A stretch of DNA of 64,000 nucleotides, from positions 86,040-150,039 of the forward strand of contig JAVZBY010000002.1 of assembly GCA_038874655.1 (NCBI GenBank), in the 5' to 3' direction. The translations under genes and the position numbers were made by a program. The notes under the pieces were generated by a model. That model searched no databases, had not been told where the DNA came from, and was given only the letters and a program-made list of their open reading frames with translations. How positions within the stretch are numbered: position 1 is the first letter of the stretch; each line of letters begins with the position of its first letter. The stretch is from Candidatus Woesearchaeota archaeon (GTDB lineage: Archaea > Nanobdellota > Nanobdellia > Woesearchaeales > GW2011-AR15). Below, in pieces: positions 1-64,000 of this stretch.

Positions 1-326
1 AAGGCAATTGTCATAAAAAAATAACCACTCATATAAAAAAAATCTGCAATTGAAACAACAGCATTTTCATTTATTTGCCAAATTATTTCACCAATAAACC
101 ATGTAATTATGCTCGCAGTTATAAAAAAACTAACCTTTCCTTGATGAGTATTAATTTTAAAATAATTAAAAGCCCTTATTCCAAAAAATATTGCAATAAT
201 ATGTGTTGAAAAATTTATTATGTTTAAAATTATAGGAAAAAAACTTCCACCTATCTTTAAATCGACAACTAGAAATAAGAATATTGCAAAAATAAAAAAC
301 AACATAAATACATATTTTTTTTCCAT
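1..326 (-). CDS. Multi-pass membrane protein, 3' end outside the window (possible membrane sensor-type domain)
   Basis: Manual translation from ATG at 326: MEKKYVFMLFFIFAIF...ITWFIGEIIWQ...SIADFFYMSGYFFMTIA. Open to the window edge with several hydrophobic helices. Not in the ORF track because it has no stop. Confidence 0.75.
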   Translation of the reverse strand, partial: MEKKYVFMLFFIFAIFLFLVVDLKIGGSFFPIILNIINFSTHIIAIFFGIRAFNYFKINTHQGKVSFFITASIITWFIGEIIWQINENAVVSIADFFYMSGYFFMTIA

Positions 327-404
327 TTCAATAACCTTTTTTTATTTATGAAACTTTACATATACTAAAATCAGTATTAATATATTTTTAATTAATTTAA
401 ATTT

Positions 405-635
405 TTAGTTTAACTTTTTTAAGTCCTTTTCACTAATAATATTTTCTTTCAACAATAAGTTAATAGCATTTTCTTTACCCATATAGCCTACTAGCATATG
501 ATAAGCTAATTCAATTAACTCTTTTTCATCATTATAATTTTCATCTACAATTTTTTTTACACTATCACCAAATATAGATTGTAAAATTTTCACAATTTTA
601 TCTTTAAGTGTTATAGAAACATATTTAACAATCAT
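405..635 (-). CDS. Small hypothetical helical protein, probably co-transcribed with the membrane protein at 1-326
   Basis: 76-aa ORF with normal composition, same strand and directly upstream of 1-326. Confidence 0.6.
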   Translation of the reverse strand: MIVKYVSITLKDKIVKILQSIFGDSVKKIVDENYNDEKELIELAYHMLVGYMGKENAINLLLKENIISEKDLKKLN

Positions 636-758
636 TTATATATAGAATATTTATTTATTTTTATACTTTTTTTGTAACTTTTTAGTTATTAAATATTTTT
701 TATACAAATTCAAAAAATATTTAAACAAATAAAATCTCACAAATTTGGGGGTGTTAGT

Positions 759-929
759 TTGTATTTTACTAGTGTTTATTTTAAATTAATTTTTATAATT
801 TTTTATAACCTTAGTAAAATTAATATAAACAATTATAGTTATTTTGTTAAAAGATTATTTCACATTTTTTCTTCATATTCTTTTTTTTCTTTATTTATTG
901 CTTTTATTTATATTATAAATTATATATAA
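759..929 (+). CDS. Possible small hydrophobic protein (56 aa)
   Basis: TTG at 759, preceded by GGGGGTG (747-753) and AAAAATATTTAAAC (about 713-726). Reads MYFTSVYFKLIFII...FSLFIAFIYIINYI. Could be a chance ORF in T-rich DNA. Confidence 0.25.
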   Translation: MYFTSVYFKLIFIIFYNLSKININNYSYFVKRLFHIFSSYSFFSLFIAFIYIINYI

Positions 930-1022
930 TAAAATTTAAATTATACTATTTTTAATATAATTTTATATTTTTTTAAATATATAATAATACTTTTTTAAGT
1001 TTAATAAAATTTTTTTTATAGA

Positions 1023-1038
1023 GAAAAATATTTAAATA
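1023..1038 (+). promoter_or_regulatory. Putative archaeal BRE/TATA promoter for the wHTH-giant protein operon
   Basis: GAAAAATATTTAAATA about 100 bp upstream of 1141. Confidence 0.4.
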
Positions 1039-1140
1039 TATTATATTTTATATAGTATAAAATTTGAGTTTAATTATTTTAATACACTAACTACTCTTAA
1101 ACACTCTCAATATTCGTTATCAATATAATAAGGCAAAAAA

Positions 1141-1725
1141 TTGGTAGGAAGTAAATTAGAGAAAGAAATAATATCTATTTTTAATAGAGATATCTCTACA
1201 CTTCTTAGCATAAATCAGATTTCAAAAAAACTTAAAAAATCCTATCCAAATATTAACAATAAAGTCAATTCTTTAATCAAGGAGGGAATTCTGACAAAAT
1301 TAGAAACAGGAAGAAGTTATTTATGCACTATAAATCTAGAAAATGAAAAAGCAATAGCACTTCTTACAATAAATGAAGCAGATAAGAAAAAACAATATGA
1401 AAAAAAAATTAATTTAATAAAAGAAGAAATAAATGATATAAAAAATAAATTCAAAGTTTATACTATTTTGCTTCATAATACAACATTAATTTTTGTTTTA
1501 GATTACTTGAATGATAAAGAAGCAATAAAAAATCTTTATGAAAATATAAAAAAATTTGATTTAATCTTTTTTGATAAAACTTCTTTTCAACAATATCTAA
1601 TTAAAAATCCAAACCTCTTAAATGAATTTATAATTATTTATTCGTATGAGAAGTATTATGAACTAGTTAATGAAATAAAAAACAATCTTATCTTGAATAA
1701 TAAAAAAGTAAAAAACAAGGATTAA
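1141..1725 (+). CDS. Winged-helix transcriptional regulator with a C-terminal domain (possibly a degenerate nucleotidyltransferase-like domain)
   Basis: SINQISKKLKKSYPNINNKVNSLIKEGIL...GRSYLCTIN is a wHTH pattern. The C-terminal half has no clear GS/DxD motif. Confidence 0.7.
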   Translation: MVGSKLEKEIISIFNRDISTLLSINQISKKLKKSYPNINNKVNSLIKEGILTKLETGRSYLCTINLENEKAIALLTINEADKKKQYEKKINLIKEEINDIKNKFKVYTILLHNTTLIFVLDYLNDKEAIKNLYENIKKFDLIFFDKTSFQQYLIKNPNLLNEFIIIYSYEKYYELVNEIKNNLILNNKKVKNKD

Positions 1726-1764
1726 AAAATAAAACAAATAACTAAAAAAATAAAAAACTAAAAA

Positions 1765-4700
1765 ATGAATTCAGAAAAAAATTATCCGAAATTTGTATCA
1801 TTGTTTTTAATTATATTAATTATAGTAATAAGTATAGTAATAATCAATGCACAAAATCTTTTAGAAAACAATTATATAAAAATTAATAAAAAAGAATTCT
1901 TCTTAGGTGAAACAGTTGAAATAGAGCTTTTAATAAATGACCTAAATAATATTAACATTGATTTATATACACCAAACGCAATATATAAATATCCTTTTCC
2001 TTCAAAAATTATAAAATATAAACCAATATTAGAGGGTAATTATAGATTAGTGGTTTTAAAAAATAAAGAAATATTAACAACAACAACTTTTTTTGTTAAA
2101 AAAAATGAATATAATTTGATTGAAGAAATATTAAATCAGTCAACTATTAAAAATAACGAAGAAACTGAAAACCTCTTAGATATTAATAAACCTAATTTAA
2201 TTACAGATAAAGAAACATATCTTCTCAATCAAGAGGTTATAATTAGCATTAATAACCTATCCATAGATGATTTATCTAACTATAATTTAATTATAAATAG
2301 TTCTAATACTATTATTAATTATATAGATTTAAAATCAAACACAATAAAATTTTTTCCAAAAAAACAAGGTATTTATACATTAATATTAATAAGCAAAAAA
2401 TCAAATGAAGAGATAGCAAAAAAAGAAATTTCAGTTAATTCATTTAATCAACAGTTTAATAATGAAATCTCTTTAAACTATGATAATAAAACTAATTCTA
2501 TTAATAATAACATAGACAATCAAAAAGAAATTATGATAAATCAATCAATAGAATATTCAGATAATTTATTTAATAATTCAAAAAATATTGAACAGCTTAA
2601 CAGACAATATAATAATTTACCTTTTAAAATTAAGAATAGTAAAAATTATTTCTTAATAGCAAACATCACAATATCAAATAAAAGATTAAAAAACCTCTCA
2701 TTAGACACATTTTCATTTATTAACTTATCAGATGACCTTTATGATATAGAAATTCAACCAAATATTAGACAAATAAGAAAAATAAAATTACATAATGTAT
2801 CATTTAAAGGCAATTTTGATTTAGGTCTGGAAGAAATTGATTCTCAAGCAACAAAATTTAAAGATATTAAAAAAGCAATTGCTATTGATCCAAGCAAAAT
2901 TAATTTCACAAATGGTTTTATTGAAATAAATGCTACTTCAGATGTATTGTTAAAATGTAAAGATTGGAACTTTACAGAGCAGAAATGCTTTGGAAAATTT
3001 GAATTAATAAAAACATTAAATAAGGGACAAACCTATTTTATTGATATAAATAGCACAGATCCTGCATACTATGAGTTGGGGTTAGCATCTATAAATACAA
3101 ATAAATCCTTATACAAAGAAAATGAAACAGCACAAATATGGATTGTTGCACTAGATTATACAGGACATTTAATATCTAATGCAAATATAACTTTACAAAT
3201 AATTTCACCCAATAATGAGATTTTTATATTTTCTACAGATTCAAATATTTCCCAAATAGAATTAGGAATTTATGAATTAAATTTCACAACAAAAGAACAA
3301 GGTAATTACACTATATTTGCAAATGTTTATAGTAATTTAATTAATACAACTTTATTTAGTTTTTTCTCTGTAGTTGATTATTATGAATTTGAAATAATAA
3401 GAAAAAGTCCATTAACCACAGATCCTTGGCGTGATACTTTTACAACAAAATTAAAAATAATTTCAAACAACCATAATGGCTTATTTAATTTAACAGAAAA
3501 AATACCAATCGGCTTTGAGATTATTGAAACAGATGCTATTATAACAAATGATTCAAATTATTATTATCTAACTTGGAATAATTTACAAAACAATTCAGAA
3601 GTTAATTACACAGCATTAGCTCCTTTTATTACTCCTGCAGTATACGAATTTAAATCCTTTGTTTCTTATGAAATGAATAATCAATCTTTAATATTTAACG
3701 AAGCAAAACCATGGTTCTTAGCAGTAGATCCTATTATGTACACACAAGTTTGTCAAGCACAAATTAACTCAGTAGGTCAAAATACATTTGGAAGTGCATG
3801 TGATGGTGTTTATCCAAGCTCATGTAGCGCTACTGGAGATTTATTAACTTGTAATGATAATTTTTTTGAAACCCATACAGGCACCAACACAAACAGATGG
3901 GCAGGTGTTAGAATTTCAGCATATGATTCAACAATAAGAGATTGTGTTTCAATAACTAGAGTTGAATTATGTTATGAATGGTGGCGTGATATAGGATTTA
4001 GCAATGCAAGAATTGCAGTTGATAGAAATAATTGGGCTTCACCAACAACAGTAACAACAACATTACCTGGAACAACTGCAAACCCAGGAGTTACTTGTGC
4101 AGATGTTACTTCTTTAGAAGCATGGACATGTGATAATTTTGACGGAACAGGACAAGCAGCACAGGCAGTAGCACAAGCACAAAGAGATAATTCTGGCTCA
4201 ACAAGAACTCTTTACATTGATGTTTTGTTTTTTAATGTGACTTATTTAAGAGATTACCCTCCAAACATAACACAAAATAGACCACCTTCATATTATTATA
4301 ACGATACTTTCAGCCCAATAAATATTACATTTAATTGCTCTGCTGTTGATGATATCAGAGTTAGTAATATCTCATTATATATAACAAATCTAAATAATAA
4401 TTCATTTGCATTAAATCAAAGCTGTAATATCTTAGCAACATCTGGAAGTTGTCAATGGACTTTATTATTGCCAAGTGGAAATTACACATGGAATTGTTTA
4501 GCTTATGACAATAGAACACAAGGAACATGGGGCACAAATAGAACAATAATTATTAATTACACTATGCCACCAACACCAAAGATTAATTCTTATAGTTGTG
4601 AAATAAATACACTAAATAATTGGCAGCCATGTAATACAATAGCATATGGCAATACTATATTAAGGGTTAGAGCAAATTGTACAACAGACTCAGGATTAAT

Positions 4701-7700
4701 AACAAACACAACCTTCTTGTTATATAATCTTCCTGATAACATTTATTTATTAAATGGCACATCTACAACACAAACATCAGGATATTATATTTATGATAAT
4801 CCTGATTTACAAATAACTGACTCAGGATACTTTAATTTAAGTGTCCAATGTTTCAATTCATTTAATAAAAACCAAACAAATACTACAGCATGGAATTTAG
4901 CTTGGGGTACTTTAAGTTCTCAATTAATTTATCCATTTGAGCCTATATCTGTTCCTCAAAATTCAACTTTTAATTTTACTTCAAGATTAACTTGTTTAGG
5001 TGGTGAATGTGGTGATGTAAATGCAACATTGGATCCGATTTATATTGTTTTATTTAATCATACCTTTGAAACAGGATTAGAAGATTTTATTTGGTTAGAT
5101 GACATTTATGGCACAAATCAACCAACACAATCAGAGGGTTATGTTACAAACAGAATTTTTTGTCCTAATGGTTTTTGTTTATTTGGTGATTTGCATACTG
5201 TAAATAATAGCAATACAGGTCCTTGGAGTGGTGGCTTTAACAAAACATTTAATTTAACATCTTATACCTATGGATTAAAAGCAAACATTACAGTTAATAT
5301 AACTTTTGATTATAACTTAATAATAGATCAGACAACAGAAGCAGGAGAATATGTTTATCTTTATTATAGAAATATCACCTCAAAAACATCTGTACAAGGT
5401 CCTAACATACAAGGTTCAGGAGCAGGCGGAACTGATGAGGTATTTGAAAATGTCTCAGGTAGAATTTCTTTAATATTTTATAATGTCTCTGATGTTTTTT
5501 CATTTGATGTTGGTTGTTATATGACTGACACAAATGCCAATGACGAAGACGGTGGTTGTTTTATTGATAATATTTTAATTCAAGCAACTGTTGAATTAAA
5601 TAAAGGAAAAATTTCTAATATCCCCGGAACAAAACCCTTCTGGACATTGTCACCTAATCCTTATACAGAAGCGAATTTAGCATGTTTAAGAAATATGATA
5701 GCTGGCCAAAGTTGTAACACTACTTGGGTTGTTAATGCAACAGGTCCTTTATACACGACATGGGACTTTTTTGTTTTATATGAGCCTACAGAATATTCAA
5801 GTTATCTTTCATTTAATAAATCTAAATCAGTTAATATAACAATAACCGATATGGTTAGACCTGTTATTACTTTTGTACAATGTCAAAGAAATTCAACTTC
5901 TTGGGTTTCATGTGATTCTATAAAATACAATGAATACATCTCAGGTGTTAGAGGCACTTGCACATATACAGAAGGCATTATAACAAGTATGAGTTTTAAT
6001 TTAAAAAACCAATTTTACAATAGGACTTATTTTGATGTTTCAACCACAGACAATTCAACTAACTATTGGACATCAACCTTTAGTCCAATTAGAGTTAATA
6101 ACTCAGGTAATTTTGCTTTGTATTCAAGGTGTTATGCAAACTCTCTATTTGGTGATTATTCATTAAATTGGTCTTTACCTTATGGAACAATCTATATTTC
6201 ATGGATAAATTTATCTAGTGAAGTAAATGTAACGCAAAATAAATTTTCTAATTTTTCTGTTTTATTAACATGTCAAGGAGGAGAATGTATAAACATAAGT
6301 GCATTTATTGATCCAGAAATAGGCCAACAATTTGCATTAATGACCTTTGATGGTTCAACTAATTTTCCATTAAGGGATGGTCTATGTAACACAGCAACAG
6401 ATACATGCGCATTAAGTAATCCTTGGGATGATTTTGACAATTGTATTGCAGGAAATGGTCAATATGGAATATGTGCATCAAGATATGCTGGCTCTGGTGG
6501 AACAGAAAGAGGTTTATTATGCCAAGGATGTGATAGAAATAATGCAGGAAACACAGGCGGCTTATATATTTCATTAAACTCAACACCATGTGGTGGCTAT
6601 CCTTGTCAATATATTTTTATTTCATATTATCAAGCAGTACAAAGCATGGATGCAGCAAATGAAGGCAGTGTTGTTTTAGTTAGGGATAATGATGGTATTT
6701 GGCGAGAAGTTTCAAGATGTATTGATAATGACTTATGCGATTGTGATAGAATAGCAGGATGTACTTTAGCCACAATCGGACAATATGCACAATATGTAAA
6801 TGTAAATTTATGTGATATCCCAGGAATTGATTGTACTCAACCATTAGATATATTTTTCACTTCTTACGCAACTAATGTAAATCAAGGAACTGGAGATTAC
6901 TTTATGTGGGATCAAATTAATATAACAGGCTATTTACCAAAAGGGATTATATCTTATGGAAGTGGCTCTCCTTTTTATACTACCTATGCTAATCCTGTTT
7001 ATAGACAAAATAATTCATGTTTAGCTTATTTAGATGTAGGCCAATCTTGTATAATTACCTGGCCAGTAAATGCAACAGGAAACTTAAATTCTCTACACGA
7101 ATTTTATGTAAATGCCACAACCTTTAATAATCAAACAACTCAAAGTTCAATAATTGATGTAAGAATAACAGATAATAAACTGCCTTATGTTTCTTTTATA
7201 ACTTTGAATCCAATTAATCCAACTTCTTATGATAATTTAAATTGCTCATTTATAATAAATGATGCTAATTATTTTGATAAATTATATGCAAACATAACAT
7301 GGTATAGAAATGATATTGTTTATTCAAATCAAATGATATCCATTAATAATAATCAATTAACTTCAGTAATTTTATCAAGCTCCAATACAAATAACGGAGA
7401 AGTTTGGCATTGTGGTATAACACCTTATGACGAAACTGTTTATGGAAATCAATTAAATTCAACAAAAGTCAATATCCTAATTAGTCAGCCACCAATAATC
7501 TCTAATGTACAATGCCAAAGAAACTCAACTTCCTGGGTATCATGTTCAGATATTAAGTTTAATGATATTTTAACAATGGTTAGAGCACAATGCATAGATT
7601 TAGATGGTTATGTAATGAATGTTACTTTTAATTTAACAAATTTTGAAGACAAATATTTATTTTTTAAAAATACAACCTATATGCCAGAATCAGGATATTA

Positions 7701-10700
7701 CTACTTTAATAATACAGATATCCTAATAAGAGATTCTGGTAATTTTAATTTATCTGTTTCTTGTATTGATGATACTAATGTAGAAACAGTTTATTATTTA
7801 ACTTGGCTTGTTCCATTTGGAAAATTAAAAGGGCAATGGTTAAATCCCCCAAATATTAATGTAAATGTTACTAGGTATAAATTATCTAACTTCTCAGTTA
7901 GAATTATATGCGAGGGTGGTGAATGCGGAAATATTACTGCGGTTTTAGATCCCTTAATATTATATCCACAAGCGAACATGGATTTTGAATCTCCAACTAA
8001 TTTTCCATTAGCCACTGGACAATGTGGCACTGGCGCAGGTTGGCAATGTGCAGATTCTTCTCCTTGGGATGATTTTGACAATTGTATAGGCGGAAATGGT
8101 GTTTATGGTATTTGTGCATCAACAGAAGCAAACTCAGGAGAAACAGGCATTAGAGGTTTAGAATGTAGGGGTTGTGATAGAGCAGATGCATTAAACCAAG
8201 GTGGATTATACATAAACATTCCAGCAAGATCTTGCAATGACTATGTTTGTGAGCAAATCAATATTTCTTTTTACCAAATTGTTCAAAGTATGGATAATGC
8301 AAATGAAGGAAGCGCTGTCTTAGTAAGAGATGAAGATGGAATTTGGCGTAATTTAACAACTTGTATGGATAATCAACCAAGATGTGATTGTGATGTCATT
8401 CCTGGCTGTACTAGAGCAGAAATGGGTGCTTATGCTCAATTTTTCAAAAAAGATTTATGTCAAGTTCCAGGAATAAATTGCAGTCAAAATATAAGTATTT
8501 TATTTACTTCTTATAATCTAATAAATCATGGAACAGACGATTATTTCGCATGGGATAAAATTTTAGTTGAGAAATATGGACAAAAAGGCATTATTCCAGT
8601 TGGTAGTGGTTTTCCATTTTATGTAATTGAAAACAATCCTAGAACATGGAATGATTTTTCATGTTTATATAATATGACCTCTGGAGACTCATGTGAAATT
8701 ACATGGCAAGTAAATGCAACTGGAAACTATAATAAAACACATGAGTTTTTTGCTTATTTTAATTCAACATATTCAGCTATCGAATTAAATGAAACAAAAC
8801 ATATTTATGTAACAATTACAGATAACTTTCCACCGAGAGTTACTTATGTCGAAATTGGTCCAGAAGTTGCGCTTAATGATACAGATATCTATTGTAGCTT
8901 TATTATAACAGATCCAAATTACTTTGATAGTTTATGGGCTAATATAACATGGTATAGAAATAAAACTTTCTACTTTAATCAACAAGTTCCTATATCCATA
9001 AATACACTAACACAAGTTTATTTATTGGCAAATAATACAGAGCCAGGTGAATATTGGCACTGTGGTGTAACACCTTTTGATGGTTCTATTTATGGAAATC
9101 AAGTTAATTCAACAAATTTAACAATTTATTTATATCCACCCCCAAGCATAAATTCAATACAATGTAATGTGAATGGATTATGGAAAGATTGTAAAAATAT
9201 TTTGTATTTTACTAATTTTTCAGCAATAAGAACTAATTGTTCCTCAAATGAAGGAATGGTTAATGCAACATTTAACTTCACAAATATTCCTGATAATAAA
9301 GTATTCTTTAACAATTTAACAACAACCTACTCAAATGGCTATTTTATTTTTGATTTTGAAGACATAAACATTACAGATTCAGGTGAAATGGAAATTTATG
9401 CAAAATGTATAGATAATGTTAATCAAGTTGTTTATGGAAAAGTAAATTGGACAATTCTTTGGGGAACACTAACAGCATCCTTAGTTTATCCAGACTCAGA
9501 TACAAGTGTTCAAAGAAATAACTTCTTTACTTTCCAAGCAAGAGTAACTTGCTCGGGGGGTGAATGTGGAAACATAAATGCAACATTAGATCCTTATACA
9601 AATTCAACTATTTATGATTTTAAGCAAGGATATAATATTGATAAATTCGCTTGGGTCATAGATAGTAATAATAATCCACCAGAGTCATTGCCAAATTCAA
9701 GAACAGCATTAACTTTAGCACAAGTTGCACTGATAAATGTTTCAGATAATAATAGATATACAATGCCAGATCCAGGAGCGGGTGATTGGATTTCATTGGA
9801 TATGATAATGAATATAAAAGAAAAAAGAGAAGACATAACAAAAATGCAATTTTATTTTGAGGGTTATCCTAATATAGCATCAACATTACAAATATATGCA
9901 TGGAATTTTAATACAAATACATGGAACTCATTAGGAACACAGTCTTTTTCAACAGGTTCTGACCAAATAATGACAGTAAATATAACATCAAATATATTAA
10001 ATTACATAAATGCTTCAAACAATAATATAAGATGGCTTTTATTAAATACATTAACTAGTGAATACATATTAGTTGATTATGTTTATGTAAATATAACTTA
10101 TAATGCGTATAAAGGAATTATCCCAAGACAAGAAGGTGCAATTCCTTTTTATACAAGAGACTATAACCCAAAAGATTATACAAATCAATCCTGTTTGGGC
10201 AATATGATATCCGGCCAATCATGTATTGCATCATGGTTAGTTAATGCCACAGGACCTTTAGGTTCAACACATGAATTTTTTGTTTATTTCAATGCAACAA
10301 ATTATTCACAATATATTATGCCTAAAGAAACAACCCATATCTTTATTACAATAACAGATTCAACATTAGTACCGCCAATTGTTATTTTAAATGATCCTCA
10401 AGATAATTTATACACAAATAATCAAAATATTATATTTAATTGTTCAGTTACAGATAATTTTAATTTAAAAAATATTAGTTTAGTAGCTGATTTCAACGGA
10501 ATTTTTGATATAAATGAAACTTATCAAATAACTGGAACATCAAACACATCTTTATTTTACAAATATTTAGATGATGGAAAATACATATGGAATTGTTTGG
10601 CTTATGATTCAGATAATAATTTAGATTGGGGAAATTCAAATAGAACTTTAACAATTGATACAAAAGAGCCAACAATAATCTTAAATAATCCTTTAAATGA

Positions 10701-13700
10701 GTCCTCTTTTACTACAACAAACCTTGCTTTAAACTTTACAGTAATTGATGCATTAGATAAAATACTAAATTGTGATTTATACTTAAATGGATTTTTATAT
10801 CAGCAAAATATTAATGCAAACAATAATTCTAATACAATAATTAATTTAATAAATTTAACACCTAATACTTACAAATGGTTTATTACTTGTATAGATGATG
10901 CAACAAATATGAATGTTAGTGAAGAATATATATTTTATATATCAGATTTACCTCCAAGTGTCAGCTTATTAACACCTAACAATATTTATTTTAGAACACC
11001 AAACATTTCATTATTTTATTTTGCTACAGATAATTTAAATATTAATCTATCAACTTTGATATTAAATGGTTATCCTTTTGCATATCAATATAATTTAGGA
11101 ACATCAGTAATATCAAGTTTTAATTTAACTTATATGCCAGAGGGATTATATAATTGGACTGTTAATGTTTCTGATTCTAGTAATTTAACAGATCAAGCCC
11201 CATATAGATATTTCACGATAGATTATACAGAACCAATAATTTACATTTATGCTCCAGATAATAATTTGACAATTAATGAAACACAAACAAGAATCAACTT
11301 TACAGTTGTAGATAATTTAGATTTCATGATAATGTGTAATCTCACTATAAATAATCAAATTGCTCAAACAAACATACCAGCAATTAATAATTCTTTTGTT
11401 TCATATTTAATTACAAATTTCTATGATGGTTTAAATTATTGGAATTTAACATGTTTTGATGATGCAGGTAATTATATCACTTCTGAAACGAGGATACTAA
11501 ATGTTAGTGCTCCTCCAAATGTTGTTTTAAATTATCCCTTTAATAATCATTTCCAAAACCAACAAAATATAACTTTATATTATACACCACAAGATAATGT
11601 TAATTTATCTGTCTGTGAATTATTTATTAATGGTCAATATAATCAATCAAACATTGAAATAACAAATGGAGTACAAAATACATTTGAATTAACATCCTTA
11701 AGTGAAAACATATACTCTTGGTCTGTAAGATGTAATGATACTTCTAATCTTTCAACAATGTCAGAAACAAGAATATTTACAATAGATTTGACAAAGCCAA
11801 CAATTTATTTATTATATCCAAATAATGGTGATACTATTTATGGAAAATGGACCAATTTTAATTTTAGTGTTATTGATAACTTTGATATAAACTTATCTTG
11901 TAATATTACAGTTGACGGATTAATAAGAAAATCTAATTTACCTGTTTTGAATAACACACCAACTAATTTTACAATAAATGTAAGTGATGAAGGTCCTCAC
12001 ACATGGTATATAACCTGTATAGATGATGCAACTAATTTTAATGTCAGTGAAACAAGAAATTATTTCACAACAAATCCGCCAGAAGTGCAATTAGTTTTCC
12101 CTAATAATGGAGCAATTATTAATTATAACTTAATTAATTTCACTTATATACCGATTGATGATAATTTAGCAAGTGCAACCTTAATTTTAAATGGACTAAG
12201 AAATGAAACAAATACTACTTTATACAATGAACTAGAGAATTATTTCAGAATTTATTTAACAGATGGAATTTATAATTGGACTGTCAATGTAACAGACGCA
12301 ACAAATCTTTATACAATGCCTGATGTATTAACTTTTACAATAGATTCAACACCTCCATTAATAACAATACATCATCCTGCTGGTTTTGAAATATTAGATT
12401 GGAATAATATCACCTTCAACTTTACTGTGAGTGATAATTTATTTCAACCAATTTATTGTAATATAAGTATTAATTCAGTTCCACAATTTACTAATATTCC
12501 AGTAAATAATAATTCCAATGTAATTAGATATTATTCTCTAAATGATGGTACTCATTCATGGCAAGTTAGATGTATTGATTTAACAAATAATACTGCAATA
12601 CAAACACAGAATTTCATAGTAGAAGCACCACCAAGAGTAAATCTAATAAATCCAGTAAATCAAACAAGAACAACACAACAATCTTTTAATTTCCAATATT
12701 TACCCTATGATGTCTTTGGTCTTTATAATTGTACTTTAATATTAGATAATAAATTAAATGAATCTAGTTCCTCTATATTGAATAACCAAATTAACACTTT
12801 ATTTGTTTCATATATACCAGAAGGTTTACATAATTGGACAGTAAGATGTATTGATAATCCTCCAGATTATAATTCATATCAGCCAGAACCTTGGCAATTT
12901 AGAATTGACTTAACAGGACCAACAATAATTCTAAAATATCCTATGCAAGACCAAACATTTAATTTAAACAATATTACTTTTAATTACACGGCAATTGATT
13001 CTGATAATATTATAATTGATTGTAATATATCTGTGTCAGACCCATATGGAAATAGATTAAATGCAACTTCAATGCCTGCAGGATATGATCATATAATAAC
13101 TATAACAAATCTTGCAGATGGAGATCATTATTGGAATGTTACTTGTGTAGATGATCTAGGAAATGTTAATACAAGTGAAACAAGAAGATTTATTATTAAT
13201 CAACCAGATTTATTTACAAATAATAATCTTGTTTTCCTAAACAACATAAATCCAGATTTATATGAAAACATTACAATTTCCATAAATGTATCAAATATAG
13301 GTGGACAACCAGCAAACAATGTTTTAGTAAACTTCTATGATGGAAATCCGAATTTAGGTGGCTTATTTATAGGTAATGATACTAACTCAGTTGCAATAAA
13401 CCAAACTATTGCATTTACAACATCATGGCTAATAACACCAGGTTATCATACAATTTACATTAGTGTAGATCCATATAATCAGATTTCTGAATTAGATGAA
13501 ACTAATAATAATGCAACAATTAATATAAGTGTATTATGGGCTAACATTACAAATCCAAAAAATCAATCCTGGTTTAATACATTAATAGTTCCAATAAACT
13601 TTACTGCATATGATTACACAGGAAATTCAATTACTTATATTGTTTTAATTGATAATACTCCTAATGGTCAAAATGGTTATGTAATTGATAGCATAAATAA

Positions 13701-16155
13701 TGAATTAAATGTTTCATTTACACAAGGCATACATACAATAAAAATTAGAGTTAATGACACTTATTATTACTTAGGAAACACATTACAAAGAATAAAAGAT
13801 TCATTGCCCATAATTTTATACATTGATACAACTCCACCAACAATTACATTTAATACATTTAATTTAACATGGTTTAATTCAGAGCCAATAATAAACTTCA
13901 CTATAACAGATAATTTAGATAATTTAATTAATTATATAATTTATATAAATAATAATCCAGTTACATCTGGATCAGCAAATTCAAGCCCACAAAACATAAC
14001 AATATATAATTTACAAAATGGAACTTATGAAATCTATATAGAAGCATTTGACGAAGCACTTAATTATAGAAATTCCTCTGTATTAACAATTTATCTAGAT
14101 ACTGTAAAGCCAACAATCTACTTATTGGCACCTCAAAATGGAATCTCTTTATTAGCTAATTATACAACCTTTAATTTTTCAGTAATTGATAATTTAGACA
14201 CATTATTACAATGTAATTTAACAATTGATGCTAAAGTGAATGTTTCAAACATATATGCTTATAATAATTCTATAAATAGCACAGCTGTTTATAATTTAAG
14301 AGAAGGCACTCATTATTGGAATGTTAGTTGTTGGGATGGCAACTTAATAACACCTGTAAGTTTAATAAACACTTCAGAAACATATTACTTCAATGTATAT
14401 AATCCACCTATAATAAAGCTAATACAACCAGAAAACAACAATTGGACAAATAACCCAGAAGTTATTTTCTTCTTTAATGTTAGTGAGGAAACAGGATTGC
14501 AAAACTGCTCTATTTTATTAAATGGAATTATTCAAAATACAAAACAAGGTAATTTACTTAATAAAAATGGTTTAAATAATATAACTTTAACAAACTTAAA
14601 TGGCACATATTCTTGGCAAATTGAGTGTTATGATAATACAACAATTTATAATTATGCAATCTCAGAATCAAGAACTTTAAATGTTGATTTAGATGCACCG
14701 ATTCCTTATATAGAAACATTAAATAATACTTGGTTTAATTATAATAATCCCTTAATCTATTTTAATATATCTGATAACATGGCTTCAATAATTAATTATA
14801 CTTTTTATGTGAATTCAACACAAAACAGACAAGGCAGTGTAAATAATGCAACATCCACATCTATTAATTTAAATCCAATTCAAGATGGTTATTATTTATT
14901 AACATTAGAGGCATTTGACTATGCTTACAATAGAAGAAATAGTTCCTCTATAACAATTTTTGTTGATACAACTAAACCAACAATAAGTTTATTATCTCCA
15001 ATTAATGGATTCAGCACATCAGATACAAATATATTGTTTAACTTTACATCATTAGATAATTTAGCAAAAACAATGATATGTAATTTAACAGTTGACAATC
15101 AAATTATTAAATCATTCAACACGACATCAGGGTTATCTAATTACACTTATTTAAATATGGCAGCAGGTATTCATTATTGGAATGTATCCTGTTCAGATTT
15201 AGTTGGTAATTTCAATACAAGTGAAACATATTACTTTATAATCCCATTGCCTGATTTATATGTATCAGCAGATTATATCCTCTTTAATACAACAGCACCA
15301 GAAGAAAATACAAATATAACTATAAATGCAACAATCTTTAATATAGGAAACACAACTGCATACAATGTTACAATACAATTCTGGGATGGTCACTATTTAA
15401 ATGGAACACAAATTAATGGAAATTTTACATATAATATTTCAGCAGGCCAAAACATAACTATTAATTTATCATGGAAAGTAAGTTCTGTAGGAGACCACTT
15501 TATCTATGTTATAGCTGATCCACCCTTACAAACAAATGGAACGATTAAAGAATCTAATGAAACAAATAATTATGCATATAAACTTATAATTGTTGGTAGT
15601 TATACATATATTTATGGTAATTTCTCAGGATTCCTAAATTTAAAGGACTTAAACAATATAACTGTCTATCAATGGGATATTAATGATTTAAACGGTTCAA
15701 AAATATTTGCTGTTGATTATGATAGTATTATAGATTGGCAGAAATTACAAGCAATCTCTAGAGATATTTATAATAACTATGTGTCTAATGACTTTTATGA
15801 AATAGATTTAGCATTAAGAATGGAAAATAACTCTGATTCTATAAATAAAACATGGATCTATAATAATAATCCTTATTACACAAAAAATTATAATGTTTTC
15901 CTCAATAATATACAAAATATTCCTTTTATTAACTCAACAAATACTACAAATTTCCAAACAGGTATTTTATGGGATTACTCTGATGGAAACACGCAATATA
16001 ATGGGACACAGGATTTAGTATTTTTTACAATTGTTAATATAAATCAAACAGGAATACATGGAAAATATGACTACGAATTAAGAGTTCCAGCAAACTTAAG
16101 ATATTATAAACAACCAAATATAGCTACAATTGCATTATATACAGAATTAAAATAA
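1765..16155 (+). CDS. Giant secreted surface glycoprotein (4796 aa): MG2-like N-terminal domains, four scaffold-plus-insert modules, long Ig-like array, two CARDB-like domains, C-terminal family-A domain
   Basis: N-terminal signal or TM helix. Repeated (W/Y)NxxCxD Ig-like units. PDL...NIG...ExNETNN CARDB-like motifs. Very dense sequons. C-terminus aligns with the 23949, 24851 and 36336 proteins. Confidence 0.9.
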   Translation: MNSEKNYPKFVSLFLIILIIVISIVIINAQNLLENNYIKINKKEFFLGETVEIELLINDLNNINIDLYTPNAIYKYPFPSKIIKYKPILEGNYRLVVLKNKEILTTTTFFVKKNEYNLIEEILNQSTIKNNEETENLLDINKPNLITDKETYLLNQEVIISINNLSIDDLSNYNLIINSSNTIINYIDLKSNTIKFFPKKQGIYTLILISKKSNEEIAKKEISVNSFNQQFNNEISLNYDNKTNSINNNIDNQKEIMINQSIEYSDNLFNNSKNIEQLNRQYNNLPFKIKNSKNYFLIANITISNKRLKNLSLDTFSFINLSDDLYDIEIQPNIRQIRKIKLHNVSFKGNFDLGLEEIDSQATKFKDIKKAIAIDPSKINFTNGFIEINATSDVLLKCKDWNFTEQKCFGKFELIKTLNKGQTYFIDINSTDPAYYELGLASINTNKSLYKENETAQIWIVALDYTGHLISNANITLQIISPNNEIFIFSTDSNISQIELGIYELNFTTKEQGNYTIFANVYSNLINTTLFSFFSVVDYYEFEIIRKSPLTTDPWRDTFTTKLKIISNNHNGLFNLTEKIPIGFEIIETDAIITNDSNYYYLTWNNLQNNSEVNYTALAPFITPAVYEFKSFVSYEMNNQSLIFNEAKPWFLAVDPIMYTQVCQAQINSVGQNTFGSACDGVYPSSCSATGDLLTCNDNFFETHTGTNTNRWAGVRISAYDSTIRDCVSITRVELCYEWWRDIGFSNARIAVDRNNWASPTTVTTTLPGTTANPGVTCADVTSLEAWTCDNFDGTGQAAQAVAQAQRDNSGSTRTLYIDVLFFNVTYLRDYPPNITQNRPPSYYYNDTFSPINITFNCSAVDDIRVSNISLYITNLNNNSFALNQSCNILATSGSCQWTLLLPSGNYTWNCLAYDNRTQGTWGTNRTIIINYTMPPTPKINSYSCEINTLNNWQPCNTIAYGNTILRVRANCTTDSGLITNTTFLLYNLPDNIYLLNGTSTTQTSGYYIYDNPDLQITDSGYFNLSVQCFNSFNKNQTNTTAWNLAWGTLSSQLIYPFEPISVPQNSTFNFTSRLTCLGGECGDVNATLDPIYIVLFNHTFETGLEDFIWLDDIYGTNQPTQSEGYVTNRIFCPNGFCLFGDLHTVNNSNTGPWSGGFNKTFNLTSYTYGLKANITVNITFDYNLIIDQTTEAGEYVYLYYRNITSKTSVQGPNIQGSGAGGTDEVFENVSGRISLIFYNVSDVFSFDVGCYMTDTNANDEDGGCFIDNILIQATVELNKGKISNIPGTKPFWTLSPNPYTEANLACLRNMIAGQSCNTTWVVNATGPLYTTWDFFVLYEPTEYSSYLSFNKSKSVNITITDMVRPVITFVQCQRNSTSWVSCDSIKYNEYISGVRGTCTYTEGIITSMSFNLKNQFYNRTYFDVSTTDNSTNYWTSTFSPIRVNNSGNFALYSRCYANSLFGDYSLNWSLPYGTIYISWINLSSEVNVTQNKFSNFSVLLTCQGGECINISAFIDPEIGQQFALMTFDGSTNFPLRDGLCNTATDTCALSNPWDDFDNCIAGNGQYGICASRYAGSGGTERGLLCQGCDRNNAGNTGGLYISLNSTPCGGYPCQYIFISYYQAVQSMDAANEGSVVLVRDNDGIWREVSRCIDNDLCDCDRIAGCTLATIGQYAQYVNVNLCDIPGIDCTQPLDIFFTSYATNVNQGTGDYFMWDQINITGYLPKGIISYGSGSPFYTTYANPVYRQNNSCLAYLDVGQSCIITWPVNATGNLNSLHEFYVNATTFNNQTTQSSIIDVRITDNKLPYVSFITLNPINPTSYDNLNCSFIINDANYFDKLYANITWYRNDIVYSNQMISINNNQLTSVILSSSNTNNGEVWHCGITPYDETVYGNQLNSTKVNILISQPPIISNVQCQRNSTSWVSCSDIKFNDILTMVRAQCIDLDGYVMNVTFNLTNFEDKYLFFKNTTYMPESGYYYFNNTDILIRDSGNFNLSVSCIDDTNVETVYYLTWLVPFGKLKGQWLNPPNINVNVTRYKLSNFSVRIICEGGECGNITAVLDPLILYPQANMDFESPTNFPLATGQCGTGAGWQCADSSPWDDFDNCIGGNGVYGICASTEANSGETGIRGLECRGCDRADALNQGGLYINIPARSCNDYVCEQINISFYQIVQSMDNANEGSAVLVRDEDGIWRNLTTCMDNQPRCDCDVIPGCTRAEMGAYAQFFKKDLCQVPGINCSQNISILFTSYNLINHGTDDYFAWDKILVEKYGQKGIIPVGSGFPFYVIENNPRTWNDFSCLYNMTSGDSCEITWQVNATGNYNKTHEFFAYFNSTYSAIELNETKHIYVTITDNFPPRVTYVEIGPEVALNDTDIYCSFIITDPNYFDSLWANITWYRNKTFYFNQQVPISINTLTQVYLLANNTEPGEYWHCGVTPFDGSIYGNQVNSTNLTIYLYPPPSINSIQCNVNGLWKDCKNILYFTNFSAIRTNCSSNEGMVNATFNFTNIPDNKVFFNNLTTTYSNGYFIFDFEDINITDSGEMEIYAKCIDNVNQVVYGKVNWTILWGTLTASLVYPDSDTSVQRNNFFTFQARVTCSGGECGNINATLDPYTNSTIYDFKQGYNIDKFAWVIDSNNNPPESLPNSRTALTLAQVALINVSDNNRYTMPDPGAGDWISLDMIMNIKEKREDITKMQFYFEGYPNIASTLQIYAWNFNTNTWNSLGTQSFSTGSDQIMTVNITSNILNYINASNNNIRWLLLNTLTSEYILVDYVYVNITYNAYKGIIPRQEGAIPFYTRDYNPKDYTNQSCLGNMISGQSCIASWLVNATGPLGSTHEFFVYFNATNYSQYIMPKETTHIFITITDSTLVPPIVILNDPQDNLYTNNQNIIFNCSVTDNFNLKNISLVADFNGIFDINETYQITGTSNTSLFYKYLDDGKYIWNCLAYDSDNNLDWGNSNRTLTIDTKEPTIILNNPLNESSFTTTNLALNFTVIDALDKILNCDLYLNGFLYQQNINANNNSNTIINLINLTPNTYKWFITCIDDATNMNVSEEYIFYISDLPPSVSLLTPNNIYFRTPNISLFYFATDNLNINLSTLILNGYPFAYQYNLGTSVISSFNLTYMPEGLYNWTVNVSDSSNLTDQAPYRYFTIDYTEPIIYIYAPDNNLTINETQTRINFTVVDNLDFMIMCNLTINNQIAQTNIPAINNSFVSYLITNFYDGLNYWNLTCFDDAGNYITSETRILNVSAPPNVVLNYPFNNHFQNQQNITLYYTPQDNVNLSVCELFINGQYNQSNIEITNGVQNTFELTSLSENIYSWSVRCNDTSNLSTMSETRIFTIDLTKPTIYLLYPNNGDTIYGKWTNFNFSVIDNFDINLSCNITVDGLIRKSNLPVLNNTPTNFTINVSDEGPHTWYITCIDDATNFNVSETRNYFTTNPPEVQLVFPNNGAIINYNLINFTYIPIDDNLASATLILNGLRNETNTTLYNELENYFRIYLTDGIYNWTVNVTDATNLYTMPDVLTFTIDSTPPLITIHHPAGFEILDWNNITFNFTVSDNLFQPIYCNISINSVPQFTNIPVNNNSNVIRYYSLNDGTHSWQVRCIDLTNNTAIQTQNFIVEAPPRVNLINPVNQTRTTQQSFNFQYLPYDVFGLYNCTLILDNKLNESSSSILNNQINTLFVSYIPEGLHNWTVRCIDNPPDYNSYQPEPWQFRIDLTGPTIILKYPMQDQTFNLNNITFNYTAIDSDNIIIDCNISVSDPYGNRLNATSMPAGYDHIITITNLADGDHYWNVTCVDDLGNVNTSETRRFIINQPDLFTNNNLVFLNNINPDLYENITISINVSNIGGQPANNVLVNFYDGNPNLGGLFIGNDTNSVAINQTIAFTTSWLITPGYHTIYISVDPYNQISELDETNNNATINISVLWANITNPKNQSWFNTLIVPINFTAYDYTGNSITYIVLIDNTPNGQNGYVIDSINNELNVSFTQGIHTIKIRVNDTYYYLGNTLQRIKDSLPIILYIDTTPPTITFNTFNLTWFNSEPIINFTITDNLDNLINYIIYINNNPVTSGSANSSPQNITIYNLQNGTYEIYIEAFDEALNYRNSSVLTIYLDTVKPTIYLLAPQNGISLLANYTTFNFSVIDNLDTLLQCNLTIDAKVNVSNIYAYNNSINSTAVYNLREGTHYWNVSCWDGNLITPVSLINTSETYYFNVYNPPIIKLIQPENNNWTNNPEVIFFFNVSEETGLQNCSILLNGIIQNTKQGNLLNKNGLNNITLTNLNGTYSWQIECYDNTTIYNYAISESRTLNVDLDAPIPYIETLNNTWFNYNNPLIYFNISDNMASIINYTFYVNSTQNRQGSVNNATSTSINLNPIQDGYYLLTLEAFDYAYNRRNSSSITIFVDTTKPTISLLSPINGFSTSDTNILFNFTSLDNLAKTMICNLTVDNQIIKSFNTTSGLSNYTYLNMAAGIHYWNVSCSDLVGNFNTSETYYFIIPLPDLYVSADYILFNTTAPEENTNITINATIFNIGNTTAYNVTIQFWDGHYLNGTQINGNFTYNISAGQNITINLSWKVSSVGDHFIYVIADPPLQTNGTIKESNETNNYAYKLIIVGSYTYIYGNFSGFLNLKDLNNITVYQWDINDLNGSKIFAVDYDSIIDWQKLQAISRDIYNNYVSNDFYEIDLALRMENNSDSINKTWIYNNNPYYTKNYNVFLNNIQNIPFINSTNTTNFQTGILWDYSDGNTQYNGTQDLVFFTIVNINQTGIHGKYDYELRVPANLRYYKQPNIATIALYTELK
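4567..10365 (+). repeat. Four intragenic protein-level modules (C..W..C / CxGGEC...DP [insert] KG.I...PF...CL...SC..W.VNATG)
   Basis: GGEC...DP ends at 5037, 6315, 7953 and 9594. KG(I/K)I begins at 5602, 6940, 8584 and 10111. Confidence 0.85.
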
Positions 16156-16176
16156 AAATTTAAAATAAAAACTAAA

Positions 16177-18039
16177 ATGAAAAATAAAAACATAATAAGA
16201 ATTACTTTATTTTTATTTGTTTTAATATTATTTAGTTTTATTATTGTTATTTATATTGCAAAAGCACAATGTCAATTAAAAGAAATTCCGTTTTTTGAAT
16301 TAAATGAAGGGGACATTTTTAATTATACTTTAAATTTTGTAAATCAAAACATTTCTGAAAAAGGATTATCAGAAATTAAAATTTCACTTATAAAGATAAA
16401 TTCTTCAATAAATCCTGTGATTAAAAATAATCTAATTAATTTTAAAGCAGATCAAAACTCAGGAAACAAAAATTCGTTTTTAATTGTTTCAACAATGGAA
16501 AATGGGTGCTATGATGTTAAGAAATTTGATTTTTTTGTTTATTTAAAACCTAAAATTATGGAAAAAAACCCAATAGAGGATTATTTAGAAATTTATGAGA
16601 CACAATCAATAAAATTTTATGCTTCAGCATATTCTTTTTATGATACTGATGTAAAAACAGAGTGGTATTTAAATGGAATTAAACAAAAAGAGAGTTCTAA
16701 TTCTTATATCTTTTTCACAAATTATAGTTCAAAAGGATTATTCACATTAGAATATGTTGCAAAAGATAAAAGGCAAAACACAACAATAAAATGGTTAATA
16801 AATGTAAAAGATAAAAATAGAAAACCTATTTTAAGATTTAATATTCCTGACTTTGTTTTAACAAATTATACAAGAGGAAGATTATTGAATTTAAATGATT
16901 ACTTTCAAGATCCAGATTTAGACAAATTAAAATTTGAATTAGTTTATTTTGATAAAATTAATAATTCTATTAAAGAAAAGTCCTATGAAATTTTTAATTT
17001 TAGTATTAAAGATAATGGTGATTTTGAAGTTTATCCAATTAAAAACATTTATTTAACAGAATATCTTAAAGTAATTGCTTATGATTTTCAAGGAGAAAAA
17101 GCAGAAAGCAATATTTTCTTTATGAAATTAGTTAATTCAGATAATATAAGTTATATCTTTCTAAATACTTCAAAAAAAGAACAATGTAAACCAAATATAC
17201 AATGTACAGAATGGAGTCCATGTTTGATTACAAACATTAGAACAAGAGAATGTTTTGATGTAAATAATTGTAATTCAGAGAACACTACAATTACAGAAAC
17301 AATGCATTGTGATTATAATGCTACTTGTAATGATGGAATTTTGAATCAAGGTGAAGAAAAAGTTGATTGTGGTGGCCCATGTGAACCCTGTCCAACTTGT
17401 GATGATGGTATTTTAAATCAAGGTGAAGAAAAGGTTGATTGCGGCGGTCCTTGTCAAGCTTGCGAAAATTGTTATGATGGTATAAAAAATCAAAATGAAA
17501 TATTTACCGATTGCGGTGGTCTATGTAAAAGTTGTTTATTATTAGATATTATTAACTTCATAAAAAGTTATTATTATTTAGCATTTATATTTATATTTTT
17601 ATTAATTATAAAAATCTATTCAAAAAACATTAGTAGTTCTGATAAAATAAAAAATTATATCTTTTATTCAAAACTATTTAATTTTTTACCTAAAAAAATT
17701 CCAGAAAATTATAAAGAGATTTTTACTCAAACAATTTCAGATTTAACAAGCATAAAAAATGATATTTTAAATCTTGAAGATAAAGAAAAAATAAAAGAGA
17801 AATTTTATAATATTATAGATAACTTTTACAAAAATTTTTTAGAATTAGATCTTGTAAATAATATTACTGTAAAAAATTCTTCAAAAAAAATAATAAATCC
17901 CTTTTTAAGAGAATTAATCTTGTTATTGTATTATGATACAAGAGATATTTCAGTTGAATCACCTTTTTATAGAATTGAGTTAAATGAAAAAATAGATCAA
18001 ACAATTGCAATATTAAATAAGATTAGGGATTTATTATGA
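16177..18039 (+). CDS. Membrane-anchored surface protein with cadherin/Ig-like domains and Cys-rich CxDGxxNQxExxxDCGG repeats
   Basis: Signal peptide, LNDYFQDPDLDKL cadherin-like motif, C.EWS.C..R.C.D.N.C unit, three DCGG repeats, TM helix and cytoplasmic helical tail. Confidence 0.8.
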   Translation: MKNKNIIRITLFLFVLILFSFIIVIYIAKAQCQLKEIPFFELNEGDIFNYTLNFVNQNISEKGLSEIKISLIKINSSINPVIKNNLINFKADQNSGNKNSFLIVSTMENGCYDVKKFDFFVYLKPKIMEKNPIEDYLEIYETQSIKFYASAYSFYDTDVKTEWYLNGIKQKESSNSYIFFTNYSSKGLFTLEYVAKDKRQNTTIKWLINVKDKNRKPILRFNIPDFVLTNYTRGRLLNLNDYFQDPDLDKLKFELVYFDKINNSIKEKSYEIFNFSIKDNGDFEVYPIKNIYLTEYLKVIAYDFQGEKAESNIFFMKLVNSDNISYIFLNTSKKEQCKPNIQCTEWSPCLITNIRTRECFDVNNCNSENTTITETMHCDYNATCNDGILNQGEEKVDCGGPCEPCPTCDDGILNQGEEKVDCGGPCQACENCYDGIKNQNEIFTDCGGLCKSCLLLDIINFIKSYYYLAFIFIFLLIIKIYSKNISSSDKIKNYIFYSKLFNFLPKKIPENYKEIFTQTISDLTSIKNDILNLEDKEKIKEKFYNIIDNFYKNFLELDLVNNITVKNSSKKIINPFLRELILLLYYDTRDISVESPFYRIELNEKIDQTIAILNKIRDLL

Positions 18040-20789
18040 AAAAATATAATGACATTACTAATAAAATTAAAATAAAAATATTAAAAAAAATATTGCAATT
18101 AATTTTTAGGTTATACTTTAGATTATACTTATTTATTTCATGTTTTATATTATTTATATTATTTTTTAATCCTGTCTTTTCACAAGAATTAAATTTTTCA
18201 CTAGAATTAAATAAAGTCAATTTTTTTCTTAATGAACCTGTAATTATAAATTTAGAAGAGGATTATTATAAATTAAATAACACAAATTCATTTGATAATT
18301 TAACATTAAAAATAATATCCCCAAACCATTATTATAATTATTTAGGAGGTCTAGATAAAAGATTAATTTTTCAACCAAATGAAATTGGTAAGCATTATAT
18401 AGAATTATATTTTAATAATGAGCTGGTAAAAAAATTAGAATTTATTGTTTTTGAAACCAATTCTCAAGTTTCTGAGAATTCTTCTGTTTTAAATAACTTA
18501 AATATATCGCGAAACAATATATATAATAATGTTTCTGAAAATCAAACAGAAATTATGATTATTCAAAATTCAAATTTTTCAACAAAACAATCGAATATAA
18601 AATTATTAGATATCATAAAAATTAATGTAAAACAAAATTATTCTTTAGATGAAAATGTTTTTATCACACTAACAAAAAATGAACAAACTCTTTATGCAAT
18701 AAATCCAAGAGAAGACATCAATTTTTCAAAATTAATAATACATTCAAATAAAGATTATGTTTATGAAAATCCAAAAAATAAAATAATTTTTAAACCTTCT
18801 GAACTTGGTAAACATGAAATTATTTTATATGATACTTTTGATAATGAAGTAGCAAGAGCATCATTTAATGTTATAGAAAATAAAAAATTTATTATTAAAG
18901 ATAGTAAGGGGAAAAAAATAGATGCAACATTTCAATACAAAGATAAAATAAAAAAAAATATTTCTGAATTAATTTCTGAAATTAAAAATGAAAAAAATCA
19001 AAAAATAGAATTAACAGTTTTACCTAATCTAAAAAATATAAAAAAAATTACTTTTAAAGATATAAACCTAGAAAATAGTTTTGATTTTTATCTAGAAGAT
19101 CTTGATACATTTAATTTAGAAAGAAGTTTCATAAAAGCATATGCAATTAATCCTGAAAATTTAGATTTCTCAGAAGCAATTTTAACAAGCATAAGTCAAG
19201 GAAAAACACTTTATAAGTGTGCAGAATGGAATTTTCAAGAACAAAAATGTTATGGTATTTGGAAAAAAATAATGTCTTTAGTTCCTGGACAAGAATATAA
19301 TGTTATTATAACAAAAAATGACCCTGCATATGCAGAAAGTAATGAACTTATTGAACCTAAACCTGTAAGTGGTTTTGTTTTTATGTCAGATAATACAAGA
19401 GCAAATAATGGTATTCCAGTAAGAATTTTTAATAAAGCAAATGGTGAAAGTGTTTTAACACAGGTTTATGCACCACCAATTCCAATATATAAAGGAGCTT
19501 ATTCTGCTAATATTTATGGAATAACTGGAGATTCTATTGTTGTAAGAGCATGGAATTCTACACATTATGGCGAAACAAATGCAACTTTATTAGCAACAAC
19601 AACTTATGTTAATATAACAATTCAATATTTTAAAGGAAGTGAACCCAATGTTTCAATAATTTATCCATTAAATAATTCAATTTTTTATTTAGGTCAAAAT
19701 TTTAATATAACTGCAAAAGTTCAAATATTAAATAACAATGCAGAAAAGTGTTATGCTTCTTTTATTAGCACATTAGCTGAACCAATAACAGGGCAAAGTA
19801 ATACAATTTTTTTAGGAGACATAATGCAAAATAATGAAATTACTTTTATGTTTAATTTAACTGCAATAAAAGGCGGCTATGAAAAATTAATTGTTAATGT
19901 TTCTTGTTCAACAGATACAATTCTAGATGGCTTAAATATAGCAAGAGTAAATTTAACTTTTATTGATAATGTTAAACCAGAGATAACAATATTTAAACCT
20001 CTAAATAATGAAGAATCATTAAATCCTATTAAGTTTATATTTAATGTTTCAGATCATACGGGCATAAAAAACTGCTCATTAATTTTTAATGGTAATTTAA
20101 ATCAGACAATTTTTAATCCACAAATGTATATTTTACATTCTTTTAATTTAACCTTGCAAGCAGGAACATATAATTATAACATTGATTGTTATGATAATTC
20201 AACTTTATTTAATTATAATATTACTGAAACCATAAACTTTTTTCTACCCTCATGGCATTTTTATTATGGTAATATAAGCTCAAAAATATTTTTAGGCTCT
20301 GGGGAAATTGAAAAATATTCTTGGGAAACCTATTCAGAGGCATATCTTTATGTGATTGAAACAAATACAGTTGTAGATTGGAATAATTTACAAGCATTAG
20401 GTAGAGATAAATTTAATAATTCAGAATTTAATGATTTTAACGAAGCAGATATCAATTTATCGATGCAAAATTTTGTTGATTCAATTAATAATACTTTTAC
20501 TCAAAATTATCAACCAAAAAAATTAGTTAATTTAACCATTTTCGGAAAAAGAATAAATAACATTCCAGTAATAAACTCAACAAATAACTCTAATTTTATT
20601 ACAGGCATTCTCTGGGAAATGACTGGCAATAATTATAATGGTAGCCAAAATTTAATATTCTTTACAAATAAAAGTATTGCAAAACAAGGCAAATTTGGTT
20701 TATATGAATATGAAATAAGAATCCCTGCTAATTTGAAAAATTATAAATTAAATTCTGGGACTATCACTTTTTATACTGAGATAATATAA
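18036..20789 (+). CDS. Secreted multidomain protein (917 aa) sharing N-terminal domains with the giant proteins and ending in a family-A domain
   Basis: AINP...LYKCAEWNFQEQKCYG...NDP is shared with 1765 and 43763. Ends WHFYYGNISS...DSINNTF...YEYEIRIP...FYTEII. ATGA overlap with the upstream gene. Confidence 0.85.
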   Translation: MKKYNDITNKIKIKILKKILQLIFRLYFRLYLFISCFILFILFFNPVFSQELNFSLELNKVNFFLNEPVIINLEEDYYKLNNTNSFDNLTLKIISPNHYYNYLGGLDKRLIFQPNEIGKHYIELYFNNELVKKLEFIVFETNSQVSENSSVLNNLNISRNNIYNNVSENQTEIMIIQNSNFSTKQSNIKLLDIIKINVKQNYSLDENVFITLTKNEQTLYAINPREDINFSKLIIHSNKDYVYENPKNKIIFKPSELGKHEIILYDTFDNEVARASFNVIENKKFIIKDSKGKKIDATFQYKDKIKKNISELISEIKNEKNQKIELTVLPNLKNIKKITFKDINLENSFDFYLEDLDTFNLERSFIKAYAINPENLDFSEAILTSISQGKTLYKCAEWNFQEQKCYGIWKKIMSLVPGQEYNVIITKNDPAYAESNELIEPKPVSGFVFMSDNTRANNGIPVRIFNKANGESVLTQVYAPPIPIYKGAYSANIYGITGDSIVVRAWNSTHYGETNATLLATTTYVNITIQYFKGSEPNVSIIYPLNNSIFYLGQNFNITAKVQILNNNAEKCYASFISTLAEPITGQSNTIFLGDIMQNNEITFMFNLTAIKGGYEKLIVNVSCSTDTILDGLNIARVNLTFIDNVKPEITIFKPLNNEESLNPIKFIFNVSDHTGIKNCSLIFNGNLNQTIFNPQMYILHSFNLTLQAGTYNYNIDCYDNSTLFNYNITETINFFLPSWHFYYGNISSKIFLGSGEIEKYSWETYSEAYLYVIETNTVVDWNNLQALGRDKFNNSEFNDFNEADINLSMQNFVDSINNTFTQNYQPKKLVNLTIFGKRINNIPVINSTNNSNFITGILWEMTGNNYNGSQNLIFFTNKSIAKQGKFGLYEYEIRIPANLKNYKLNSGTITFYTEII

Positions 20790-20821
20790 TATTTATAAGG
20801 TTTTATTTTTTTATTATTTAT

Positions 20822-21331
20822 ATGAAAAGCCAAACCCATATATTACTAAATCTAATAATTTTACTTCCTTTATTATATTTAATTTATGGTCTGTCATTTT
20901 TTCAATTAAATTTTTTACATCTATTTATAGCGATATATATTTTTAGTAATTTGCCTGATATTGATAATTCAAAATCAAAAATCAGCAAAACCTTTTTTGT
21001 TTTTTATTTAATCCTTGGTTTTATAGGAATAAATAATCTTTTAAAATACACATTAGAATCAATCTTAATTGGATTAGTTCAAATAACAATTGCAATTATC
21101 CTAGCATCCTATCATTTTATAATAGCAGATAACTCAAAAAAACATAGAAAATTTCCTCACTCGTTTACCTTTGGAATAATCTCCTCAATTATTTTTGGTA
21201 TTTTCACTTCAATTGAAATGGCTTTAATTGCTTTTTTTTGTTTTTTCTTGCATTTACTTTTTGATAATTACCTAATTCAAGCATTACAAAATGATTTAAG
21301 ATTTTGGAGAAAGATTTTTTTCTTTTTTTAG
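20822..21331 (+). CDS. Membrane-bound metal-dependent hydrolase (YdjM-like)
   Basis: Motifs THILL, LPDID, HRKFPHS and HLLFD within TM helices. Confidence 0.8.
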   Translation: MKSQTHILLNLIILLPLLYLIYGLSFFQLNFLHLFIAIYIFSNLPDIDNSKSKISKTFFVFYLILGFIGINNLLKYTLESILIGLVQITIAIILASYHFIIADNSKKHRKFPHSFTFGIISSIIFGIFTSIEMALIAFFCFFLHLLFDNYLIQALQNDLRFWRKIFFFF

Positions 21332-22228
21332 ATTAATATTTTTTTCATTATTTTTCTGTTCATTAATTCTTTTTTTTAAATAATTTAGATTTAATCTATC
21401 TCTTATTTTTATAAATAAAAAAATAATTATAAAAAACAAAAGAAATATAACAACCAAATCCCACAAATTTTTCAAACTAAAATTTTTTAAATAATCTAAA
21501 ATAATTTCATAAATCTTTTTTTTTATTATTCTTTCTTCTTTTCTTGTTTCCATAAATGTCTTATTTTCTTTTACAAAAATATATTCAGTTTTTTTTCTGC
21601 ATTCTTCTATTTTTGGTTCAATTATTGTTCCAATTGCCCAATAATTTGTATTTTTATCAATCTTTTGTGTTGGTTTATCAACTAAAATAGTTTCCATAGG
21701 ACCAATAACAATATCATAATTCTCACTATAAAAATCAGCATCATTGACAGAGATCTTTTTTTCTTCAAAAGCTTTTTTTAAATTTTCTCCACCATAAACA
21801 CCATAGGGAAATTTGCTTTCATTAATATATGAAAAATTAACTTTAAATAAACCCCATTGATTTTCTAAATTAGTAATCTGTAAATTAGGATAAACATTAT
21901 TCCCTATTGTTATAACATTCCCACCAAAAGTAGAAAACCTAAAACTTCTGTTTTCACAAATTGTTTTCTCATAAGGAATGCTTTTATTTACTTCTCTAAT
22001 AACATAATAAGGAATATTTATGTAATCAATTCCATAATTAACCTCCAAATTTAAAAAAATAAAAAATAAAATTGAAATAATAATAAAAAAAACTAAAAAA
22101 AAAGGAAATTTTCTTTTAATTAGTATTTCTGATTTACAATTTTCACAAAGAATCTTCTTTTTAAATAAGAAACTTAATCTACTATAATTATTATGACAAT
22201 TACAATTTGGACATTTTATCTTTGCCAC
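21296..22228 (-). CDS. Membrane protein with N-terminal zinc ribbon, extracellular domain and two TM helices
   Basis: CPNC...CENC followed by two hydrophobic segments. GTG start. Confidence 0.7.
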   Translation of the reverse strand: MAKIKCPNCNCHNNYSRLSFLFKKKILCENCKSEILIKRKFPFFLVFFIIISILFFIFLNLEVNYGIDYINIPYYVIREVNKSIPYEKTICENRSFRFSTFGGNVITIGNNVYPNLQITNLENQWGLFKVNFSYINESKFPYGVYGGENLKKAFEEKKISVNDADFYSENYDIVIGPMETILVDKPTQKIDKNTNYWAIGTIIEPKIEECRKKTEYIFVKENKTFMETRKEERIIKKKIYEIILDYLKNFSLKNLWDLVVIFLLFFIIIFLFIKIRDRLNLNYLKKRINEQKNNEKNINLKKEKNLSPKS

Positions 22229-22304
22229 AAAATATCACAATAATTTTATTATAATTCTTTTTTAAAAAATTTTTCTTAAATTTTTCAATTAAAAAAATCT
22301 TATA

Positions 22305-22320
22305 GAAAACTATATAAACT
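22305..22320 (+). promoter_or_regulatory. Putative BRE/TATA promoter for 22356
   Basis: GAAAACTATATAAAC, with a purine-rich RBS-like GAGGGAAAGGGG before the ATG. Confidence 0.45.
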
Positions 22321-22355
22321 TAAAATATTCTATATAAATAGAGGGAAAGGGGAAA

Positions 22356-23429
22356 ATGGCTCTTTTTAAAAACTTATATTTGGATTTAAGTTATTTAAAC
22401 CCTTTTTCATATTTTAAAAAAAACAATAAAAGTGATAAAATCCAATATAATGATGTATCCAAAAATCAGGTTTATTCTTCAGAAGCATATTCAAATAATT
22501 TTAACAATCTAAAATTAGATGATAATATGTTAATTGATTCTCAAATCAATACAATCTCTAATGAAGAAAATGAAAAAACAGAAAACCTGGAATTGCCTGA
22601 TGTTTCCAAAAAACTTCTTTCTGAAAAAAATGAAACAGAAAAAAAGCTTCCAAAAATAAATATTGTTATGCCTCCTCCTTTGATTAATAATTCTGACTCA
22701 CAAACACCAATTAAAAATTCGGATGAAAAAAATATTTTATTGCACAATAAATTCAGTATAGAATCATCACAGCAATTACAAAATTCAAGTTATTTAAATC
22801 AAATAGATAAAAAGAATGAAGAATCATTTATAGAAAATACATCTTTTTCACACTCTTATTTTAACGATATCTATCATCAATTAAATACAAATCAGATAAA
22901 CAAATCTTTGTCAAATAAAATTTATAATCCTAATTTATTAGAAGAAATGCAAACTTTTTGGAAACTTAAAAAAGAAGAGATAAATCAAATCAAATTTAAT
23001 TCAACAGTCAAAACAGAATTATTAAAAAAATTAACAGAATTACAAAAATTAGAAACAGAGTGGCAGAATCTTCAATTACAAAGCGAAAAAATCAATGATT
23101 TACTCTTTTCAAAGGAGATTCTTATAGAAAATCAAGTAAAACAAATAAAAAAATTGTTTAAAAAACTACATTTAACTGTAAATGCACCATTAAATCAAGA
23201 ATTTATATTATCAAATGGTAATAGAATTTATAATCTTAATGAATTAATTAATATTCTAAAGAATATAGAGGATAATATCTTTTTTTATCATGTTAATGAC
23301 AATAAAAATGATTTTTATAACTGGATAAGAGACGTTTTTGGCTTTAATGAGTTAGCAGATCAAATAAAAAATATAAAAGATAAAAATCAAATGGCAGATA
23401 TAATAGAAAAATGGGCTAATCATATTTAA
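22356..23429 (+). CDS. Cytoplasmic protein with a low-complexity N-terminus, coiled coil and C-terminal DUF5752-like domain
   Basis: FILSNG..I.NL.EL...FFYHVN..KNDF..W matches the C-terminus of 39456. The family name is from memory. Confidence 0.7.
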   Translation: MALFKNLYLDLSYLNPFSYFKKNNKSDKIQYNDVSKNQVYSSEAYSNNFNNLKLDDNMLIDSQINTISNEENEKTENLELPDVSKKLLSEKNETEKKLPKINIVMPPPLINNSDSQTPIKNSDEKNILLHNKFSIESSQQLQNSSYLNQIDKKNEESFIENTSFSHSYFNDIYHQLNTNQINKSLSNKIYNPNLLEEMQTFWKLKKEEINQIKFNSTVKTELLKKLTELQKLETEWQNLQLQSEKINDLLFSKEILIENQVKQIKKLFKKLHLTVNAPLNQEFILSNGNRIYNLNELINILKNIEDNIFFYHVNDNKNDFYNWIRDVFGFNELADQIKNIKDKNQMADIIEKWANHI

Positions 23430-23546
23430 GTTAATTCTATTTTTTGATTTATACTTAATTTTTTTATATTTATGACAAATAGGTTCTCTAATTTTTTCCT
23501 TTTTTATACTTTTTTAATTCTTTTTTATAGATTTCTTAATCAAAAT

Positions 23547-23630
23547 CGAAAGATTTAAATATATGTTAGTATACTAATTTGTATATTAATACATAAAAAT
23601 AGTATTTTTGTATGCTAAAATACAAAAATA
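23547..23630 (+). promoter_or_regulatory. BRE/TATA promoter followed by two inverted repeats (candidate operators)
   Basis: CGAAAGATTTAAATA at 23547-23561. Palindrome TTAGTATACTAA at 23566-23577. TATTTTTGTAT-N6-ATACAAAAATA at 23603-23630. Confidence 0.6.
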
Positions 23631-23722
23631 AATAAAAAGTATATCAAAATATATTTTACAATATTAAAATACTATTTTATTGTAAATTTGTTGCAAAAAA
23701 ACAAAACAAGCAAGCATATCCT

Positions 23723-23743
23723 TAGCTTTTTAAAAAAAAGCTA
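23723..23743 (+). other. Hairpin in the leader, just upstream of the RBS of 23759
   Basis: TAGCTTTTT-aaa-AAAAAGCTA, followed by GCAGGTG before the ATG. Confidence 0.4.
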
Positions 23744-23758
23744 GCAAGCAGGTGTAAA

Positions 23759-23968
23759 ATGAAACCAACTGAATGGGTTAAATTAGTTTATAGTGAAACC
23801 CCTGATAAAGCAAATGTAAAACAGGGTTTTCTTTATGATGAGGGAGATTTCTATAGAATTGTTGGTTCTAATTCTGAAACACTTGTAAGAAAAGTCAATG
23901 TCATCTCTATTACTAAAAAAATTAATTTTGAAAAAAAGGTGAGAAACTATGAAAGAATTAGGCTATAA
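23759..23968 (+). CDS. Small beta-rich protein (possible Sm/SH3-like barrel)
   Basis: 69 aa with an AGGTG RBS and strand pattern VKLVY..G.L.DEGDFYRI..TLVRK.NVISI. Overlaps the next gene. Confidence 0.65.
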   Translation: MKPTEWVKLVYSETPDKANVKQGFLYDEGDFYRIVGSNSETLVRKVNVISITKKINFEKKVRNYERIRL

Positions 23969-24746
23969 ATTATTAACTTATTTATCAGTTGTTTTTGTTT
24001 TTTTAATTGCATTTTTTTATGCAAATGCAATTGAAGTCCCAATGGGAGCACAAACAGTAACAGAAGGATATGAATCCACAATTAACAATAGTAATTATCC
24101 TCCAGCATCAATTCAAGCATATGCTGGTAATATCTCACAATTGACAATCTTTGGTAGATCACAAACAAAACACTGGCAAGGTTATTATGGTGAAGTTTCA
24201 GGTGTAATTGTTTTGGATGATGCACAAAACTGGACAATGTATGACTGGCCAAACCCAGAACCAAAAGGTGAAATATATGCAACAGTTAGTGCAACAACAC
24301 CTATCTGGAATACAATAAGATGCTTTAATTACTCTGGAACAGAGGCAGGCAGCACAAATAACACCTTTTACTGGGAATCATTTTACAACATGACCTTTAA
24401 TGATGTTGACGGAATTGATGAAACTTTCAATATTACACAGCATCCAACTTTTGATGTAGGTGAATTTACAATCACAGAAAACACATGTCCAAGTACATTC
24501 ACACATGTTAATGACCAATGGCAAGAACAAAGATTTGTAGAAATTTTATTACAAGATGCAAACGGTCTTTTAATCTTTACAACAATAATAGAAAATAAAG
24601 ATGAAGGTATTAATGATGATGTTGTTGGTTATAATGGAGTTACTCATGACTTTCAATTATTAGTTGCAGAAGATGGTACAAGTAGATCAGGTGGAGCTAG
24701 AAACCAAGACACAACAACATATTACTTTTACTTAGATTTAGAATAA
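23949..24746 (+). CDS. Secreted family-A protein 1 (putative filament or surface subunit)
   Basis: Signal peptide, WQGYYGEVSG, two Cys, C-terminal HDFQ...YYFYLDLE, no TM anchor. Confidence 0.85.
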   Translation: MKELGYKLLTYLSVVFVFLIAFFYANAIEVPMGAQTVTEGYESTINNSNYPPASIQAYAGNISQLTIFGRSQTKHWQGYYGEVSGVIVLDDAQNWTMYDWPNPEPKGEIYATVSATTPIWNTIRCFNYSGTEAGSTNNTFYWESFYNMTFNDVDGIDETFNITQHPTFDVGEFTITENTCPSTFTHVNDQWQEQRFVEILLQDANGLLIFTTIIENKDEGINDDVVGYNGVTHDFQLLVAEDGTSRSGGARNQDTTTYYFYLDLE

Positions 24747-24850
24747 AAGTACTTTTATTTTTTTAATAAAATTATAATAAAAAATTATGATAAAAAGCAA
24801 AGTAGGTTTAAGATAAGGAAAAAAGGTAAGAAGGCTAGGAGGCAAAAATC

Positions 24851-25624
24851 ATGAAAAATTTCCAAGAAAGCAAAGGAAAAGAAATGACAAAAGTAGTCAT
24901 TTCTATCATGATTTTTGCCTCTCTATTATTTTCCTTAATAATAGCACAATTGATAATAGTTAAAGCAGACCCTGATGGTGCGGATGTTGTTTATATAACT
25001 AATTCAAGTAAAGTTGCAAAAACCCCTGATAATAGAACAGATGCAAAAGGAACTATAACAACTATTTTTTTAAATACAGTTCAGCAAAACATAAGATGGA
25101 AAGCATATGTAGGAAATGTATCAGGTAAATTAGTTTTAAGGGATGCAGAACAATACAGCATTTATGAATGGCCAGCAATGGCAAACCCAGATGGTGTTAT
25201 TTTTATAACAATGAATCAAAGTATAGATTGGACTACTATTCAATGTGCAAACACAAGTGATATACAAAACTTTCAATTATCATTAGGTCATAGTAATTCA
25301 GCTCTTGATAATGTTAATAATACCTTTAATACAAAAATTCATCAAAGTTTTGATGTAGGTGTAAAGCCATTTTCAAGTAATCAATGTTGGTCAGCATTTC
25401 CTTGGGTAAATAACTCAGCACAAACACCTAGTACAAATGCTTTATTTCAAGAAGTTTTACTTATGGATGCAAACAGAAGAATTATTTTTGCTTCATTAAT
25501 TGATCAAGATACTCAAAGTTATAGAAATGATGGTACAACAAAATATGATTTTCAAGCTTTAGTTCCTGATTACACTAGTGCAGAAAATGCACTTTATTAT
25601 TTTTATGTTGAAATATCTGGATAA
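24851..25624 (+). CDS. Secreted family-A protein 2
   Basis: Signal peptide, WKAYVGNVSG, DNVNNTF, YDFQALVP...YYFYVEISG. GGAGG RBS. Confidence 0.85.
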   Translation: MKNFQESKGKEMTKVVISIMIFASLLFSLIIAQLIIVKADPDGADVVYITNSSKVAKTPDNRTDAKGTITTIFLNTVQQNIRWKAYVGNVSGKLVLRDAEQYSIYEWPAMANPDGVIFITMNQSIDWTTIQCANTSDIQNFQLSLGHSNSALDNVNNTFNTKIHQSFDVGVKPFSSNQCWSAFPWVNNSAQTPSTNALFQEVLLMDANRRIIFASLIDQDTQSYRNDGTTKYDFQALVPDYTSAENALYYFYVEISG

Positions 25625-25668
25625 AAATAAATTAAATTATTGACTATAATAAAAAGGAAAAGATAAAA

Positions 25669-26592
25669 ATGGAAAATGTAATGCCAAGCAAAACAGAGCA
25701 AAACCTTATTTTAATAGGTTTATCTCTATTATTTGTAGCTTGGCTTCTATTATTGATTGAACCCTTGATAAATAGTCAACCTTATAATTCAACAGCATTA
25801 GTTAACACAACAGTTAATATAACAAATTCAGCTCCAATGGTTTATAATGTTTTTTTAGATACACCAATTAATTTAATAGCTTATGGTAATAAAACAGTAT
25901 ATTGTAATGCTACAATTTTTGATTTTGATAATCAAACTATTGCAGTTAATGCTACTCTATACATTGTTGGTATAACAGATGAAAATTCACCAGATGATGG
26001 CAATGATCATTATACAAATACAAGTTGTACAAGAGTAAGTCCACAAGATAGAGAAATGCAATACAGATGTGCATTTTCAGTAAGATATTATGCTAATAAT
26101 AATACTAATTGGCGTTGTAATGTTACAGCTATAGATACAGGTAATGCAATTAACTCAAATATTTCAAATTTAGCAACAATAAATCCTTTAGTTGCTATAA
26201 AATTACCCCCTTTAATTGATTATGGTGATTTAGCAGTTTGGGATATTTCACAAGATATAGATGCTAATGTAACAAACGCAGGAAACAGAGACGCAAATAT
26301 CTCTGTAGAAGGATGGGGCTCAACCCCTGGAGATGGCTTAGCATTTGTTTGTGATTTTGGGTCAATAGCAATATCTTATGAAAGATATGACATTACAACA
26401 GGAACAAACTATAATTTAATGTCTCAATTAAGTACTACAACAACAATGATTCAAAACTTTTATGTTCCTCAAAGAACAAGCGAAATATATGATTCAATTA
26501 ACTCAACATGGTGGAAAGTACAAATTCCAATAGGCGCAGGTGGTGTTTGTAATGGAACAATCTTATTTACAGCAACAGATAGAGGGAATTAA
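25669..26592 (+). CDS. Secreted family-B protein 1 (putative filament or surface subunit)
   Basis: Signal helix, SQPYN...VNITNSAP, C-terminal GAGGVCNGTILFTATDRGN. Paralog of 42685. Confidence 0.85.
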   Translation: MENVMPSKTEQNLILIGLSLLFVAWLLLLIEPLINSQPYNSTALVNTTVNITNSAPMVYNVFLDTPINLIAYGNKTVYCNATIFDFDNQTIAVNATLYIVGITDENSPDDGNDHYTNTSCTRVSPQDREMQYRCAFSVRYYANNNTNWRCNVTAIDTGNAINSNISNLATINPLVAIKLPPLIDYGDLAVWDISQDIDANVTNAGNRDANISVEGWGSTPGDGLAFVCDFGSIAISYERYDITTGTNYNLMSQLSTTTTMIQNFYVPQRTSEIYDSINSTWWKVQIPIGAGGVCNGTILFTATDRGN

Positions 26593-26603
26593 TTTTTTTC
26601 TTC

Positions 26604-28511
26604 TTATTCTTTGTTAATATTTTCTTTATCTTGCTTTTCATCTTGTGTATTTTTTTTAGTATCTATTTGACTATTTTCTTTGTTATCTTTAAACTCATTA
26701 TTAAGCTCTTCTTCCACTTCTTTTTCTTCTCTCAATTTTTTATATTGCAGTAATATATCTTTATGAGTTTTTTGTATTAATAATAAACTTCTTTTTAAAT
26801 TATTCAATTTCTTATTTTCATCAGAATCATCATTAAATTGGTAATTATTTATTTCTTCTATAGTGTTAATTAAATAATCTTGGCTTTCAATAGGATATTT
26901 GCTTTTATTATTATGAAGTTCCATTATTGAAAATCGTATATCTTTTAAACAAACAGCTAAATTTTTATCAATATTTTTATAATTAATATAATTCAATATA
27001 TTTAATGCTTTAATCTCTTCTTTTCTTATTTCTTCAAATTCAATTTTTATTAATTTTTCTAAATAATCTTCATGTTCCAATATTGTTTTCCTTAATTTAT
27101 TTTTTTTCCTTTTTTCATCATAAACATAATTTTTTATAATTACATAAATAATTAAAGGAATTATAATTAAAATCATCAAAAATATCCAAACCTCAATTTC
27201 ACAAAAATAATATAAATACATAGAAACAGCAATTTCTAATAATATAATAATCAAAATAAAAACTTTTAGATTTCTGTTTAAATCATATATTTTTATTAAT
27301 TGTTCTATTTTTCTTAATTTTTTAAACTCCTTGCTGTTTTTAATTTTTAATGTATATGCTTTTCCTATTAAATATATTAATAAACTAAAAACAGATGCTA
27401 ATAAAACAAATAGCCATGGGAAATCACCACAACCCTTTGCTAAAAAAATAGCAATAGTACTAGGTTTTTCTAAGCTAGGTTTTTCACATGGCTGACAAGG
27501 GCCTCCGCAATCTATTTGCTCTTCTCCTTGATTTTTAAAACCATCATTACAAGTAGGCTCTTCACAAATATTTTTAGTTGGATTACAAAAACCAGATTTA
27601 CAATCATAATCAAATAAGCATTTTTTACCTAAATCACATGGCTTGCATTTTAGACCTCCACAATCAACATCAGTTTCATCTTGGTTTCTTAAAAGATCAA
27701 AACAGGTTCCTAAATAAATACAGGTTCTATTTAATTCAGGTTTTAAAAATTCTGTTGTACAATTATTTCTATCAAAACATTCTCTATTTTGAATTTCAGT
27801 TATAGGACATTCTTCAGGAAACCATTCACTACAAAGCCAATCTTCTTGACAATATGCAGATGTTAAATTTTGATTTCCTAAACCTTCTGCACTTCCAGTA
27901 GCATAACCCCCTGTGCCACCACCAGTACCACCTCCAGCACTAGCTCCACCACCTCCTGCAGAAGCACTTCCTTCTGTACTTCCAGTAGCATTGCCACTTC
28001 CAGACCCTGTTCCAGATTGATTACTAGGACATTTACCACAATCTTCTTGACAAACAATACAATTTTCTGTAATTTCACAATGTCCATTTCCACATCTAGG
28101 GTTAGGTGTTATATTAACCATTTGATAATTCAATCCATAAAAATCACTATACCAAACCGTATCTCCTATAGTTAATGCAGTTTCATTATTTATCTTAAAA
28201 ATAATATTTTGTCCAAACACAGCACCTTCTATTTTGTTAGTATAATTGTCATCACCTAAACATGTTAAAACACCATAATAACCAGGATTTATAATAGAAA
28301 AAGAACCACAACTTATATTTCCTGCATAAACATCAATCTTTGTTCCAACACTTAAAGGACTATTATTTAGATCAAGCCATGTTGCAGTTCCATAAAACTC
28401 AGTAGGAATAGGAGGAATAGCCGTAGAAATATATAATAAACAAATAAACAATACACTTAAAAAAATTTTAATAAACTCTTTCTTACTTATTTTTTTAATA
28501 ATTCTTTTCAT
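26604..28511 (-). CDS. Membrane-anchored surface protein with N-terminal PP-start beta domain, Gly/Ser linker, Cys-rich DCGG repeats, three TM helices and coiled-coil tail
   Basis: PPIPTEFYG, GSGSG/GGGG linker, NQDETDVDCGG and NQGEEQIDCGG, hydrophobic helices. Confidence 0.8.
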   Translation of the reverse strand: MKRIIKKISKKEFIKIFLSVLFICLLYISTAIPPIPTEFYGTATWLDLNNSPLSVGTKIDVYAGNISCGSFSIINPGYYGVLTCLGDDNYTNKIEGAVFGQNIIFKINNETALTIGDTVWYSDFYGLNYQMVNITPNPRCGNGHCEITENCIVCQEDCGKCPSNQSGTGSGSGNATGSTEGSASAGGGGASAGGGTGGGTGGYATGSAEGLGNQNLTSAYCQEDWLCSEWFPEECPITEIQNRECFDRNNCTTEFLKPELNRTCIYLGTCFDLLRNQDETDVDCGGLKCKPCDLGKKCLFDYDCKSGFCNPTKNICEEPTCNDGFKNQGEEQIDCGGPCQPCEKPSLEKPSTIAIFLAKGCGDFPWLFVLLASVFSLLIYLIGKAYTLKIKNSKEFKKLRKIEQLIKIYDLNRNLKVFILIIILLEIAVSMYLYYFCEIEVWIFLMILIIIPLIIYVIIKNYVYDEKRKKNKLRKTILEHEDYLEKLIKIEFEEIRKEEIKALNILNYINYKNIDKNLAVCLKDIRFSIMELHNNKSKYPIESQDYLINTIEEINNYQFNDDSDENKKLNNLKRSLLLIQKTHKDILLQYKKLREEKEVEEELNNEFKDNKENSQIDTKKNTQDEKQDKENINKE

Positions 28512-28537
28512 CTTTTTTTATTATTTTGTTTTTTTTA

Positions 28538-29314
28538 TTAATTTATGATAAATTCTTGAGAGTTTATCATAAAAATCCAATAACCATAATTTACATAAGT
28601 GTAATTAAAATTATTTTTACTAGGTAAACTTGTATTCCAAGTATATTCTTTCCACTTTTCTAAACCCTCTGATGCATTATACATATAAACATAATCAAAA
28701 TTTGGAATTAATCTTTCAAAAGTTTCATTAAAAGCTTTATTATTTAAACTAGGAAAACCAATTAAATTCCAACCAGGCACTAATCTAATTAAAGTTGGTG
28801 TAGCTAAACTTCCATTTATTTCTAGTTGTGTTTTATTTTCAACATAAAGCCAATATCCTTCTCTTCTTGAAATAAAACGCAAATCTTGAACTGTCCAATT
28901 TGGTAAATTAGGGTTATAACTTTTCCAAGGGTCGTTTAAATCATTAGGATCATAAGCAATTAAAGTTTCAAAACTTTTATTTTCTCCAAAAAATAAATTT
29001 AAACTCATATCATCACCCAAACAATTGAAAGAAATTAAATTCCAGCCTTTTTCTAAAGTTAAATTACAAAAATTTCCAACTTTTGTTAGAATTATTAATC
29101 TAGTACCCAAAATTTGAAAACCTGTTATTCCTTTATACCCATAATTAAAATAAAATATAATATAACTTAAACTACCCAGCAAAAATACTAAAAAAAAGAT
29201 AAAACTAAAGAATCTTTTATTTTCTTTTAAATTTATTATATTTCTTTTTATATTTTTAAATCTATTTTCAATCAATAATTTTCTATATTTTTCTTTTAAT
29301 TTATTTTGCTTCAT
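28538..29314 (-). CDS. Membrane-anchored protein with tandem GWNLI...GYW beta domains
   Basis: LEKGWNLISF...EGYWL and LVPGWNLIGF...YGYWI. Similar to the C-terminus of the 3840-aa protein. Confidence 0.8.
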   Translation of the reverse strand: MKQNKLKEKYRKLLIENRFKNIKRNIINLKENKRFFSFIFFLVFLLGSLSYIIFYFNYGYKGITGFQILGTRLIILTKVGNFCNLTLEKGWNLISFNCLGDDMSLNLFFGENKSFETLIAYDPNDLNDPWKSYNPNLPNWTVQDLRFISRREGYWLYVENKTQLEINGSLATPTLIRLVPGWNLIGFPSLNNKAFNETFERLIPNFDYVYMYNASEGLEKWKEYTWNTSLPSKNNFNYTYVNYGYWIFMINSQEFIIN

Positions 29315-29323
29315 TTTTAATAT

Positions 29324-29587
29324 TTACTTTTTGTCAAATAATAATTTCAATTTTTTTGTTTTTTCATTCTCTTTTAACTTATAAATCTTAAATTTTGATA
29401 TATATTTAATTTCTAAAAAATCATTTTTTACTAACTTATTAATAATTCTAAATGTAGTACTCAAAGGTACTTTTGATTCAATAGAAACTTTGTTAATATG
29501 ATAAAATTCATTAGGGTTTTTTAAAAAAATATTGATTATTTTTTCTGTTTTTTTATCAATTAAACCAGATAAAAAATTCATAACCAA
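29324..29587 (-). CDS. Small winged-helix DNA-binding protein
   Basis: YHINKVSIESKVPLSTTFRIINKLVKNDFL...IYKL wHTH pattern. Confidence 0.8.
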   Translation of the reverse strand: MVMNFLSGLIDKKTEKIINIFLKNPNEFYHINKVSIESKVPLSTTFRIINKLVKNDFLEIKYISKFKIYKLKENEKTKKLKLLFDKK

Positions 29588-29746
29588 ATAATTGTTTTTT
29601 TAATATATAAATATTTTCTTTTTTAAAATAAATTTTTTATTTTTAAAAAAATATTTTCATTTTTGAAAAATAATTTTTTAATAGATTAATTTTTAATCTT
29701 ATTAATACTAATTCACAAAATTAGAAAAAGTTTTATTATATATTCT

Positions 29747-31546
29747 TTAAATCTCACTACCACATTTTTTGCAATGCTTTGCTCTTAATTTATTAATTTC
29801 TCCACATTTAGGACATTTCTTTTTCATTCCAAGTATCAATAGTATTAATATTATAATTATAATTAATGGGAAATAAACAATTATTTCTTTTAATAGTTCA
29901 CCTGTCATAAATCCTATTCCTGTAAAGTTATAAGAAAATTCACCTTCTAAAATATTTACTAATGCCCTTTCTCTTTCTCCGTAATAAGCCCTTACATTAA
30001 TAGTAGGATTATTTGCTAAATCTTGCTCACTCATCTCAACTTTTATTTCAATAAATACAGATTGCCCCTTTTTTATAAAAACAACCTTTTCACTGCCAAC
30101 AGTTATTAATTCGTCATTTACATTTAAATCAAAAATTTCTAAACTTACAAAAACATCTGTATTTCCGGTATTTTTAATCTCTATTAAAAATTTGCCACTT
30201 CTTTTATCATACATTACTTTTCCAAATTCAATTTTACTAGAATCAGAAACTTCACTTGTTTCAACTGTAATTGTTTTTCTTAATGTGTATTCTAATGATT
30301 TTTTTGATTCACCATAAATAGTGAAAACATCAGCAGTTATAGTTCCTTGCATTCTATCCAGAGGAGAACCGTCAGATTTTTTTGTGTAAATAATTGTTTT
30401 ATATTGACCTTTATCAATAAATAATGCCTCCTCATCACCTAATATTTGAGTGTTTTCTCCATTATTACCATATTTTAATGTTATAGTTCCTTTGAAATAT
30501 GCTGATAAATCAACTTTATTTTGATAAGTTAATTCGATTCTATTTTGTATTCTATTATAAACAATTTTAAAAATATCCAAATCTAGCATATATCTTGGCA
30601 AATAAAATCTGTCTAAATCTTCTACAGGTGAAATTGTAGAAGTTGGTTGTCTTGCTGATTGTGCAAATTTAACAAAAACACTAATGCCTAATTCTCTTCT
30701 AATAAATGTAGCACTTCCAATTAATTCATTTCCAATTAAAATTCCTATGCTGATATCACTTTTTTTTATATAATCTTTAACTTGGTCAGGCACATTACCT
30801 CTTCCAATAAAAACAACTGGCTCTACACCAGACATAATCTCTTGTTCTATAAACTCACCATTAGTTAAAATTGCTTGTTTTTTAGGTTCACCAAATAATT
30901 TTTTATGTACTTCTTGATATTTATCAACTATTTTTTGATTATTCAGAAATCTGTCTTGCTCATTTATAATTTCTGGTTTAAACTCATTTAGCTTTTCTTT
31001 AACTTCTCTATCAACTTGTCCATAAATTATCAATGAATTTACTGTTCTTGATTTTAAAAAATCATAAACACTATTAATATTTCTTTTGTTTGCAAACAAA
31101 ACATAAGATTTTGTTAAAGCTGCATATGGAGCTACAGAAATTGCATTATATCCATAAGAATCATCTACAACAATATAATCAATAACATTGTTAGGCAATC
31201 TTCTTCCTAACTCTAAATTAACATTATTTAATTTTAATTCTTCGACATAATTAAATCCCTTTGATTCTAAAACTGGTTTATAACCCACTACAAAAGGTTT
31301 TTGATTTGAACTAACTATTACGATATTATTATTTTTATTTAATTGGTTTATTAATAGTGTTGAATGTCTTGTAGATACTAAAAAAAAGGAATTTCCTCCA
31401 TTTAAATTTGCGAACTGCATTGTTGAATATACATCTTGCCAATTAGCAGAATTACTAACAAAAGTTGTGGCTCTTTGTGAATAAACATCTGGCATTATGA
31501 AACCTAAAATAAATAAAAACAATATTAAAAAAAATTTTTTTTTCAT
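29747..31546 (-). CDS. Secreted, membrane-anchored protein with alpha/beta repeats (cell-wall-binding-2-like), Ig/CARDB-like domain, TM helix and C-terminal zinc ribbon
   Basis: Start moved to the ATG at 31546 because AGGTGG RBS and MKKK signal peptide fit there. C-terminal TM followed by CPKC...CKKC. Confidence 0.7.
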   Translation of the reverse strand: MKKKFFLILFLFILGFIMPDVYSQRATTFVSNSANWQDVYSTMQFANLNGGNSFFLVSTRHSTLLINQLNKNNNIVIVSSNQKPFVVGYKPVLESKGFNYVEELKLNNVNLELGRRLPNNVIDYIVVDDSYGYNAISVAPYAALTKSYVLFANKRNINSVYDFLKSRTVNSLIIYGQVDREVKEKLNEFKPEIINEQDRFLNNQKIVDKYQEVHKKLFGEPKKQAILTNGEFIEQEIMSGVEPVVFIGRGNVPDQVKDYIKKSDISIGILIGNELIGSATFIRRELGISVFVKFAQSARQPTSTISPVEDLDRFYLPRYMLDLDIFKIVYNRIQNRIELTYQNKVDLSAYFKGTITLKYGNNGENTQILGDEEALFIDKGQYKTIIYTKKSDGSPLDRMQGTITADVFTIYGESKKSLEYTLRKTITVETSEVSDSSKIEFGKVMYDKRSGKFLIEIKNTGNTDVFVSLEIFDLNVNDELITVGSEKVVFIKKGQSVFIEIKVEMSEQDLANNPTINVRAYYGERERALVNILEGEFSYNFTGIGFMTGELLKEIIVYFPLIIIIILILLILGMKKKCPKCGEINKLRAKHCKKCGSEI

Positions 31547-31632
31547 AAAGCCACCTTTTTTCATAAATACTAAAAACACGAACCAATTTTAAATTTTTCT
31601 ATGCACATTGACTATCTAAAATTATTTTTTAT

Positions 31633-32034
31633 TTAATAACACTTGCATCTGCATGAATTACACTTATTAAGCTCTTCTTTAAATTCGTAGTTTAAAAGAT
31701 TTTTTTCTTTAGACTGACAATAACTATAACATGCATTATTACACATATCTTCAGACGCTATTGTGTGTGTTAATCCATTTCCACCTGGCATTATTCCACA
31801 TTCATCTATATAATCAAAGCTAATAATTCTAGGTTTTAAAAAAACAAAAAACACATATGTAATAAAAATCAATACACAAAGTATAATTAAAGCAATTTGA
31901 ATTCTCTTTTTATTTTTTATACTATTTTCATAATCCCCACTTATTTTTGAAAAACTTTCATGATTTTTATATATTTTTTTCTCCTTTAGCATATGATCTT
32001 TTAGTAAATTATTTTCTTTATTTTTTTTTGCCAT
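31633..32034 (-). CDS. Small single-TM protein with a Cys-rich extracellular domain
   Basis: TM helix followed by C..CNNACYSYC...CNSCRCKC. Confidence 0.7.
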   Translation of the reverse strand: MAKKNKENNLLKDHMLKEKKIYKNHESFSKISGDYENSIKNKKRIQIALIILCVLIFITYVFFVFLKPRIISFDYIDECGIMPGGNGLTHTIASEDMCNNACYSYCQSKEKNLLNYEFKEELNKCNSCRCKCY

Positions 32035-32069
32035 TTTTTGTACTTAATAAATTATTTTTTATTAATTTA

Positions 32070-32363
32070 TTATTTTTTATCCTTTTTTAAACTTTCTATT
32101 ATATTATTTATTATATTACTAAAAGGATTAAAAATTTTATTTTTAATTTTAGATAAGTTATAATTAAAAAAGAACCATTTTAAATTTTTTTTTATGTTTT
32201 TATTCATAATATATTCATATTTTTTATGTAATTCATCTAATTCTTTTTTAAATTCTTTTTCTGTTTTTTCTTTGTTTTTTGATTTTTCAATTAAAATTTT
32301 ATATTTTTCAGTTAATTTTTCTTTTTCTTCATCATACCAATTTTCTATTTCATCATCTTCCAT
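32070..32363 (-). CDS. Hypothetical charged helical protein
   Basis: 97-aa Lys/Glu-rich ORF within the minus-strand gene run. Confidence 0.6.
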   Translation of the reverse strand: MEDDEIENWYDEEKEKLTEKYKILIEKSKNKEKTEKEFKKELDELHKKYEYIMNKNIKKNLKWFFFNYNLSKIKNKIFNPFSNIINNIIESLKKDKK

Positions 32364-32408
32364 TTTATCTAAAATTTTTGATTAAGTTTTCAAAATTTTT
32401 CTATATCT

Positions 32409-33257
32409 TTACATTGGGTCAATATGAATAAAAGCTCTATCTACATAAGGTAATCTTTCTAATTTATATTGAACTTCTTTTCCAATTCTATGAGATTCTC
32501 TTGTAGAAAGATTCTCATTAACAACAATATGTATTTCTAAATGTAAAAAATTTCCAACATAATGAGCTCTTAAATCATGTATACTAATAACACCTTTTAC
32601 TTTTTTTGCAATTCTTTCTATTTCTTTTATATTTTCAATGGGAGCACTTTTCCCCATTAAATAGTCAATATTCTCTTTTGCGATTTTATATCCAGAATAA
32701 AAGATATATAAACTTATTATTAAAGCAGAAATACTATCTAAAACATTTATTTTTATTATAGTTCCCAATACACCGATTAATGCAATAAAGCTAACTAAAA
32801 CATCATTTCTAGAATCTACTGAACCAGCTCTCAATGCAGGGCTATTTTCTTTTTCACCAACTTTTTTATAATAATATGACATAAAACCTTTAACTATTAT
32901 AGTAAAAACCAAAACTAGAATAGCATAAATCTCATAGGAATAAGTTTTTTTAATAAAAAATGAAATTATTGCATTTCTAAAAATTTCAAAGGCTAATAAG
33001 AATGTAAATATAGATACAACAAAACCTGCAATTGGCTCTGCTCTTGAATGTCCAAAAGGATGATCTTCATCAGCTTTTTTATGCCCTATTTTAACAGCAA
33101 TAAAGATCCCTGTATAAGATATAATATCTCCTAATGAATTAAAAGCATCAGAAAGAACTGCTAGGCTATTAGACAATAAACCAACAATTATTTTAGCTAT
33201 AAATAAGATTATATTTAAAAATACACCAATGATTGTTGTTTTTTCAGATGTTTTCAC
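32409..33257 (-). CDS. Cation diffusion facilitator transporter (FieF/YiiP-like)
   Basis: SLAVLSDAFNSLGD, ADEDHPFGHSRAE, DSRND and C-terminal IHIDP are CDF signatures. Confidence 0.92.
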   Translation of the reverse strand: MKTSEKTTIIGVFLNIILFIAKIIVGLLSNSLAVLSDAFNSLGDIISYTGIFIAVKIGHKKADEDHPFGHSRAEPIAGFVVSIFTFLLAFEIFRNAIISFFIKKTYSYEIYAILVLVFTIIVKGFMSYYYKKVGEKENSPALRAGSVDSRNDVLVSFIALIGVLGTIIKINVLDSISALIISLYIFYSGYKIAKENIDYLMGKSAPIENIKEIERIAKKVKGVISIHDLRAHYVGNFLHLEIHIVVNENLSTRESHRIGKEVQYKLERLPYVDRAFIHIDPM

Positions 33258-33305
33258 AATTATTTGGAAAATTAATAACTATATATTATTTTTGCATACT
33301 CAAAA

Positions 33306-33806
33306 TTAAGTATACAAAACCCCAACAACAAAATGGGTTATTTTACTCTTTTCAATAATTTCTCCTTCTTTTAATGAATCTCCTTGGACATAAACTTTAT
33401 CACCATAATCAGCTCTAACTCTATGGATTACTGCTTGTCCATTATCTCTCACAAATCTTACGATTTGTCCTGGTTTTATTTTTTCACCATTATATTTTTT
33501 TTCAATTAGAGTATTTCCGTCAAAAATAGTTGGTTGCATACTTGGGCCATTAAAAATGCCATAATCATTAGCTAAAACATAAAACCCTTGTGGATTCAAA
33601 TAATACTCCAAATCATAATGACTTCCTTCGATAAAATTAAAATTTTGATTATCTTCAATTTTTTTTAATGTCTCATTAATATATCTAAATTTTTCTTTCA
33701 TTTCATTAAAATTTTTTGCATAATTTATATTCAAAAATATTAAAGAGAGTAATATTAATAAAAATAAAACATTAAAAGTAAATTGATTTTTATCATATAT
33801 TACCAT
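33306..33806 (-). CDS. S24/S26-family peptidase, signal peptidase I-like (Ser-His type)
   Basis: N-terminal TM helix, GPSMQPT, VIHRV and VQGD motifs. Confidence 0.8.
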   Translation of the reverse strand: MVIYDKNQFTFNVLFLLILLSLIFLNINYAKNFNEMKEKFRYINETLKKIEDNQNFNFIEGSHYDLEYYLNPQGFYVLANDYGIFNGPSMQPTIFDGNTLIEKKYNGEKIKPGQIVRFVRDNGQAVIHRVRADYGDKVYVQGDSLKEGEIIEKSKITHFVVGVLYT

Positions 33807-33831
33807 TTTGTTTCACTCTTTTAACTTATCT

Positions 33832-36237
33832 TTATTTTTTATTTTTTTCTTTACTAACTTTTTCTTTTATTGCATCATTGTATTCTTTTAGTATTTTATC
33901 ATTTCTAAGCATAAATATTAAAACTATAATTAAAATAAAAATAACTATAATAGTGATTAATATACCTTTTTTATTTGCATTTATGTTTATCCCATTTGAA
34001 TTTATATCTTCTTTTATAACATCTTTATCATTACTTAAGTTATTTTTTAAACTAGAATTGCTTAATGTAATATTATTTTCAATAACACCAATATTAATGT
34101 TGTTTTCATTAAAAATAGTATCATTAATTTCTGCAATTACAAAATAACTAAATCCAGCTGTTTCTGATTCATAGTAAGTGTAATTATTATCTTTATTAAT
34201 TAAGGATGTTTTTAATTTCTCCCATTCATTATTTTTATATCTCATTAAATAAATATTTTTTTCATTTATCTTATTATCAATTAACCATTTTTTTTCTATC
34301 TTAAATTTAAGATTAACTTTTTCAATTTTCTCATCAGCTAAATTTTCTTTTTCTATTTTAATATATTTGTAAATTTTACCCTTGATTTCTTTAAATTCTT
34401 TTGTTTGATTATCAACTTTCTCAACTATTATTCTTACATTATTAGCAGGATTCTTTACATTTATAGAAATTTCTGTTAAAGCAATTTCATTACTATTTAA
34501 TTTCATTATTGAAGGTTTTAATGGCATCATGACTTGCCATGTTTGAGATATCTTTGATTTTTCTTCATTTGAAATAAAATTTCCAGGGCTTCCAGAGCTT
34601 CCTCCGCTTGAATGAGAACCACCAGAGCTTCCAGAACTTGAGCTACAGCTTAATGTCTCTTCTAATAAAATCCCATAACAATATTTTTTTCTTACTTTTT
34701 GATTATTAATACATTCACTATACTCAGACCAATCACTAAAACAATTTTCTAATTTTTCACTTAATCCATTAGTTCCACCATAATCATAAACAGATAGATT
34801 ATAACTATCAATAACTAAATCATTTATTAATGTTGCATTACAAATTAAAGTTTGTTTATTATCTAGTCCATAAACACAAGTTAAATTATCAAAATTATAA
34901 TCAAAATAACTAGAATTTGAATATAACCTTAAATTGATTCTGTTTAAATCTATCTCAGTTCCAGTTCCATTAAATGAAACATTCATTTCAAAAATATTGC
35001 TTTTTTGGTTATTTATGCTATAAGAAATAATCTTCGGTTTTTCATTATCTACAATATTATATCCAGAAAAACCACTAACTATAAAAGTTAGATTTCCTGT
35101 TCCATCTTCATTTGAATTAAACTTTGCATATAAAACACTATCTTCTTCATCATCAGGGAAAATATCATTAACCTCTATAAAAGAAAATGGAAGATTATAT
35201 AATGTAATTTCTGTTTGTGTATTAAACGCAGAAAATATATTTGTATTAATAAAAATTCTAGAACCCCCATAATAGCCTTGTTTTGCATTTTTTATTATGA
35301 TATTTATTGCATAAGGTAAATTTGCAAAATTATTATAAGTATTAGGATTTGTAAAATCAATGCTACTAAAATTTAATTTTGCAGCTAATTTTATATCCTC
35401 ATAAGGTTTTCCTGGCATTTGACTTCCATTTAATAGAATTCCTAAAACATAGTTAGTGTTTGCTAAATTATCAACATTAGCTAAATTAGTTGTAATTCCC
35501 ATATCAAATCCTAAATAATTATTTTCCTCATTTATTTCACTAGGATAGGTAAAGTTATAAATCATTAAACTATAATTGAATATATTACCACAATTACCTA
35601 ATTCATCACAAGCAAAAATTTTTATTTCTTTTAAAGATAGATATTCATTAATATCAACAATACAATCTGCCCAATATAAATCATCTGTTTCCTTATTTGT
35701 TTTTGTTATAGTTAAATCTGTACAAACATTACTCAAATCAAAACTCACATTATAAACATTGCTTAAAGAATCTCTAACATCTGCGCTTATATTTAATAAA
35801 CTATTATATGGCAAAAAATTATCAATATCTTTTAAACTAATGCCATACAAATTGTTATTTACATATGGTGGCATTCTATCTATGATTAAATTAAAAACAT
35901 CACTTTGTAAATTGCCTTCATCATCCATACAGTTAATAAACCAAGAGTTTATACCTTCATTTAAAGAATTACTATTAACTTCTATATATGTTGGAAAATT
36001 ATTCAATGTTTCATTAACAGAATATTGATTATTATTAACAAAAAACTCACAATTAATGTTTTCAGAAACATTACTACTTACAACATAACTAAATAAAACA
36101 CTTTGATTGTTTGTTTTTGTATTATTTAATGGATAAAAATTAGCATATGAAAACTCAATGTATCCATAAGATTTTATTAAAAGCATAAAAACTAGAATAA
36201 TATAACTCAATAAAGCAAATATGTTTTTTCTTTTCAT
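33832..36237 (-). CDS. PGF-pre-PGF domain surface protein with C-terminal TM anchor
   Basis: YKYIKI...FKIEKKWL...LMRY...WEKLKT...YYESETAGFSYFVI and a Ser/Gly linker. Start moved to 36237 (GGGGGTG RBS, MKRK signal peptide). Confidence 0.85.
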   Translation of the reverse strand: MKRKNIFALLSYIILVFMLLIKSYGYIEFSYANFYPLNNTKTNNQSVLFSYVVSSNVSENINCEFFVNNNQYSVNETLNNFPTYIEVNSNSLNEGINSWFINCMDDEGNLQSDVFNLIIDRMPPYVNNNLYGISLKDIDNFLPYNSLLNISADVRDSLSNVYNVSFDLSNVCTDLTITKTNKETDDLYWADCIVDINEYLSLKEIKIFACDELGNCGNIFNYSLMIYNFTYPSEINEENNYLGFDMGITTNLANVDNLANTNYVLGILLNGSQMPGKPYEDIKLAAKLNFSSIDFTNPNTYNNFANLPYAINIIIKNAKQGYYGGSRIFINTNIFSAFNTQTEITLYNLPFSFIEVNDIFPDDEEDSVLYAKFNSNEDGTGNLTFIVSGFSGYNIVDNEKPKIISYSINNQKSNIFEMNVSFNGTGTEIDLNRINLRLYSNSSYFDYNFDNLTCVYGLDNKQTLICNATLINDLVIDSYNLSVYDYGGTNGLSEKLENCFSDWSEYSECINNQKVRKKYCYGILLEETLSCSSSSGSSGGSHSSGGSSGSPGNFISNEEKSKISQTWQVMMPLKPSIMKLNSNEIALTEISINVKNPANNVRIIVEKVDNQTKEFKEIKGKIYKYIKIEKENLADEKIEKVNLKFKIEKKWLIDNKINEKNIYLMRYKNNEWEKLKTSLINKDNNYTYYESETAGFSYFVIAEINDTIFNENNINIGVIENNITLSNSSLKNNLSNDKDVIKEDINSNGININANKKGILITIIVIFILIIVLIFMLRNDKILKEYNDAIKEKVSKEKNKK

Positions 36238-36335
36238 CCAACACCCCCAATTTATTAATAATAAAACTCCTTTATATTCTTTTTTATTTTTACAGGATTT
36301 CATTTTTGATTTTAAAACCACAATCAGTTTTCTAC

Positions 36336-37097
36336 TTATTGCAATTCCATATAGAAATAATATCTAGTGTTTTCATAACCTCCAACACCTCTTTCAGGAA
36401 CAATCATTTGGAAATCATATCTTTGAAAATTATAACCTATTGTGTTATCATTGATAAATGTAGTGTATATTAAAACTTGGTTGTCAGTTAATAAAACCTC
36501 TTGGAAAGGAGCATTTATACTTGGAGTTTGTGCAGTATTATTAATCCATGTAAAAGTAGATTTACATGAATTTTGATTTATTTTAATATTACCAACATAA
36601 AACTCTTTATGTATATTGTATGAAAAAGTATTATTTATACTATCCACATTTGAAGTTGTATGATTTAATGCATTTTCCTCTTTTTGTATATCTGTTAAAT
36701 TAGCACATCTTACACTACTCCAAGAAATATTATTAAATCTAGTTGCATAAACCTTTCCTGTAATTTCAGTTAGTTGCCATTGATAAATACTATAATCCCC
36801 AGAATCATCTAAAGTTAAAACACCAGTAACATTTCCAACATATGCTTTCCATTTCAGGTTTTGTGTTTCAGCACTTAAAATAACAGTTGTAAAACTACCT
36901 CCACTAGTATTTAAAAATTGAGCTGCACTAGGTTGTTTAGTTTCACTAGAATTAAATAAAATTTGAGCACCACTCATATTATAATTTTGTGATTTTACAT
37001 TTGCTAAAATAATTAAATTAATTAATATACTTATGAATATTAAAAACAGGATCTTTTTTTCTTTTTTTAGTTTAGCATTTATTTTATAGTGAATCAT
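36336..37097 (-). CDS. Secreted family-A protein 3
   Basis: WKAYVGNVTG, DSINNTF, YDFQMIVPE...YYFYMELQ. Confidence 0.85.
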   Translation of the reverse strand: MIHYKINAKLKKEKKILFLIFISILINLIILANVKSQNYNMSGAQILFNSSETKQPSAAQFLNTSGGSFTTVILSAETQNLKWKAYVGNVTGVLTLDDSGDYSIYQWQLTEITGKVYATRFNNISWSSVRCANLTDIQKEENALNHTTSNVDSINNTFSYNIHKEFYVGNIKINQNSCKSTFTWINNTAQTPSINAPFQEVLLTDNQVLIYTTFINDNTIGYNFQRYDFQMIVPERGVGGYENTRYYFYMELQ

Positions 37098-37648
37098 TTT
37101 CTATGAATTCCTTTTTTATAGGTTGTATAGATTGTTTGGTAATCCTTTAATAATAATTCAGAAATTTCTTTAAATGAAAATCTAAGATTATCTTTGAGGT
37201 ATATAACAAGATTTTCTAAAACACTTTTTTTTCTGTTTGAAAAGATTGACAAGGGGATATTTATATTATTAAATTGCATATTTTGAGAACCTAAATTAAA
37301 ACTAGACTTTTGTTTTTTCAAACTTTTATTATATGTAGTCCAAACAGTTCTATCATCCCTATTAAGCAAAACAGCAATTTGATGATAGCTCATATTTAAA
37401 TTTTCTTTTAGATATTTTACAATAATCTCTAATGCACTTAATTTTTTATTATAGAATACTTTTAAAGGAATTTCTTCATCTTTTTCTTTAAAGAAATCGT
37501 TATCTTTTATAGAAACAATATTTAATATTTCTTTAGTACTCAAATTATATTTCTCTTTAAAATACTCTATCAATAATTTTAATGCTTCTATACTCTTGTC
37601 TTTCTCTAGTTCTTCCTCTAACTTTTTTAAATCAGAAAAAATGGCCAT
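37094..37648 (-). CDS. Tandem-HTH DNA-binding protein (paralog of 61003)
   Basis: Two internal repeats of IP..F.....LE..V.YLK......I...L..D..T..TTY. ATGA overlap with the family-A3 gene. Confidence 0.75.
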   Translation of the reverse strand: MAIFSDLKKLEEELEKDKSIEALKLLIEYFKEKYNLSTKEILNIVSIKDNDFFKEKDEEIPLKVFYNKKLSALEIIVKYLKENLNMSYHQIAVLLNRDDRTVWTTYNKSLKKQKSSFNLGSQNMQFNNINIPLSIFSNRKKSVLENLVIYLKDNLRFSFKEISELLLKDYQTIYTTYKKGIHRK

Positions 37649-37845
37649 CTAATACTTATTAAATAAAAACTTATTTATATATTTTATTATTTTTTTATTA
37701 TTTAATAAGTTTTTTTACTTATTTTATAAAAATATTTTATTATATAATAAGTATTAAAAATATATAATGTATAAATTTATTTAAAAAATTGTTAGATTAC
37801 TATTAATAGAACTAAACTTTTCTTAACTTCTAGAACAGATTACTT

Positions 37846-38145
37846 TCAAATACATATAATACATCCACTAATTCCACAATAAAAGAAAACACCTTTTATT
37901 GATAAATCTTTTAGATGTTTTTTTATTTGCTTAGCTTGTTTTTTTGCTTTTGTTATTCTATAAGAGCATTTAACTTCATAAATATAATACTCGTTTCCTT
38001 TTCTTGCTAAAATATCAACTTCTCCAATTAATCTTTTCTTTTTTATAATCTTAACATTTGTAGAAAGAGAATCATAATCATCTTTTATTTTATCATATAA
38101 TTCTAATAAATATTTATCGTGTTTATTCAGATTTTTTATCTTCAA
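37846..38145 (-). CDS. Small PD-(D/E)XK nuclease-fold protein
   Basis: GEVDILA...YIYEVKCS...KAKKQ. TTG start with AGGTG RBS. Confidence 0.7.
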   Translation of the reverse strand: MKIKNLNKHDKYLLELYDKIKDDYDSLSTNVKIIKKKRLIGEVDILARKGNEYYIYEVKCSYRITKAKKQAKQIKKHLKDLSIKGVFFYCGISGCIICI

Positions 38146-38224
38146 ACACCTACTAAATACCTATAATAAAAAAAAACTTTTTTCTTTATAATTTTTTCTA
38201 AATTATTAATTTTTTAGAATTTTT

Positions 38225-38479
38225 TTAATATTTTTTTCTTTTTTCTAGAACTTCTCTTCCTTTTTCAGTTATAGAAACTAAGTAAGATGGTTTTCCATTA
38301 GCTTGATGTTTTTCAACTTTTTTGATATTAACCAAACCAAATTCTTCTAATTCTTTGCATGAATTTTTTATAGTTGAAAAACAAGTATTAACTTTTCTTT
38401 CCAGTTCTGTGTAAGTTAATGAACTATCTTTAATATAATTTAAAATTGATTTTTTGATATCATAAGATTTTCTTTTCAC
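38225..38479 (-). CDS. Winged-helix regulator (paralog of 38783)
   Basis: LTYTELERKVNT...ELEEFGLV...NGKPSYLVSITEKG. Confidence 0.85.
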   Translation of the reverse strand: MKRKSYDIKKSILNYIKDSSLTYTELERKVNTCFSTIKNSCKELEEFGLVNIKKVEKHQANGKPSYLVSITEKGREVLEKRKKY

Positions 38480-38564
38480 AAAACTTTTTTTTTAAAAATA
38501 ATTTTTAGAACTAACTCATAATATTATAGTAAGTTTTATAAATCAGTTTAATAAACAATAACAC

Positions 38565-38723
38565 ATGGCAAGAAAAAAAACTGGCAATGTTTACATTACA
38601 ATAAAACTTCCTGAAGGAACTGTAAAAAAAATCGATGAAATAATCCAGAAAAGTAATGGAGATTTTACATCAAGAACAGATGTGATAAAAACAGCAATAA
38701 GAGATATGTATTATAGAAATTAA
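38565..38723 (+). CDS. Ribbon-helix-helix (CopG/Arc/MetJ-type) protein, 52 aa, not in the ORF track
   Basis: MARKKTGNVYITIKLPEGTVKKIDEIIQKSNGDFTSRTDVIKTAIRDMYYRN. TTTATAAA lies about 25 bp upstream. Confidence 0.85.
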   Translation: MARKKTGNVYITIKLPEGTVKKIDEIIQKSNGDFTSRTDVIKTAIRDMYYRN

Positions 38724-38782
38724 TTTTTTAAATTTATCAATGTCTATTTTTAAATATTTTTCTTAGTTAATTATTCATTTTG

Positions 38783-39046
38783 TTAATTTTTTATATGTTT
38801 GTTAGTATCTACAGTTTTATACCCTTTTTCGGTCAATTTAACAATGTAATAGGGTTTTCCATTTTTTTTATGTTTTTTTTCTTTCTTTATTTCAACTTGT
38901 TCATATTCTTGCAATTCAAAACAATTTTTTTTAATAGAATCATAATTTGTGCTTAATTTTGTTTGCAATTCTGTGAAAGTCATTTCTTTTTCTTTTAAAC
39001 ACATTAAAATTTCTTTTCTTAGTTCATAAGGTGTTCTTTTTTGCAT
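38783..39046 (-). CDS. Winged-helix regulator (paralog of 38225)
   Basis: MTFTELQTKLST...ELQEYEQV...NGKPYYIVKLTEKG. Confidence 0.85.
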   Translation of the reverse strand: MQKRTPYELRKEILMCLKEKEMTFTELQTKLSTNYDSIKKNCFELQEYEQVEIKKEKKHKKNGKPYYIVKLTEKGYKTVDTNKHIKN

Positions 39047-39103
39047 CCTACATCTTTAAGAGGATGCTTTTTTTTAAGGATACTTCACAATATTGTAGGA
39101 TGT
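39043..39103. promoter_or_regulatory. Candidate operator cluster over the wHTH start codon
   Basis: GCATCCT-N11-AGGATGC inverted repeat at 39043-39067, plus AGGATAC at 39077 and AGGATGT at 39097. Confidence 0.5.
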
Positions 39104-39303
39104 CTTTTATTGTTTTATTAAGATTTTCATTTTTAAATATTATTATAAAATATAGACAAATATTATAAATATAATTTTTATTATATATTTAATAAATATT
39201 AATAAAATATAGAAAAATATATAAATAAGAAATATTATAAAAATATCATAGTAGCCATTTTACTATACTAAAATTTCCTCAACATAAAAAAAGCTTAAGT
39301 CAA

Positions 39304-39459
39304 ATGAAAAAAAAAGTAAACATTGCTTTGGATGAAGATTTGCACACAAAAGCAAAAGTAATTGCTGTTCTAAAAAATATTACTCTTAACGATTATATTG
39401 AAAAGGCATTAGATGAAGCTGTAAAAAAAGATAAATCTATACTAGATAAATTAAAATGA
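39304..39459 (+). CDS. Ribbon-helix-helix protein, 51 aa, not in the ORF track
   Basis: MKKKVNIALDEDLHTKAKVIAVLKNITLNDYIEKALDEAVKKDKSILDKLK. Stop overlaps the ATG of 39456 (ATGA). Confidence 0.85.
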   Translation: MKKKVNIALDEDLHTKAKVIAVLKNITLNDYIEKALDEAVKKDKSILDKLK

Positions 39460-42400
39460 TAAACTCACAATTTTCAAAAATAAAAAATAGTAAATTGAAA
39501 TTTTATGTAATCTTACTTATTTACTTGACTTTGTTAGTTAAATCTAATTTGGCCTTAGGTTCTATAATCACAGGACAAATAACACCAAATACAATTAATC
39601 TTTGTGGTTCTAATTCACAATATGTTACAATAACAGCTTATAATTTATTTAATGTAGAAAATACAACATTAACTAATGTAAATGCAAATCTATATATAAA
39701 TGGAAATCCAGGTTTAACTTTTATAACTAACCAAAATGTAAATTTGGGGAATATAAATCCATTAAGTTATTCTGCATTAAATCCCTCATGGACTATACAA
39801 TGTAATACGCCTAATTCAGGAATTTACACAGCTTACATAAATTATAGCAGTTCAAATGGTTATAAAGCATCCTCTATTAATGAACAAACTATAACTTTAA
39901 TTATACATGATTCAATAACCTTTACAGGAAATATTTCTTTAGAATCAAACACACAGACAATAGACGAAGATTATCCAATCATAAATGACAACACACCAAC
40001 AATAAAAGTATTTACAACTAAAAATTCAATTTGTAAAGGTACCTTAAACAATGATAAAGATTATGAAAACATGGATTTCCTATTTTATGGTTTAGAAAAA
40101 GATCACAATTATACATTTGTTAATCAACTGAATGAGGGAAAACACATCCTTTATGTCAAATGTAAAGATGATATAAATAATTTGATGCAGCTAACTATGC
40201 AATTTGAAATTGATTCAAAAGAACCTATCATAACAATAATATCTCCAGAATCAAAAGTTCTAGGAACATATGCAGAAATCATATTAAACTTAAATGAAAT
40301 AGCAGAGTGTCGTTATAGTAAGAGTAATACAGATTTTAATGAAATGAAAACTTTTGATAATAAAAACACAACTACTTTTAAAGTAAAATTAGATGATTTA
40401 GAAGAAAAAACTTACACTTACTTTATAAAATGTAAAGATAAAATTGGAAATATTGCTTCAAAACAAATTGATTTTGAAGTGGCAATTCCTCCACAAGCAT
40501 CTATTCAATTAGAAAAAACAACATTAACAAAAGGCACATATGAAATAAAATTAATTCCAACTAAAAAACTAAAATCAGCTTATCTATATTATTCATTTAC
40601 AGATGATCCACAATCAAAAAGAGAAATTGGTTTAGTAAAAGAAGGCAATTACTATAAAGGTTATCTCATTATAGACGAGCAAGAAAAAACAAGACAAGGT
40701 ATATTTTCTTTTAAAGGCATAGATTTACAAGACAATGAAGGAACAGAAATAACAGATGGCTCATTTTTTATAGTAGATACAATAAAGCCAAATGCACCAG
40801 ATTCTTTACAAGGAAAAAATACAGATCAAGGTATTTTATTAAGATGGTATTATGAGGGTGAAAAACCAGAAAAATTCATTATATACAGATCAACAACACA
40901 AGGAATTACTCCTATTTTTTATTATGATTCTATTAAACCAAATAACCTAGAAAATTATTATGAATATTTAGATAAAAACACACAATCAGGACAACTATAT
41001 TATTATAGAATATCTGCTGTTGACATTGCTGGAAACATTGGAATAATGTCTAATGAAATAAGTGTTTATTCAACTAATGAGATAAAAACAGAAATCCAAG
41101 AAACAATTAATCTACCTACACAAGAAACAAGAAATCTAAAAAAATCAACAGAAAAAAACATTGATTCATTATTAATTGATTTGGAATGGGCAATAAATAA
41201 TTTAAATGAGCAATCTACAAAAGAAAAATCAATATCAGATCTAAATTTAATAAAAAAAGTAATAGATTCAAAAGAAGCTATTCAAAGAGAAAAAAATTAT
41301 TATACAAATATTGATATAAATGAAATTTCAGATGAAGAATTAAGAAATAAACTCTCACAAACAGAAGCATTAATTGCAAGAACAAAAAAACTTACACCTA
41401 AAAGTTTAATATTAGATAAATCAACAACACAATTGCAATCAATTACAAACAACGACATTGAACTAATTGTTAGAGAATTATTAAAAGATCAAAATTATAC
41501 AGAATCTCAAATAAAAAAATATATAAAAGAAATACAAAAAATAAATCAGGATTTAAAGGTTGAATCAGAGATTAAAACATTAACTTTAAAATACCTAGAT
41601 GATAGTTTTGAAAAACAAATTATTATAAGAAAAATATTTTCTTATGAGAAGCCAGAACCTTTAAATGACATAATAATGATAGAGATGATTCCAAAAACAG
41701 TTGCCGGAGATATTTCAAGTATAGACATAAAAACACCAGATTATAGTATTGTTAAATCAGATCCAATAATATCTTGGAAATTTCAACAATTATCTTATGA
41801 TAAACAAAATTATTATTATGTATTATTAGCAAATGATAATAGTGAGAGTGCAAAAACAACCAAAACAATAGCAATTATAGATCCATTAAAAATAATCAAT
41901 AAAGAAAACAACTTATTAACAGGATTTAGTGTTTTTATTGTAAACATTAGCAACAACAAAGAATATTTAGGATTAATAGTTGGATCATTAATAATTATGG
42001 TATTATTAACATACTATTTATACACAATAAATGTTTTAAATTTAAATATTTTTAACAGAGGAATTATTAAATTAAAATCTCTCTTCATGAAAAACCAAAT
42101 CCTTACTAATGGTTCAAATCTTTCTAATAAAAATAAATCCATTCAAAATGGAAGTCAAAATACTAATACTCAAAGCCTTTTATCAAATTCCAATGAAATT
42201 AATCAAAATAATTTATCTTTTACCAAATTAGATAGCGAAATACCTCTTAAAAATAATTCTATAATTAATACAAATTCAAAATTAGGTAATAATAACAGTA
42301 TTAACTATACTACCATTTTAGAACAAGAAAAAAAAATTTTTACCAATGGAGAATTTAAAAGATTAAAACAAGAGATTAATGATTTAATAACAAAAGAAGA

Positions 42401-42641
42401 AATTTCAAATATAGAACCAAAAAATTATTTTTATGCAAAAAATGGTGAAATAATTAGGGGTTTATCAGAATTAAAAATTGCATTAGAAAAAATGGATGAT
42501 TTTACATTTTACTATCATGCAAATGAAACAAAAAATGATTTTGCAGAATGGCTTTTTGCATTATATAAAAATAAAGATATATATCAATTAGTAAAAAGTG
42601 TACAAACAAAAGAGGAGTTAATCAAACTACTTGAAAAATAA
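39456..42641 (+). CDS. Single-pass surface protein: Ig-like and FN3 domains, coiled coil, TM helix, cytoplasmic DUF5752-like domain
   Basis: LRW...IYRS...YYYRISAVD.AGN FN3 motif, TM near residue 845, C-terminal FYAKNG...YHAN..KNDFAEW. Confidence 0.8.
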   Translation: MINSQFSKIKNSKLKFYVILLIYLTLLVKSNLALGSIITGQITPNTINLCGSNSQYVTITAYNLFNVENTTLTNVNANLYINGNPGLTFITNQNVNLGNINPLSYSALNPSWTIQCNTPNSGIYTAYINYSSSNGYKASSINEQTITLIIHDSITFTGNISLESNTQTIDEDYPIINDNTPTIKVFTTKNSICKGTLNNDKDYENMDFLFYGLEKDHNYTFVNQLNEGKHILYVKCKDDINNLMQLTMQFEIDSKEPIITIISPESKVLGTYAEIILNLNEIAECRYSKSNTDFNEMKTFDNKNTTTFKVKLDDLEEKTYTYFIKCKDKIGNIASKQIDFEVAIPPQASIQLEKTTLTKGTYEIKLIPTKKLKSAYLYYSFTDDPQSKREIGLVKEGNYYKGYLIIDEQEKTRQGIFSFKGIDLQDNEGTEITDGSFFIVDTIKPNAPDSLQGKNTDQGILLRWYYEGEKPEKFIIYRSTTQGITPIFYYDSIKPNNLENYYEYLDKNTQSGQLYYYRISAVDIAGNIGIMSNEISVYSTNEIKTEIQETINLPTQETRNLKKSTEKNIDSLLIDLEWAINNLNEQSTKEKSISDLNLIKKVIDSKEAIQREKNYYTNIDINEISDEELRNKLSQTEALIARTKKLTPKSLILDKSTTQLQSITNNDIELIVRELLKDQNYTESQIKKYIKEIQKINQDLKVESEIKTLTLKYLDDSFEKQIIIRKIFSYEKPEPLNDIIMIEMIPKTVAGDISSIDIKTPDYSIVKSDPIISWKFQQLSYDKQNYYYVLLANDNSESAKTTKTIAIIDPLKIINKENNLLTGFSVFIVNISNNKEYLGLIVGSLIIMVLLTYYLYTINVLNLNIFNRGIIKLKSLFMKNQILTNGSNLSNKNKSIQNGSQNTNTQSLLSNSNEINQNNLSFTKLDSEIPLKNNSIINTNSKLGNNNSINYTTILEQEKKIFTNGEFKRLKQEINDLITKEEISNIEPKNYFYAKNGEIIRGLSELKIALEKMDDFTFYYHANETKNDFAEWLFALYKNKDIYQLVKSVQTKEELIKLLEK

Positions 42642-42684
42642 CTTAAATAAAAAAACTTAAATTATATAATTTAGAGGATTAAAA

Positions 42685-43593
42685 ATGAAAAAAAGGGAGG
42701 GGACATCATTATTTATTTATGTATTTTTCATACTCATATTTTTTATATGGATTGCTTTATTATTTGAGCCCATCATACAAAGTCAACCCTATAATCAAAC
42801 AGCGATAATTAATGTGACTGTTAATATAACAAACTCTGCACCTATAATTACATCAATTTCCTTAGAAACACCTATTACTTTAATAGGATATGATACAAAA
42901 ATGGTTTATTGTAATGCAACGGCATTTGATTTTGATAATAACACAGTAATAGCTAATGCAACATTTTATTATCAAGGATATTCACCAGACACCCCAGATG
43001 ATCAAAATTATCATTACACTAATGTAAGTTGTAGACAAACAGGTAGATATAATACAGAAACAAACTTTACATGTGGTTTTAATGTAAGTTTTTTTGCAAA
43101 TAATGGAACATGGTATTGCAATATAACAGTTATAGATGATTTTGGAGCATTTAGTTCTAATATTAGTAATCCTGGCTTAATTCAACCTTTAATAGCAATC
43201 TATGTTCCAGGAATATTGGATTTTGGAAACTTAAATCAAGGAGAAAATACATCAGACAAATTAGTTAATATAACAAATGCAGGAAATAGAAACATAAACA
43301 TTAGTGTAGAAGGTTGGGCGCAATATCCTGGAGATAATTTAGCAATGAATTGTACATTTGGAAACATTCCCATACAATACGAAAGATATAATATAAGCGC
43401 AAATTCAGATTTTATAAACATGTATCAACTAACCTCAACCACAACTATGATAAGAAACTTTTTTATTAGACAAAGAACAGATGAAAACTTAGATTCTGTA
43501 AATACAACATATTGGAAATTATATGCACCCATAGGAGCAGGAGGAGTTTGTACAGGTAAAATATTATTCACTGCAACCGATAGAGGCATTTAG
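42685..43593 (+). CDS. Secreted family-B protein 2
   Basis: SQPYN...VNITNSAP and GAGGVCTGKILFTATDRGI. Colinear with 25669. Confidence 0.85.
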   Translation: MKKREGTSLFIYVFFILIFFIWIALLFEPIIQSQPYNQTAIINVTVNITNSAPIITSISLETPITLIGYDTKMVYCNATAFDFDNNTVIANATFYYQGYSPDTPDDQNYHYTNVSCRQTGRYNTETNFTCGFNVSFFANNGTWYCNITVIDDFGAFSSNISNPGLIQPLIAIYVPGILDFGNLNQGENTSDKLVNITNAGNRNINISVEGWAQYPGDNLAMNCTFGNIPIQYERYNISANSDFINMYQLTSTTTMIRNFFIRQRTDENLDSVNTTYWKLYAPIGAGGVCTGKILFTATDRGI

Positions 43594-43762
43594 TAGATAG
43601 ATTAATTTAACATTTAGTAAATAGATTTATTTAAAATATTTTTTAATTTTTTCAATTATAATTTAAAGTTCTAATTATAATTTAAAAATCCTTTATCATT
43701 TTTAGTTATTATTCTCAATAACAAATTTTATAAACTCAATTTTATTCACATAAATTAGGGGT

Positions 43763-46700
43763 GTGCTTTATTTGAAAAAAAATAATTTACTCAATTTATT
43801 AGTTATATTTCTATTAATTTTACTATTTATAAGTGTATTTTTTATAAACTCGCAACCAAAAATTATTTCTTATGAATATATAGAAAAATCAGAAAACACA
43901 CCTTTAGATTATTTTGAAATAACCTTAAATTATGAAGATTTGTCAAATACAAAAGTAGATATTATCTCAACTGAAAAAACATATTCTTTTTTAAATCCTG
44001 AAAAAAAAATTAAATTTTTTCCTAAGGAATATGGAAAACATGAAATAAATTTTTATAAAGAAGATGTTTTATTGGATTCTAGTTATTTTATATATGCAAA
44101 TGAAAATTCTATTTATACAGATAAAACAAATTACTCAATTGGTGAGCAAGTAACAATTTCCATAATATCTACTAAAGAAACAAAAAATTTCATTTTAGAA
44201 TTAATAGACAATAATAATAAAAAATATAATCTTTTTTCACCAAGCTCTATTGTGAAATTCATTCCAAATTCAGCAGGCAATTATAAAATCAACTTAATAA
44301 AAGATAATAATAAAATAGCACAAACAGAATTCTATGTTGAATCAAAAGAGATTGAACCAATAAATTATGAAGGTCATTCTAATTATGAAATAGTTAAAAC
44401 ACAATTAAAAATAAAACCCTTATCAAATTTAACTGAAAATTTAGGAAAGTTAAACAATTCTTTAGAAATAACAGGTAAAAATAAAAAATTAGAATATGAA
44501 CTAGAAATAATAAATAGTTCTGATTTAATAAATGAAAATAATCTAATTCAAAATAATAAAAAAACTAAACTAAAATTAAAAAATTCTCATATAAAAGAAA
44601 TAGAATTTTCAACTAATTTTCAAGGTAATTTAAAAATAGATGAGCCAAATATTAAAAAAATAAAAATTGAAAATCAAAATTTTAATGTTCCTGAAATTCC
44701 TGTTTTGGCTTCTTATGCAATAGATCCAAGAGATTTAGAATTTGAAAATGCTACAATAAAAGCAAGTGCAAAAGGTAATCAATTATGGAAATGCAAGGAC
44801 TGGGATTTTAACAATTCTTTATGCTTAGGTAGATGGGAAAAAATTTTAGATCTGATTCCTGGAGAAGATTATACTTTTGTTTTAGATAAACAAGATCCTG
44901 GATTTATTGAAACAGGAATTGCTTCTATTAACACAAACAAGCCGATATATTTGCCAAATGAAACAGTAAAATTAGATATTGTGATTGTAAATAAATATGG
45001 TTATTTAGCAGATGCAGATATTAATATAAAAATAACTAATCCCTTAAATCAAAGTTTCGATTTTTCAGAAACACAAATAACAAAAATACAAAAAGGAATT
45101 TATGAATTAAATTTTTCTAATACAAATGAAATTGGGTTATATGAGATTGAAATAATTGCATTAGGAAATAATGTAAATTCAACTTTATTTTCTTATTTTT
45201 TTGTAAATAATTCTTATGATTTTGATATAATACGAAAGGCAAAACAAGTTATAGACCCTAAAAATGAATATTTTATTTCTGAAATTAATATAGATATAAA
45301 AAATTTGGAACTAATCTCAAAAAATTATAATTTTACAGAAGTTTTGCCAGAAAGTTTTGAAATAATTAAAACAGAGCCAAATGCAGAAATAATTATAGAA
45401 AATAATACAAAAAAATTAATTTGGAGAAATCTATATGAGAATTCTAAAATTTTATATATAGCACAACCACCTATAAAAAGCCCTGAATTATATCAAATTA
45501 ATTCTTATATTGAATATGAACAAGATTTAAAATATAATCTTTTTAAAGAATCCAGACCATGGTTTTTAGCAATTGATCCAAGAGCAGTTTCAGCAATTTT
45601 TGTTTATAAAGATACAGTTGATTCTGGCATTGTAAAATATAGAATCTGGAATTCATCAACTAATTCTTTAATGCCTGAACAAAATGGCCCTAATGTTGGC
45701 AGTCCACCTACATGGCAAACTATTAAATGTATGAAAGAAGCACCTTTATGTTTATTAGTTGCAGTGCAAGCAGATACTACAATTGACTTTGCTTATTATA
45801 ATGAATCCAATAATCAATGGTCTTCAGTAACAAATTTAGGAACAGTAGATGATGATTATAAAAGTGTGGATATTGCATGTGAAGATTTATCTGGCAATTG
45901 TTTAATTGCATATGAAACAAGCACAGCAGCAAATAACCAATTTGCATATAGAATATTTAATGCTACAAGCCAAACCTTAGGAGCACAAAATTTAGTTACA
46001 ATAACAGCTGCAACTGCAAATGCTTTTAGATACATTAATTTATATCCTAAATATAATTCAAACCAAATAGCAATTGTTTTACAAAACTTACAAACTGGAG
46101 GAGGTGAATATGAAGCAGCAATCTGGAATGGATCTGAATCAGGTGGCTTTATTGATTGGCAAGAATTATATGCAGACTCAGGTGATATTACTAAAAAAAC
46201 CTATTCCTGTTCATGGGAAGGAACTAGTAATGATTTAATTTGTTTTTATGTTAGAGACACTATTACAGGGTTATATGCATGGAATTATAATTCATTAACT
46301 AGAACTTGGACAGACTTAGGAGAAGTTTGGCCAAGAACAGACATAGGACAAGAACCTGCTAATATATTTTCTTGCGGAGAAACACCTGAAACAGGTGATT
46401 TAAATCATGATTCAGTTATGGTTATGTTTGTTGATAGAGGAGCAGATAGATTAGGTTCAATCTGGAATGGAACTAATTTTTTATTAACAATTAGACCGAC
46501 ACAAGATGGAAATACAGAAGTTTCAAGAGATGACACAATGGCTTGCTCTTGGACACATGATGGAAACACAAATGTAATGGCTTGGGTAGATGCAGATTCT
46601 TTGATTCCAGAATGGGGTACTTATTCTTATTTAACAAATTCATTTAGTTTTGCACAATGGGATGTTGGCTCTACTGTTGGAATGCCTACTTGGGCAGATG

Positions 46701-49700
46701 ATGTTGAATCATTAAGAATTTCATTAAATCCTGAAAATGATGAAATGCTATTAACAGGACATGCATTAACATTAGGAACAATTCCATCAAATGTTAATTG
46801 CACAAGATGGACAGGTAGCACTTTTGATATAACTGGCTGTGAAAATGTAGAAACAACAGGCAATTTAGATATAACAAGTGGAAGAGAATTCACAACTTAT
46901 ATAGATGTAGATTGGTTTAGATATAATGCACCTCCTTTAGTATCAGCATTAATATATCCATTAAACAATTCAAATATAACAACATCAAATGTTAATTTTA
47001 CTTTTATTGTTAGTGATGATATTGCATTAAGAAATTGCTCTATTTACTTAAACAATTCAGGTTGGCAAAGTGCAGGTGTTTTGTTTTTAGTTAAGAATGG
47101 ACAACCCTCAAATTTAACCCTAAGTTTAGCAGATGACAAATATACATGGAATGTTTTATGTTATGATTCCTCAACACCAAGTAAAATTGATTGGTATGAC
47201 TACAATTACACATTTACATTAGATGCTTCTCCACCAAATATAACAAACTTAAATATAGAGCCAGAAAAACAATTAGTAAATTTATTTGTTAATATAAGTG
47301 TAAATGTTTCTGATTACCTAGGCATTAAATTTGTTATTGCAGAAATTACTTATCCAAATTTAACCATAAAAAATTTTACAATGACAGAAAACGGAAATAT
47401 TTTTAATTTAACATTTACAGAAACAACACAATTAGGTTTATATAACTTGACGATTCATTCAGAAGATTTGTTTGGAAATAAAAATTCTTCTATAAAATCA
47501 AACTTTAACATTAGTCTAGAAGACTTATATTTAGAAACAGATAAAAATACTTATATTGCAGATGAAACTGTTTATATTTTAGGAAAAGGTTTCTATCCAA
47601 ATAACAAAATTACTTTATACTTATATGACCCTACAGGAGACCCAATTTTAGGATTTCCTTATAATGTTTCCTCAAATTTAACAGGAGGTATTAATTCTAC
47701 ATGGATTATTCCAAACAATCCTGTTTTAGGTTATTATAAATTAAATGCAACAGATACTTTTGATAAAACAAGGTCAATCAATATTTCTTTTAGAATAGTT
47801 AGTGCAATTGCAGAAACAGACAAAACAAACTATGAGCAAGGAGATTTTGTTTTGATTACTGGTTATAACTGGGACCCTTATGCAAATATCACCATAAATA
47901 TAACTGATCCAAATAACCAACAAGTTTTTGGGCAGATTAATTTAACAGCAAATTCTACAGGCAATATAAATACAACATGGCAAATTCCTTATAATGCAAC
48001 ATTAGGTAATTATAATTTAAGGGCTTTCCAAACAAATGATTTAAGCAAAAAAAGTTCTTATATTTTTTCAGTATCAAAAAGAAATACTAATTTATCAACT
48101 GATTTTGATTGGTATTATTTAGGAGATACTATTTATGTTTTGGGCTATGGTTTTAGTCCAGAATCAAATATCACTGTTTATGTTTATGATAATACAGGAA
48201 GCCCTATTTCACATTTCCCAAAAAATTATACCTCAAATAATACAGGGGCAATTAATTTTAGTTTTGTTTTCCCCATAGAACTGTATGAAGATACATTTTA
48301 TATTAATGCAACTGATTTAAAATATCCTAATTTGTATACTAATACTAGCTTTATGATTGTCTCTCCGTATGTTCAAACAGATAAAGATTATTATTCAGAT
48401 GGTGAAACAGTTTATATTTATGGTTATTACTTTCCAAGAAACAAAAACATTACTATTAATATAACTGATGTTGATTCTAATTTAATTTCTGGCTATCCTA
48501 AAAATGTTTCATCAGATAATAATGGCTTTTTTACAGACACAACAACAGCTTATTCTGGAACATTAGCACAAACACCTTATGATGTTTTAGCATTTTATCC
48601 ACAAAATCCAAATTTACAAAGCCTTTATACATATTATGTATTAAGCATTACATCACTTTCAACAGATAAAAAATATTATACTTGGTGGGAAATTGTCAAT
48701 ATAACAGGAAAATCATATAGTGAAACAAGTTATGTTGATGTATTTATAAAAGATTTATACAATAGTGGCTCTGTTTTAAATTATCCCCAAAGAGAATTAA
48801 CTAACTCATTAGGAAGATTTAATCATTATTTTAATGTTAGTAATTATTGCCCAACAGATTTAAACATTATAGGAACAGATGTTGCTTATCCAGATTTATT
48901 AAATGCATCAACAAATATAACAATAAGAGGATGGTGGAATTCATCTTGGCAGAAAAGAATTCCTATTTATATAACAAATTTATTAAACGAAAATAGAACA
49001 AATGAAAGAATATTTGTAAATATTACAGGCTTGGGTGGTTATATAAAAAACTGTATTAATGAATCAAGAATTATCTCAACAGAAACATGGCAAGAAATTC
49101 CTTTAAATGTAATAGGTGGAGATAATTCAACTTTCTGTGAAATTGTATTTTTAGCTAATATAACAGCAAACAAAATTAATGACACTAAATATTATTATTA
49201 TTACAATAATTCAAATGCAAAAAATCCAAATTATCCGATTTTAGAAGGTTATTATTATCAGATTTTATATGATGGGTTTGATGGTACAACAGATTTTAAA
49301 ATTTCTGCAGGTGATTGTTTAATTGATGGAACACATGAATGTATAGATTCTTATCCTTGGGATGGTTTTGATTTATGTAGAGAAAGTGATGCTGCAACAG
49401 CTTATGGTGTATGTGCATCACCTTATATGGGTGTAAAAGGAGGTAGAGGATTATGGGCTAGAGGTGGCTTAGATCAAAACACAGCAGGAGATGGCTTATT
49501 TTATTATTTGAATAGTACTCCCTGTAATAATGATTTTTGTCATAACATTTTTTTATCCTATTATGAAGCAGCTTTTTCTTTAGATTTAGCAACAGAGGGC
49601 TCAAGGGTTTATGTAAATGATTCAACAACAACACTAACAATTAGCTCTTGTCAAAATGCTCAACCTTGTGAATCAACTGTTTTAGCAACAACCTATTTGG

Positions 49701-52700
49701 TTGCCCAATATGTCAGAACAGATTTATGTAGAAATTATACAGGATTTAATTGTAATAATAATTTAACTTTAAGATTTACTTCTTATAATCCAGGAACAGA
49801 TCTTGCAAATAATGATTATATAGGTTGGGACGAAATTAACTTAACAGGATATAGAAGATATGCACCAAAAATAGAAACAACAATTGGGGAAAAGCAAAAT
49901 TATGTTGAATGTGAGCATATAGATATTACACCACCAAATATAACTATTAATTACCCTCAAATATTTTCAAATACATCAAAACTAGAACCCTTTTTTAATT
50001 TTACTATAATTGATGATTATTCAAAACTTTTGAATTATTCTATTTATGTAAATGGAATTTTTAATGGTCAAAAAGGACAAGCACTTAATAATTCCAATAT
50101 AACTTTGAATATTACAGGATTATCAGAAGGTAGGCATTACATTATAATTGAAGCAATAGATAAATTTTCAAATGCATATAATTCCACAAAATGGAATATT
50201 ACTATTGATATAACACCTCCAAACACAACAATAACAACTCCTGTAAATTTTACAAACATTTCCTCAAATTCTTTTTTAATTGAAGCAGATGCTATTGACA
50301 ATTTAGTTGGTGTTGATTCAGTTTTATTTTTTTACAGAAATAATTCACAGCAAGAGTGGCAATTTTTATGCTCTGATAACACAATTCCTTATAGATGCAC
50401 ATGGGATATAAGTTTGTTGCAAGATAATAACACTTATCAATTAAAAGCATATGCAAATGACACAGTTGGAAATAATGGTTTAAATTACACAGTAGGAAAC
50501 ATAACTATTGATAGAAATGGCCCAATAACTTTAATAACAGAGCCATGGAATTATACAAAACTTAATGGCTCAAGTTATTTAATTAAAGTTAATGTTACTG
50601 ATTTATTATCTAGAGTTGATTCTATTTTTATTTTATATAGAAAAAACAGCACAGAAAATTGGATTAATCTATGTGTAGATAAAACATATCCTTATGAATG
50701 TTTATTTAATTATGAAAATTTAGAAGAAGGTAATTTATATGAAATTAGGGCTTATTCAAATGATTCTGTTGGAAATTATGGATTAAATGATACAATTTAT
50801 AATTTATCAATTAATATGCAAGGGCCTAATATAACAAATTATAATGCATCTCCTTTAAATCAAAAATTAGGTTTACCTGTTCAAATTTTTGCAAACATTA
50901 CAGATAAAACAGCAGTTTCATATGCTTATGCTAATATTGTAATGCCTAATGGAACAAATATTAATTTATCAATGGCTGATGATGATTTAAATTCAATATA
51001 TAATACAACCTTTTATCAAACTTATTTAATTGGCACTTATAATGTTTCAATTTATTCTAATGATACTTTTAATAATATAAACAATACAGAGACATTTACT
51101 TTTAACATTACTTATGATTCTTTAAATTTATACACAAACAAAAATAAATATGTGGCTGGTGAATATGTTTTGATTTATGGTTCAGGGTTTAATGCTTTTT
51201 CAAATATAACAATTTACATTTATAATTCAACAAACGATACTTTGGCTGGATTTCCCTATGATGTTATTAGCAATTCAACAGGAGGTATTAATTTAATTTG
51301 GGTAATTCCAATAGATTTAGAATTAGAATATTATTATATAAATGCAACAGATAAACAAGATATTAACAGAAGCATTACAACATCATTTGAGATTGTTTCA
51401 GCAATCATTGAAACAGATAAATTAGATTATCAACAAGGTAATCCTGTTTTTATTTTTGGTAATTATTTTGATGAAAACGAAGTTGTTTATGTTAATATAA
51501 CTAATCCCTTAAATGAATTAGTTTTTGAAATAAATTTAACAGCAAATTCTACGGGAAATATAAACACAACATGGTATTCAGATTTCAATGAAACAATAGG
51601 CAATTATATTTTATCTGCACAACAAATAAGCAACCCCTTAAAAAAAGACACTTATGAATTTACAATCTCACAAAGAAGTGTTTATGTTTTTACAGATTAT
51701 CCTTTTTATAAAGAAAATGAAATTGTTAATGTTTTGGGATATGGGTTTAGTTTCAATCCTACTGAATATATTGGAACAAATGTTTCAATATATATTTATG
51801 ATCAAGATGGAATTTCAATTTTAGGTTATCCAATAAATTTAACAACTAATGCATCTGGAAATTTCAACTATTTTTTCATAATTAATAATTTAAATGAAGG
51901 GAACTATACAATAAATGTTACTGATTTGAATTATCCAAATTTAAATAATTTTACTAAATTTGAAGTTGCTTTATCAACTTTATACACTGACAAAACAAAT
52001 TATATAAACGGAGAAATTGTTAATATTTATGGTAGTTATTGGACTAAAAACACAAAAATAACAATTGATATCAAAAACGAATCTGGAATATCTATAACAG
52101 GATATCCAAAAAACATAACTAGCTCTAATTTAGGTAATATATCTGATTCATTAATCGCACAAGCAATTGGCTATGGCATAACAACCTATAAAATAATTGC
52201 ATTTAATCCCTTATTTAATAAAGAAAATGCTACTATTAATTTTACAGTCCAAAGAAAAGCAATTTTAGAAACAGAAAAATCTGTCTATGATTTAAATGAA
52301 TTAATCAATATTTCTGGATTTTTCTTTTCACAAAATAGCCCTGTTGAAATTCTCATAAGATACTTAAACAATAGTGGTTTTGCGTATTATTATCCAAAAA
52401 CAATCATATCAAATGTAAATGGAGATATAACACATCAATTTAATAATACTTATTTATGTACTGGTTCATATATAATTGAGGCAACAGATAAAACATTTAC
52501 AAGTTTATATGCTAATACAACATTTAATATTTCTTTTATAAATAAGAACTCAACAATAAAACCAAGTTATAATGCAACAGCTTCTGGTTTATATAGTGTT
52601 TTTGCTAATTATGGAAATTCATACCAAAGTGATAACACATATGAGTATTTTGGTGGAATTGATTTAAACACTAATTTTAATGCTTTCTTAAATTATAGTT

Positions 52701-55285
52701 TTAATTTAAGTTCTTTAAATACACCTATTGAAATGATTCATAATTTATCATTTGTTTTAGAATATTGTCATTCAGGAGTTCAAACAAATCCATTGTGTAA
52801 TCAAGGTTATCCTCATGAAGGAATTAGAAATGGAGATCAAATGATAGCAATTTATAACTTTTCAAATAATCAATGGTTTAATTTAACAAATCTAACTGTT
52901 AATAGTTTATCAGATGCAGAAAACACATTAATATTTTATTTAGATGATTTAACTTATAATTTAAGTAATTTTATTCAAAATAATATTTTACATTTACAAA
53001 TAGAAATGGACTTTAATCAAACAGGTGTTCAAGATGATTTATTAGTTATTGACTATTTAGCAATAAATATATCTTATTATTCTTATGTAAGTAGAGATTG
53101 TAAAGCATTAACAACAAAGTTTTTTGAAATAAACAATTTAAATAAAACAAATAAACTAATTCCAAAAACTAATTTTACTATTTATAATTCCTCTTTAAAT
53201 TTAATTGATACAGGTAATAATCCTTATTTTAGATATTTGCCAGAAGATAAGCTTTACTTTGAAGTATTTTCTCATTTTGTTAATGATAATATCTCATATT
53301 TCTTTTATAATTTAAGTTTTGATTCTTCTATAAATTTAACAGCACAAATTAATGAAAATTATAATTATAGTTTGCCTAATTTTAGCCAAACCTATAATGG
53401 AAACACTATAATCAATAATGTGTTAAATATTACCCCCTTAATTTCTGTAAAAGATGATTATATTAGTTTTGAAAAAGCACAATTAAAAATTCCAAAAAGA
53501 GGTTTAGATATTAATACAATATTGCATTGTAAAAACTATAATTATTTAACTTCTGAATGTTTAGAATTTGAGGTAAATGAAACAGATGAATTTGAATTTT
53601 ATGAAGACACTAATTTTATTTATTTTAATGTTTCCAGTTTTGATTCTTTTGGAGGAGGTGTAACAGCAAGTATTCCTAATATTACTAATATTTCAATTTA
53701 TAATGTAACAGGATTAAGTGATACCCATACTGGAGGAATATTAATAGCAAATTCATTAAATACAACCTTTAACTTAACACAAGGAGTTTATAGAATACAA
53801 TTTAGAATTTATAATGCAGGTAGAAGATGGGACATTGTTGGTAATGATGTTGTTTATCATTCTGGATTAAATAATACTTGGTTTATTAATACAACGAGAG
53901 ATATTTGGTATGTTGACAGTGTTTCAACAACTAATAGAACAGGTGGCAATTTCACAAATGGCAAAGTTGTTTGGAATACAAGCCAGCTAGGAAGGATAAA
54001 TGCTGGAGCAGTTGGATATTTCTACTATGTTGTAAATATAACAACAAATAAATCAGAAACTTATCAGGTATATTTTTTAATTAATGATACAAGCTCTAGA
54101 AGTGGTAGTTATGATTATTCTGCTTATAAAATAAAAGACACAATTCCACCTTATATAGTTTTAAACACACCTTTGAGAAATGATAACCTCTCTTATGGAA
54201 ATGTTTTATTTAATTTTTCTGTTTTTGATAATTCTGATTATAATTTAACTTGTAATTTATCCATAAACCAAAACAATGTTTTAAATAATATAAACAGCAG
54301 AAACAAAAACACAACTATTGTTTATTATACTCTTTTAAATTCTGGAGTTTATAATTGGTCTGTTTCATGCATTGATATTGATGGAAACTATAATGTAAGT
54401 GAAAAAAGAAACTTTACACTAATTAGTGGCCCAGAGTTTATTGACATAAATATTACAGAGACAAATACAAGTATAAGATTGAATTGGTCAAGTTCTTTGT
54501 TTGCGGATTCTTATTCAATCTTTATAACAACAAACTATTCAGCAGGGTTTTCATTAATCCCAAATGTCACAGGTATAACTAGTTTAGAATGGGTTGATAA
54601 TAATGCTTTTGCAAATGAAAAAAGATATTATAAAATAGCAGCTGTAAAAGGAAACGCATATGCATTAAGTAATAAAACAGCAGGAAAACAAACAATGCAA
54701 TTATATCCAAATTGGAATTTAATAAGTGTGCCTTTTAATTTAACAGAATGGCAAATCTTTAATGGAACACATGGAAGAAAAATATTTACAAATCCTTTAT
54801 GTATTGTTTCAATCTGGCGTTATAATTCCTCAAACCAAAGTTATGAAAAAACTGATAATTTCAATGGAATTTTTATTCCTTCAATTGGCTCAGAATCATT
54901 CACTCATTTAGAAAATGGAAAGGGCTATTGGTTTGAAGTAGACAAAAATTGTAATTTAACATTTTATGGAATTGTGCCAGATAATAACTCAACATATGAA
55001 TTAAATCCTCTTTGGAATATAATGGGGCATTACTCTGCAAAAGATCCTTTGCTTGAAGATGAGTCAATAATGAAAATAATAGATGTTCAACCTGAAGATA
55101 GTGTCCAAACAATTGTTAAATATAATCCATTAAAAAGTGATTTTGAAGTTAGTGTTCATTATCCTGGCTTTGGATGGTGGCCAAGCTTCAATAATCAAGA
55201 TTTCATTTACTTAAATCCAATGCTAGGTTATTATTTTGATGTTTTACAAAAATCAAATTGGACGCATGATCCAAATAAAGGATAA
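43763..55285 (+). CDS. Giant secreted surface glycoprotein (3840 aa): shared N-terminal scaffold, beta-propeller-like region, two blocks of five MG2-like repeats, DUF2341-like domain plus Cys-rich domain, Ig/FN3, C-terminal WNL tandem domain
   Basis: Signal helix, repeated T(D/N/E)K..Y...E.V.I.G, WWNSSWQKRIPI, C-terminal PNWNLISVP/GYWF. Confidence 0.9.
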   Translation: MLYLKKNNLLNLLVIFLLILLFISVFFINSQPKIISYEYIEKSENTPLDYFEITLNYEDLSNTKVDIISTEKTYSFLNPEKKIKFFPKEYGKHEINFYKEDVLLDSSYFIYANENSIYTDKTNYSIGEQVTISIISTKETKNFILELIDNNNKKYNLFSPSSIVKFIPNSAGNYKINLIKDNNKIAQTEFYVESKEIEPINYEGHSNYEIVKTQLKIKPLSNLTENLGKLNNSLEITGKNKKLEYELEIINSSDLINENNLIQNNKKTKLKLKNSHIKEIEFSTNFQGNLKIDEPNIKKIKIENQNFNVPEIPVLASYAIDPRDLEFENATIKASAKGNQLWKCKDWDFNNSLCLGRWEKILDLIPGEDYTFVLDKQDPGFIETGIASINTNKPIYLPNETVKLDIVIVNKYGYLADADINIKITNPLNQSFDFSETQITKIQKGIYELNFSNTNEIGLYEIEIIALGNNVNSTLFSYFFVNNSYDFDIIRKAKQVIDPKNEYFISEINIDIKNLELISKNYNFTEVLPESFEIIKTEPNAEIIIENNTKKLIWRNLYENSKILYIAQPPIKSPELYQINSYIEYEQDLKYNLFKESRPWFLAIDPRAVSAIFVYKDTVDSGIVKYRIWNSSTNSLMPEQNGPNVGSPPTWQTIKCMKEAPLCLLVAVQADTTIDFAYYNESNNQWSSVTNLGTVDDDYKSVDIACEDLSGNCLIAYETSTAANNQFAYRIFNATSQTLGAQNLVTITAATANAFRYINLYPKYNSNQIAIVLQNLQTGGGEYEAAIWNGSESGGFIDWQELYADSGDITKKTYSCSWEGTSNDLICFYVRDTITGLYAWNYNSLTRTWTDLGEVWPRTDIGQEPANIFSCGETPETGDLNHDSVMVMFVDRGADRLGSIWNGTNFLLTIRPTQDGNTEVSRDDTMACSWTHDGNTNVMAWVDADSLIPEWGTYSYLTNSFSFAQWDVGSTVGMPTWADDVESLRISLNPENDEMLLTGHALTLGTIPSNVNCTRWTGSTFDITGCENVETTGNLDITSGREFTTYIDVDWFRYNAPPLVSALIYPLNNSNITTSNVNFTFIVSDDIALRNCSIYLNNSGWQSAGVLFLVKNGQPSNLTLSLADDKYTWNVLCYDSSTPSKIDWYDYNYTFTLDASPPNITNLNIEPEKQLVNLFVNISVNVSDYLGIKFVIAEITYPNLTIKNFTMTENGNIFNLTFTETTQLGLYNLTIHSEDLFGNKNSSIKSNFNISLEDLYLETDKNTYIADETVYILGKGFYPNNKITLYLYDPTGDPILGFPYNVSSNLTGGINSTWIIPNNPVLGYYKLNATDTFDKTRSINISFRIVSAIAETDKTNYEQGDFVLITGYNWDPYANITINITDPNNQQVFGQINLTANSTGNINTTWQIPYNATLGNYNLRAFQTNDLSKKSSYIFSVSKRNTNLSTDFDWYYLGDTIYVLGYGFSPESNITVYVYDNTGSPISHFPKNYTSNNTGAINFSFVFPIELYEDTFYINATDLKYPNLYTNTSFMIVSPYVQTDKDYYSDGETVYIYGYYFPRNKNITINITDVDSNLISGYPKNVSSDNNGFFTDTTTAYSGTLAQTPYDVLAFYPQNPNLQSLYTYYVLSITSLSTDKKYYTWWEIVNITGKSYSETSYVDVFIKDLYNSGSVLNYPQRELTNSLGRFNHYFNVSNYCPTDLNIIGTDVAYPDLLNASTNITIRGWWNSSWQKRIPIYITNLLNENRTNERIFVNITGLGGYIKNCINESRIISTETWQEIPLNVIGGDNSTFCEIVFLANITANKINDTKYYYYYNNSNAKNPNYPILEGYYYQILYDGFDGTTDFKISAGDCLIDGTHECIDSYPWDGFDLCRESDAATAYGVCASPYMGVKGGRGLWARGGLDQNTAGDGLFYYLNSTPCNNDFCHNIFLSYYEAAFSLDLATEGSRVYVNDSTTTLTISSCQNAQPCESTVLATTYLVAQYVRTDLCRNYTGFNCNNNLTLRFTSYNPGTDLANNDYIGWDEINLTGYRRYAPKIETTIGEKQNYVECEHIDITPPNITINYPQIFSNTSKLEPFFNFTIIDDYSKLLNYSIYVNGIFNGQKGQALNNSNITLNITGLSEGRHYIIIEAIDKFSNAYNSTKWNITIDITPPNTTITTPVNFTNISSNSFLIEADAIDNLVGVDSVLFFYRNNSQQEWQFLCSDNTIPYRCTWDISLLQDNNTYQLKAYANDTVGNNGLNYTVGNITIDRNGPITLITEPWNYTKLNGSSYLIKVNVTDLLSRVDSIFILYRKNSTENWINLCVDKTYPYECLFNYENLEEGNLYEIRAYSNDSVGNYGLNDTIYNLSINMQGPNITNYNASPLNQKLGLPVQIFANITDKTAVSYAYANIVMPNGTNINLSMADDDLNSIYNTTFYQTYLIGTYNVSIYSNDTFNNINNTETFTFNITYDSLNLYTNKNKYVAGEYVLIYGSGFNAFSNITIYIYNSTNDTLAGFPYDVISNSTGGINLIWVIPIDLELEYYYINATDKQDINRSITTSFEIVSAIIETDKLDYQQGNPVFIFGNYFDENEVVYVNITNPLNELVFEINLTANSTGNINTTWYSDFNETIGNYILSAQQISNPLKKDTYEFTISQRSVYVFTDYPFYKENEIVNVLGYGFSFNPTEYIGTNVSIYIYDQDGISILGYPINLTTNASGNFNYFFIINNLNEGNYTINVTDLNYPNLNNFTKFEVALSTLYTDKTNYINGEIVNIYGSYWTKNTKITIDIKNESGISITGYPKNITSSNLGNISDSLIAQAIGYGITTYKIIAFNPLFNKENATINFTVQRKAILETEKSVYDLNELINISGFFFSQNSPVEILIRYLNNSGFAYYYPKTIISNVNGDITHQFNNTYLCTGSYIIEATDKTFTSLYANTTFNISFINKNSTIKPSYNATASGLYSVFANYGNSYQSDNTYEYFGGIDLNTNFNAFLNYSFNLSSLNTPIEMIHNLSFVLEYCHSGVQTNPLCNQGYPHEGIRNGDQMIAIYNFSNNQWFNLTNLTVNSLSDAENTLIFYLDDLTYNLSNFIQNNILHLQIEMDFNQTGVQDDLLVIDYLAINISYYSYVSRDCKALTTKFFEINNLNKTNKLIPKTNFTIYNSSLNLIDTGNNPYFRYLPEDKLYFEVFSHFVNDNISYFFYNLSFDSSINLTAQINENYNYSLPNFSQTYNGNTIINNVLNITPLISVKDDYISFEKAQLKIPKRGLDINTILHCKNYNYLTSECLEFEVNETDEFEFYEDTNFIYFNVSSFDSFGGGVTASIPNITNISIYNVTGLSDTHTGGILIANSLNTTFNLTQGVYRIQFRIYNAGRRWDIVGNDVVYHSGLNNTWFINTTRDIWYVDSVSTTNRTGGNFTNGKVVWNTSQLGRINAGAVGYFYYVVNITTNKSETYQVYFLINDTSSRSGSYDYSAYKIKDTIPPYIVLNTPLRNDNLSYGNVLFNFSVFDNSDYNLTCNLSINQNNVLNNINSRNKNTTIVYYTLLNSGVYNWSVSCIDIDGNYNVSEKRNFTLISGPEFIDINITETNTSIRLNWSSSLFADSYSIFITTNYSAGFSLIPNVTGITSLEWVDNNAFANEKRYYKIAAVKGNAYALSNKTAGKQTMQLYPNWNLISVPFNLTEWQIFNGTHGRKIFTNPLCIVSIWRYNSSNQSYEKTDNFNGIFIPSIGSESFTHLENGKGYWFEVDKNCNLTFYGIVPDNNSTYELNPLWNIMGHYSAKDPLLEDESIMKIIDVQPEDSVQTIVKYNPLKSDFEVSVHYPGFGWWPSFNNQDFIYLNPMLGYYFDVLQKSNWTHDPNKG

Positions 55286-55328
55286 ATAGTTTTAAATGAA
55301 TAAAATTGAAAAAAATTAAATATATAAA

Positions 55329-57545
55329 ATGAAAAAGAATATATTTAATATAAAAATATCGCAGTATATATTTTTAGTAATTTTAAATCTCTTTTTAGTT
55401 AAGTTTTCATTTTCACAGCCAATGCCATTAGGTATAGATGGTTATGTTTATGGTTTAGATGGTGAATTAGCTGATTCAAGTGTTAAATTTTCAGTATTAA
55501 ATCAAAACAATGGCTATTATATAGAATCTAATTTAAGAGAGGGTTATTATTCTGTTGCAGTAAATGGTAATAAAGGTGATAAAATAATAGTAAGTGCTTG
55601 GACATTATTCAATAATAGTGTTCTAAACAATGTTTCAGAAGAAGTAATTTTAAATGGAGTTATCCATAATTTTAATTTGGTTTTAAATTTATCAAAACCA
55701 CAATTGCCTAACAAAAAACCAGTCATTATCTCACAACCAATCACAAAAGCATATGAAGATTCATATTATTATTATCAAATTTATGCTGTTGATGAGAATA
55801 ATGATACTCTTATTTATTCAATAGAATCAGATAATTTAAGTATTACTATAAATCAATCAGGTTTTGTTTCATTTTTGCCAGAACAAAAAGACGTTGGCTT
55901 TCATGATATTAAAATAATTGTAAGTGATGGCACTTTATTTGAAACACAGGAATATGAATTAGAAGTGATTAATGTAAATGATCTGCCTATAATTACATCA
56001 ATACCCAACACAAGTGCAATGACAAATAAACCTTATTCATATCAAATTGAGGTTTATGATGAAGATTCTAATTCATTTATTTATGATTTAATTGAAAATC
56101 CAACAGGAATGACAATTTCTAATACTGGTTTGATTTCTTGGCTTCCCACAAATTCAGGCATTTATAATATTACTATAAATGTTTCAGATTGGATTAATTC
56201 AACAATACAAAGTTTTACAATTTATGTATTAGAAGAGCCAAATAATCCACCTATAATTATTAGCTATCCAAACACAACAATAAAACAAAATGATTTATTT
56301 GTTTATGAAATAAATGCTTATGATTATGATAATGATAATTTATCTTATTATTTAATAGATGCTCCTAATAACATGACTTTAAATAATAATATTTTATTTT
56401 GGCAAACAAATTATAATGATGTGGGTTCCCATAATGTTTTATTAAAAGTCCAAGATTCAAAAGGTTCTTATGCTTTACAAAATTTTACTTTAAAAGTTAT
56501 AAATGTTAACGATATCCCAATCATAATTTCTGAACCAATAACACAAACAAATGTTTTTAATTATTATGTTTATGATGTTGAGGCCATTGATTATGATAAT
56601 GACACAATAACTTATGCTTTAATTGAAAAACCAAAGTTTATGTACATAAATAAAGACACAGGTAAAATAATTTGGGTTCCTTTTAAAGAAGGTTTCTACA
56701 AGGTAATTGTAGCAGCATATGATAAATTTTCTTTAACAACACAGGAATTTTATATTAATGTATCTAAGCAAACAAAAAAAAGTAATTTTTACATTAATTA
56801 TCTAAAACAATATAATGAATTTAGCTATTTAGATATTGAAAATTCTAATTTGTATTTAAAAAGAATTTCAATAAATAAAAATTCAGGCAATCCTTTATTA
56901 ATATCAGGATACAATAAAAATAATGTTTATTTTATTAACATAAATGATTTAAAAGGTCAAATAAATTATGTAAATGGTTCATTATTCTTTGTAGTGCCCA
57001 AAAATTTGGCATATGAAAATTTATCATTATATCAAAATGGAAAAAAATTAAAAACAAAGTTATTGAAATCAGATAAAAATTATAATTATTATGTTTCAGA
57101 ATTTAACAAATTAGGTGTTTTTTATTTCTATACTAAATATCATCAAATTAATACACCTAAGAAAAATATTATTATTACAGGAAAAATAAATTTCTTAAAT
57201 TCACCTATAACACAAGGAATTGAATATGAGATTACTAATTTGAAAACCAATCTCACAAAAAAAGGCATTACAAGTGATAAATTTAATGCTTATGCTGAAT
57301 TGATTGATGCTGAGTATAATGATGAAGTAAAAATAACTTTAAAAAAAGACAAAACTAAATTAGAAGAAAAAACAATAAAAATAACAGGTGATGTTGTCAG
57401 AGAAGATATTAATTTAACAATAACAAAAGAAGATTATATCAAATTATTAACTCAACAAAAAATAAAAAAATTGTTATTAAATTTGTTCATAGTATTATTT
57501 TTTATTTTATTTTTGAGTTTTGTTTTTAAAAAAATAAAAAGATAA
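55329..57545 (+). CDS. Membrane-anchored protein with four cadherin-like/putative Ig repeats
   Basis: Four N..P.I.S.P...Y.Y.I.A.D.D.D...Y.L units, an N-terminal PMP-start beta domain and a C-terminal TM helix. Confidence 0.85.
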   Translation: MKKNIFNIKISQYIFLVILNLFLVKFSFSQPMPLGIDGYVYGLDGELADSSVKFSVLNQNNGYYIESNLREGYYSVAVNGNKGDKIIVSAWTLFNNSVLNNVSEEVILNGVIHNFNLVLNLSKPQLPNKKPVIISQPITKAYEDSYYYYQIYAVDENNDTLIYSIESDNLSITINQSGFVSFLPEQKDVGFHDIKIIVSDGTLFETQEYELEVINVNDLPIITSIPNTSAMTNKPYSYQIEVYDEDSNSFIYDLIENPTGMTISNTGLISWLPTNSGIYNITINVSDWINSTIQSFTIYVLEEPNNPPIIISYPNTTIKQNDLFVYEINAYDYDNDNLSYYLIDAPNNMTLNNNILFWQTNYNDVGSHNVLLKVQDSKGSYALQNFTLKVINVNDIPIIISEPITQTNVFNYYVYDVEAIDYDNDTITYALIEKPKFMYINKDTGKIIWVPFKEGFYKVIVAAYDKFSLTTQEFYINVSKQTKKSNFYINYLKQYNEFSYLDIENSNLYLKRISINKNSGNPLLISGYNKNNVYFININDLKGQINYVNGSLFFVVPKNLAYENLSLYQNGKKLKTKLLKSDKNYNYYVSEFNKLGVFYFYTKYHQINTPKKNIIITGKINFLNSPITQGIEYEITNLKTNLTKKGITSDKFNAYAELIDAEYNDEVKITLKKDKTKLEEKTIKITGDVVREDINLTITKEDYIKLLTQQKIKKLLLNLFIVLFFILFLSFVFKKIKR

Positions 57546-57682
57546 AAAAATTTATATATCTTAGGTTCTTTATTATTAATAATTTGTTAATTTTAGAGAA
57601 CAATAATTTTTAAATAAAATATTATTTAATAACAATAAAATTAGTAATAATAAATGAATTAAAAATAAATGAATATAAAAAA

Positions 57683-58201
57683 ATGAAAATCTCACAAAAA
57701 AATAAAAAAATAAAAAACACATTAAGTGAAAAAGAACTAAAATTTATATCTTTTTTAGAATTAAAAAATCAATACTTTTTTAATAGAGAAGATATTAAAA
57801 ATTTTTTTAATAGTTCAAATGAAATGAATGTTTATATACATAGATTAAAAAAAAAAGGCAGATTAATTAAATTGAATAAATCTAAGTATTATCTTATTCC
57901 TATAAAGGCAATTGAGAATAAATGGTCAGAGCATCCTTTTATCTTGATTGATGAAATTATGAATGGAAAAGATTATTGTATTGTTGGAAAAGCTGCTTTG
58001 TATTATTGGAAATTAATTGAGCAAATACCTTATGAATATGAAATATATAATACAAGAATTCATAAAGAATTATTTATTTTTAATACAAAACTTAAATTCA
58101 TAAAAAGAAGAAAAAAAAATCTTCCAGATTATGTAATTAAGAAAATAAATAACCATCCATTTAAAATAATAAGAAAAGAAATGGCAGAAAAATGGTTATA
58201 A
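57683..58201 (+). CDS. Type IV toxin-antitoxin antitoxin, AbiEi-like
   Basis: RLKKKGRLIKLNKSKYYLIP wHTH and YCIVGKAALYYWKLIEQIP motif. Overlaps the toxin gene. Confidence 0.8.
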   Translation: MKISQKNKKIKNTLSEKELKFISFLELKNQYFFNREDIKNFFNSSNEMNVYIHRLKKKGRLIKLNKSKYYLIPIKAIENKWSEHPFILIDEIMNGKDYCIVGKAALYYWKLIEQIPYEYEIYNTRIHKELFIFNTKLKFIKRRKKNLPDYVIKKINNHPFKIIRKEMAEKWL

Positions 58202-58914
58202 CATTAGATGAATTAAAAATAATAGCAAACCAAAAAGGCTATAATCTGTTAATGATTGAGAAGGATTATTTAATAACATATTTGTTATATCTAATAAAAG
58301 ATATTGAACATATTTTTTTTAAAGGAGGCACAGCTTTAAATAAAATTTTTTTAAATTATGAGAGATTATCTGAAGACTTAGATTTTACAATAACAAAAAA
58401 TCCTTCTGAAATTGAAGAATCTATTAAAAATAAGATTAAAAAAACAATTTTTAGAGATATTTCATATGGAAAAAAAACAAAATCTTTTACAAGATTAATT
58501 CTAAATTATAAATTATTTCATGAAAAAGGTTCTATTTATATTGATTTGAATAAAAATGCAAAATTAGAACTTAAGCCTGTTAGATATAAAATAAAGCATT
58601 TTTACAAGGATATTCCAGAGTTTAGTGTTAATTGTTTAGATTTAAAAGAGATGATTGCAGAAAAAGTAATTGCAACAGCAGAAAGATATAAACCAAGAGA
58701 TTTTCTTGATTTATATTGGATAATTAAAAATAATTTCATAATCTCAAAAAAATTAATCCTAAAAAAAAGAAAAAAGTTTTCAAAAGATTTAATCTTTAAA
58801 AACACGAATAAAGTTTATAGTAAATGGGATACAGATTTAAAATATTTAATAAAAACAGATATATCTTTTCAAGAAGTAATTATGACATTAAAAGAATATT
58901 TTAATTATAGATGA
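58192..58914 (+). CDS. Type IV toxin-antitoxin toxin, AbiEii-like nucleotidyltransferase
   Basis: IEKDY, FKGGTAL, RLSEDLDF, AEKV and RDFLDL signature motifs. Confidence 0.92.
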   Translation: MVITLDELKIIANQKGYNLLMIEKDYLITYLLYLIKDIEHIFFKGGTALNKIFLNYERLSEDLDFTITKNPSEIEESIKNKIKKTIFRDISYGKKTKSFTRLILNYKLFHEKGSIYIDLNKNAKLELKPVRYKIKHFYKDIPEFSVNCLDLKEMIAEKVIATAERYKPRDFLDLYWIIKNNFIISKKLILKKRKKFSKDLIFKNTNKVYSKWDTDLKYLIKTDISFQEVIMTLKEYFNYR

Positions 58915-60686
58915 TTCTATTATATGAAAATAATAAAATGAAAAAGAAAAATTTTCAAAGATGTAATCAATTTTTTTTATTTTTACTTATCACACTTTTT
59001 TTAATTATGCTAAAATCTCTCCATGCCCCACCAGAACCAAGAACAGTTAGAGGCACAATTTACACAATAACCTTACAGCAAGCACAATTAGGAACAGATG
59101 TTTTTATTAATGACACAAATTCAAGTGTTTATGTTTATACTAAGACATATGGACCACCTTTTATGCCAGGAATTTATTCTGCTGTTTTGAACTCAAGTCC
59201 AAATGATACTATTTATGTTAAAGCATGGAACGCAACTAGATGGGGATTTAGATATGGATTAATGAATTTAACAGGAGTTGTAATAGATGTTGTTTTGAAT
59301 TTAACAAGAAACAGCGAAGCAAAAGTAATTATCATTAATCCAAAAAATCATACAGAAGTGCCATCTGCAATATTCAATCTAACAGCAAATATTACAATGC
59401 TAGGAAACAATGGTTTCAATTGTTTTGCTACAATCTCCTTTAATACAAGTGTTTTTTCTTTATATAGCGATACTTATACACATTATTTAGGCAATATTAA
59501 CTGGAACACATCAATACAAACAATTTGGTATTTAACAGGAATTAATGACGGCTCTTCAAATTTTACAGTTAATGCCTCATGTGATTCGGATGGTTTGAAA
59601 TTTGATAATTTAGATAGATTTACAGTTTACAATATTTCAAGAGCAGATAACAGAAGTCCTGAAATAAATATTATCTATCCACAAAATAATACAAGACAAA
59701 ACACATTTTTAACAATCTTCTATAATGTGAGTGATGCTTCCATAATAAAAAACTGCTCTCTATATATAAACAATATTTTAAGAAACACAACCAATAATCC
59801 AGAAAGATTTGTGTTAAATAATTTTTCAATTATATTAAATGAAAGTTCTCTATTTTATATTACTTGTACAGATAATAGCCCAAATTTTAACACAGGAACA
59901 TCTGGGATTTTTAATATATCTTTAAATAATGTACCTTTTATTTCTAATTTAATCCTAGAAAATCCCATTAATTTAATACCAGCAACAACAAAAAAGATTT
60001 ATTGTAATGGAACTATAACTGATTTAGATGGTTTTTTAGATATTGTAAAAGTAAATGCATCTTTTTTTCAGCAAGGAAAGCAAAGTCAACTAATTAATTT
60101 AAGTAATAATTATTTTAATTCATCTTGTTCTTTATTTAATGGAATAGGTAATAATATAGGTTTTTCTTGCTCTTTTGATTTAATTTATTATGCTAATAAT
60201 GGAACTTGGTTTTGTAATGTTTCTGTTATTGATTTAATTAATGCAACAAATACAAGTCAAGAACAATCAATAATAAATTCTTTACTTGCTATTGAGGTTT
60301 CACCATCTCTAATTAATTATGGTGATTTACAGATTTTGCAAATAAGTCCTTTTGATCAAATAATTAATATAACTAACTATGGTAATGTACCAATAAACAT
60401 AAGCATTTATTCTTATGCAGAAACAGAAGAAGACAATTTATCTTTAAAATGTGAGACAAGCAATATATCTTATGAATATCATAGATTTTCTAAAACAAAA
60501 GATTCTTTATTTTCAAATATGGCCTTTTTAAACAACTACTTAAATCCTGTAATAACAAATTTAACAATCCCAAAAAAAGAATACAACCAAATAGAAAATT
60601 CCACAAAATCCTTATTTTTTAAATTGCAGATTCCCTTAACAGCTAAAGGAAAATGTAATGGAAGATTAGTTCTGAGTGCTAGTTGA
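58911..60686 (+). CDS. Secreted multidomain protein ending in a family-B domain (true start may be the ATG at 58938)
   Basis: N-terminal half is colinear with the middle of the 917-aa protein. C-terminal half has PINL...YCNGTI.D.D...YYANNGTWFCNV...GKCNGRLVLSAS. Confidence 0.85.
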   Translation: MILLYENNKMKKKNFQRCNQFFLFLLITLFLIMLKSLHAPPEPRTVRGTIYTITLQQAQLGTDVFINDTNSSVYVYTKTYGPPFMPGIYSAVLNSSPNDTIYVKAWNATRWGFRYGLMNLTGVVIDVVLNLTRNSEAKVIIINPKNHTEVPSAIFNLTANITMLGNNGFNCFATISFNTSVFSLYSDTYTHYLGNINWNTSIQTIWYLTGINDGSSNFTVNASCDSDGLKFDNLDRFTVYNISRADNRSPEINIIYPQNNTRQNTFLTIFYNVSDASIIKNCSLYINNILRNTTNNPERFVLNNFSIILNESSLFYITCTDNSPNFNTGTSGIFNISLNNVPFISNLILENPINLIPATTKKIYCNGTITDLDGFLDIVKVNASFFQQGKQSQLINLSNNYFNSSCSLFNGIGNNIGFSCSFDLIYYANNGTWFCNVSVIDLINATNTSQEQSIINSLLAIEVSPSLINYGDLQILQISPFDQIINITNYGNVPINISIYSYAETEEDNLSLKCETSNISYEYHRFSKTKDSLFSNMAFLNNYLNPVITNLTIPKKEYNQIENSTKSLFFKLQIPLTAKGKCNGRLVLSAS

Positions 60687-60776
60687 TTTATAAATATTTG
60701 TTCTATCAAACCAAATAATTACATAAATATTTTAACTTATAAGCCAAATAATAATCAATAATTTTTATTTTAATTA

Positions 60777-60992
60777 TCATACAAATTAATAAAAATCTTA
60801 ATAAATATTTTTTATTATATTCTAAAAAAGAAATATATATAAATAAGTTAATCATACAAATTAATAAAAAATTTTTAAAAATTTAAAAATAATAAATTTA
60901 TCATACAAATTAATATTAAAAATATCAAAAATTAATTAATTTTATTCTAAAAAACAAAAACTTTATAAATAATTTATTCATACAAATTAATA
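60777..60992 (+). repeat. Four exact 15-bp direct repeats TCATACAAATTAATA in a duplicated promoter region
   Basis: Copies start at 60777, 60852, 60901 and 60978. TATA-like boxes lie just before copies 2 and 4. Confidence 0.9.
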
Positions 60993-61002
60993 ATTAAGCG
61001 GT

Positions 61003-61554
61003 GTGAGATTGGCCAATCAAGTAAACATAAAAACAAATCTAAAATCTAATGTTCCTAGTTCTGTTTTAAATTACGATATAGACTCATTAAAAAAAAAATC
61101 AAAAGAAGAGTTAATACAATTAATAATTCATTATTCAATCTTATCACAATCAGACATACAAATTCCTGTTTCTTTATTTTGTAATGATGCTCCACCGCTT
61201 GAGTCATTAGTAAAATATCTTAAAGAAGAAAAAAACCTTTCTATAAAAGAGATAGCACAAAAACTTAATAGAAATATACAGACAATTTTTACAACTTATA
61301 GAAATGCAAAAAACAAAAAAATAAACTTTACTTATGGATTTAGTGTCCCATTGTCAATTTTTTCTAAGAAGAAATACTCAATTCTTGAATCTTTGGTTGG
61401 CTATCTCAAAGAAATCTGTAATATGAAAACTTCTGAGATCTCAAAAATATTATCTCGTGATATTAGAGTGGTTCATGTTCATTATACTAGATATAAAACA
61501 AAACAAGTGAAAAATGATGAAAATACAAAAACCATAATGGAGGTAATAAAATGA
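61003..61554 (+). CDS. Tandem-HTH DNA-binding protein (paralog of 37094)
   Basis: Two (I/V)P.S.F...LESLV.YLKE...EI...L.R repeats. Confidence 0.75.
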   Translation: MRLANQVNIKTNLKSNVPSSVLNYDIDSLKKKSKEELIQLIIHYSILSQSDIQIPVSLFCNDAPPLESLVKYLKEEKNLSIKEIAQKLNRNIQTIFTTYRNAKNKKINFTYGFSVPLSIFSKKKYSILESLVGYLKEICNMKTSEISKILSRDIRVVHVHYTRYKTKQVKNDENTKTIMEVIK

Positions 61555-64000
61555 AAATAACAAAATTAGCAAAAATACTTTTAGTTTTAGTTGTTGTATT
61601 TGTTTTTTTATTTAATGTAAAAGCAGATTTGATGGCTTTACAAGGAACTGTAGATAATCCTTCTGCACAGGATATTAGAATCTACATTTATGATAGCCCA
61701 ATAGGAGGCACATTAATCTATGATTCTGGAACAGATTTCAACAATGCTATAAAAAATGGTAGATATGATATTCTACTTGGAAGCAATACACCTTTAACAT
61801 TAGAATATGGCAAGCTATATTATTTAGATATTAGTATTAATGGAGAAGACCTAGATTTTAATGGTTCTGAAAGACAAGTATTTCAATCATCAGTTGGAAA
61901 AATAAAAGGCAATTACATTAATAATAGTGCAATTTCTTCTGTCCATATATTAGATGGTAGTATATCTGGTGTTGATATAGCAGATGACTCTATTGAAAAA
62001 ACAAAAATACAAACAATAGGTCAATGGCAAGAAAATGAAATACCCTCTTTAACAGCATCATGGACAGGAACAATTAATGCTTCAAAAATTATTTCAACAA
62101 ATCTATTGAATGTTAATAGCAGTATCACAGCAAATAATGCACTAATAGCAAATTCTGCCAACACCTTACAAGGATTTAGTGCAACAATATTCTTTTCAAA
62201 TGATACAATGCTTTATGAAAAAATAGAAAATACAAACACAACCCTAAACATCAAAAAACTAGGTTTTAACACAACAGCAGAATTAGACACAAGATATGCA
62301 TTGATAGGCACATCTTCAGGAGGGAATAGCACAGAACAGATACAGAATGCTGTTTCACCTATGTTATCTACATATGCCAATCAATCATGGGTTATAAGTC
62401 AAGGATATGCTTCTAGTAATTTATTATCAACATATTGGAATAAGACAGAGGGGTATAATACATTATCAACATATACTAATAAATCATTAGTTTATAGTAT
62501 ATTAAGCACTTATGCAAACACTAGTGATGTTTTATCAATAAGTACATTGTATAATACTTTAACAACATATTTAAACAAAAGCGAAGCATACACAACATTA
62601 AGCACATATGCCAATCAATCATGGGTTATAAGTCAAGGTTATTTAACAACAGAATCAGATAATTTAGCAATAAGTAAATTATCAACATATTGGAATAAAT
62701 CAGATGCTTATACAACATTATCTAATTATATTAATCAAACAACACTTTACAACAATATTTTATATGCATATGCAAATCAATCATGGGCAGTAAATAACTT
62801 CATTCAACAAGGAACTAAATTAGGAAACTCTACCCAAGAAATCCAAGCAGTGTATTATCCGACATTAGCAACTTATACTAACAATTCTCAAGTGTATGCT
62901 TTACTAAGCACATACTCTAATACAAGCTTAGTATATAATTTGTTATCTACATATGCTAATACTTCTGATGTTTTAGCATTAGGAACACTATATAATACTT
63001 TAGCAACATACTTAAACAAAACAGATGTTTACATTGTTTTAAGCACTTATCTAAATGCAACTGACCAAAGATTCAATGAAACAACCTTGATTAATAATCT
63101 AAATACAACTGCTAACATCAAAAAACTAGGTTTTAACACTACAGCAGAATTAGACAACAGATTTATACAACAAGGAACTAAATTAGGAAACACTACTCAA
63201 GAAATTCAAGCAGTGTATTATCCGACTTTAAGCAGTTATGCAAACACAACACAGGTTTATGGGTTATTAAGCACTTACTCTAACACAACTTTAGTTTATA
63301 GTTTATTATCCACATACTTAAACGCAACAGATCAAAGGTTTAATGATACAATTTATATCAGCAATGTAAATAGGACAGAGAATATTAAAAAATTAGGATT
63401 TAATACAACATCAGAATTAGACACAAGATATATACAGCAAGGAACAAAATTAGGAAATTCAACACAAGAGATTCAAGCAGTATATTATCCCACATTATCA
63501 ACATATCTAAATCAAACAACAGCAGATTCTTTATATCAACAAAAGACAAATTTACGAGTTTTATTATTTGATGACTTTACATACTGGACTACTGCAAGAA
63601 CAGAAGGTATTGGTTTATGTGCAGCATTAAACGCAGGGACAGCAGCATCAGCAACAGTAGCAGACATGTATGGAGCAGTTTCATTTTCAGATAGCACAAC
63701 AGCAAATGGCGGCTATTATTGTGCAACAAACACAGCAATAATGAGATTTAGAGGCAATGAAACATTTACATTTAGATTCAGGCCAAATACAAATACAGCT
63801 AATTATATTTTTGATGCGGGGTTTGAAGATTCTACAACGGCTGCAGATCCAACAGATGGTTGTTGGCTTAAAAGTACAAATTTAGTAATACAAGGTTTAT
63901 GCAGAAGCAATTCTGTACAAACAGGAACAGCATCAACCTACACATTAACTTCTGGAATAACTTATGTTGGAAAAATTCAAGTAAATGCAGATGCCACATT
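61551..64000 (+). CDS. Secreted tail-fibre-like repeat protein, truncated by the window edge (more than 800 aa, not in the ORF track)
   Basis: GGAGGT RBS and ATG at 61551. Reads MKITKLAKILLVLVVVFVFLFNVKA-DLMALQG..., with many LSTYxNx(S/T) repeats. Frame stays open to 64000. Confidence 0.88.
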   Translation, partial: MKITKLAKILLVLVVVFVFLFNVKADLMALQGTVDNPSAQDIRIYIYDSPIGGTLIYDSGTDFNNAIKNGRYDILLGSNTPLTLEYGKLYYLDISINGEDLDFNGSERQVFQSSVGKIKGNYINNSAISSVHILDGSISGVDIADDSIEKTKIQTIGQWQENEIPSLTASWTGTINASKIISTNLLNVNSSITANNALIANSANTLQGFSATIFFSNDTMLYEKIENTNTTLNIKKLGFNTTAELDTRYALIGTSSGGNSTEQIQNAVSPMLSTYANQSWVISQGYASSNLLSTYWNKTEGYNTLSTYTNKSLVYSILSTYANTSDVLSISTLYNTLTTYLNKSEAYTTLSTYANQSWVISQGYLTTESDNLAISKLSTYWNKSDAYTTLSNYINQTTLYNNILYAYANQSWAVNNFIQQGTKLGNSTQEIQAVYYPTLATYTNNSQVYALLSTYSNTSLVYNLLSTYANTSDVLALGTLYNTLATYLNKTDVYIVLSTYLNATDQRFNETTLINNLNTTANIKKLGFNTTAELDNRFIQQGTKLGNTTQEIQAVYYPTLSSYANTTQVYGLLSTYSNTTLVYSLLSTYLNATDQRFNDTIYISNVNRTENIKKLGFNTTSELDTRYIQQGTKLGNSTQEIQAVYYPTLSTYLNQTTADSLYQQKTNLRVLLFDDFTYWTTARTEGIGLCAALNAGTAASATVADMYGAVSFSDSTTANGGYYCATNTAIMRFRGNETFTFRFRPNTNTANYIFDAGFEDSTTAADPTDGCWLKSTNLVIQGLCRSNSVQTGTASTYTLTSGITYVGKIQVNADAT

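What the first reader, a model, noticed from the sequence alone, without database searches (positions are those of the whole stretch)
1765..60686. Candidate undescribed modular archaeal filament/surface system: free subunits plus large proteins carrying the same subunit domain at the C-terminus
Seen: three stand-alone secreted family-A proteins (23949, 24851, 36336) and two family-B proteins (25669, 42685), none with a C-terminal anchor. The A domain is the last domain of the 4796- and 917-aa proteins. The B domain is the last domain of the 591-aa protein. A and B genes are adjacent in one operon, and an S26 peptidase lies in the A3 gene run. Established: chaperone-usher tip adhesins are adhesin domains fused to a C-terminal pilin domain, and TasA-type fibres are encoded with SipW peptidases. 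Inference: A and B polymerise into fibres or a lattice and display giant adhesins, possibly for host attachment by a DPANN symbiont. I recognise no type IV pilin, usher or archaeosortase here.
Basis: partly seen in the sequence, partly recalled or inferred. Interest (0 to 1): 0.9.

Follow-up and report, generated by a model that had tools for sequence, protein, structure and literature searches.

The report
Modular surface-assembly proteins of Woesearchaeota
A tiny, probably symbiotic archaeon encodes small secreted proteins whose fold matches no solved structure and also forms the tail end of its giant sticky surface proteins, which points to an undescribed way of mounting adhesins on the cell surface.

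Summary
The window lies in a 1.26-Mb Woesearchaeota (DPANN) genome. It encodes secreted ~255-aa "A" and ~305-aa "B" proteins, and the same modules end the 4796-, 917- and 591-aa surface proteins. Just past the window lie two more free A genes and a 602-aa protein ending in A. The 3840-aa giant ends in a third module that resembles the ectodomain of the membrane-anchored 258-aa protein.

A is a large family (1329 cluster representatives) with no Pfam, PDB or ESM-Atlas relative. It splits into three groups:
- **Type 1:** free or fused.
- **Type 2:** always free.
- **A':** always on giants, and lacking the N-terminal arm.

The gene order type1->type2(->B) and the cassette giant-p357-A-A-B recur across 74 related loci. 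The modules always sit at the extreme C-terminus. A occurs in 86 of 301 genomes of the phylum, nearly all in one order.

Most likely these are self-assembly modules. A1 and A2 would co-assemble (complex prediction gives only weak support) into a glycosylated fibre or stalk that takes up giant adhesins through their tail modules. Polymerisation, strand exchange and anchoring are not shown. Five literature searches found no description. The scan noted this family before in other genomes.

The parts
1765..16155 (+). 4796-aa secreted giant built of Ig-like, CARDB and Big_13 repeats. It has 238 N-X-S/T sequons.
   Evidence: CARDB 4496-4604, E 1e-22
15598..16152 (+). A' module: the last ~185 residues of the giant. 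It lacks the ~45-residue N-terminal arm of free A, because the CARDB domain abuts the core motif at residue 4615.
16177..18039 (+). 620-aa Cys-rich membrane protein. It shares a Cys-rich segment with the 635-aa protein and recurs between giant and 917-like genes in relatives.
18036..20789 (+). 917-aa secreted protein. Residues 440-737 resemble residues 42-338 of the 591-aa protein. The A' module is residues 739-916 (nt 20250-20786).
22356..23429 (+). 357-aa protein with no signal peptide and a C-terminal DUF5752 domain, which it shares with the cytoplasmic tail of the 1061-aa protein. It is the conserved gene between the giant and A1.
   Evidence: p357-A1-A2 in 26 of 74 loci
23949..24746 (+). 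A1: free A module of type 1 (WQGYYG motif), secreted.
24851..25624 (+). A2: free A module of type 2 (WKAYVG motif), secreted. The AF2 model has pLDDT 89.5 and no structural neighbour.
25669..26592 (+). B1: free B module made of two tandem Ig-like sandwiches, with 15 sequons.
26604..28511 (-). 635-aa Cys-rich multi-pass membrane protein, a conserved partner of the 258-aa gene.
   Evidence: p258-p635 in 22 of 74 loci
28538..29314 (-). 258-aa protein with a long basic N-terminus, one hydrophobic segment with no obvious cleavage site, and an ectodomain. This is the free 'C' module and a candidate membrane anchor.
29747..31579 (-). 610-aa surface protein with a C-terminal membrane segment and a cytoplasmic zinc ribbon. 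It recurs in the clusters.
33306..33806 (-). Extra, divergent S26 signal peptidase paralogue carrying the GPSMQPT and HR motifs.
33832..36321 (-). 829-aa surface glycoprotein with a PGF-pre-PGF domain and a C-terminal membrane anchor, lying between A3 and S26.
36336..37097 (-). A3: free A module of type 2, in the cassette HTH-A(type 2).
   Evidence: HTH-A2 in 45 of 74 loci
37094..37648 (-). 184-aa HTH regulator (sigma-70 region-4-like) overlapping the start of A3. Its paralogue lies at 61003-61554+.
39456..42641 (+). 1061-aa single-pass surface protein with a cytoplasmic DUF5752-like tail, located upstream of B2.
42685..43593 (+). B2: free B module.
43763..55285 (+). 3840-aa secreted giant (MG2, Big_7, Big_13). 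Its last ~200 residues (nt ~54662-55267) resemble the ectodomain of the 258-aa protein (module C).
   Evidence: hhalign probability 91%, E 1.1e-6, 180 columns; the pairwise BLASTP is not significant
55329..57545 (+). 738-aa Ig-repeat protein with a C-terminal membrane anchor. It is the conserved gene between 3840-like giants and X-B genes.
58911..60686 (+). 591-aa secreted protein ending in a B module (residues 339-591, nt 59925-60683).
61003..61554 (+). 183-aa HTH paralogue that opens the next operon. That operon runs past the window's end to a 602-aa protein ending in a type 1 A module, an ArsR-type regulator, and free A5 (type 1) and A4 (type 2).

Best explanation
A, B and probably a third module C are extracellular self-assembly (docking) modules specific to one order of Woesearchaeota.

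**Proposed mechanism**
1. Free A and B proteins are exported by Sec. Their signal peptides are cut by a type I signal peptidase, possibly the extra S26 paralogue. They are then N-glycosylated.
2. Type 1 and type 2 A subunits, made from adjacent genes, bind each other heterotypically. Most likely they alternate to build a thin fibre or stalk, without ATPase, chaperone or usher.
3. B, a tandem Ig-like protein, joins as an adaptor.
4. Large Ig-repeat adhesins are taken up because their last domain is itself such a module. A type 1 module with its N-terminal arm can sit inside the assembly. The arm-less A' tail of the giants can only occupy an end, like a tip adhesin.
5. The membrane-tethered 258-aa protein, whose ectodomain resembles the tail of the 3840-aa giant, suggests the same like-with-like principle also provides anchoring.

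**Shown versus inferred**
- Shown by computation: the families, their subtypes, the strict C-terminal position, the gene order, the distribution and the monomer folds.
- Inferred: binding, polymerisation, tip position, glycosylation, anchoring and the role in host contact.

**My odds**
- About 0.65 that these are assembly or docking modules that tie the giants to the small proteins.
- About 0.4 that the product is an alternating A1/A2 fibre.
- The confidence given for this explanation as a whole lies between the two.
For: 1. **Same module free and fused, always last.**
   - 28 of 28 fused A modules end 0-6 residues from the C-terminus (25 in 22 of 74 loci, 3 in this genome).
   - 15 of 15 long proteins among the best 150 representatives end within 1 residue of the module's end.
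   - 7 of 7 clear X-B proteins end within 2 residues.
2. **Three old subfamilies with different roles.** A FastTree of 268 modules (10 fragmentary rows dropped) gives three groups:
   - a split holding all 142 type 2 and nothing else (support 0.93);
   - a clade of 96 type 1 plus the 602-aa fusion (0.93);
   - a clade of 27 fused A' tails plus 2 short rows that may be cut giants (1.0).
   - 0 of 28 fused modules are type 2, against 142 of 240 free ones.
3. **Fixed heterotypic gene pair.**
   - type1->type2: 80 occurrences in 64 of 74 loci.
   - A1-A2-B: 44 occurrences in 39 loci.
   - fused-A gene->p357: 22 loci.
   - p357->A1->A2: 26 loci.
   - HTH->type 2: 45 loci.
   - ArsR->A1->A2: 35 loci.
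4. **Arm present or absent.** The xPxGA-to-W arm (41-48 residues) is present in free A and in type 1 fusions. In the 602-aa protein it runs from GPQGA at 392 to W at 435. It is absent from A' tails: in the 4796-aa protein the CARDB match ends at 4604 and the core motif starts at 4615.
5. **Complex prediction, A1(28-265)+A2(40-257): weak support.**
   - Score 0.44; best of 3 controls 0.01.
   - The mark was reached by 58 of 80 solved complexes and 2 of 110 mismatched pairs. At 0.60 or under it was reached by only 7 of those 80 solved complexes and by both mismatches that passed.
   - My own alignments were used, so these counts hold only roughly.
   - The runs agree in at least 95% of contacts, and the partner's pLDDT is at least 80.
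6. **Not an enzyme.** The polar residues invariant in type 2 (H164, E201) and the Cys pair are lost in A' tails.
7. **Sequon density.** N-X-S/T sequons run at 2.6-6.3 per 100 aa in A, B and the fusions, against 1.0 in all ORFs of 200 aa or more.
8. **Extra S26 paralogue in the A3 operon.** It scores 27 bits, below the 51.85 cut-off of TIGR02228, while a 79-bit copy lies on contig C5.
9. **Third case of the same logic.** The 3840-aa tail resembles the p258 ectodomain (hhalign probability 91%, E 1.1e-6, 180 columns).
10. **Precedent.** Chaperone-free archaeal fibres with paralogous subunits, a two-domain tip protein, a small regulator and a dedicated peptidase are in print: tafi (PMC11821415, abstract and section 17 read) and ABP (PMC9245690, passages read).
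Against: - AlphaFold2 gives complete, confident monomer folds (A2 pLDDT 89.5, B1 93.2). The N-terminal segments are not modelled as inserted strands, and both Ig-like domains of B have a full set of strands. Nothing therefore points positively to donor-strand exchange.
- The one complex job gave only weak support and no interface. By the tool's own calibration, such a pass is more often wrong than right unless the pairing was already likely.
- Free A and B have no anchor, and no base or anchor for a fibre has been identified.
- B resembles generic tandem Ig/FN3 domains only (best VIA Z 10.0, rmsd 10.4 A, 195 aligned, a macroglobulin).
- The p258/3840 relation is not significant in pairwise BLASTP (E 0.011 over 47 residues; E 0.56 for the collinear 203-residue alignment). 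It is also not recovered by jackhmmer started from p258.
- S26 linkage is rare: HTH-A2-S26 occurs in 5 of 74 loci.
- No expression, proteomic or imaging data exist for any member.
- Counts across loci and genomes come from related organisms and are not independent.
- Gene maps rest on my own ORF calls (first start codon), with labels by phmmer/hmmsearch.
Confidence: 0.45

Rival explanations
1. Finite docking complex rather than a polymer. A2, perhaps with B, is a soluble adaptor that forms a closed 1:1 or 1:1:1 complex with a type 1 module. It works like cohesin-dockerin: it caps or cross-links the ends of giant adhesins, or ties them to a membrane protein.
For: - Heterotypic pair with fixed gene order.
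- Type 2 is never fused.
- Complete monomer folds with no open groove.
- The complex prediction, which tested only a 1:1 pair, gave weak support: score 0.44, best of 3 controls 0.01. The mark was reached by 58 of 80 solved complexes and 2 of 110 mismatched pairs. At 0.60 or under it was reached by only 7 of those 80 and by both mismatches. My own alignments were used, so the counts hold only roughly. The runs agree in at least 95% of contacts, and the partner's pLDDT is at least 80.
- The anchored free form of module C (p258) fits simple docking.
Against: - Free type 1 subunits with no passenger are as common as the pairs themselves (98 free non-type-2 modules). They would only compete with the giants for A2.
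- Several A1-A2 cassettes occur per genome, each under its own regulator.
- The difference between armed type 1 fusions and arm-less A' tails has no obvious meaning in a closed complex.
Confidence: 0.2
2. Two-dimensional coat. A and B are subunits of an S-layer-like glycoprotein lattice of this order, and the giants are inserted into the lattice through the same modules.
For: - The proteins are secreted, sequon-rich and have no anchor.
- B is built of Ig-like sandwiches, as several archaeal S-layer proteins are (recalled, not tested).
- The number of paralogues per genome is high: 1-14 matches.
Against: - The distribution is patchy. A was found in 86 of 301 genomes of the phylum, all at least 90% complete, and was not found in 2 of 7 other genomes of the window's own family. 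The count of 86 includes one unpublished genome, G242.
- There are several separately regulated cassettes.
- An 829-aa PGF-pre-PGF protein with a membrane anchor is a more conventional envelope-protein candidate in the same window.
Confidence: 0.12
3. Ligand-binding head. A is a lectin-like or host-binding domain at the distal end of the adhesins, and the free copies are secreted soluble binders.
For: - It is the terminal domain of adhesin-like proteins.
- It has a conserved disulfide pair and invariant polar residues in type 2.
- The weak fold-search rows include lectins and capsid jelly rolls, none significant.
Against: - The residues that are invariant in free type 2 (Cys pair, H164, E201) are lost precisely in the tails of the giants.
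- The strict type1->type2 gene pairing and the never-fused type 2 are not explained.
- No fold match to any lectin reached Z 4. This does not exclude one.
Confidence: 0.1
4. Export or sorting domain. The C-terminal module is recognised by a secretion or attachment machine and perhaps removed, as with the C-terminal domains of type IX secretion cargo.
For: - The position is strictly terminal, with a conserved aromatic last strand YYFY-E-.
- Conserved membrane proteins of unknown role lie nearby: p635, p610, p1061.
Against: - Free-standing copies have their own Sec signal peptides and carry no cargo.
- The module is about 215 residues long.
- Three non-homologous modules (A, B, C) follow the same free/fused logic.
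- Archaea of this kind are not known to have an outer membrane (general knowledge).
Confidence: 0.05

Closest known systems
Chaperone-usher pili of Gram-negative bacteria (FimH/FimG/FimF/FimA, PapG) - description from general knowledge
   Same: - Several paralogous small subunits, plus an adhesin whose C-terminal domain is a subunit-like domain.
- The tip adhesin's subunit domain lacks the N-terminal extension that the other subunits carry. Here, A' tails lack the arm of free A.
   Different: - No PapD-like chaperone or usher family was hit in the window, and there is no outer membrane.
- A is not an Ig-like pilin fold by any search.
- The subunits come as a fixed heterotypic pair.
- Strand exchange is not shown.
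TasA-TapA-SipW fibres of Bacillus subtilis and archaeal bundling pili AbpA/AbpB of Pyrobaculum calidifontis (PMC9245690, passages read; PMC9674648, search listing and abstract start only)
   Same: - Sec-exported subunits cut by signal peptidase I, with chaperone-free assembly outside the cell.
- A second, larger protein with a subunit-like part is proposed to nucleate assembly or act as an adhesin.
- In Bacillus a dedicated extra signal peptidase lies in the operon. Here an extra S26 paralogue lies in the A3 operon.
   Different: - No sequence match of A or B to any Pfam family, TasA-type families included.
- No fold match to solved TasA or AbpA structures came up. That result is inconclusive.
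- The system has two alternating A subtypes plus B.
- The giants reach 4796 residues.
Tat-fimbriae (tafi) of Haloarcula hispanica and the DUF1102 clusters of Thermococcales/Archaeoglobus (PMC11821415, abstract and section 17 read)
   Same: - A gene cluster with 2-3 paralogous ~150-200-aa secreted subunits, a two-domain tip protein, an adaptor, a small transcriptional regulator and a dedicated signal peptidase.
- The linear assembly is predicted, not solved.
   Different: - The peptidase there (TafD) has two domains and four membrane helices. The one here has 166 aa and a single hydrophobic segment.
- The subunits there are DUF1102/TasA-like. A and B match no Pfam family.
- No giant adhesins are described there.
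Pam pili of Candidate Phyla Radiation bacteria (PMC13278184, abstract read) and archaeal threads of Sulfolobus acidocaldarius (PMC9715654, search listing and abstract start only)
   Same: - Lineage-specific fibres of previously unannotated proteins, found in ultrasmall episymbionts (Pam).
- Ig-like subunits, and assembly without type IV machinery.
   Different: - Those are solved filaments with shown donor-strand exchange. Here nothing is solved.
- A has a different, unmatched fold.
Cohesin-dockerin pairs of cellulosomes (general knowledge)
   Same: Small extracellular modules, found both on scaffold proteins and at the ends of large passengers, that assemble by non-covalent pairing.
   Different: - No sequence or fold likeness was found.
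- Here the fused and free modules are homologous to each other (like with like), whereas cohesin and dockerin are two different partner folds.

Membership tests
TasA / AbpA / DUF1102 superfamily of donor-strand fibres | Sequence membership (Pfam Peptidase_M73/TasA-type or DUF1102 models) | tested here: not met
   Pfam scan of A1, A2, A3, B1 and B2 at E up to 0.1 gave no such family. NCBIfam gave none. Profile searches against PDB sequences gave no hit for A and only a chance-level gp120 row for B.
TasA / AbpA / DUF1102 superfamily of donor-strand fibres | Jelly-roll subunit fold like solved TasA/AbpA | tested here: inconclusive
   Foldseek against the PDB gave no match at E <= 0.001. VIA-align against 48,161 chains gave a best Z of 3.2 (rmsd 3.9 A, 78 aligned). 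A family that is not listed is not thereby excluded.
TasA / AbpA / DUF1102 superfamily of donor-strand fibres | N-terminal strand of one subunit inserted into the next | tested here: inconclusive
   The monomer models show no inserted N-terminal strand. For the A1+A2 complex no interface was given. Support was weak: score 0.44, best of 3 controls 0.01. The mark was reached by 58 of 80 solved complexes and 2 of 110 mismatched pairs, but at 0.60 or under by only 7 of those 80 and by both mismatches that passed. My own alignments were used. The runs agree in at least 95% of contacts and the partner's pLDDT is at least 80.
TasA / AbpA / DUF1102 superfamily of donor-strand fibres | Dedicated signal peptidase encoded with the subunits (Bacillus, tafi) | tested here: inconclusive
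   An extra divergent S26 paralogue lies in the A3 operon. The arrangement HTH-A2-S26 is seen in only 5 of 74 loci.
Chaperone-usher pili | PapD-like chaperone and outer-membrane usher in the cluster | tested here: not met
   No such Pfam family was hit in 27 of the 29 window ORFs of 100 aa or more that were scanned.
Chaperone-usher pili | Ig-like pilin fold lacking its last strand | tested here: inconclusive
   The B model has two sandwiches with 7 and 9 strands. A is not recognisably Ig-like. These are models only.
Chaperone-usher pili | Two-domain adhesin whose C-terminal subunit domain lacks the N-terminal extension | tested here: met
   A' tails lack the arm that free A carries. This is an analogy of architecture, not homology.
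Type IV pili / archaeal type IV filaments | Class III signal peptide, prepilin peptidase, assembly ATPase and platform protein | tested here: not met
   A and B have a long hydrophobic segment followed by a -3/-1 small-residue site typical of signal peptidase I. No ATPase, platform or prepilin peptidase family was hit in the window.
Archaeal S-layer proteins | Main envelope protein present throughout a lineage and forming a lattice | tested here: inconclusive
   A was found in 86 of 301 genomes of the phylum and in 5 of 7 other genomes of the window's own family (the count of 86 includes the unpublished genome G242). Lattice formation is not testable with these tools.
Tafi (TafA-G) | TafD-type two-domain peptidase with four membrane helices; DUF5305 partner (as described in PMC11821415, section 17) | tested here: not met
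   The S26 protein here has 166 aa and one hydrophobic segment. No DUF5305 or DUF1102 hit was found.

The most novel reading that the evidence does not exclude
Woesearchaeales have their own machine-free surface-assembly system, built on a protein fold with no known relative. Alternating type 1 and type 2 A subunits would form a glycosylated fibre by a new kind of arm exchange. Three unrelated like-with-like modules (A, B, C) would serve as universal plugs that mount, tip and anchor interchangeable giant adhesins. On this reading the system is the host-contact organelle of these DPANN archaea, and the archaeal counterpart of the lineage-specific Pam pili of CPR bacteria.
Probability: 0.3. Interest if true: 0.85.

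Novelty: new variant of a known kind. Interest (0 to 1): 0.7.

Why it matters
How DPANN archaea hold on to their hosts is largely unknown, and for Woesearchaeota there is neither a culture nor a structure.

This family is large: 1329 cluster representatives at 50% identity. It is confined to one order, and it is always coupled to the largest adhesin-like genes of these small genomes.

If the modules assemble as proposed, three things follow:
- They explain how anchor-less proteins of 3000-5000 residues are held at the surface.
- They give a sequence marker for finding the adhesins of uncultured relatives.
- They add a non-homologous, possibly new-fold case to the growing list of chaperone-free archaeal fibres.

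The small A1, A2 and B proteins are easy to express, so the central claim can be tested directly at the bench.

Tried and rejected
- **RNA evidence:** no RNA holder is listed for the A1-A2-B1 stretch.
- **Fold searches for A:**
  - PDB by Foldseek: no match at E <= 0.001.
  - 48,161 PDB representatives by VIA-align: best Z 3.2.
  - BFVD viral models: none at E <= 0.001.
  - ESM Atlas: only A's own family at TM 0.88-0.92, with the next row at TM 0.25 or less.
- **Fold searches for B:** only generic tandem Ig/FN3 likenesses.
- **PDB sequence-profile searches:** nothing for A, and one chance-level row for B.
- **Word-indexed search for longer B fusions:** one protein only. Six-frame genome searches found many more.
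- **A versus B profiles:** only an 18-column likeness in the N-terminal segments (probability 66%). I treat them as unrelated families.
- **Module C:**
  - Pairwise BLASTP of p258 against the 3840-aa tail is not significant.
  - jackhmmer from p258 did not reach the tails.
  - Only the search from the tail and the profile-profile comparison support the link.
  - The Atlas shows the p258 ectodomain fold as a widespread unnamed domain of secreted proteins (TM 0.73-0.76). Module C is therefore less special than A.
- **Enzyme reading of A:** considered because of invariant D/T/H/E in type 2. Dropped because H, E and the Cys pair are not kept in type 1 or A'.
- **tRNA genes:** none in the window.
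- **Two 'X-B' calls (L066, L013):** with module starts near residue 140, these are probably over-long ORF calls of free B. They were not counted as fusions.
- **P0198 (325 aa):** the one long representative with a type 2 motif. It has a signal-like hydrophobic stretch directly before the module and is probably an over-long gene call.
- **Supplements:** the supplementary files of the papers were not seen. The tafi paper's Table S3 and Figure S21 may bear on the comparison.

Full report
**The organism and the observation**

The window has about 24% G+C. It is positions 86040-150039 of contig C2 of a 1.26-Mb genome in 17 contigs, 97% complete. Its proteins' nearest relatives are all from Woesearchaeota/Nanoarchaeota metagenome bins.

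All-against-all BLASTP gave the following:
- A1, A2 and A3 are paralogues (E 1e-25 to 3e-57).
- B1 and B2 are 55% identical.
- The B module forms residues 339-591 of the 591-aa protein (E 2e-41).
- The tails of the 4796-aa and 917-aa proteins are 43% identical.
- The 4796-aa tail matches A3 at E 3e-8.

The distant tail/A relation is confirmed by hhalign (probability 95.8%, E 7.6e-9, 154 columns). It is also confirmed by a jackhmmer search started from the tail, which converges on the whole family.

A and B carry one N-terminal hydrophobic stretch followed by a small-residue -3/-1 site. They have no C-terminal anchor.

**The system is larger than the finding**

The A profile finds seven places in the genome, and jackhmmer adds the two A' tails. 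Together these are:
- Six free genes: A1-A3 in the window, A5 and A4 4-5 kb past its end, and A6 100 kb further on.
- A 602-aa protein that ends in a full type 1 A module.
- The two giant tails.

B occurs three times.

The 3840-aa giant has neither A nor B. Its last ~200 residues align with the ectodomain of the 258-aa protein at 28538-29314 (hhalign probability 91%, E 1.1e-6, 180 columns, shared GWNLIS and GYW motifs). This rests on profile methods only. Pairwise BLASTP is not significant, and the reverse jackhmmer fails.

That 258-aa protein has a long basic N-terminus, a hydrophobic segment and no evident cleavage site, so it may stay in the membrane. If the link is real, every large anchor-less protein of the region ends in a module that is also encoded as a small protein nearby.

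**What A and B are**

Neither matches any Pfam or NCBIfam model or any PDB sequence profile.

*Module A*
- The A profile finds 1329 cluster representatives at E <= 0.001 among 1.84 billion (979 at 1e-10).
- AlphaFold2 models A2 confidently (pLDDT 89.5, pTM 0.80). The model has a signal helix, a ~45-residue arm without regular structure but with pLDDT 80-90, and a mixed beta/alpha core.
- This model has no neighbour in four searches:
  - PDB by Foldseek.
  - VIA-align over 48,161 chains: best Z 3.2.
  - BFVD.
  - ESM Atlas beyond its own family: TM 0.25 or less.
- A missing match does not prove a new fold, but none was found by any route.

*Module B*
- B1 (pLDDT 93.2) is two Ig-like sandwiches.
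- It has only generic neighbours: transglutaminase barrels, macroglobulin, FimH, CfaE, FN3 pairs.

**Three subfamilies of A with different behaviour**

Motifs and a FastTree of 268 modules agree. Ten fragmentary rows were dropped beforehand.
- **Type 2 (WKAY-G):** 142 sequences form one side of a split with nothing else (support 0.93).
- **Type 1 (W-Q/A/T-G-Y/F-Y-G):** a clade of 96 free modules plus the 602-aa fusion (support 0.93).
- **A':** a clade of 27 fused tails plus two short rows that may be cut giants (support 1.0).

None of 28 fused modules is type 2.

Among the best 150 representatives, 15 are long (325-2359 aa). In all 15 the module ends at the last or next-to-last residue, and 14 of them are not type 2. 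The exception is probably an over-long gene call.

In the loci and this genome, 28 of 28 fused A modules end 0-6 residues from the C-terminus. For B, 7 of 7 clear fusions end within 2 residues. Six-frame searches show B tails in open frames of up to 4152 residues.

**The N-terminal arm**
- Free A proteins begin, right after the predicted cleavage site, with a nearly invariant xPxGA motif. An arm of 41-48 residues follows, up to the core W.
- Type 1 fusions keep this arm behind an Ig-like domain: GPQGA at residue 392 and W at 435 of the 602-aa protein.
- A' tails do not keep it. In the 4796-aa protein the CARDB match ends at 4604 and the core motif starts at 4615. The 917-aa protein is similar.
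- A' tails have also lost the Cys pair and the H and E that are invariant in type 2. This argues against a catalytic or ligand site and for a structural module.
- In free B the conserved N-terminal segment (VNTTVNIT-NSAP) aligns with what looks like the last strand of the preceding Ig-like domain in B fusions. I could not decide what that means.

**Conserved gene order**

I fetched 74 loci around A homologues from species-representative genomes. I called ORFs myself and labelled them with the A and B profiles and with the window's proteins. Counts are over genes that are consecutive among labelled genes on one strand.

| Arrangement | Occurrences | Loci (of 74) |
|---|---|---|
| type1->type2 | 80 | 64 |
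| A1-A2-B | 44 | 39 |
| fused-A gene->p357 | 22 | 22 |
| p357->A1->A2 | 26 | 26 |
| HTH->type 2 | 45 | 45 |
| ArsR-type regulator->A1->A2 | 35 | 35 |
| X-B->ArsR->A1->A2 | 5 | 5 |
| p258->p635 | 22 | 22 |
| HTH->A2->S26 | 5 | 5 |

- Many loci are short contigs, so these are lower bounds. The genomes are related, so the counts are not independent.
- The seed pattern favoured type 2.
- The window shows all three cassettes: giant-(620)-(917)-...-p357-A1-A2-B1; HTH-A3-p829-S26; and, running past the window's end, HTH-838-602(X-A)-ArsR-A5-A4.

**Distribution**
- In an even sample of 301 genomes of the phylum (all at least 90% complete), A was found in 86. Of these, 85 are in the window's own order and one is a weak match in another order of the class. 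A was found in 5 of 7 other genomes of the family.
- One of the 86, G242, is an unpublished genome, and the count rests on it to that extent.
- B at E <= 1e-5 was found in 65 genomes. At E <= 1e-40 it was found in 39, and 35 of those also have A (my hand count).
- The system is therefore an accessory of one order, multi-copy where present (1-14 A matches). It is not a universal envelope component.

**The peptidase**
- The S26 gene in the A3 operon has the Ser box (GPSMQPT) and an HR box. It scores only 27 bits against the archaeal signal-peptidase model (cut-off 51.85).
- A 79-bit copy lies on contig C5, and another copy with in-frame stops lies on C3.
- The window's copy is therefore an extra paralogue, as SipW is in Bacillus (PMC9245690, passages). 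Its linkage to A is limited to close relatives.

**Test of binding**

My one complex job paired mature A1 (type 1) with mature A2 (type 2), each with its subfamily alignment. The verdict was weak support:
- Score 0.44; best of 3 controls 0.01.
- The mark was reached by 58 of 80 solved complexes and 2 of 110 mismatched pairs. At 0.60 or under it was reached by only 7 of those 80 and by both mismatches that passed.
- The counts hold only roughly because my own alignments were used.
- The runs agree in at least 95% of contacts, and the partner's pLDDT is at least 80.
- No interface was given.

I take this as a small push toward heterotypic pairing, which the gene order had already made likely, and not as proof.

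**Interpretation**

The pattern is best explained by assembly modules:
- one module in three old subtypes;
- one subtype never fused;
- a fixed type1->type2 gene pair;
- strictly terminal fusion;
- arm-less tails on the giants;
- a second and perhaps third unrelated module following the same logic.

Free type 1 subunits without any passenger are common. An open-ended A1/A2 co-polymer, with giants at an end, therefore explains more than a closed docking complex does. However, nothing here shows polymerisation or strand exchange, and the monomer models look complete.

Rivals are a finite docking complex, an S-layer-like coat, a ligand-binding head and a sorting domain.

The closest systems in print are chaperone-usher pili, TasA/ABP, tafi (PMC11821415) and, as an ecological parallel, the Pam pili of CPR bacteria (PMC13278184, abstract). 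None is homologous by the tests I could run.

**Novelty**

Five full-text searches found no paper describing this family or arrangement. Subscription journals are not covered.

Earlier notes of this scan describe the same A family in other genomes and at this place. I re-derived the shared points independently.

- the type 1 / type 2 / A' split and its fusion asymmetry;
- the arm difference;
- the B fusions and A-B co-occurrence;
- the three regulated cassettes;
- the extra-paralogue status of S26;
- the order-level patchy distribution;
- the candidate third module.

Noticed in passing
window 57683-58914 (+): An AbiEi-like antitoxin gene (172 aa, E 7e-5) and an AbiEii nucleotidyltransferase toxin gene (240 aa, E 3e-26) overlap each other. 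They sit between the 738-aa gene and the 591-aa X-B gene, inside an otherwise conserved surface-protein operon. Related loci have p738 directly followed by X-B.
   Followed up: partly
window 37650-39460, both strands: The 1.8-kb 'gap' between the HTH-A3 operon and the 1061-aa gene is packed with small ORFs. These are two paralogous ~85-aa winged-helix-like proteins, two ~51-aa ribbon-helix-helix-like proteins (one overlapping the start of the 1061-aa gene) and a 99-aa protein. The names are my reading of the sequences and were not scanned.
   Followed up: no
L002 8519-9073 (-) = G000:C2:254518-255072: The gene overlapping the start of the isolated free A6 gene is a 184-aa phage-integrase-family protein (Pfam E 3e-10), not the usual HTH regulator. 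It could be a recombinase switch or a mobile remnant.
   Followed up: no
window 22356-23429 and 39456-42641: The signal-less 357-aa protein and the cytoplasmic tail of the 1061-aa membrane protein share a C-terminal DUF5752-like domain (BLASTP E 3e-8; Pfam E 4e-6). This is a conserved cytoplasmic component of unknown role, sitting between the giant and A1 in 26 of 74 loci.
   Followed up: partly
window 16177-18039 and 26604-28511: The 620-aa and 635-aa membrane proteins share a Cys-rich extracellular segment (37-43% identity, E 1e-23).
   Followed up: no
L001 about 3070-3090 (just past the window's end): A run of withheld bases (read as N/X) interrupts the end of the 838-aa ORF that starts at window 61551. 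An overlapping ORF in another frame continues to L001:3343, so the true C-terminus of this protein is unclear.
   Followed up: no
G000:C3:92552-92902 (-): A second archaeal-type signal peptidase match (54 bits) contains three in-frame stop codons (1 TAG, 2 TAA). It may be a pseudogene or an assembly error.
   Followed up: no
loci L005, L006, L009, L013-L017 and others: Many public records that carry this Woesearchaeota-type cassette are titled 'uncultured Methanosarcinales archaeon'. The label looks wrong for these bins.
   Followed up: no
window 32409-33257 (-): A cation-diffusion-facilitator transporter (Pfam E 2e-49) follows the S26 gene on the same strand, here and in L005. I have no evident link to the surface system.
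   Followed up: no

Follow-up and report, generated by a model that had tools for sequence, protein, structure and literature searches.

The locus described here raises the question of how two large surface proteins could be attached when each ends in a domain that also exists as a small free subunit. It lies within a stretch of 64,000 nucleotides (hereafter the window) from Candidatus Woesearchaeota archaeon, a small DPANN-type archaeon. F1 (1765..16155, forward strand) is a surface protein of 4796 aa, with an N-terminal hydrophobic segment, Ig-like repeats (in its last third, Pfam CARDB 2.1e-20 and Big_13 1.2e-19) and a C-terminal domain, called F-type below, of 184 aa plus the stop (15601..16155, forward strand; residues 4614-4797 of the frame, 2.7e-74 with the fused-domain HMM). 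F2 (18036..20789, forward strand) is a surface protein of 917 aa with a Big_7 domain, and its last 178 aa form a second F-type domain (20253..20789, forward strand; residues 743-919 of the frame, 1.8e-64). In both proteins the sole hydrophobic segment is N-terminal (residues 10-28 in F1) and a C-terminal membrane anchor is absent; three large surface proteins encoded nearby (m829, p738 and m610) carry TM segments at the C-terminus. F1 and F2 having no such anchor, attachment would fall to the F-type module. The answer that we favour, with slightly more confidence than doubt, is that the free subunits, termed family A, form a head-to-tail chain by strand donation, at one end of which F1 and F2 act as acceptors only. 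Giant adhesins could then each sit at one fibre end through a trimmed fibre-subunit domain.

Fused and free copies of the family-A domain

Three free subunits are encoded in the window: A1 (23949..24746, forward strand; 265 aa, WQGYYG subtype), A2 (24851..25624, forward strand; 257 aa), which is the copy modelled below, and A3 (36336..37097, reverse strand; 253 aa), which BLASTP ranks nearest to F1 among the free copies. The original prediction spoke of five domains; these are A1, A2, A3, F1 and F2, all in the window, and a profile search of the genome raises the number to nine. Six of the genome's family-A proteins are free paralogues of two subtypes, commonly arranged in tandem. No match to a Pfam family or to a known pilin fold was obtained for family-A proteins.

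The C-terminus of F1 is homologous to the core of A2. Comparison of a 35-row alignment of fused domains with a 57-row alignment of the free family using hhalign gives a probability of 98.85 % (E 4.1e-17) over 159 aligned columns, residues 3-187 of F1 corresponding to 82-253 of A2. The motif pairs on which the relationship had been proposed are all in register (YTYIYGNFSG/WKAYVGNVSG, IDW/IDW, DSINKTW/DNVNNTF, FQTGILWD/FQEVLLMD, YDYELRVP/YDFQALVP, LYTEL/FYVEI). BLASTP searches against the 96 window ORFs relate F1 to A3 (E 1e-8 over 184 columns) and to F2 (E 7e-38), and F2 to A2 (E 6e-4), which also places the end of F2 in family A, as had been claimed.

The fused domains begin at the equivalent of A2 W83 and therefore lack A2 residues 40-82 (24968..25096, forward strand), an N-terminal extension of about 43 residues delimited by hhalign, conservation and the structure model. 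Both domains are also devoid of cysteine, in agreement with the originally noted absence of about 40 residues and two Cys; of the two cysteines of the free copies, C132 never varies and C179 is conserved to at least 90 %. In A2, the extension comes next after a hydrophobic N-terminal helix (residues 7-36). It is free of indels across 57 free sequences and conserved in them (P41 96 %, G43 88 %, G67 100 %, Q79 93 %); in a "short free" subtype its first half is missing. Family-A proteins would be secreted subunits, probably N-glycosylated, in which a beta-rich core of roughly 175 residues is preceded by the conserved extension at the predicted mature N-terminus.

That fusion goes with loss of the extension holds only for proteins of the F1/F2 type, because a 602-aa fused protein encoded just beyond the window (G000:C2:150391-152199) has the whole extension in an internal position. 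Extension-bearing fused proteins also occur in two related genomes (G017 and G018), and one fused form in a third (G029) retains it in part.

The F-type domain is a C-terminal module. Among the best 150 of 889 representatives (E<=1e-3), 149 have their C-terminal end at most 5 residues from the domain. In the longer homologues, the domain ends at most 18 residues from the C-terminus in 33/33 cases and at most 6 in 28/33, and in relatives' loci the end of the domain and that of the open frame are no more than one residue apart (13/13). It has invariant motifs of its own (NSTN..F.TGILWD), absent from free copies. In a quick tree, all 30 F-type rows lie on one side of a long branch separating them from the free copies (SH-aLRT 100). 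We regard it as a family-A core that diverged long ago and has been trimmed.

Predicted contacts of the extension

The extension had been proposed to be a donor strand. An ESMFold2 model of three copies of mature A2 supports a homotypic contact through this segment, with a median score of 0.79 (runs 0.73, 0.83 and 0.79) vs. 0.00 for the best of three controls. Of 30 proteins solved as pairs, 20 reach the score mark, as does 1 of 23 solved as single chains; this calibration, made on two copies, is rough for three. The runs have at least 95 % of contacts in common, with a partner pLDDT of at least 88. One run gives 429 contacts vs. 226-231 in the others, roughly double, which is what a scored copy with two chain neighbours would be expected to show. 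On the donor side, the predicted interface involves residues 52-81, and on the acceptor side residues 79-108 and 246-257 together with the acceptor's own residues 38-54; residues 72-80 are in parallel register with 86-96 of the neighbour. In the AF2 monomer of A2, the extension is poorly placed (pLDDT 37-61 for residues 41-80). Subunits would associate head to tail: the donor extension, centred on strand 68-80, would pack on two strands of the following subunit, its first core strand (83-97) and its last one (246-257).

The predicted acceptor side is shared with the fused domains. Free-fused conservation is somewhat higher in acceptor-side columns than in the others (mean 0.29 vs. 0.21; one-sided Mann-Whitney p 0.025), residues G88, N89, G92, L96 and W107 are common to both forms, and the acceptor strand is the best-conserved common element. 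The F-type core of F1 and F2 would have kept the accepting strands with nothing to donate. Since it has no extension to give, the adhesin would be limited to one end of the A chain. We infer that F-type domains bind A subunits, that the chain is a linear filament and that F1 and F2 occupy its distal tip.

The donor-strand proposal is favoured by the main predicted contact between A2 copies, but extension-bearing fused forms, the "short free" subtype, the failure to find a donor-only terminator and the confidently predicted fold of the F1 end without a partner weigh on the other side. Indeed, an AF2 model of the last CARDB domain of F1 (15253..15594, forward strand) together with the F-type domain reaches a pLDDT of 91.7 and a pTM of 0.82. 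Its residues 1-115 match the CARDB structure 3idu_A (VIA Z 14.8), and the last CARDB strand (107-114) is followed, after an invariant two-residue turn, by the first F strand (117-122). This junction is gap-free with fixed spacing in 23/23 aligned sequences, both after CARDB and after Big_7-like domains. In the model, the last CARDB strand may occupy in cis the position of strand 68-80 in the AF2 monomer of A2, leaving no acceptor site. The F-type domain could then be a self-sufficient terminal globular module, for instance binding glycans or the envelope, which shares only ancestry with family A, neither accepts nor donates a strand and stays outside family-A assemblies. We consider this unlikely, though it has the strand-turn-strand junction in its favour, as well as the F-type-specific motifs, the long branch in the tree and the weak likeness of the A2 core to CBM3- and cohesin-like sandwiches (Z ~4). 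The conservation of the predicted acceptor strand speaks against it, and so does the fact that it would leave F1 and F2 without evident cell attachment. The distribution of the genes, considered next, does so too.

Gene order and co-occurrence

The distribution of the trimmed domain across genomes links it to the free subunits. Of the 41 related genomes searched, 23 match the free-type profile and 18 encode an F-type domain. All 18 are among the 23, counting one (G029) in which a single 855-aa protein gives both matches. Two F-type matches are present in 15 of the 18, and in 13 a free-type match is located no more than 8 kb from an F-type one. The order F1-p620-F2-DUF5752-A1-A2-p307-HTH-A3-signal peptidase recurs in relatives, where eight loci were compared. 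A self-sufficient module outside family-A assemblies accounts poorly for this constancy.

Between F1 and F2, p620 (16177..18039, forward strand) is a protein with two TM segments (hydrophobic residues 9-27 and 462-480) and three Cys-rich repeats, which matches nothing in Pfam or NCBIfam; a homologue lies between F1-like and F2-like genes in 4/8 relatives' loci. A DUF5752-like protein (22356..23429, forward strand; Pfam PF19027, 3.8e-6) is encoded upstream of the A1 homologue in 7/8. Directly 3' of A2, p307 (25669..26592, forward strand) is a secreted or membrane-tethered beta-rich protein with a hydrophobic segment (12-30) and no Pfam match, whose homologue directly follows that of A2 in 7/8. 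Directly upstream of A3 is the gene of a 184-aa HTH protein (37094..37648, reverse strand; Pfam Sigma70_r4_2, 1.2e-6), a pair kept in 6/8. A type I signal peptidase of family S26 (33306..33806, reverse strand; Pfam PF10502, 2.5e-6) matches TIGR02228 and TIGR02227 under their cut-offs and adjoins the A3 homologue in 4/8. It is the genome's sole S26 match and therefore cannot be called dedicated.

Polarity and form of the proposed assembly

An acceptor-only domain might also mark the opposite end of a chain. An uncleaved N-terminal signal-anchor could keep F1 and F2 in the membrane, the distal C-terminal acceptor nucleating or holding the A chain, so that these proteins would be bases or stalks and not tips. 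We judge this topology quite improbable. In its favour, neither F1 nor F2 has a hydrophobic segment other than the N-terminal one, and the genome yielded no donor-only terminator. However, we know of no precedent for a 4796-aa stalk bearing small subunits, and the donor segment immediately follows the predicted cleavage site, an arrangement that would suit growth at the membrane with the first-assembled unit distal. Published systems point both ways: the model for Tafi assigns the acceptor-only end of the chain to the membrane anchor TafF and makes the tip protein TafC the donor (PMC11821415), whereas a payload followed by a C-terminal acceptor is the tip-adhesin layout of chaperone-usher and WxL pili (10.64898/2026.10.17.759780).

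Least probable of all is that family A forms a two-dimensional surface lattice, small oligomers or membrane-tethered units and no filament, F-type domains docking giant adhesins into the layer: the six paralogues of two subtypes, often in tandem, a complex model giving an interface and not a helix, and the missing fold similarity to known pilins would suit it, but the modelled interface is head-to-tail via the N-terminal arm, with 429 contacts in one run, and the make-up of the locus resembles that of filament loci as described in three sources (PMC11821415, PMC12337348, 10.64898/2026.01.04.697558).

Comparison with known systems

If F1 and F2 cap a strand-donated chain, their role would be comparable to that of FimH in type 1 pili and of ElrA in the WxL pilus, and computation suggests tip adhesins of these two types as their closest analogues. 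FimH and PapG, the two-domain tip adhesins of chaperone-usher pili, are strand acceptors only and are therefore located at one fibre end. Adhesins of this kind are also mentioned in two of the sources used here (PMC9245690, 10.64898/2026.10.17.759780). Unlike them, F1 and F2 belong to an archaeal host without an outer membrane, and the payload of F1 reaches about 4600 aa. No chaperone or usher was seen by Pfam among the locus proteins scanned, and FimH and PapG have no detectable sequence or fold relationship to family A. More generally, A2 is without similarity to solved strand-donation pilins (best VIA Z 4.1; Foldseek E 0.98 with the TasA fibre 8aur and 0.47 with CanA).

Among archaea, the Tafi pili of haloarchaea (components TafA, TafE, TafC, TafF, TafD and TafB) are products of a strand-donation locus that encodes several paralogous subunits together with a signal peptidase, a transcription regulator and a protein proposed as the tip (PMC11821415, PMC12337348). 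Tafi and AbpX loci together share with the present one an inventory of subunits, tip candidates, signal peptidase I and a regulator (PMC11821415, PMC12337348, 10.64898/2026.01.04.697558). However, the polarity of Tafi is opposite, the tip protein donating and the membrane anchor being the acceptor-only end, and its subunits use the Tat pathway (PMC11821415, PMC12337348), whereas A1-A3 show no twin-arginine at their N-termini. Tafi proteins have no fold or sequence match to family A.

The TasA/TapA fibres of Bacillus and the archaeal bundling pili AbpA/AbpB are chaperone-free strand-donation polymers of secreted subunits. The AlphaFold monomer self-complements with its donor strand, and a role in ending or nucleating the fibre is proposed for larger accessory proteins; TapA and AbpB differ from F1 and F2 in being proposed donors or nucleators, not acceptor-only caps (PMC9245690). 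The family-A proteins of the window match neither the Peptidase_M73/TasA nor the WxL Pfam families at E<=1.

The WxL (Elr) pilus of Enterococcus faecalis has a tip adhesin, ElrA, with a C-terminal WxL module (10.64898/2026.10.17.759780). Like F1 and F2, adhesins of this system combine an invariant C-terminal attachment module devoid of a donor strand with a variable payload, and the small free subunits carry an N-terminal donor strand. The WxL system is bacterial and, according to this source, confined to Bacillota, with ElrE as membrane chaperone and anchoring by a sortase, and its donor-only base subunit has no counterpart found in this genome. A minority of WxL adhesins, having both donor and acceptor, could sit mid-chain (10.64898/2026.10.17.759780), a layout with which the 602-aa fused protein may be compared.

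Homology of the Fused and Free Domains

The window (G000:C2:86040-150039) belongs to a 1.26-Mb genome that is 97 % complete. Its GC content is about 18-31 %, and very large surface proteins, rich in N-x-S/T, are found on the coding strand. Close homologues for which an organism is named come from Candidatus Woesearchaeota, Nanoarchaeota or DPANN archaea. Two of the surface proteins end in a domain of the same family, family A. In the 4796-aa protein F1 (1765-16155, + strand), this F-type domain makes up the last 184 residues (15601-16155, +), and in the 917-aa protein F2 (18036-20789, +), the last 178 residues (20253-20789, +). Three free paralogues, A1 (23949-24746, +), A2 (24851-25624, +), and A3 (36336-37097, - strand), are encoded in the same window; residue numbers are those of A2.

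In BLASTP searches against the 96 ORFs of the window, F1 matched F2 with an E-value of 7e-38 and A3 with an E-value of 1e-8 across the whole domain, and F2 matched A2 with an E-value of 6e-4. Profile-profile comparison with hhalign of a 35-row alignment of the fused C-terminal domains and a 57-row alignment of the free proteins gave a probability of 98.85 % (E 4.1e-17) over 159 aligned columns, F1 3-187 being equivalent to A2 82-253. The homology put forward in the original prediction is therefore established by this profile-profile check, and the six pairs of motifs on which it had been based are all in register in the alignment. The absence from both fused copies of the N-terminal extension and of the cysteines was also confirmed. 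Indeed, the fused domains start at the equivalent of W83 of A2, residues 38-82 are entirely lost, and neither F1 nor F2 has a cysteine in the domain; in the free family C132 is invariant and C179 nearly so. The predicted accepting strands are kept. Residues common to the free and fused families are G88, N89, G92, L96, W107, Y232, Y252, and E254, and conservation between the free and fused families is modestly higher in acceptor-side columns of the modeled interface than elsewhere (means of 0.29 and 0.21; one-sided Mann-Whitney p 0.025). At the N-terminus, F1 and F2 have a further module in common (around KC..WNF.EQKC.G ... DPAY), found again in the F2-like proteins P0106 and P0107 of relatives.

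The N-Terminal Extension and Probable Homotypic Assembly

The free proteins have a hydrophobic N-terminal helix (residues 7-36 in the AlphaFold2 model of A2). Next come a small-x-small site and, up to W83, a conserved stretch that reads xPxGAxIxYxSNxT ... KGTITTxxLxxxQQ in consensus. Positions 39-100 are free of indels across the 57 sequences, and P41 (96 %), G43 (88 %), G67 (100 %), and Q79 (93 %) are highly conserved. Because of this conservation and indel-free pattern, the sequences fit a structured, functional element and not a loose linker. A hidden Markov model of the extension (A2 38-82) searched against all ORFs of the genome returned only family members as significant matches, and hence no donor-only protein; two further matches, C1:149537-150484 (E 0.024) and C1:232901-233320 (E 0.056), are marginal.

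The AlphaFold2 monomer of A2 has a mean pLDDT of 80, with residues 38-69 below 50. Strand 68-80 is placed with low confidence in a hairpin with 83-97 (pLDDT 40 for the block 61-70 and 61 for the block 71-80). This cis placement does not settle the matter, since AlphaFold likewise folds the donor strand of AbpA back into the monomer, as reported in PMC9245690.

A complex of three copies of mature A2 (residues 38-257) was then modeled with its own alignment of the free family. The three runs scored 0.73, 0.83, and 0.79 (median 0.79, vs. 0.00 in the best of three controls), with at least 95 % of contacts in common and a partner pLDDT of at least 88. Of proteins solved as pairs, 20 of 30 reach the mark used for these scores, as against 1 of 23 solved as single chains, a calibration that is only rough here because of the custom alignment and the three copies. 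In the best run, the contact is made by residues 52-81 and a few core loops of the scored copy and by residues 79-108 and 240-257 of its neighbor, together with the neighbor's own 38-54. The pairs with the lowest error (86-72, 89-73, 90-74, 94-78, and 96-80) describe a parallel register of strand 68-80 against strand 83-97 of the next copy. In the monomer model, by contrast, strand 68-80 is in a cis hairpin. The contact may be a groove insertion or an extension of the sheet from edge to edge. Contacts were about twice as many in one run as in the others (429 vs. 226-231), which would be expected of a scored copy with a neighbor on each side. The proposal that the extension is a donor strand is thus partly upheld: contact through the extension is supported by the model (0.79 vs. 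0.00), and not demonstrated by it. On this structural modeling, we consider it probable that the extension mediates homotypic assembly.

The F-Type Domain Across the Family

Family A has no Pfam or NCBIfam model, and wherever a source names a member, the name is “hypothetical protein”. Scans of the five domains of the window and of the neighboring proteins with both libraries found no family for the A domain, and with the free alignment no family matched more than 4 of the 57 members. The F-type is nonetheless widespread despite the lack of a model: among 1.84 billion cluster representatives, taken at 50 % identity, a profile built from 15 F-type domains matched 889 with an E-value of at most 1e-3, of which 585 have E<=1e-30.

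The F-type domain is a C-terminal module. In all 33 longer homologues it lies at the C-terminal end, mostly after a CARDB domain, at most 18 residues from the end and at most 6 in 28 of them. Among the best 150 of the 889 representatives, it ends within 5 residues of the C-terminus in 149. The exception, P0252 (1756 aa), has an internal F-type domain (residues 1006-1192), with an acidic linker and other domains after it. Listed representatives range from 180 to 7158 aa, and open reading frames of relatives reach about 8800 aa; such C-terminal placement over a wide range of lengths is a feature of the WxL-pilus type. Six short representatives, among 23 of fewer than 350 aa, were considered as free-standing F-type proteins and rejected, as they begin inside a CARDB-like domain and are N-truncated fragments.

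In a quick maximum-likelihood tree (IQ-TREE, 71 core domains), all 30 F-type rows group on the same side of a long branch with an SH-aLRT of 100, and F1-like and F2-like domains form separate subclades. An origin of the F-type from an A1-like subtype, guessed from the motif WQGYYG, was supported neither by BLASTP nor by the tree.

The source genome encodes nine family-A domains: six free ones, of which three are in the window, those of F1 and F2, and that of a 602-aa secreted protein encoded just past the end of the window (C2:150391-152199). The C-terminal domain of this protein keeps the whole extension, with an internal PQGA motif. After its gene come an HTH gene and another two free subunits encoded in tandem (230 and 267 aa). 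Relatives also have fusions keeping the extension, in frames of 2360 and 639 aa, and an 855-aa form with the second half of the extension only. Extension-keeping and partial fusions are apart from the F-type clade in the tree. Fusion as such thus does not remove the extension, and the equation of “fused” with “lacking the extension” holds for the old, conserved F-type and fails for the 602-aa protein and its counterparts in relatives. A protein combining a payload, a donor, and an acceptor could sit inside the chain; a preprint on WxL pili makes the same internal-chain proposal for a minority adhesin (10.64898/2026.10.17.759780). In relatives (G005:C4, G011:C5, and G010:C4), a “short free” subtype, about 220 aa long, keeps the second strand of the extension and is devoid of its first half, with PxGA...Y.SN.T absent; the 231-aa and 230-aa free copies of the source genome are nearest to it in the tree. 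Finally, two weak matches of the free profile, L004 (G004:C7:69619-69996) and L008 (G006:C46:21298-21849), lie in frames of about 1300 aa and are unmatched by the F-type HMM; they may be further divergent fused forms.

Role and Position of the Fused Domain

F1 and F2 each have a single hydrophobic segment, at the N-terminus, and nothing past the F domain. In contrast, the neighboring large surface proteins m829, p738, and m610 end in a transmembrane segment. Were the N-terminal segment to be removed as a signal peptide, no part of F1 and F2 other than the F domain would be a candidate for keeping them on the cell. A second giant protein (43763-55285; 3840 aa) also has an N-terminal hydrophobic segment only, and carries neither an F-type domain nor a C-terminal anchor.

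In the proposed mechanism, free subunits would be exported and cleaved just before the xPxGA motif, as the small-x-small site suggests, and would join head to tail through the extension, in line with the trimer model. An F protein, which would only accept, would occupy the end towards which the donor arms point. Because the cleavage site directly adjoins the donor arm, assembly near the membrane would push the first-assembled unit, the adhesin, outwards.

A first alternative is that the F domain is complete in itself and accepts nothing. The fused domain starts two residues past the last strand of an Ig-like domain in all 23 aligned fused proteins; those of the F1 type have CARDB there, and those of the F2 type a Big_7-like domain. 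In a model of CARDB plus the F1 domain (pLDDT 91.7, pTM 0.82), strand 107-114 leads into strand 117-122, so that the upstream CARDB strand may take the cis position of strand 68-80. If a neighbor's strand needs the position thus filled, the modeled F domain would be no acceptor; if that strand pairs with another edge or groove, the domain would be acceptor-only. Foldseek and VIA searches with this model matched CARDB throughout and are uninformative on the F domain. Taking the models and the comparative genomics together, we lean, if slightly, towards the F-type domain being an acceptor-only end module.

The second alternative concerns polarity. An F protein accepting donor arms might possibly be the membrane-held base of the filament, a topology that agrees with the polarity proposed for Tafi filaments, where the acceptor-only end is the anchor TafF (PMC11821415). 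The start of the donor arm at the cleavage site points the other way, towards an adhesin carried outwards. Location of F-type proteins at the distal tip specifically, as in the original prediction of capping, is for now a doubtful refinement of the acceptor-only reading.

The overall case is coherent and is built entirely from models and comparative genomics. Tentatively, and with less than even confidence, we propose that DPANN archaea of the Woesearchaeota/Nanobdellota type have a further class of chaperone-free strand-donation filaments, made from a domain family without a recognizable pilin relative. In these filaments, a universal donor-less C-terminal copy would serve as the plug for mounting megadalton-scale adhesins (in relatives, at most about 8800 aa) at the end of the filament, and the whole would be the apparatus that lets these tiny episymbionts reach their hosts and hold on to them. 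Most DPANN archaea are uncultured, and they are thought to be attached to other cells by means that are largely unknown; the proposal bears on how they attach. If true, it would provide a testable, sequence-defined attachment apparatus made up of subunits, two conserved adhesins, and accessory genes. It would also allow the largest adhesins of these organisms to be found by their C-terminal module, and would add another independent case of a payload plus a donor-less pilin domain to those of chaperone-usher and WxL pili.

Family A and Known Filament Systems

Membership of family A in known pilin families is not supported. Peptidase_M73/TasA gave no Pfam match at E<=1 for the family-A proteins of the window, and a profile search of PDB sequences retrieved no pilin and nothing relevant. 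Foldseek found no match to the A2 model at E<=0.001; matches to TasA and CanA (E 0.5-1, TM about 0.1) were not counted as evidence, CanA (7uii; E 0.47, TM 0.10) being absent from the top 50 of the second look with VIA. The wide and second VIA searches reached at best a Z of 4.1, with generic sandwiches. In the ESM Atlas, family A matched its own archaeal clusters only, other structural rows having TM<=0.25. Such missing fold and sequence matches do not prove a new fold. In the literature searched, supplements excepted, neither this family nor a strand-donation filament of Woesearchaeota-type DPANN archaea is described; DPANN homologues might be listed in supplements. A donor-less pilin module carrying an adhesin is known as a principle; the novelty lies in the domain family, in the lineage, and in how large the payloads are.

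Functionally, FimH-type tip adhesins and the WxL Elr pilus are closest to F1 and F2. One FimH-like feature is found: F1 and F2 have a C-terminal domain homologous to the subunits without their N-terminal extension. FimH-like adhesins also have an incomplete Ig fold, with an open groove for the strand of a neighbor; the homotypic A2 model lays residues 52-81 on residues 83-108 and 246-257 of the next copy, which may or may not fill such a groove. Pfam scans of the neighboring proteins found no PapD-like chaperone or usher family. The WxL domain (PF13731) had no match at E<=1 for F1, F2, A1, A2, or A3, and is absent among the matches listed for the family alignments (25 of 36 families listed for the free alignment).

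Locus content is Tafi-like, with subunit paralogues, a tip-protein candidate, a signal peptidase, and a regulator. Subunits, tip candidates, a signal peptidase I, and regulators are described for Tafi and AbpX loci (PMC12337348; 10.64898/2026.01.04.697558). The N-termini of A1, A2, and A3 have no RR motif before the hydrophobic segment, and hence no Tat signal, a Tafi trait; Sec-type relatives of TafE exist, as stated in PMC12337348.

Co-Occurrence and Gene Order

The source genome and 40 relatives were compared; since kin are not independent, the counts among these 41 genomes are descriptive. The free-family profile matched 23 genomes and the F-type profile 18, all within the 23. In one of the 18 (G029), the free-type and F-type matches are the same 855-aa protein. 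Five genomes (completeness 76-95 %) have the free type only. Two F-type matches, which are not copy numbers, were obtained in 15 of the 18, and an F-type match lies at most 8 kb from a free-type match on the same contig in 13.

A recurring order was seen in the loci of eight relatives: F1-like, p620, F2-like, (m310), DUF5752, A1, A2, p307, HTH, A3, signal peptidase. Within it, A1-A2-p307 and a DUF5752 gene upstream of A1 are each found in 7 of the 8 loci, HTH-A3 in 6, a signal peptidase adjoining A3 in 4, and p620 between the two F genes in 4. In the source genome, the HTH-A3-signal peptidase block is inverted and about 10 kb away, with a gene for an 829-aa PGF-pre-PGF protein inserted. This protein (33832-36321, -), encoded between A3 and the signal peptidase, has a C-terminal transmembrane segment; no homologue was matched in the eight relatives' loci. 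The S26 signal peptidase of the family-A neighborhood (33306-33806, -) is the sole S26 match in the genome. A “dedicated” peptidase in the sense of SipW was rejected on this ground, the genome being 97 % complete.

In the ESM Atlas, p307 (25669-26592), encoded downstream of A2, matched its own archaeal clusters only; among clusters that have a Pfam family, WxL comes nearest, with a score of 0.75 that is below the level counted as more than a lead. The protein p620 (16177-18039), encoded between F1 and F2, has no family match. Its layout (extracellular part, second transmembrane segment, and cytoplasmic tail) loosely recalls, without a match, the DUF5305 signal-peptidase accessory protein described in the AbpX preprint. 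The p620 sequence includes two hydrophobic segments and a Cys-rich repeat (C.DGI.NQ.E..DCGG.C..C) in three near-identical copies.

What the first reader, a model, noticed from the sequence alone, without database searches (positions are those of the whole stretch)
19353..20789. Domain-swap pair: same three-domain core, ending in an A domain in one protein and a B domain in the other
The 917-aa protein (EPKPVSG...GAYSA...VRAWNSTHYG; SEPNVSIIYP...FNITA...NVSC.TD; DN..PEI.I..P.N...NVSD...IKNCSL) is colinear with the 591-aa protein at about 59025-59920 (PEPRTVRG...GIYSA...VKAWNATRWG; SEAKVIIINP...FNLTA...NASCDSD; DNRSPEI...NVSD...IKNCSL). One then ends in A and the other in B. This suggests A and B are interchangeable C-terminal docking modules, and that these two proteins are adaptors.
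Basis: seen in the sequence. Interest (0 to 1): 0.72.

Follow-up and report, generated by a model that had tools for sequence, protein, structure and literature searches.

The report
Swappable end modules on archaeal surface proteins
Two surface proteins of a tiny DPANN archaeon share one three-domain core but end in different modules, and each module also exists as a free secreted protein, so the ends probably plug the core into two kinds of undescribed surface fibre.

Summary
Residues 440-737 of the 917-aa protein align colinearly with residues 42-338 of the 591-aa protein (33% identity over 301 columns, E 3e-34). No other protein in this 1.26-Mb genome has the whole core.

The ends are separate modules:
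- A (~180 aa) has no structural match and no Pfam family. It also ends the 4796-aa and a 602-aa protein, and it forms six free secreted proteins of 230-267 aa.
- B (~250 aa) is two Ig-like domains. It also forms two free proteins of 302 and 307 aa.

Of 107 metagenomic proteins with a full core, 45 end in A and 56 end in B. On the core tree the two ends are interleaved, with at least 6 well-supported switches. One A/B pair is 56% identical up to the last core residue and unrelated after it.

A complex prediction places the conserved N-terminal strand of free B into the B module of the 591-aa protein (score 0.77, controls 0.00). I read the two proteins as acceptor-only end subunits of strand-exchange assemblies.

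Docking of A, polymerisation and the core's function were not tested. The scan had already noted the A family, here (e1-4709224) and on other DNA (e1-898725). The B docking and the swapping are new.

The parts
18036..20789 (+). Gene for the 917-aa protein: signal peptide and N-terminal head (res 1-439), core (440-738), A module (739-917).
   Evidence: ORF. The head is homologous to the N-termini of the 4796-aa and 3840-aa giants (E 1e-19 and 2e-19).
19353..20249 (+). Three-domain core of the 917-aa protein (res 440-738).
   Evidence: 33% identity and E 3e-34 to the 591 core. The third domain matches Pfam Big_7 (E 1.3e-6).
20250..20786 (+). A module (res 739-917). It starts at the conserved Trp and lacks the N-terminal segment of the free A proteins.
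   Evidence: Own-genome iterated HMM, 9 members, E 4.6e-46 for this one. 43% identity to the 4796-aa C-terminus.
58911..60686 (+). Gene for the 591-aa protein: signal peptide, core (res 42-338), B module (339-591).
   Evidence: ORF; alignments.
59034..59924 (+). Three-domain core of the 591-aa protein.
   Evidence: As a query it found 214 proteins at E<=1e-3 among 1.84 billion representatives.
59925..60683 (+). B module, two Ig-like domains. The predicted strand-acceptor site is res 459-476 (window 60285-60338) and res 572-590 (window 60624-60680).
   Evidence: 35% and 34% identity to the free B proteins (E 4e-41 and 1e-39). Interface residues.
42685..43593 (+). Free B protein, 302 aa. The predicted donor strand is res 35-51 (window 42787-42837).
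   Evidence: AF2 pLDDT 94.1, helix 7-25 then two beta-sandwiches. Complex prediction. The strand is 89-100% conserved at V46, N47, I48, T49, N50 and P53.
25669..26592 (+). Free B protein, 307 aa, last gene of an A-A-B row.
   Evidence: 55% identity to the 302-aa protein. The same A-A-B order is at G143:C53 and A-B at G137:C44.
23949..24746 (+). Free A protein, 265 aa.
24851..25624 (+). Free A protein, 257 aa.
36336..37097 (-). Free A protein, 253 aa. It lies in a row with a double-HTH gene, an 829-aa PGF-pre-PGF protein and a divergent S26 signal peptidase.
   Evidence: 379 homologues, all unnamed. AF2 pLDDT 80.9. Neighbours.
15598..16155 (+). A module at the C-terminus of the 4796-aa giant (res 4612-4796).
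   Evidence: 43% identity over 184 aa to the 917 A module. HMM E 1.9e-48.

Best explanation
The 917-aa and 591-aa proteins are paralogous secreted surface proteins built on the same three-beta-sandwich core. Each carries one of two alternative C-terminal attachment modules. Each module is the fold of a family of free, secreted subunits (A: six genes in this genome; B: two). The free subunits have an extra conserved N-terminal strand that the fused modules lack. I propose that the free subunit's N-terminal strand inserts into the fused module (donor-strand complementation). The fused protein can then accept a strand but cannot donate one, so it sits at one end, most likely the distal tip, of a chain of free subunits. 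Recombination at the core boundary moves the same core between A-type and B-type assemblies.

Shown: core homology; recurrence of the modules as free and fused forms; repeated swapping.
Shown in silico only: strand insertion for B.
Inferred: strand insertion for A, polymerisation of the free subunits, tip position, and a role in attachment.
For: 1. Core homology: E 3e-34 over 301 columns.
2. Module families in this genome: 9 A members (6 free of 230-267 aa; 3 fused, always at the extreme C-terminus) and 3 B members (2 free, 1 fused).
3. Association outside this genome: all 23 of 23 core hits end in A (18) or B (5). Of 107 full-core proteins among the 166 examined, 45 end in A and 56 in B. Three have B partial or not at the end. 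Three are 295-365 aa and stop right after the core.
4. Swapping:
 - The A/B label needs 22 changes on the 97-row core tree, at least 6 of them forced by branches with SH-aLRT >=95.
 - P0334 (A) and P0288 (B) are 56% identical over signal peptide plus core (E 4e-117), with no homology after core residue ~338.
 - On 28 hand-picked rows the AU test rejects a single A clade (delta lnL 364, p 2.4e-107).
5. Docking of B: ipSAE 0.77, 0.78 and 0.77 in three runs against 0.00 in three controls. The runs agree in at least 88% of contacts and the partner pLDDT is at least 87. In the tool's calibration this mark was reached by 58 of 80 solved complexes and 2 of 110 mismatched pairs. The interface is free-B residues 35-51 lying between 591 residues 459-476 and the C-terminal strand 572-590.
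6. Conservation: that strand is the most conserved part of the free-B N-terminus (V46 94%, N47 99%, I48 93%, N50 99%, P53 100%). Acceptor positions are more conserved than the rest of the module (2.42 vs 2.12 bits in fusions, 409 of 10000 random subsets as high; 2.98 vs 2.36 bits in free B).
7. No solved relative exists by sequence, so the pass is not recall of a homologous complex.
8. Free A has the same layout. The shared domain starts at W83. The preceding segment 64-80 is nearly invariant (T64, G66, G67, T70, T71, Q79) but is modelled at only pLDDT 41-57 in the monomer. It is absent from fused A.
9. Free and fused genes co-occur and often lie side by side in other genomes, for example G045:C7, G038:C40 and G126:C2 for B.
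Against: - The only physical evidence is one structure prediction, for B only.
- The interface conservation signal is weak (p about 0.04 and 0.07).
- The A fold has no match to any pilin or other solved structure (Foldseek best E 0.29; VIA best Z 4.4). Its pilin-like role therefore rests on analogy.
- B is a generic tandem Ig-like unit.
- No chaperone, usher, sortase or other assembly factor was identified.
- Free B has a long hydrophobic N-terminal helix. It might stay in the membrane, which would give a 1:1 dock and not a fibre.
- The core has no recognisable binding domain.
- In this genome the two cores are only 33% identical, so this particular pair is an old divergence and not a recent swap.
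- P0310 carries B followed by a further ~230 aa, so B is not always terminal.
Confidence: 0.6

Rival explanations
1. One-to-one membrane dock, no fibre. Free A and free B stay anchored in the membrane by an uncleaved N-terminal helix. Each holds one fused protein at the cell surface by inserting its N-terminal strand into the fused module. A and B are then two alternative sockets for retaining secreted surface proteins.
For: Free B has a 19-residue hydrophobic helix (AF2 helix 7-25), and the donor strand begins only ~8 residues after it. The fused proteins have no membrane anchor of their own. The Pam pilus preprint on CPR bacteria proposes a similar role: a two-domain protein, PamR, predicted to insert its N-terminus into the last pilin and tether the filament to the membrane (PMC13278184, passages read).
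Against: The residues after the helix (..IIQS|QP....LINS|QP..) match the (A/S)|Q pattern seen after the signal peptides of other secreted proteins here (sequences). This is my reading, not a predictor's output. Free A proteins have canonical AxA-type sites. The acceptor positions are even better conserved in free B than in the fusions (2.98 vs 2.36 bits), which fits free subunits also accepting a strand. Six free A genes for three fused A genes is more than a 1:1 dock needs.
Confidence: 0.2
2. A and B do not bind their free counterparts. They are terminal functional domains, for example ligand-, glycan- or S-layer-binding heads. They are also made as free proteins for an unrelated reason, and the predicted B complex is a false positive of beta-edge pairing.
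For: The A fold is an orphan with no pilin resemblance. B is a generic Ig pair. In the tool's calibration 2 of 110 mismatched pairs reached the mark. A-only and B-only genomes exist.
Against: All three controls scored 0.00 against 0.77. The contacting strand is the most conserved N-terminal segment, and it is exactly the part missing from the fusion. Modules sit at the extreme C-terminus in 101 of 107 full-core proteins and also end giants of 2386-6807 aa. That placement suits an attachment end better than a ligand-binding head.
Confidence: 0.15
3. The resemblance of the two proteins is only generic Ig-like similarity, and no specific shared core exists.
For: All three core domains are common beta-sandwich types. 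Only the third reaches a Pfam family (Big_7). The atlas leads are generic (CarboxypepD_reg and Big_7, scores 0.85 or lower).
Against: E 3e-34 across three consecutive domains with 7 gaps. No other Ig-rich protein of the genome matches more than one domain. The three-domain unit is conserved as a block in 107 proteins.
Confidence: 0.01

Closest known systems
Chaperone-usher pili: two-domain tip adhesins (FimH, PapG, CfaE, CupB6) with FimA/FimG-type pilins (general knowledge; CfaE 6k73_C and CupB6 5cyl_F appear among the Foldseek hits to B)
   Same: The free subunit has an N-terminal extension that completes the next subunit. The end subunit is a functional N-terminal part plus a C-terminal pilin-like domain that accepts a strand but has none to give. 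The Ig-like fold of B also matches.
   Different: This is an archaeon with one membrane, and no chaperone or usher was found. There is no sequence relation (no Pfam, NCBIfam or PDB-sequence hit). B has two full Ig-like domains, and the strand is predicted between the first and last strands of the second. A is a different, orphan fold. One core is combined with two unrelated acceptor modules.
Archaeal thread filaments of Sulfolobus acidocaldarius (Saci_0406; preprint 10.1101/2022.04.26.489512, passages read)
   Same: An archaeal, Sec-secreted, heavily N-glycosylated, all-beta subunit. An N-terminal donor strand fills a gap between an early strand and the last strand of the neighbouring subunit, and assembly is independent of the type IV pilin peptidase. 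A paralogue encoded next door is proposed as an end subunit.
   Different: No sequence match. The proposed thread end subunit, Saci_0405, donates but cannot accept. Here the end subunits accept but cannot donate and carry large N-terminal cargo. No isopeptide bonds were examined here.
Pam pili of CPR bacteria (PamA/PamB pilins, PamT tip, PamR anchor; PMC13278184, passages read)
   Same: Ultra-small episymbiotic-type cells. Ig-like pilins assemble by strand exchange, with an acceptor-only tip subunit and an N-terminally inserting membrane tether. The families are invisible to standard annotation.
   Different: Pam pili are bacterial, and that paper calls them CPR-exclusive. Their donor strand is an inter-domain linker and they have membrane-anchored chaperones. 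No swapping of acceptor modules between tip proteins is described in the passages I read.
TasA/TapA fibres of Bacillus with SipW, and archaeal bundling pili AbpA (PMC9245690 seen only in the search listing; the rest is recalled)
   Same: Donor-strand fibres whose operon carries its own signal peptidase. Here a divergent S26 peptidase sits in a row with a free A gene.
   Different: No Peptidase_M73/TasA hit in Pfam or NCBIfam. The TasA fibre 8aur_A is only rank 12 for A, at E 0.48 and TM 0.14.

Membership tests
Donor-strand-complemented fibres (mechanistic class: chaperone-usher pili, archaeal threads, TasA/Abp, Pam pili) | The free subunit carries a terminal strand that inserts into the fold of the neighbouring subunit. 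| tested here: met
   In silico only, and for B only. Free-B residues 35-51 lie between 591 residues 459-476 and 572-590; ipSAE 0.77 against a best control of 0.00. Not tested for A.
Donor-strand-complemented fibres (mechanistic class) | An end subunit that keeps the acceptor domain but lacks the donor strand. | tested here: met
   Fused B starts at the position after the free-B strand, and fused A starts at W83 of free A.
Donor-strand-complemented fibres (mechanistic class) | Free subunits polymerise head to tail. | not tested
The only indirect sign is that the acceptor positions are conserved in free B.
Chaperone-usher pilins (Pfam Fimbrial and relatives) | Sequence membership, plus a periplasmic PapD-type chaperone and an outer-membrane usher. 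| tested here: not met
   No Pfam or NCBIfam family for free A, free B or the fused modules at E<=1. The organism is an archaeon (PGF-pre-PGF domain; relatives named Woesearchaeota or Nanoarchaeota). No systematic search for a chaperone or usher was run.
TasA / camelysin (Peptidase_M73) and AbpA | Sequence or fold similarity to TasA. | tested here: inconclusive
   No Pfam or NCBIfam hit. Foldseek places the TasA fibre 8aur_A at rank 12, E 0.48, TM 0.14. It is not listed by VIA.
Archaeal thread subunit (Saci_0406) | Sequence similarity to the solved chain. | tested here: not met
   Profiles of A (60 sequences) and B (72 sequences) against all PDB sequences gave no thread subunit at E<=10. Fold similarity was not examined directly.
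Cohesin-dockerin | Cohesin and dockerin domains. | tested here: not met
   Pfam Cohesin matched 1 of 44 core-B proteins at E 0.0055, and there was no dockerin. None in the 917-aa or 591-aa proteins.
Pfam Big_7 (bacterial Ig-like domain) | Score above the gathering threshold. | tested here: met
   917 residues 648-714 score 29.3 bits against a cut-off of 24.1. The 591 protein is below the cut-off (15.4 bits). 18 of 44 core-B proteins match. This applies to the third core domain only.

The most novel reading that the evidence does not exclude
DPANN archaea of the Woesearchaeota/Nanoarchaeota type build two undescribed, chaperone-free strand-exchange surface fibres. One is made of an orphan-fold subunit (A) and one of a tandem-Ig subunit (B). 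A natural plug-and-play system recombines heads, the three-domain core and spacers onto either acceptor module, so the same cargo can be re-targeted from one fibre to the other. This would be the attachment hardware of these episymbionts and a new, evolvable protein-display scaffold.
Probability: 0.35. Interest if true: 0.8.

Novelty: new variant of a known kind. Interest (0 to 1): 0.62.

Why it matters
How DPANN archaea hold on to hosts or surfaces is largely unknown, and most of their large surface proteins have no annotation. This finding gives testable parts:
- two unannotated subunit families;
- a predicted donor strand of 17 residues;
- a defined acceptor site;
- a clear recombination boundary.

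If the prediction holds, it adds a fourth archaeal strand-exchange filament system after threads, bundling pili and cannulae. It would be an archaeal counterpart of the Pam pili just reported in CPR bacteria. It would also show that terminal acceptor modules are exchanged between otherwise conserved tip proteins, which explains how a tiny genome diversifies its surface with few genes.

Tried and rejected
- Pfam and NCBIfam on free A, free B and the fused proteins gave no family except Big_7.
- Profiles of A and B against all PDB sequences gave nothing below E 0.09.
- Foldseek and VIA on the A model gave no credible match (best E 0.29; best Z 4.4). The VIA list was dominated by the signal-peptide helix.
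- The ESM Atlas shows only A's own family above TM 0.35.
- I tested whether the spacer in core-spacer-A proteins is a degenerate B. It is not: hhalign probability 5% and 0.7%. The spacer is a CARDB-type domain with or without one more Ig-like domain.
- I tested whether A and B are obligate partners. They are not: of 151 genomes sampled from the class, 14 have B, 9 have A and only 4 have both.
- The full core was found only in G000 among those 151 genomes with the 591 core as query, so the co-occurrence of core-A and core-B paralogues in other single genomes could not be counted.
- The AU test on all 97 rows did not finish in three runs. I replaced it with 28 rows chosen after seeing the tree, so its p-value is only indicative.
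- '32 of 97 cores have their nearest core on the other end type' is inflated, because the library is clustered at 50% identity and collapses close same-type relatives.
- phmmer with default filters missed the 4796-aa A module. The search was rerun with --max.
Full report
**Setting.** The window is G000:C2:86040-150039. The genome is 1.26 Mb in 17 contigs, 97% complete, and the window is 24.9% G+C. Homologues of the genes studied are named Woesearchaeota, Nanoarchaeota or DPANN archaeon where they have a name at all, and one neighbour carries the archaeal PGF-pre-PGF domain. Most of the window is an island of secreted, sequon-rich surface proteins.

**Observation.** The 917-aa ORF (18036-20789) and the 591-aa ORF (58911-60686) align colinearly over 301 columns: 917 residues 440-737 against 591 residues 42-338, 33% identity, 7 gaps, E 3e-34. 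Within the genome, no other ORF matches more than the third domain of this core. So the similarity is specific and not generic Ig-like resemblance. Only the third domain reaches a Pfam family (Big_7). Atlas look-ups suggest a CarboxypepD_reg-like first domain and Big_7-like sandwiches, but the scores are at or below 0.85, so these are leads only.

**The two ends are independent modules that also exist as free proteins.**
- An all-against-all BLAST of the window and an iterated HMM over all genome ORFs give nine A-family members.
  - Six are free proteins of 230-267 aa. Three are in the window (23949-24746, 24851-25624, 36336-37097 on the minus strand) and three are elsewhere on the contig.
  - Three are fusions in which A is the extreme C-terminus: the 917-aa and 4796-aa proteins, and a 602-aa protein just beyond the window.
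- The B family has three members: free proteins of 307 aa (25669-26592) and 302 aa (42685-43593), and the 591-aa fusion.
- Free A has 379 homologues and free B has 110 in the 5.8-billion-protein set. All are unnamed and without Pfam domains.
- The free genes are neighbours: A-A-B in the window, the same order at G143:C53, and A-B at G137:C44.
- A and B are not obligate partners. Of 151 genomes sampled from the class, 14 have B, 9 have A and 4 have both.

**Folds.**
- Free B models at pLDDT 94.1 as an N-terminal helix followed by two beta-sandwiches. The first is Ig/PKD-like. The second resembles PapD/ASH-type domains (CEP192 6fvi_A, Z 8.8, rmsd 2.3, 99 residues aligned). All these matches are generic.
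- Free A models at pLDDT 80.9 as a signal helix, a disordered stretch (39-68) and a beta-rich domain.
- A has no credible structural match: Foldseek best E 0.29, VIA best Z 4.4, and the atlas shows only its own family above TM 0.35.
- Profiles of both families find nothing among PDB sequences.

**Is the swap general?**
- A search with the 917 core returned 23 proteins. All of them end in A (18) or B (5).
- A search with the 591 core against 1.84 billion representatives gave 214 hits at E<=1e-3, of which 150 were listed.
- Taking both sets together (166 proteins), 107 have a full core. Of these, 45 end in A and 56 in B. Three carry a partial or non-terminal B (P0278, P0283, P0310). Three are 295-365 aa and stop right after the core, probably as fragments; I did not check this.
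- B follows the core directly. A follows it directly (the clade of the 917-aa protein), or after a CARDB-type spacer, or after an Ig-like domain plus CARDB. The spacer is not B-like.
- On a maximum-likelihood tree of 97 cores the A/B label needs 22 changes, at least 6 of them forced by branches with SH-aLRT >=95. Shuffled labels need 32 on average, and 0 of 500 shuffles were as low as 22.
- The window's two proteins are not a recent swap pair. The 917-aa protein sits in a fully supported all-A clade of 12, and the 591-aa protein in a supported all-B clade of 6.
- Elsewhere swaps are recent. P0334 (A-ender) and P0288 (B-ender) are 56% identical from the signal peptide to the last core residue (E 4e-117) and unrelated afterwards.
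- On 28 rows chosen after seeing the tree, a single A clade costs 364 log-likelihood units (p-AU 2.4e-107). That p-value is only indicative because of how the rows were chosen. The test on all 97 rows did not finish.
- The count '32 of 97 nearest cores carry the other end' is biased upward by the 50% clustering of the library.
- Concerted evolution of co-resident paralogues could give the same interleaving. That too is recombination at the same boundary.

**What the modules do.**
- I used the one complex job on the 591 B module (residues 330-591, with an alignment of 44 core-B proteins) and mature free B (residues 27-302, with an alignment of 72). The score was 0.77, 0.78 and 0.77 in three runs, against 0.00 in all three controls. 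The runs agreed in at least 88% of contacts and the partner pLDDT was at least 87. The tool's calibration says this mark was reached by 58 of 80 solved complexes and 2 of 110 mismatched pairs, and that the counts hold only roughly with my own alignments.
- The interface is specific. Free-B residues 35-51 (PYNQTAIINVTVNITNS) lie between 591 residues 459-476 and the C-terminal strand 572-590.
- This strand is the best-conserved part of the free-B N-terminus (V46 94%, N47 99%, I48 93%, T49 89%, N50 99%, P53 100%).
- Its hydrophobic residues alternate with Asn/Thr sequon residues. That suits one buried face and one glycosylated exposed face; this is my reading of the sequence.
- It is exactly the part the fusion lacks, since fused B begins just after it.
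- Acceptor positions are somewhat more conserved than the rest of the module, both in the fusions and in free B. The signal is weak.
- The residues between helix and strand (..QS|QP....NS|QP..) resemble the sites after other signal peptides in this island. Cleavage there would put the strand at the mature N-terminus. I read this from the sequences; no predictor was run.

**A has the same layout but was not tested.** The domain shared with the fusions starts at W83 of free A. The preceding segment 64-80 is nearly invariant yet poorly modelled in the monomer (pLDDT 41-57), and fused A lacks it.

**Mechanism proposed.**
- The fused proteins are acceptor-only end subunits. A free subunit plugs its N-terminal strand into the fused module.
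- If free subunits also accept each other's strands, a chain grows from there with the fused protein at the far end.
- The same core, and in other genomes giants of 2386-6807 aa, can be mounted on A-type or B-type assemblies by exchanging what follows the core.
- Main rival: free subunits stay in the membrane and act as 1:1 docks.
- Second rival: the complex is a false positive and the ends are functional heads.

**Comparison with known systems.**
- The logic matches chaperone-usher tip adhesins such as FimH (general knowledge).
- It matches the Pam pili of CPR bacteria, with an acceptor-only tip (PamT) and a tether that inserts its N-terminus (PamR) (PMC13278184, passages read).
- There is no sequence membership in any of these families, and no chaperone or usher was identified.
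- A full-text search for 'DPANN' with 'donor strand complementation' found one paper, the CPR one, which names DPANN only in a cited title. A search on Woesearchaeota, giant, surface proteins and adhesin found nothing on these families among its 20 listed titles.
- Earlier notes of this scan already described the A family as a tail module with free copies, here (e1-4709224, e1-4709228) and on other DNA (e1-898725). The B family's strand docking, the exclusive core-A/core-B association and the repeated swapping are new here.

**Verdict.** I class it as a new variant of a known kind of system. Interest 0.62.

Noticed in passing
window 57683-58914 (+): An AbiEi-like antitoxin (172 aa, PF13338, E 7e-5) and an AbiEii nucleotidyltransferase toxin (240 aa, PF08843, E 2.7e-26) lie directly upstream of the 591-aa gene. 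The longest ORF of the 591-aa gene overlaps the AbiEii stop by 4 bases. They may be a type IV toxin-antitoxin pair inserted in, or stabilising, the surface-protein island.
   Followed up: partly
window 33306-37648 (-): A row of four genes: a double-HTH gene (184 aa), a free A gene (253 aa), an 829-aa protein with a PGF-pre-PGF domain (E 3.6e-28) and a divergent S26 signal peptidase (166 aa, below the NCBIfam cut-off). The genome has two better signal peptidase I genes elsewhere, on C5 and C3. This recalls the dedicated SipW peptidase in the tapA-sipW-tasA operon (recalled).
   Followed up: partly
window 16177-18039 (+) and 26604-28511 (-): Two membrane proteins (620 and 635 aa) share a Cys-rich repeat module (37-43% identity, E 1e-23). 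Each lies next to A or B genes: one between the 4796-aa and 917-aa genes, the other next to, and convergent with, the end of the A-A-B row. They are candidate anchor or assembly partners. No family was found for either.
   Followed up: no
window 37094-37648 (-), 61003-61554 (+); also G000:C2:254518-255072 (-): Paralogous small proteins with two Sigma70_r4-type HTH units (38% identity, E 4e-21) sit in front of surface-protein genes. At 37094 (-) and at C2:254518 (-) the gene directly precedes a free A gene.
   Followed up: no
window 43763-57545 (+): The 3840-aa giant shares the N-terminal head with the 917-aa and 4796-aa proteins but ends in neither A nor B. It follows a free B gene. After it comes a 738-aa He_PIG/Big_9 protein with a C-terminal membrane anchor, whose N-terminus resembles the first core domain (E 2e-4).
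   Followed up: no
window 61551-63998 (+), runs off the window: An 816+ aa protein with many repeats of an LSTYxNxS-type motif and an SO2946-like C-terminal domain (PF22237, E 1.6e-14). Its reading frame meets a run of N in the assembly just beyond the window.
   Followed up: no
proteins P0379, P0389 (other metagenomes): The N-terminal head of the 917-aa protein also occurs on proteins that end in B (1457 and 3094 aa). So heads, core, spacers and ends all appear to be shuffled independently.
   Followed up: partly
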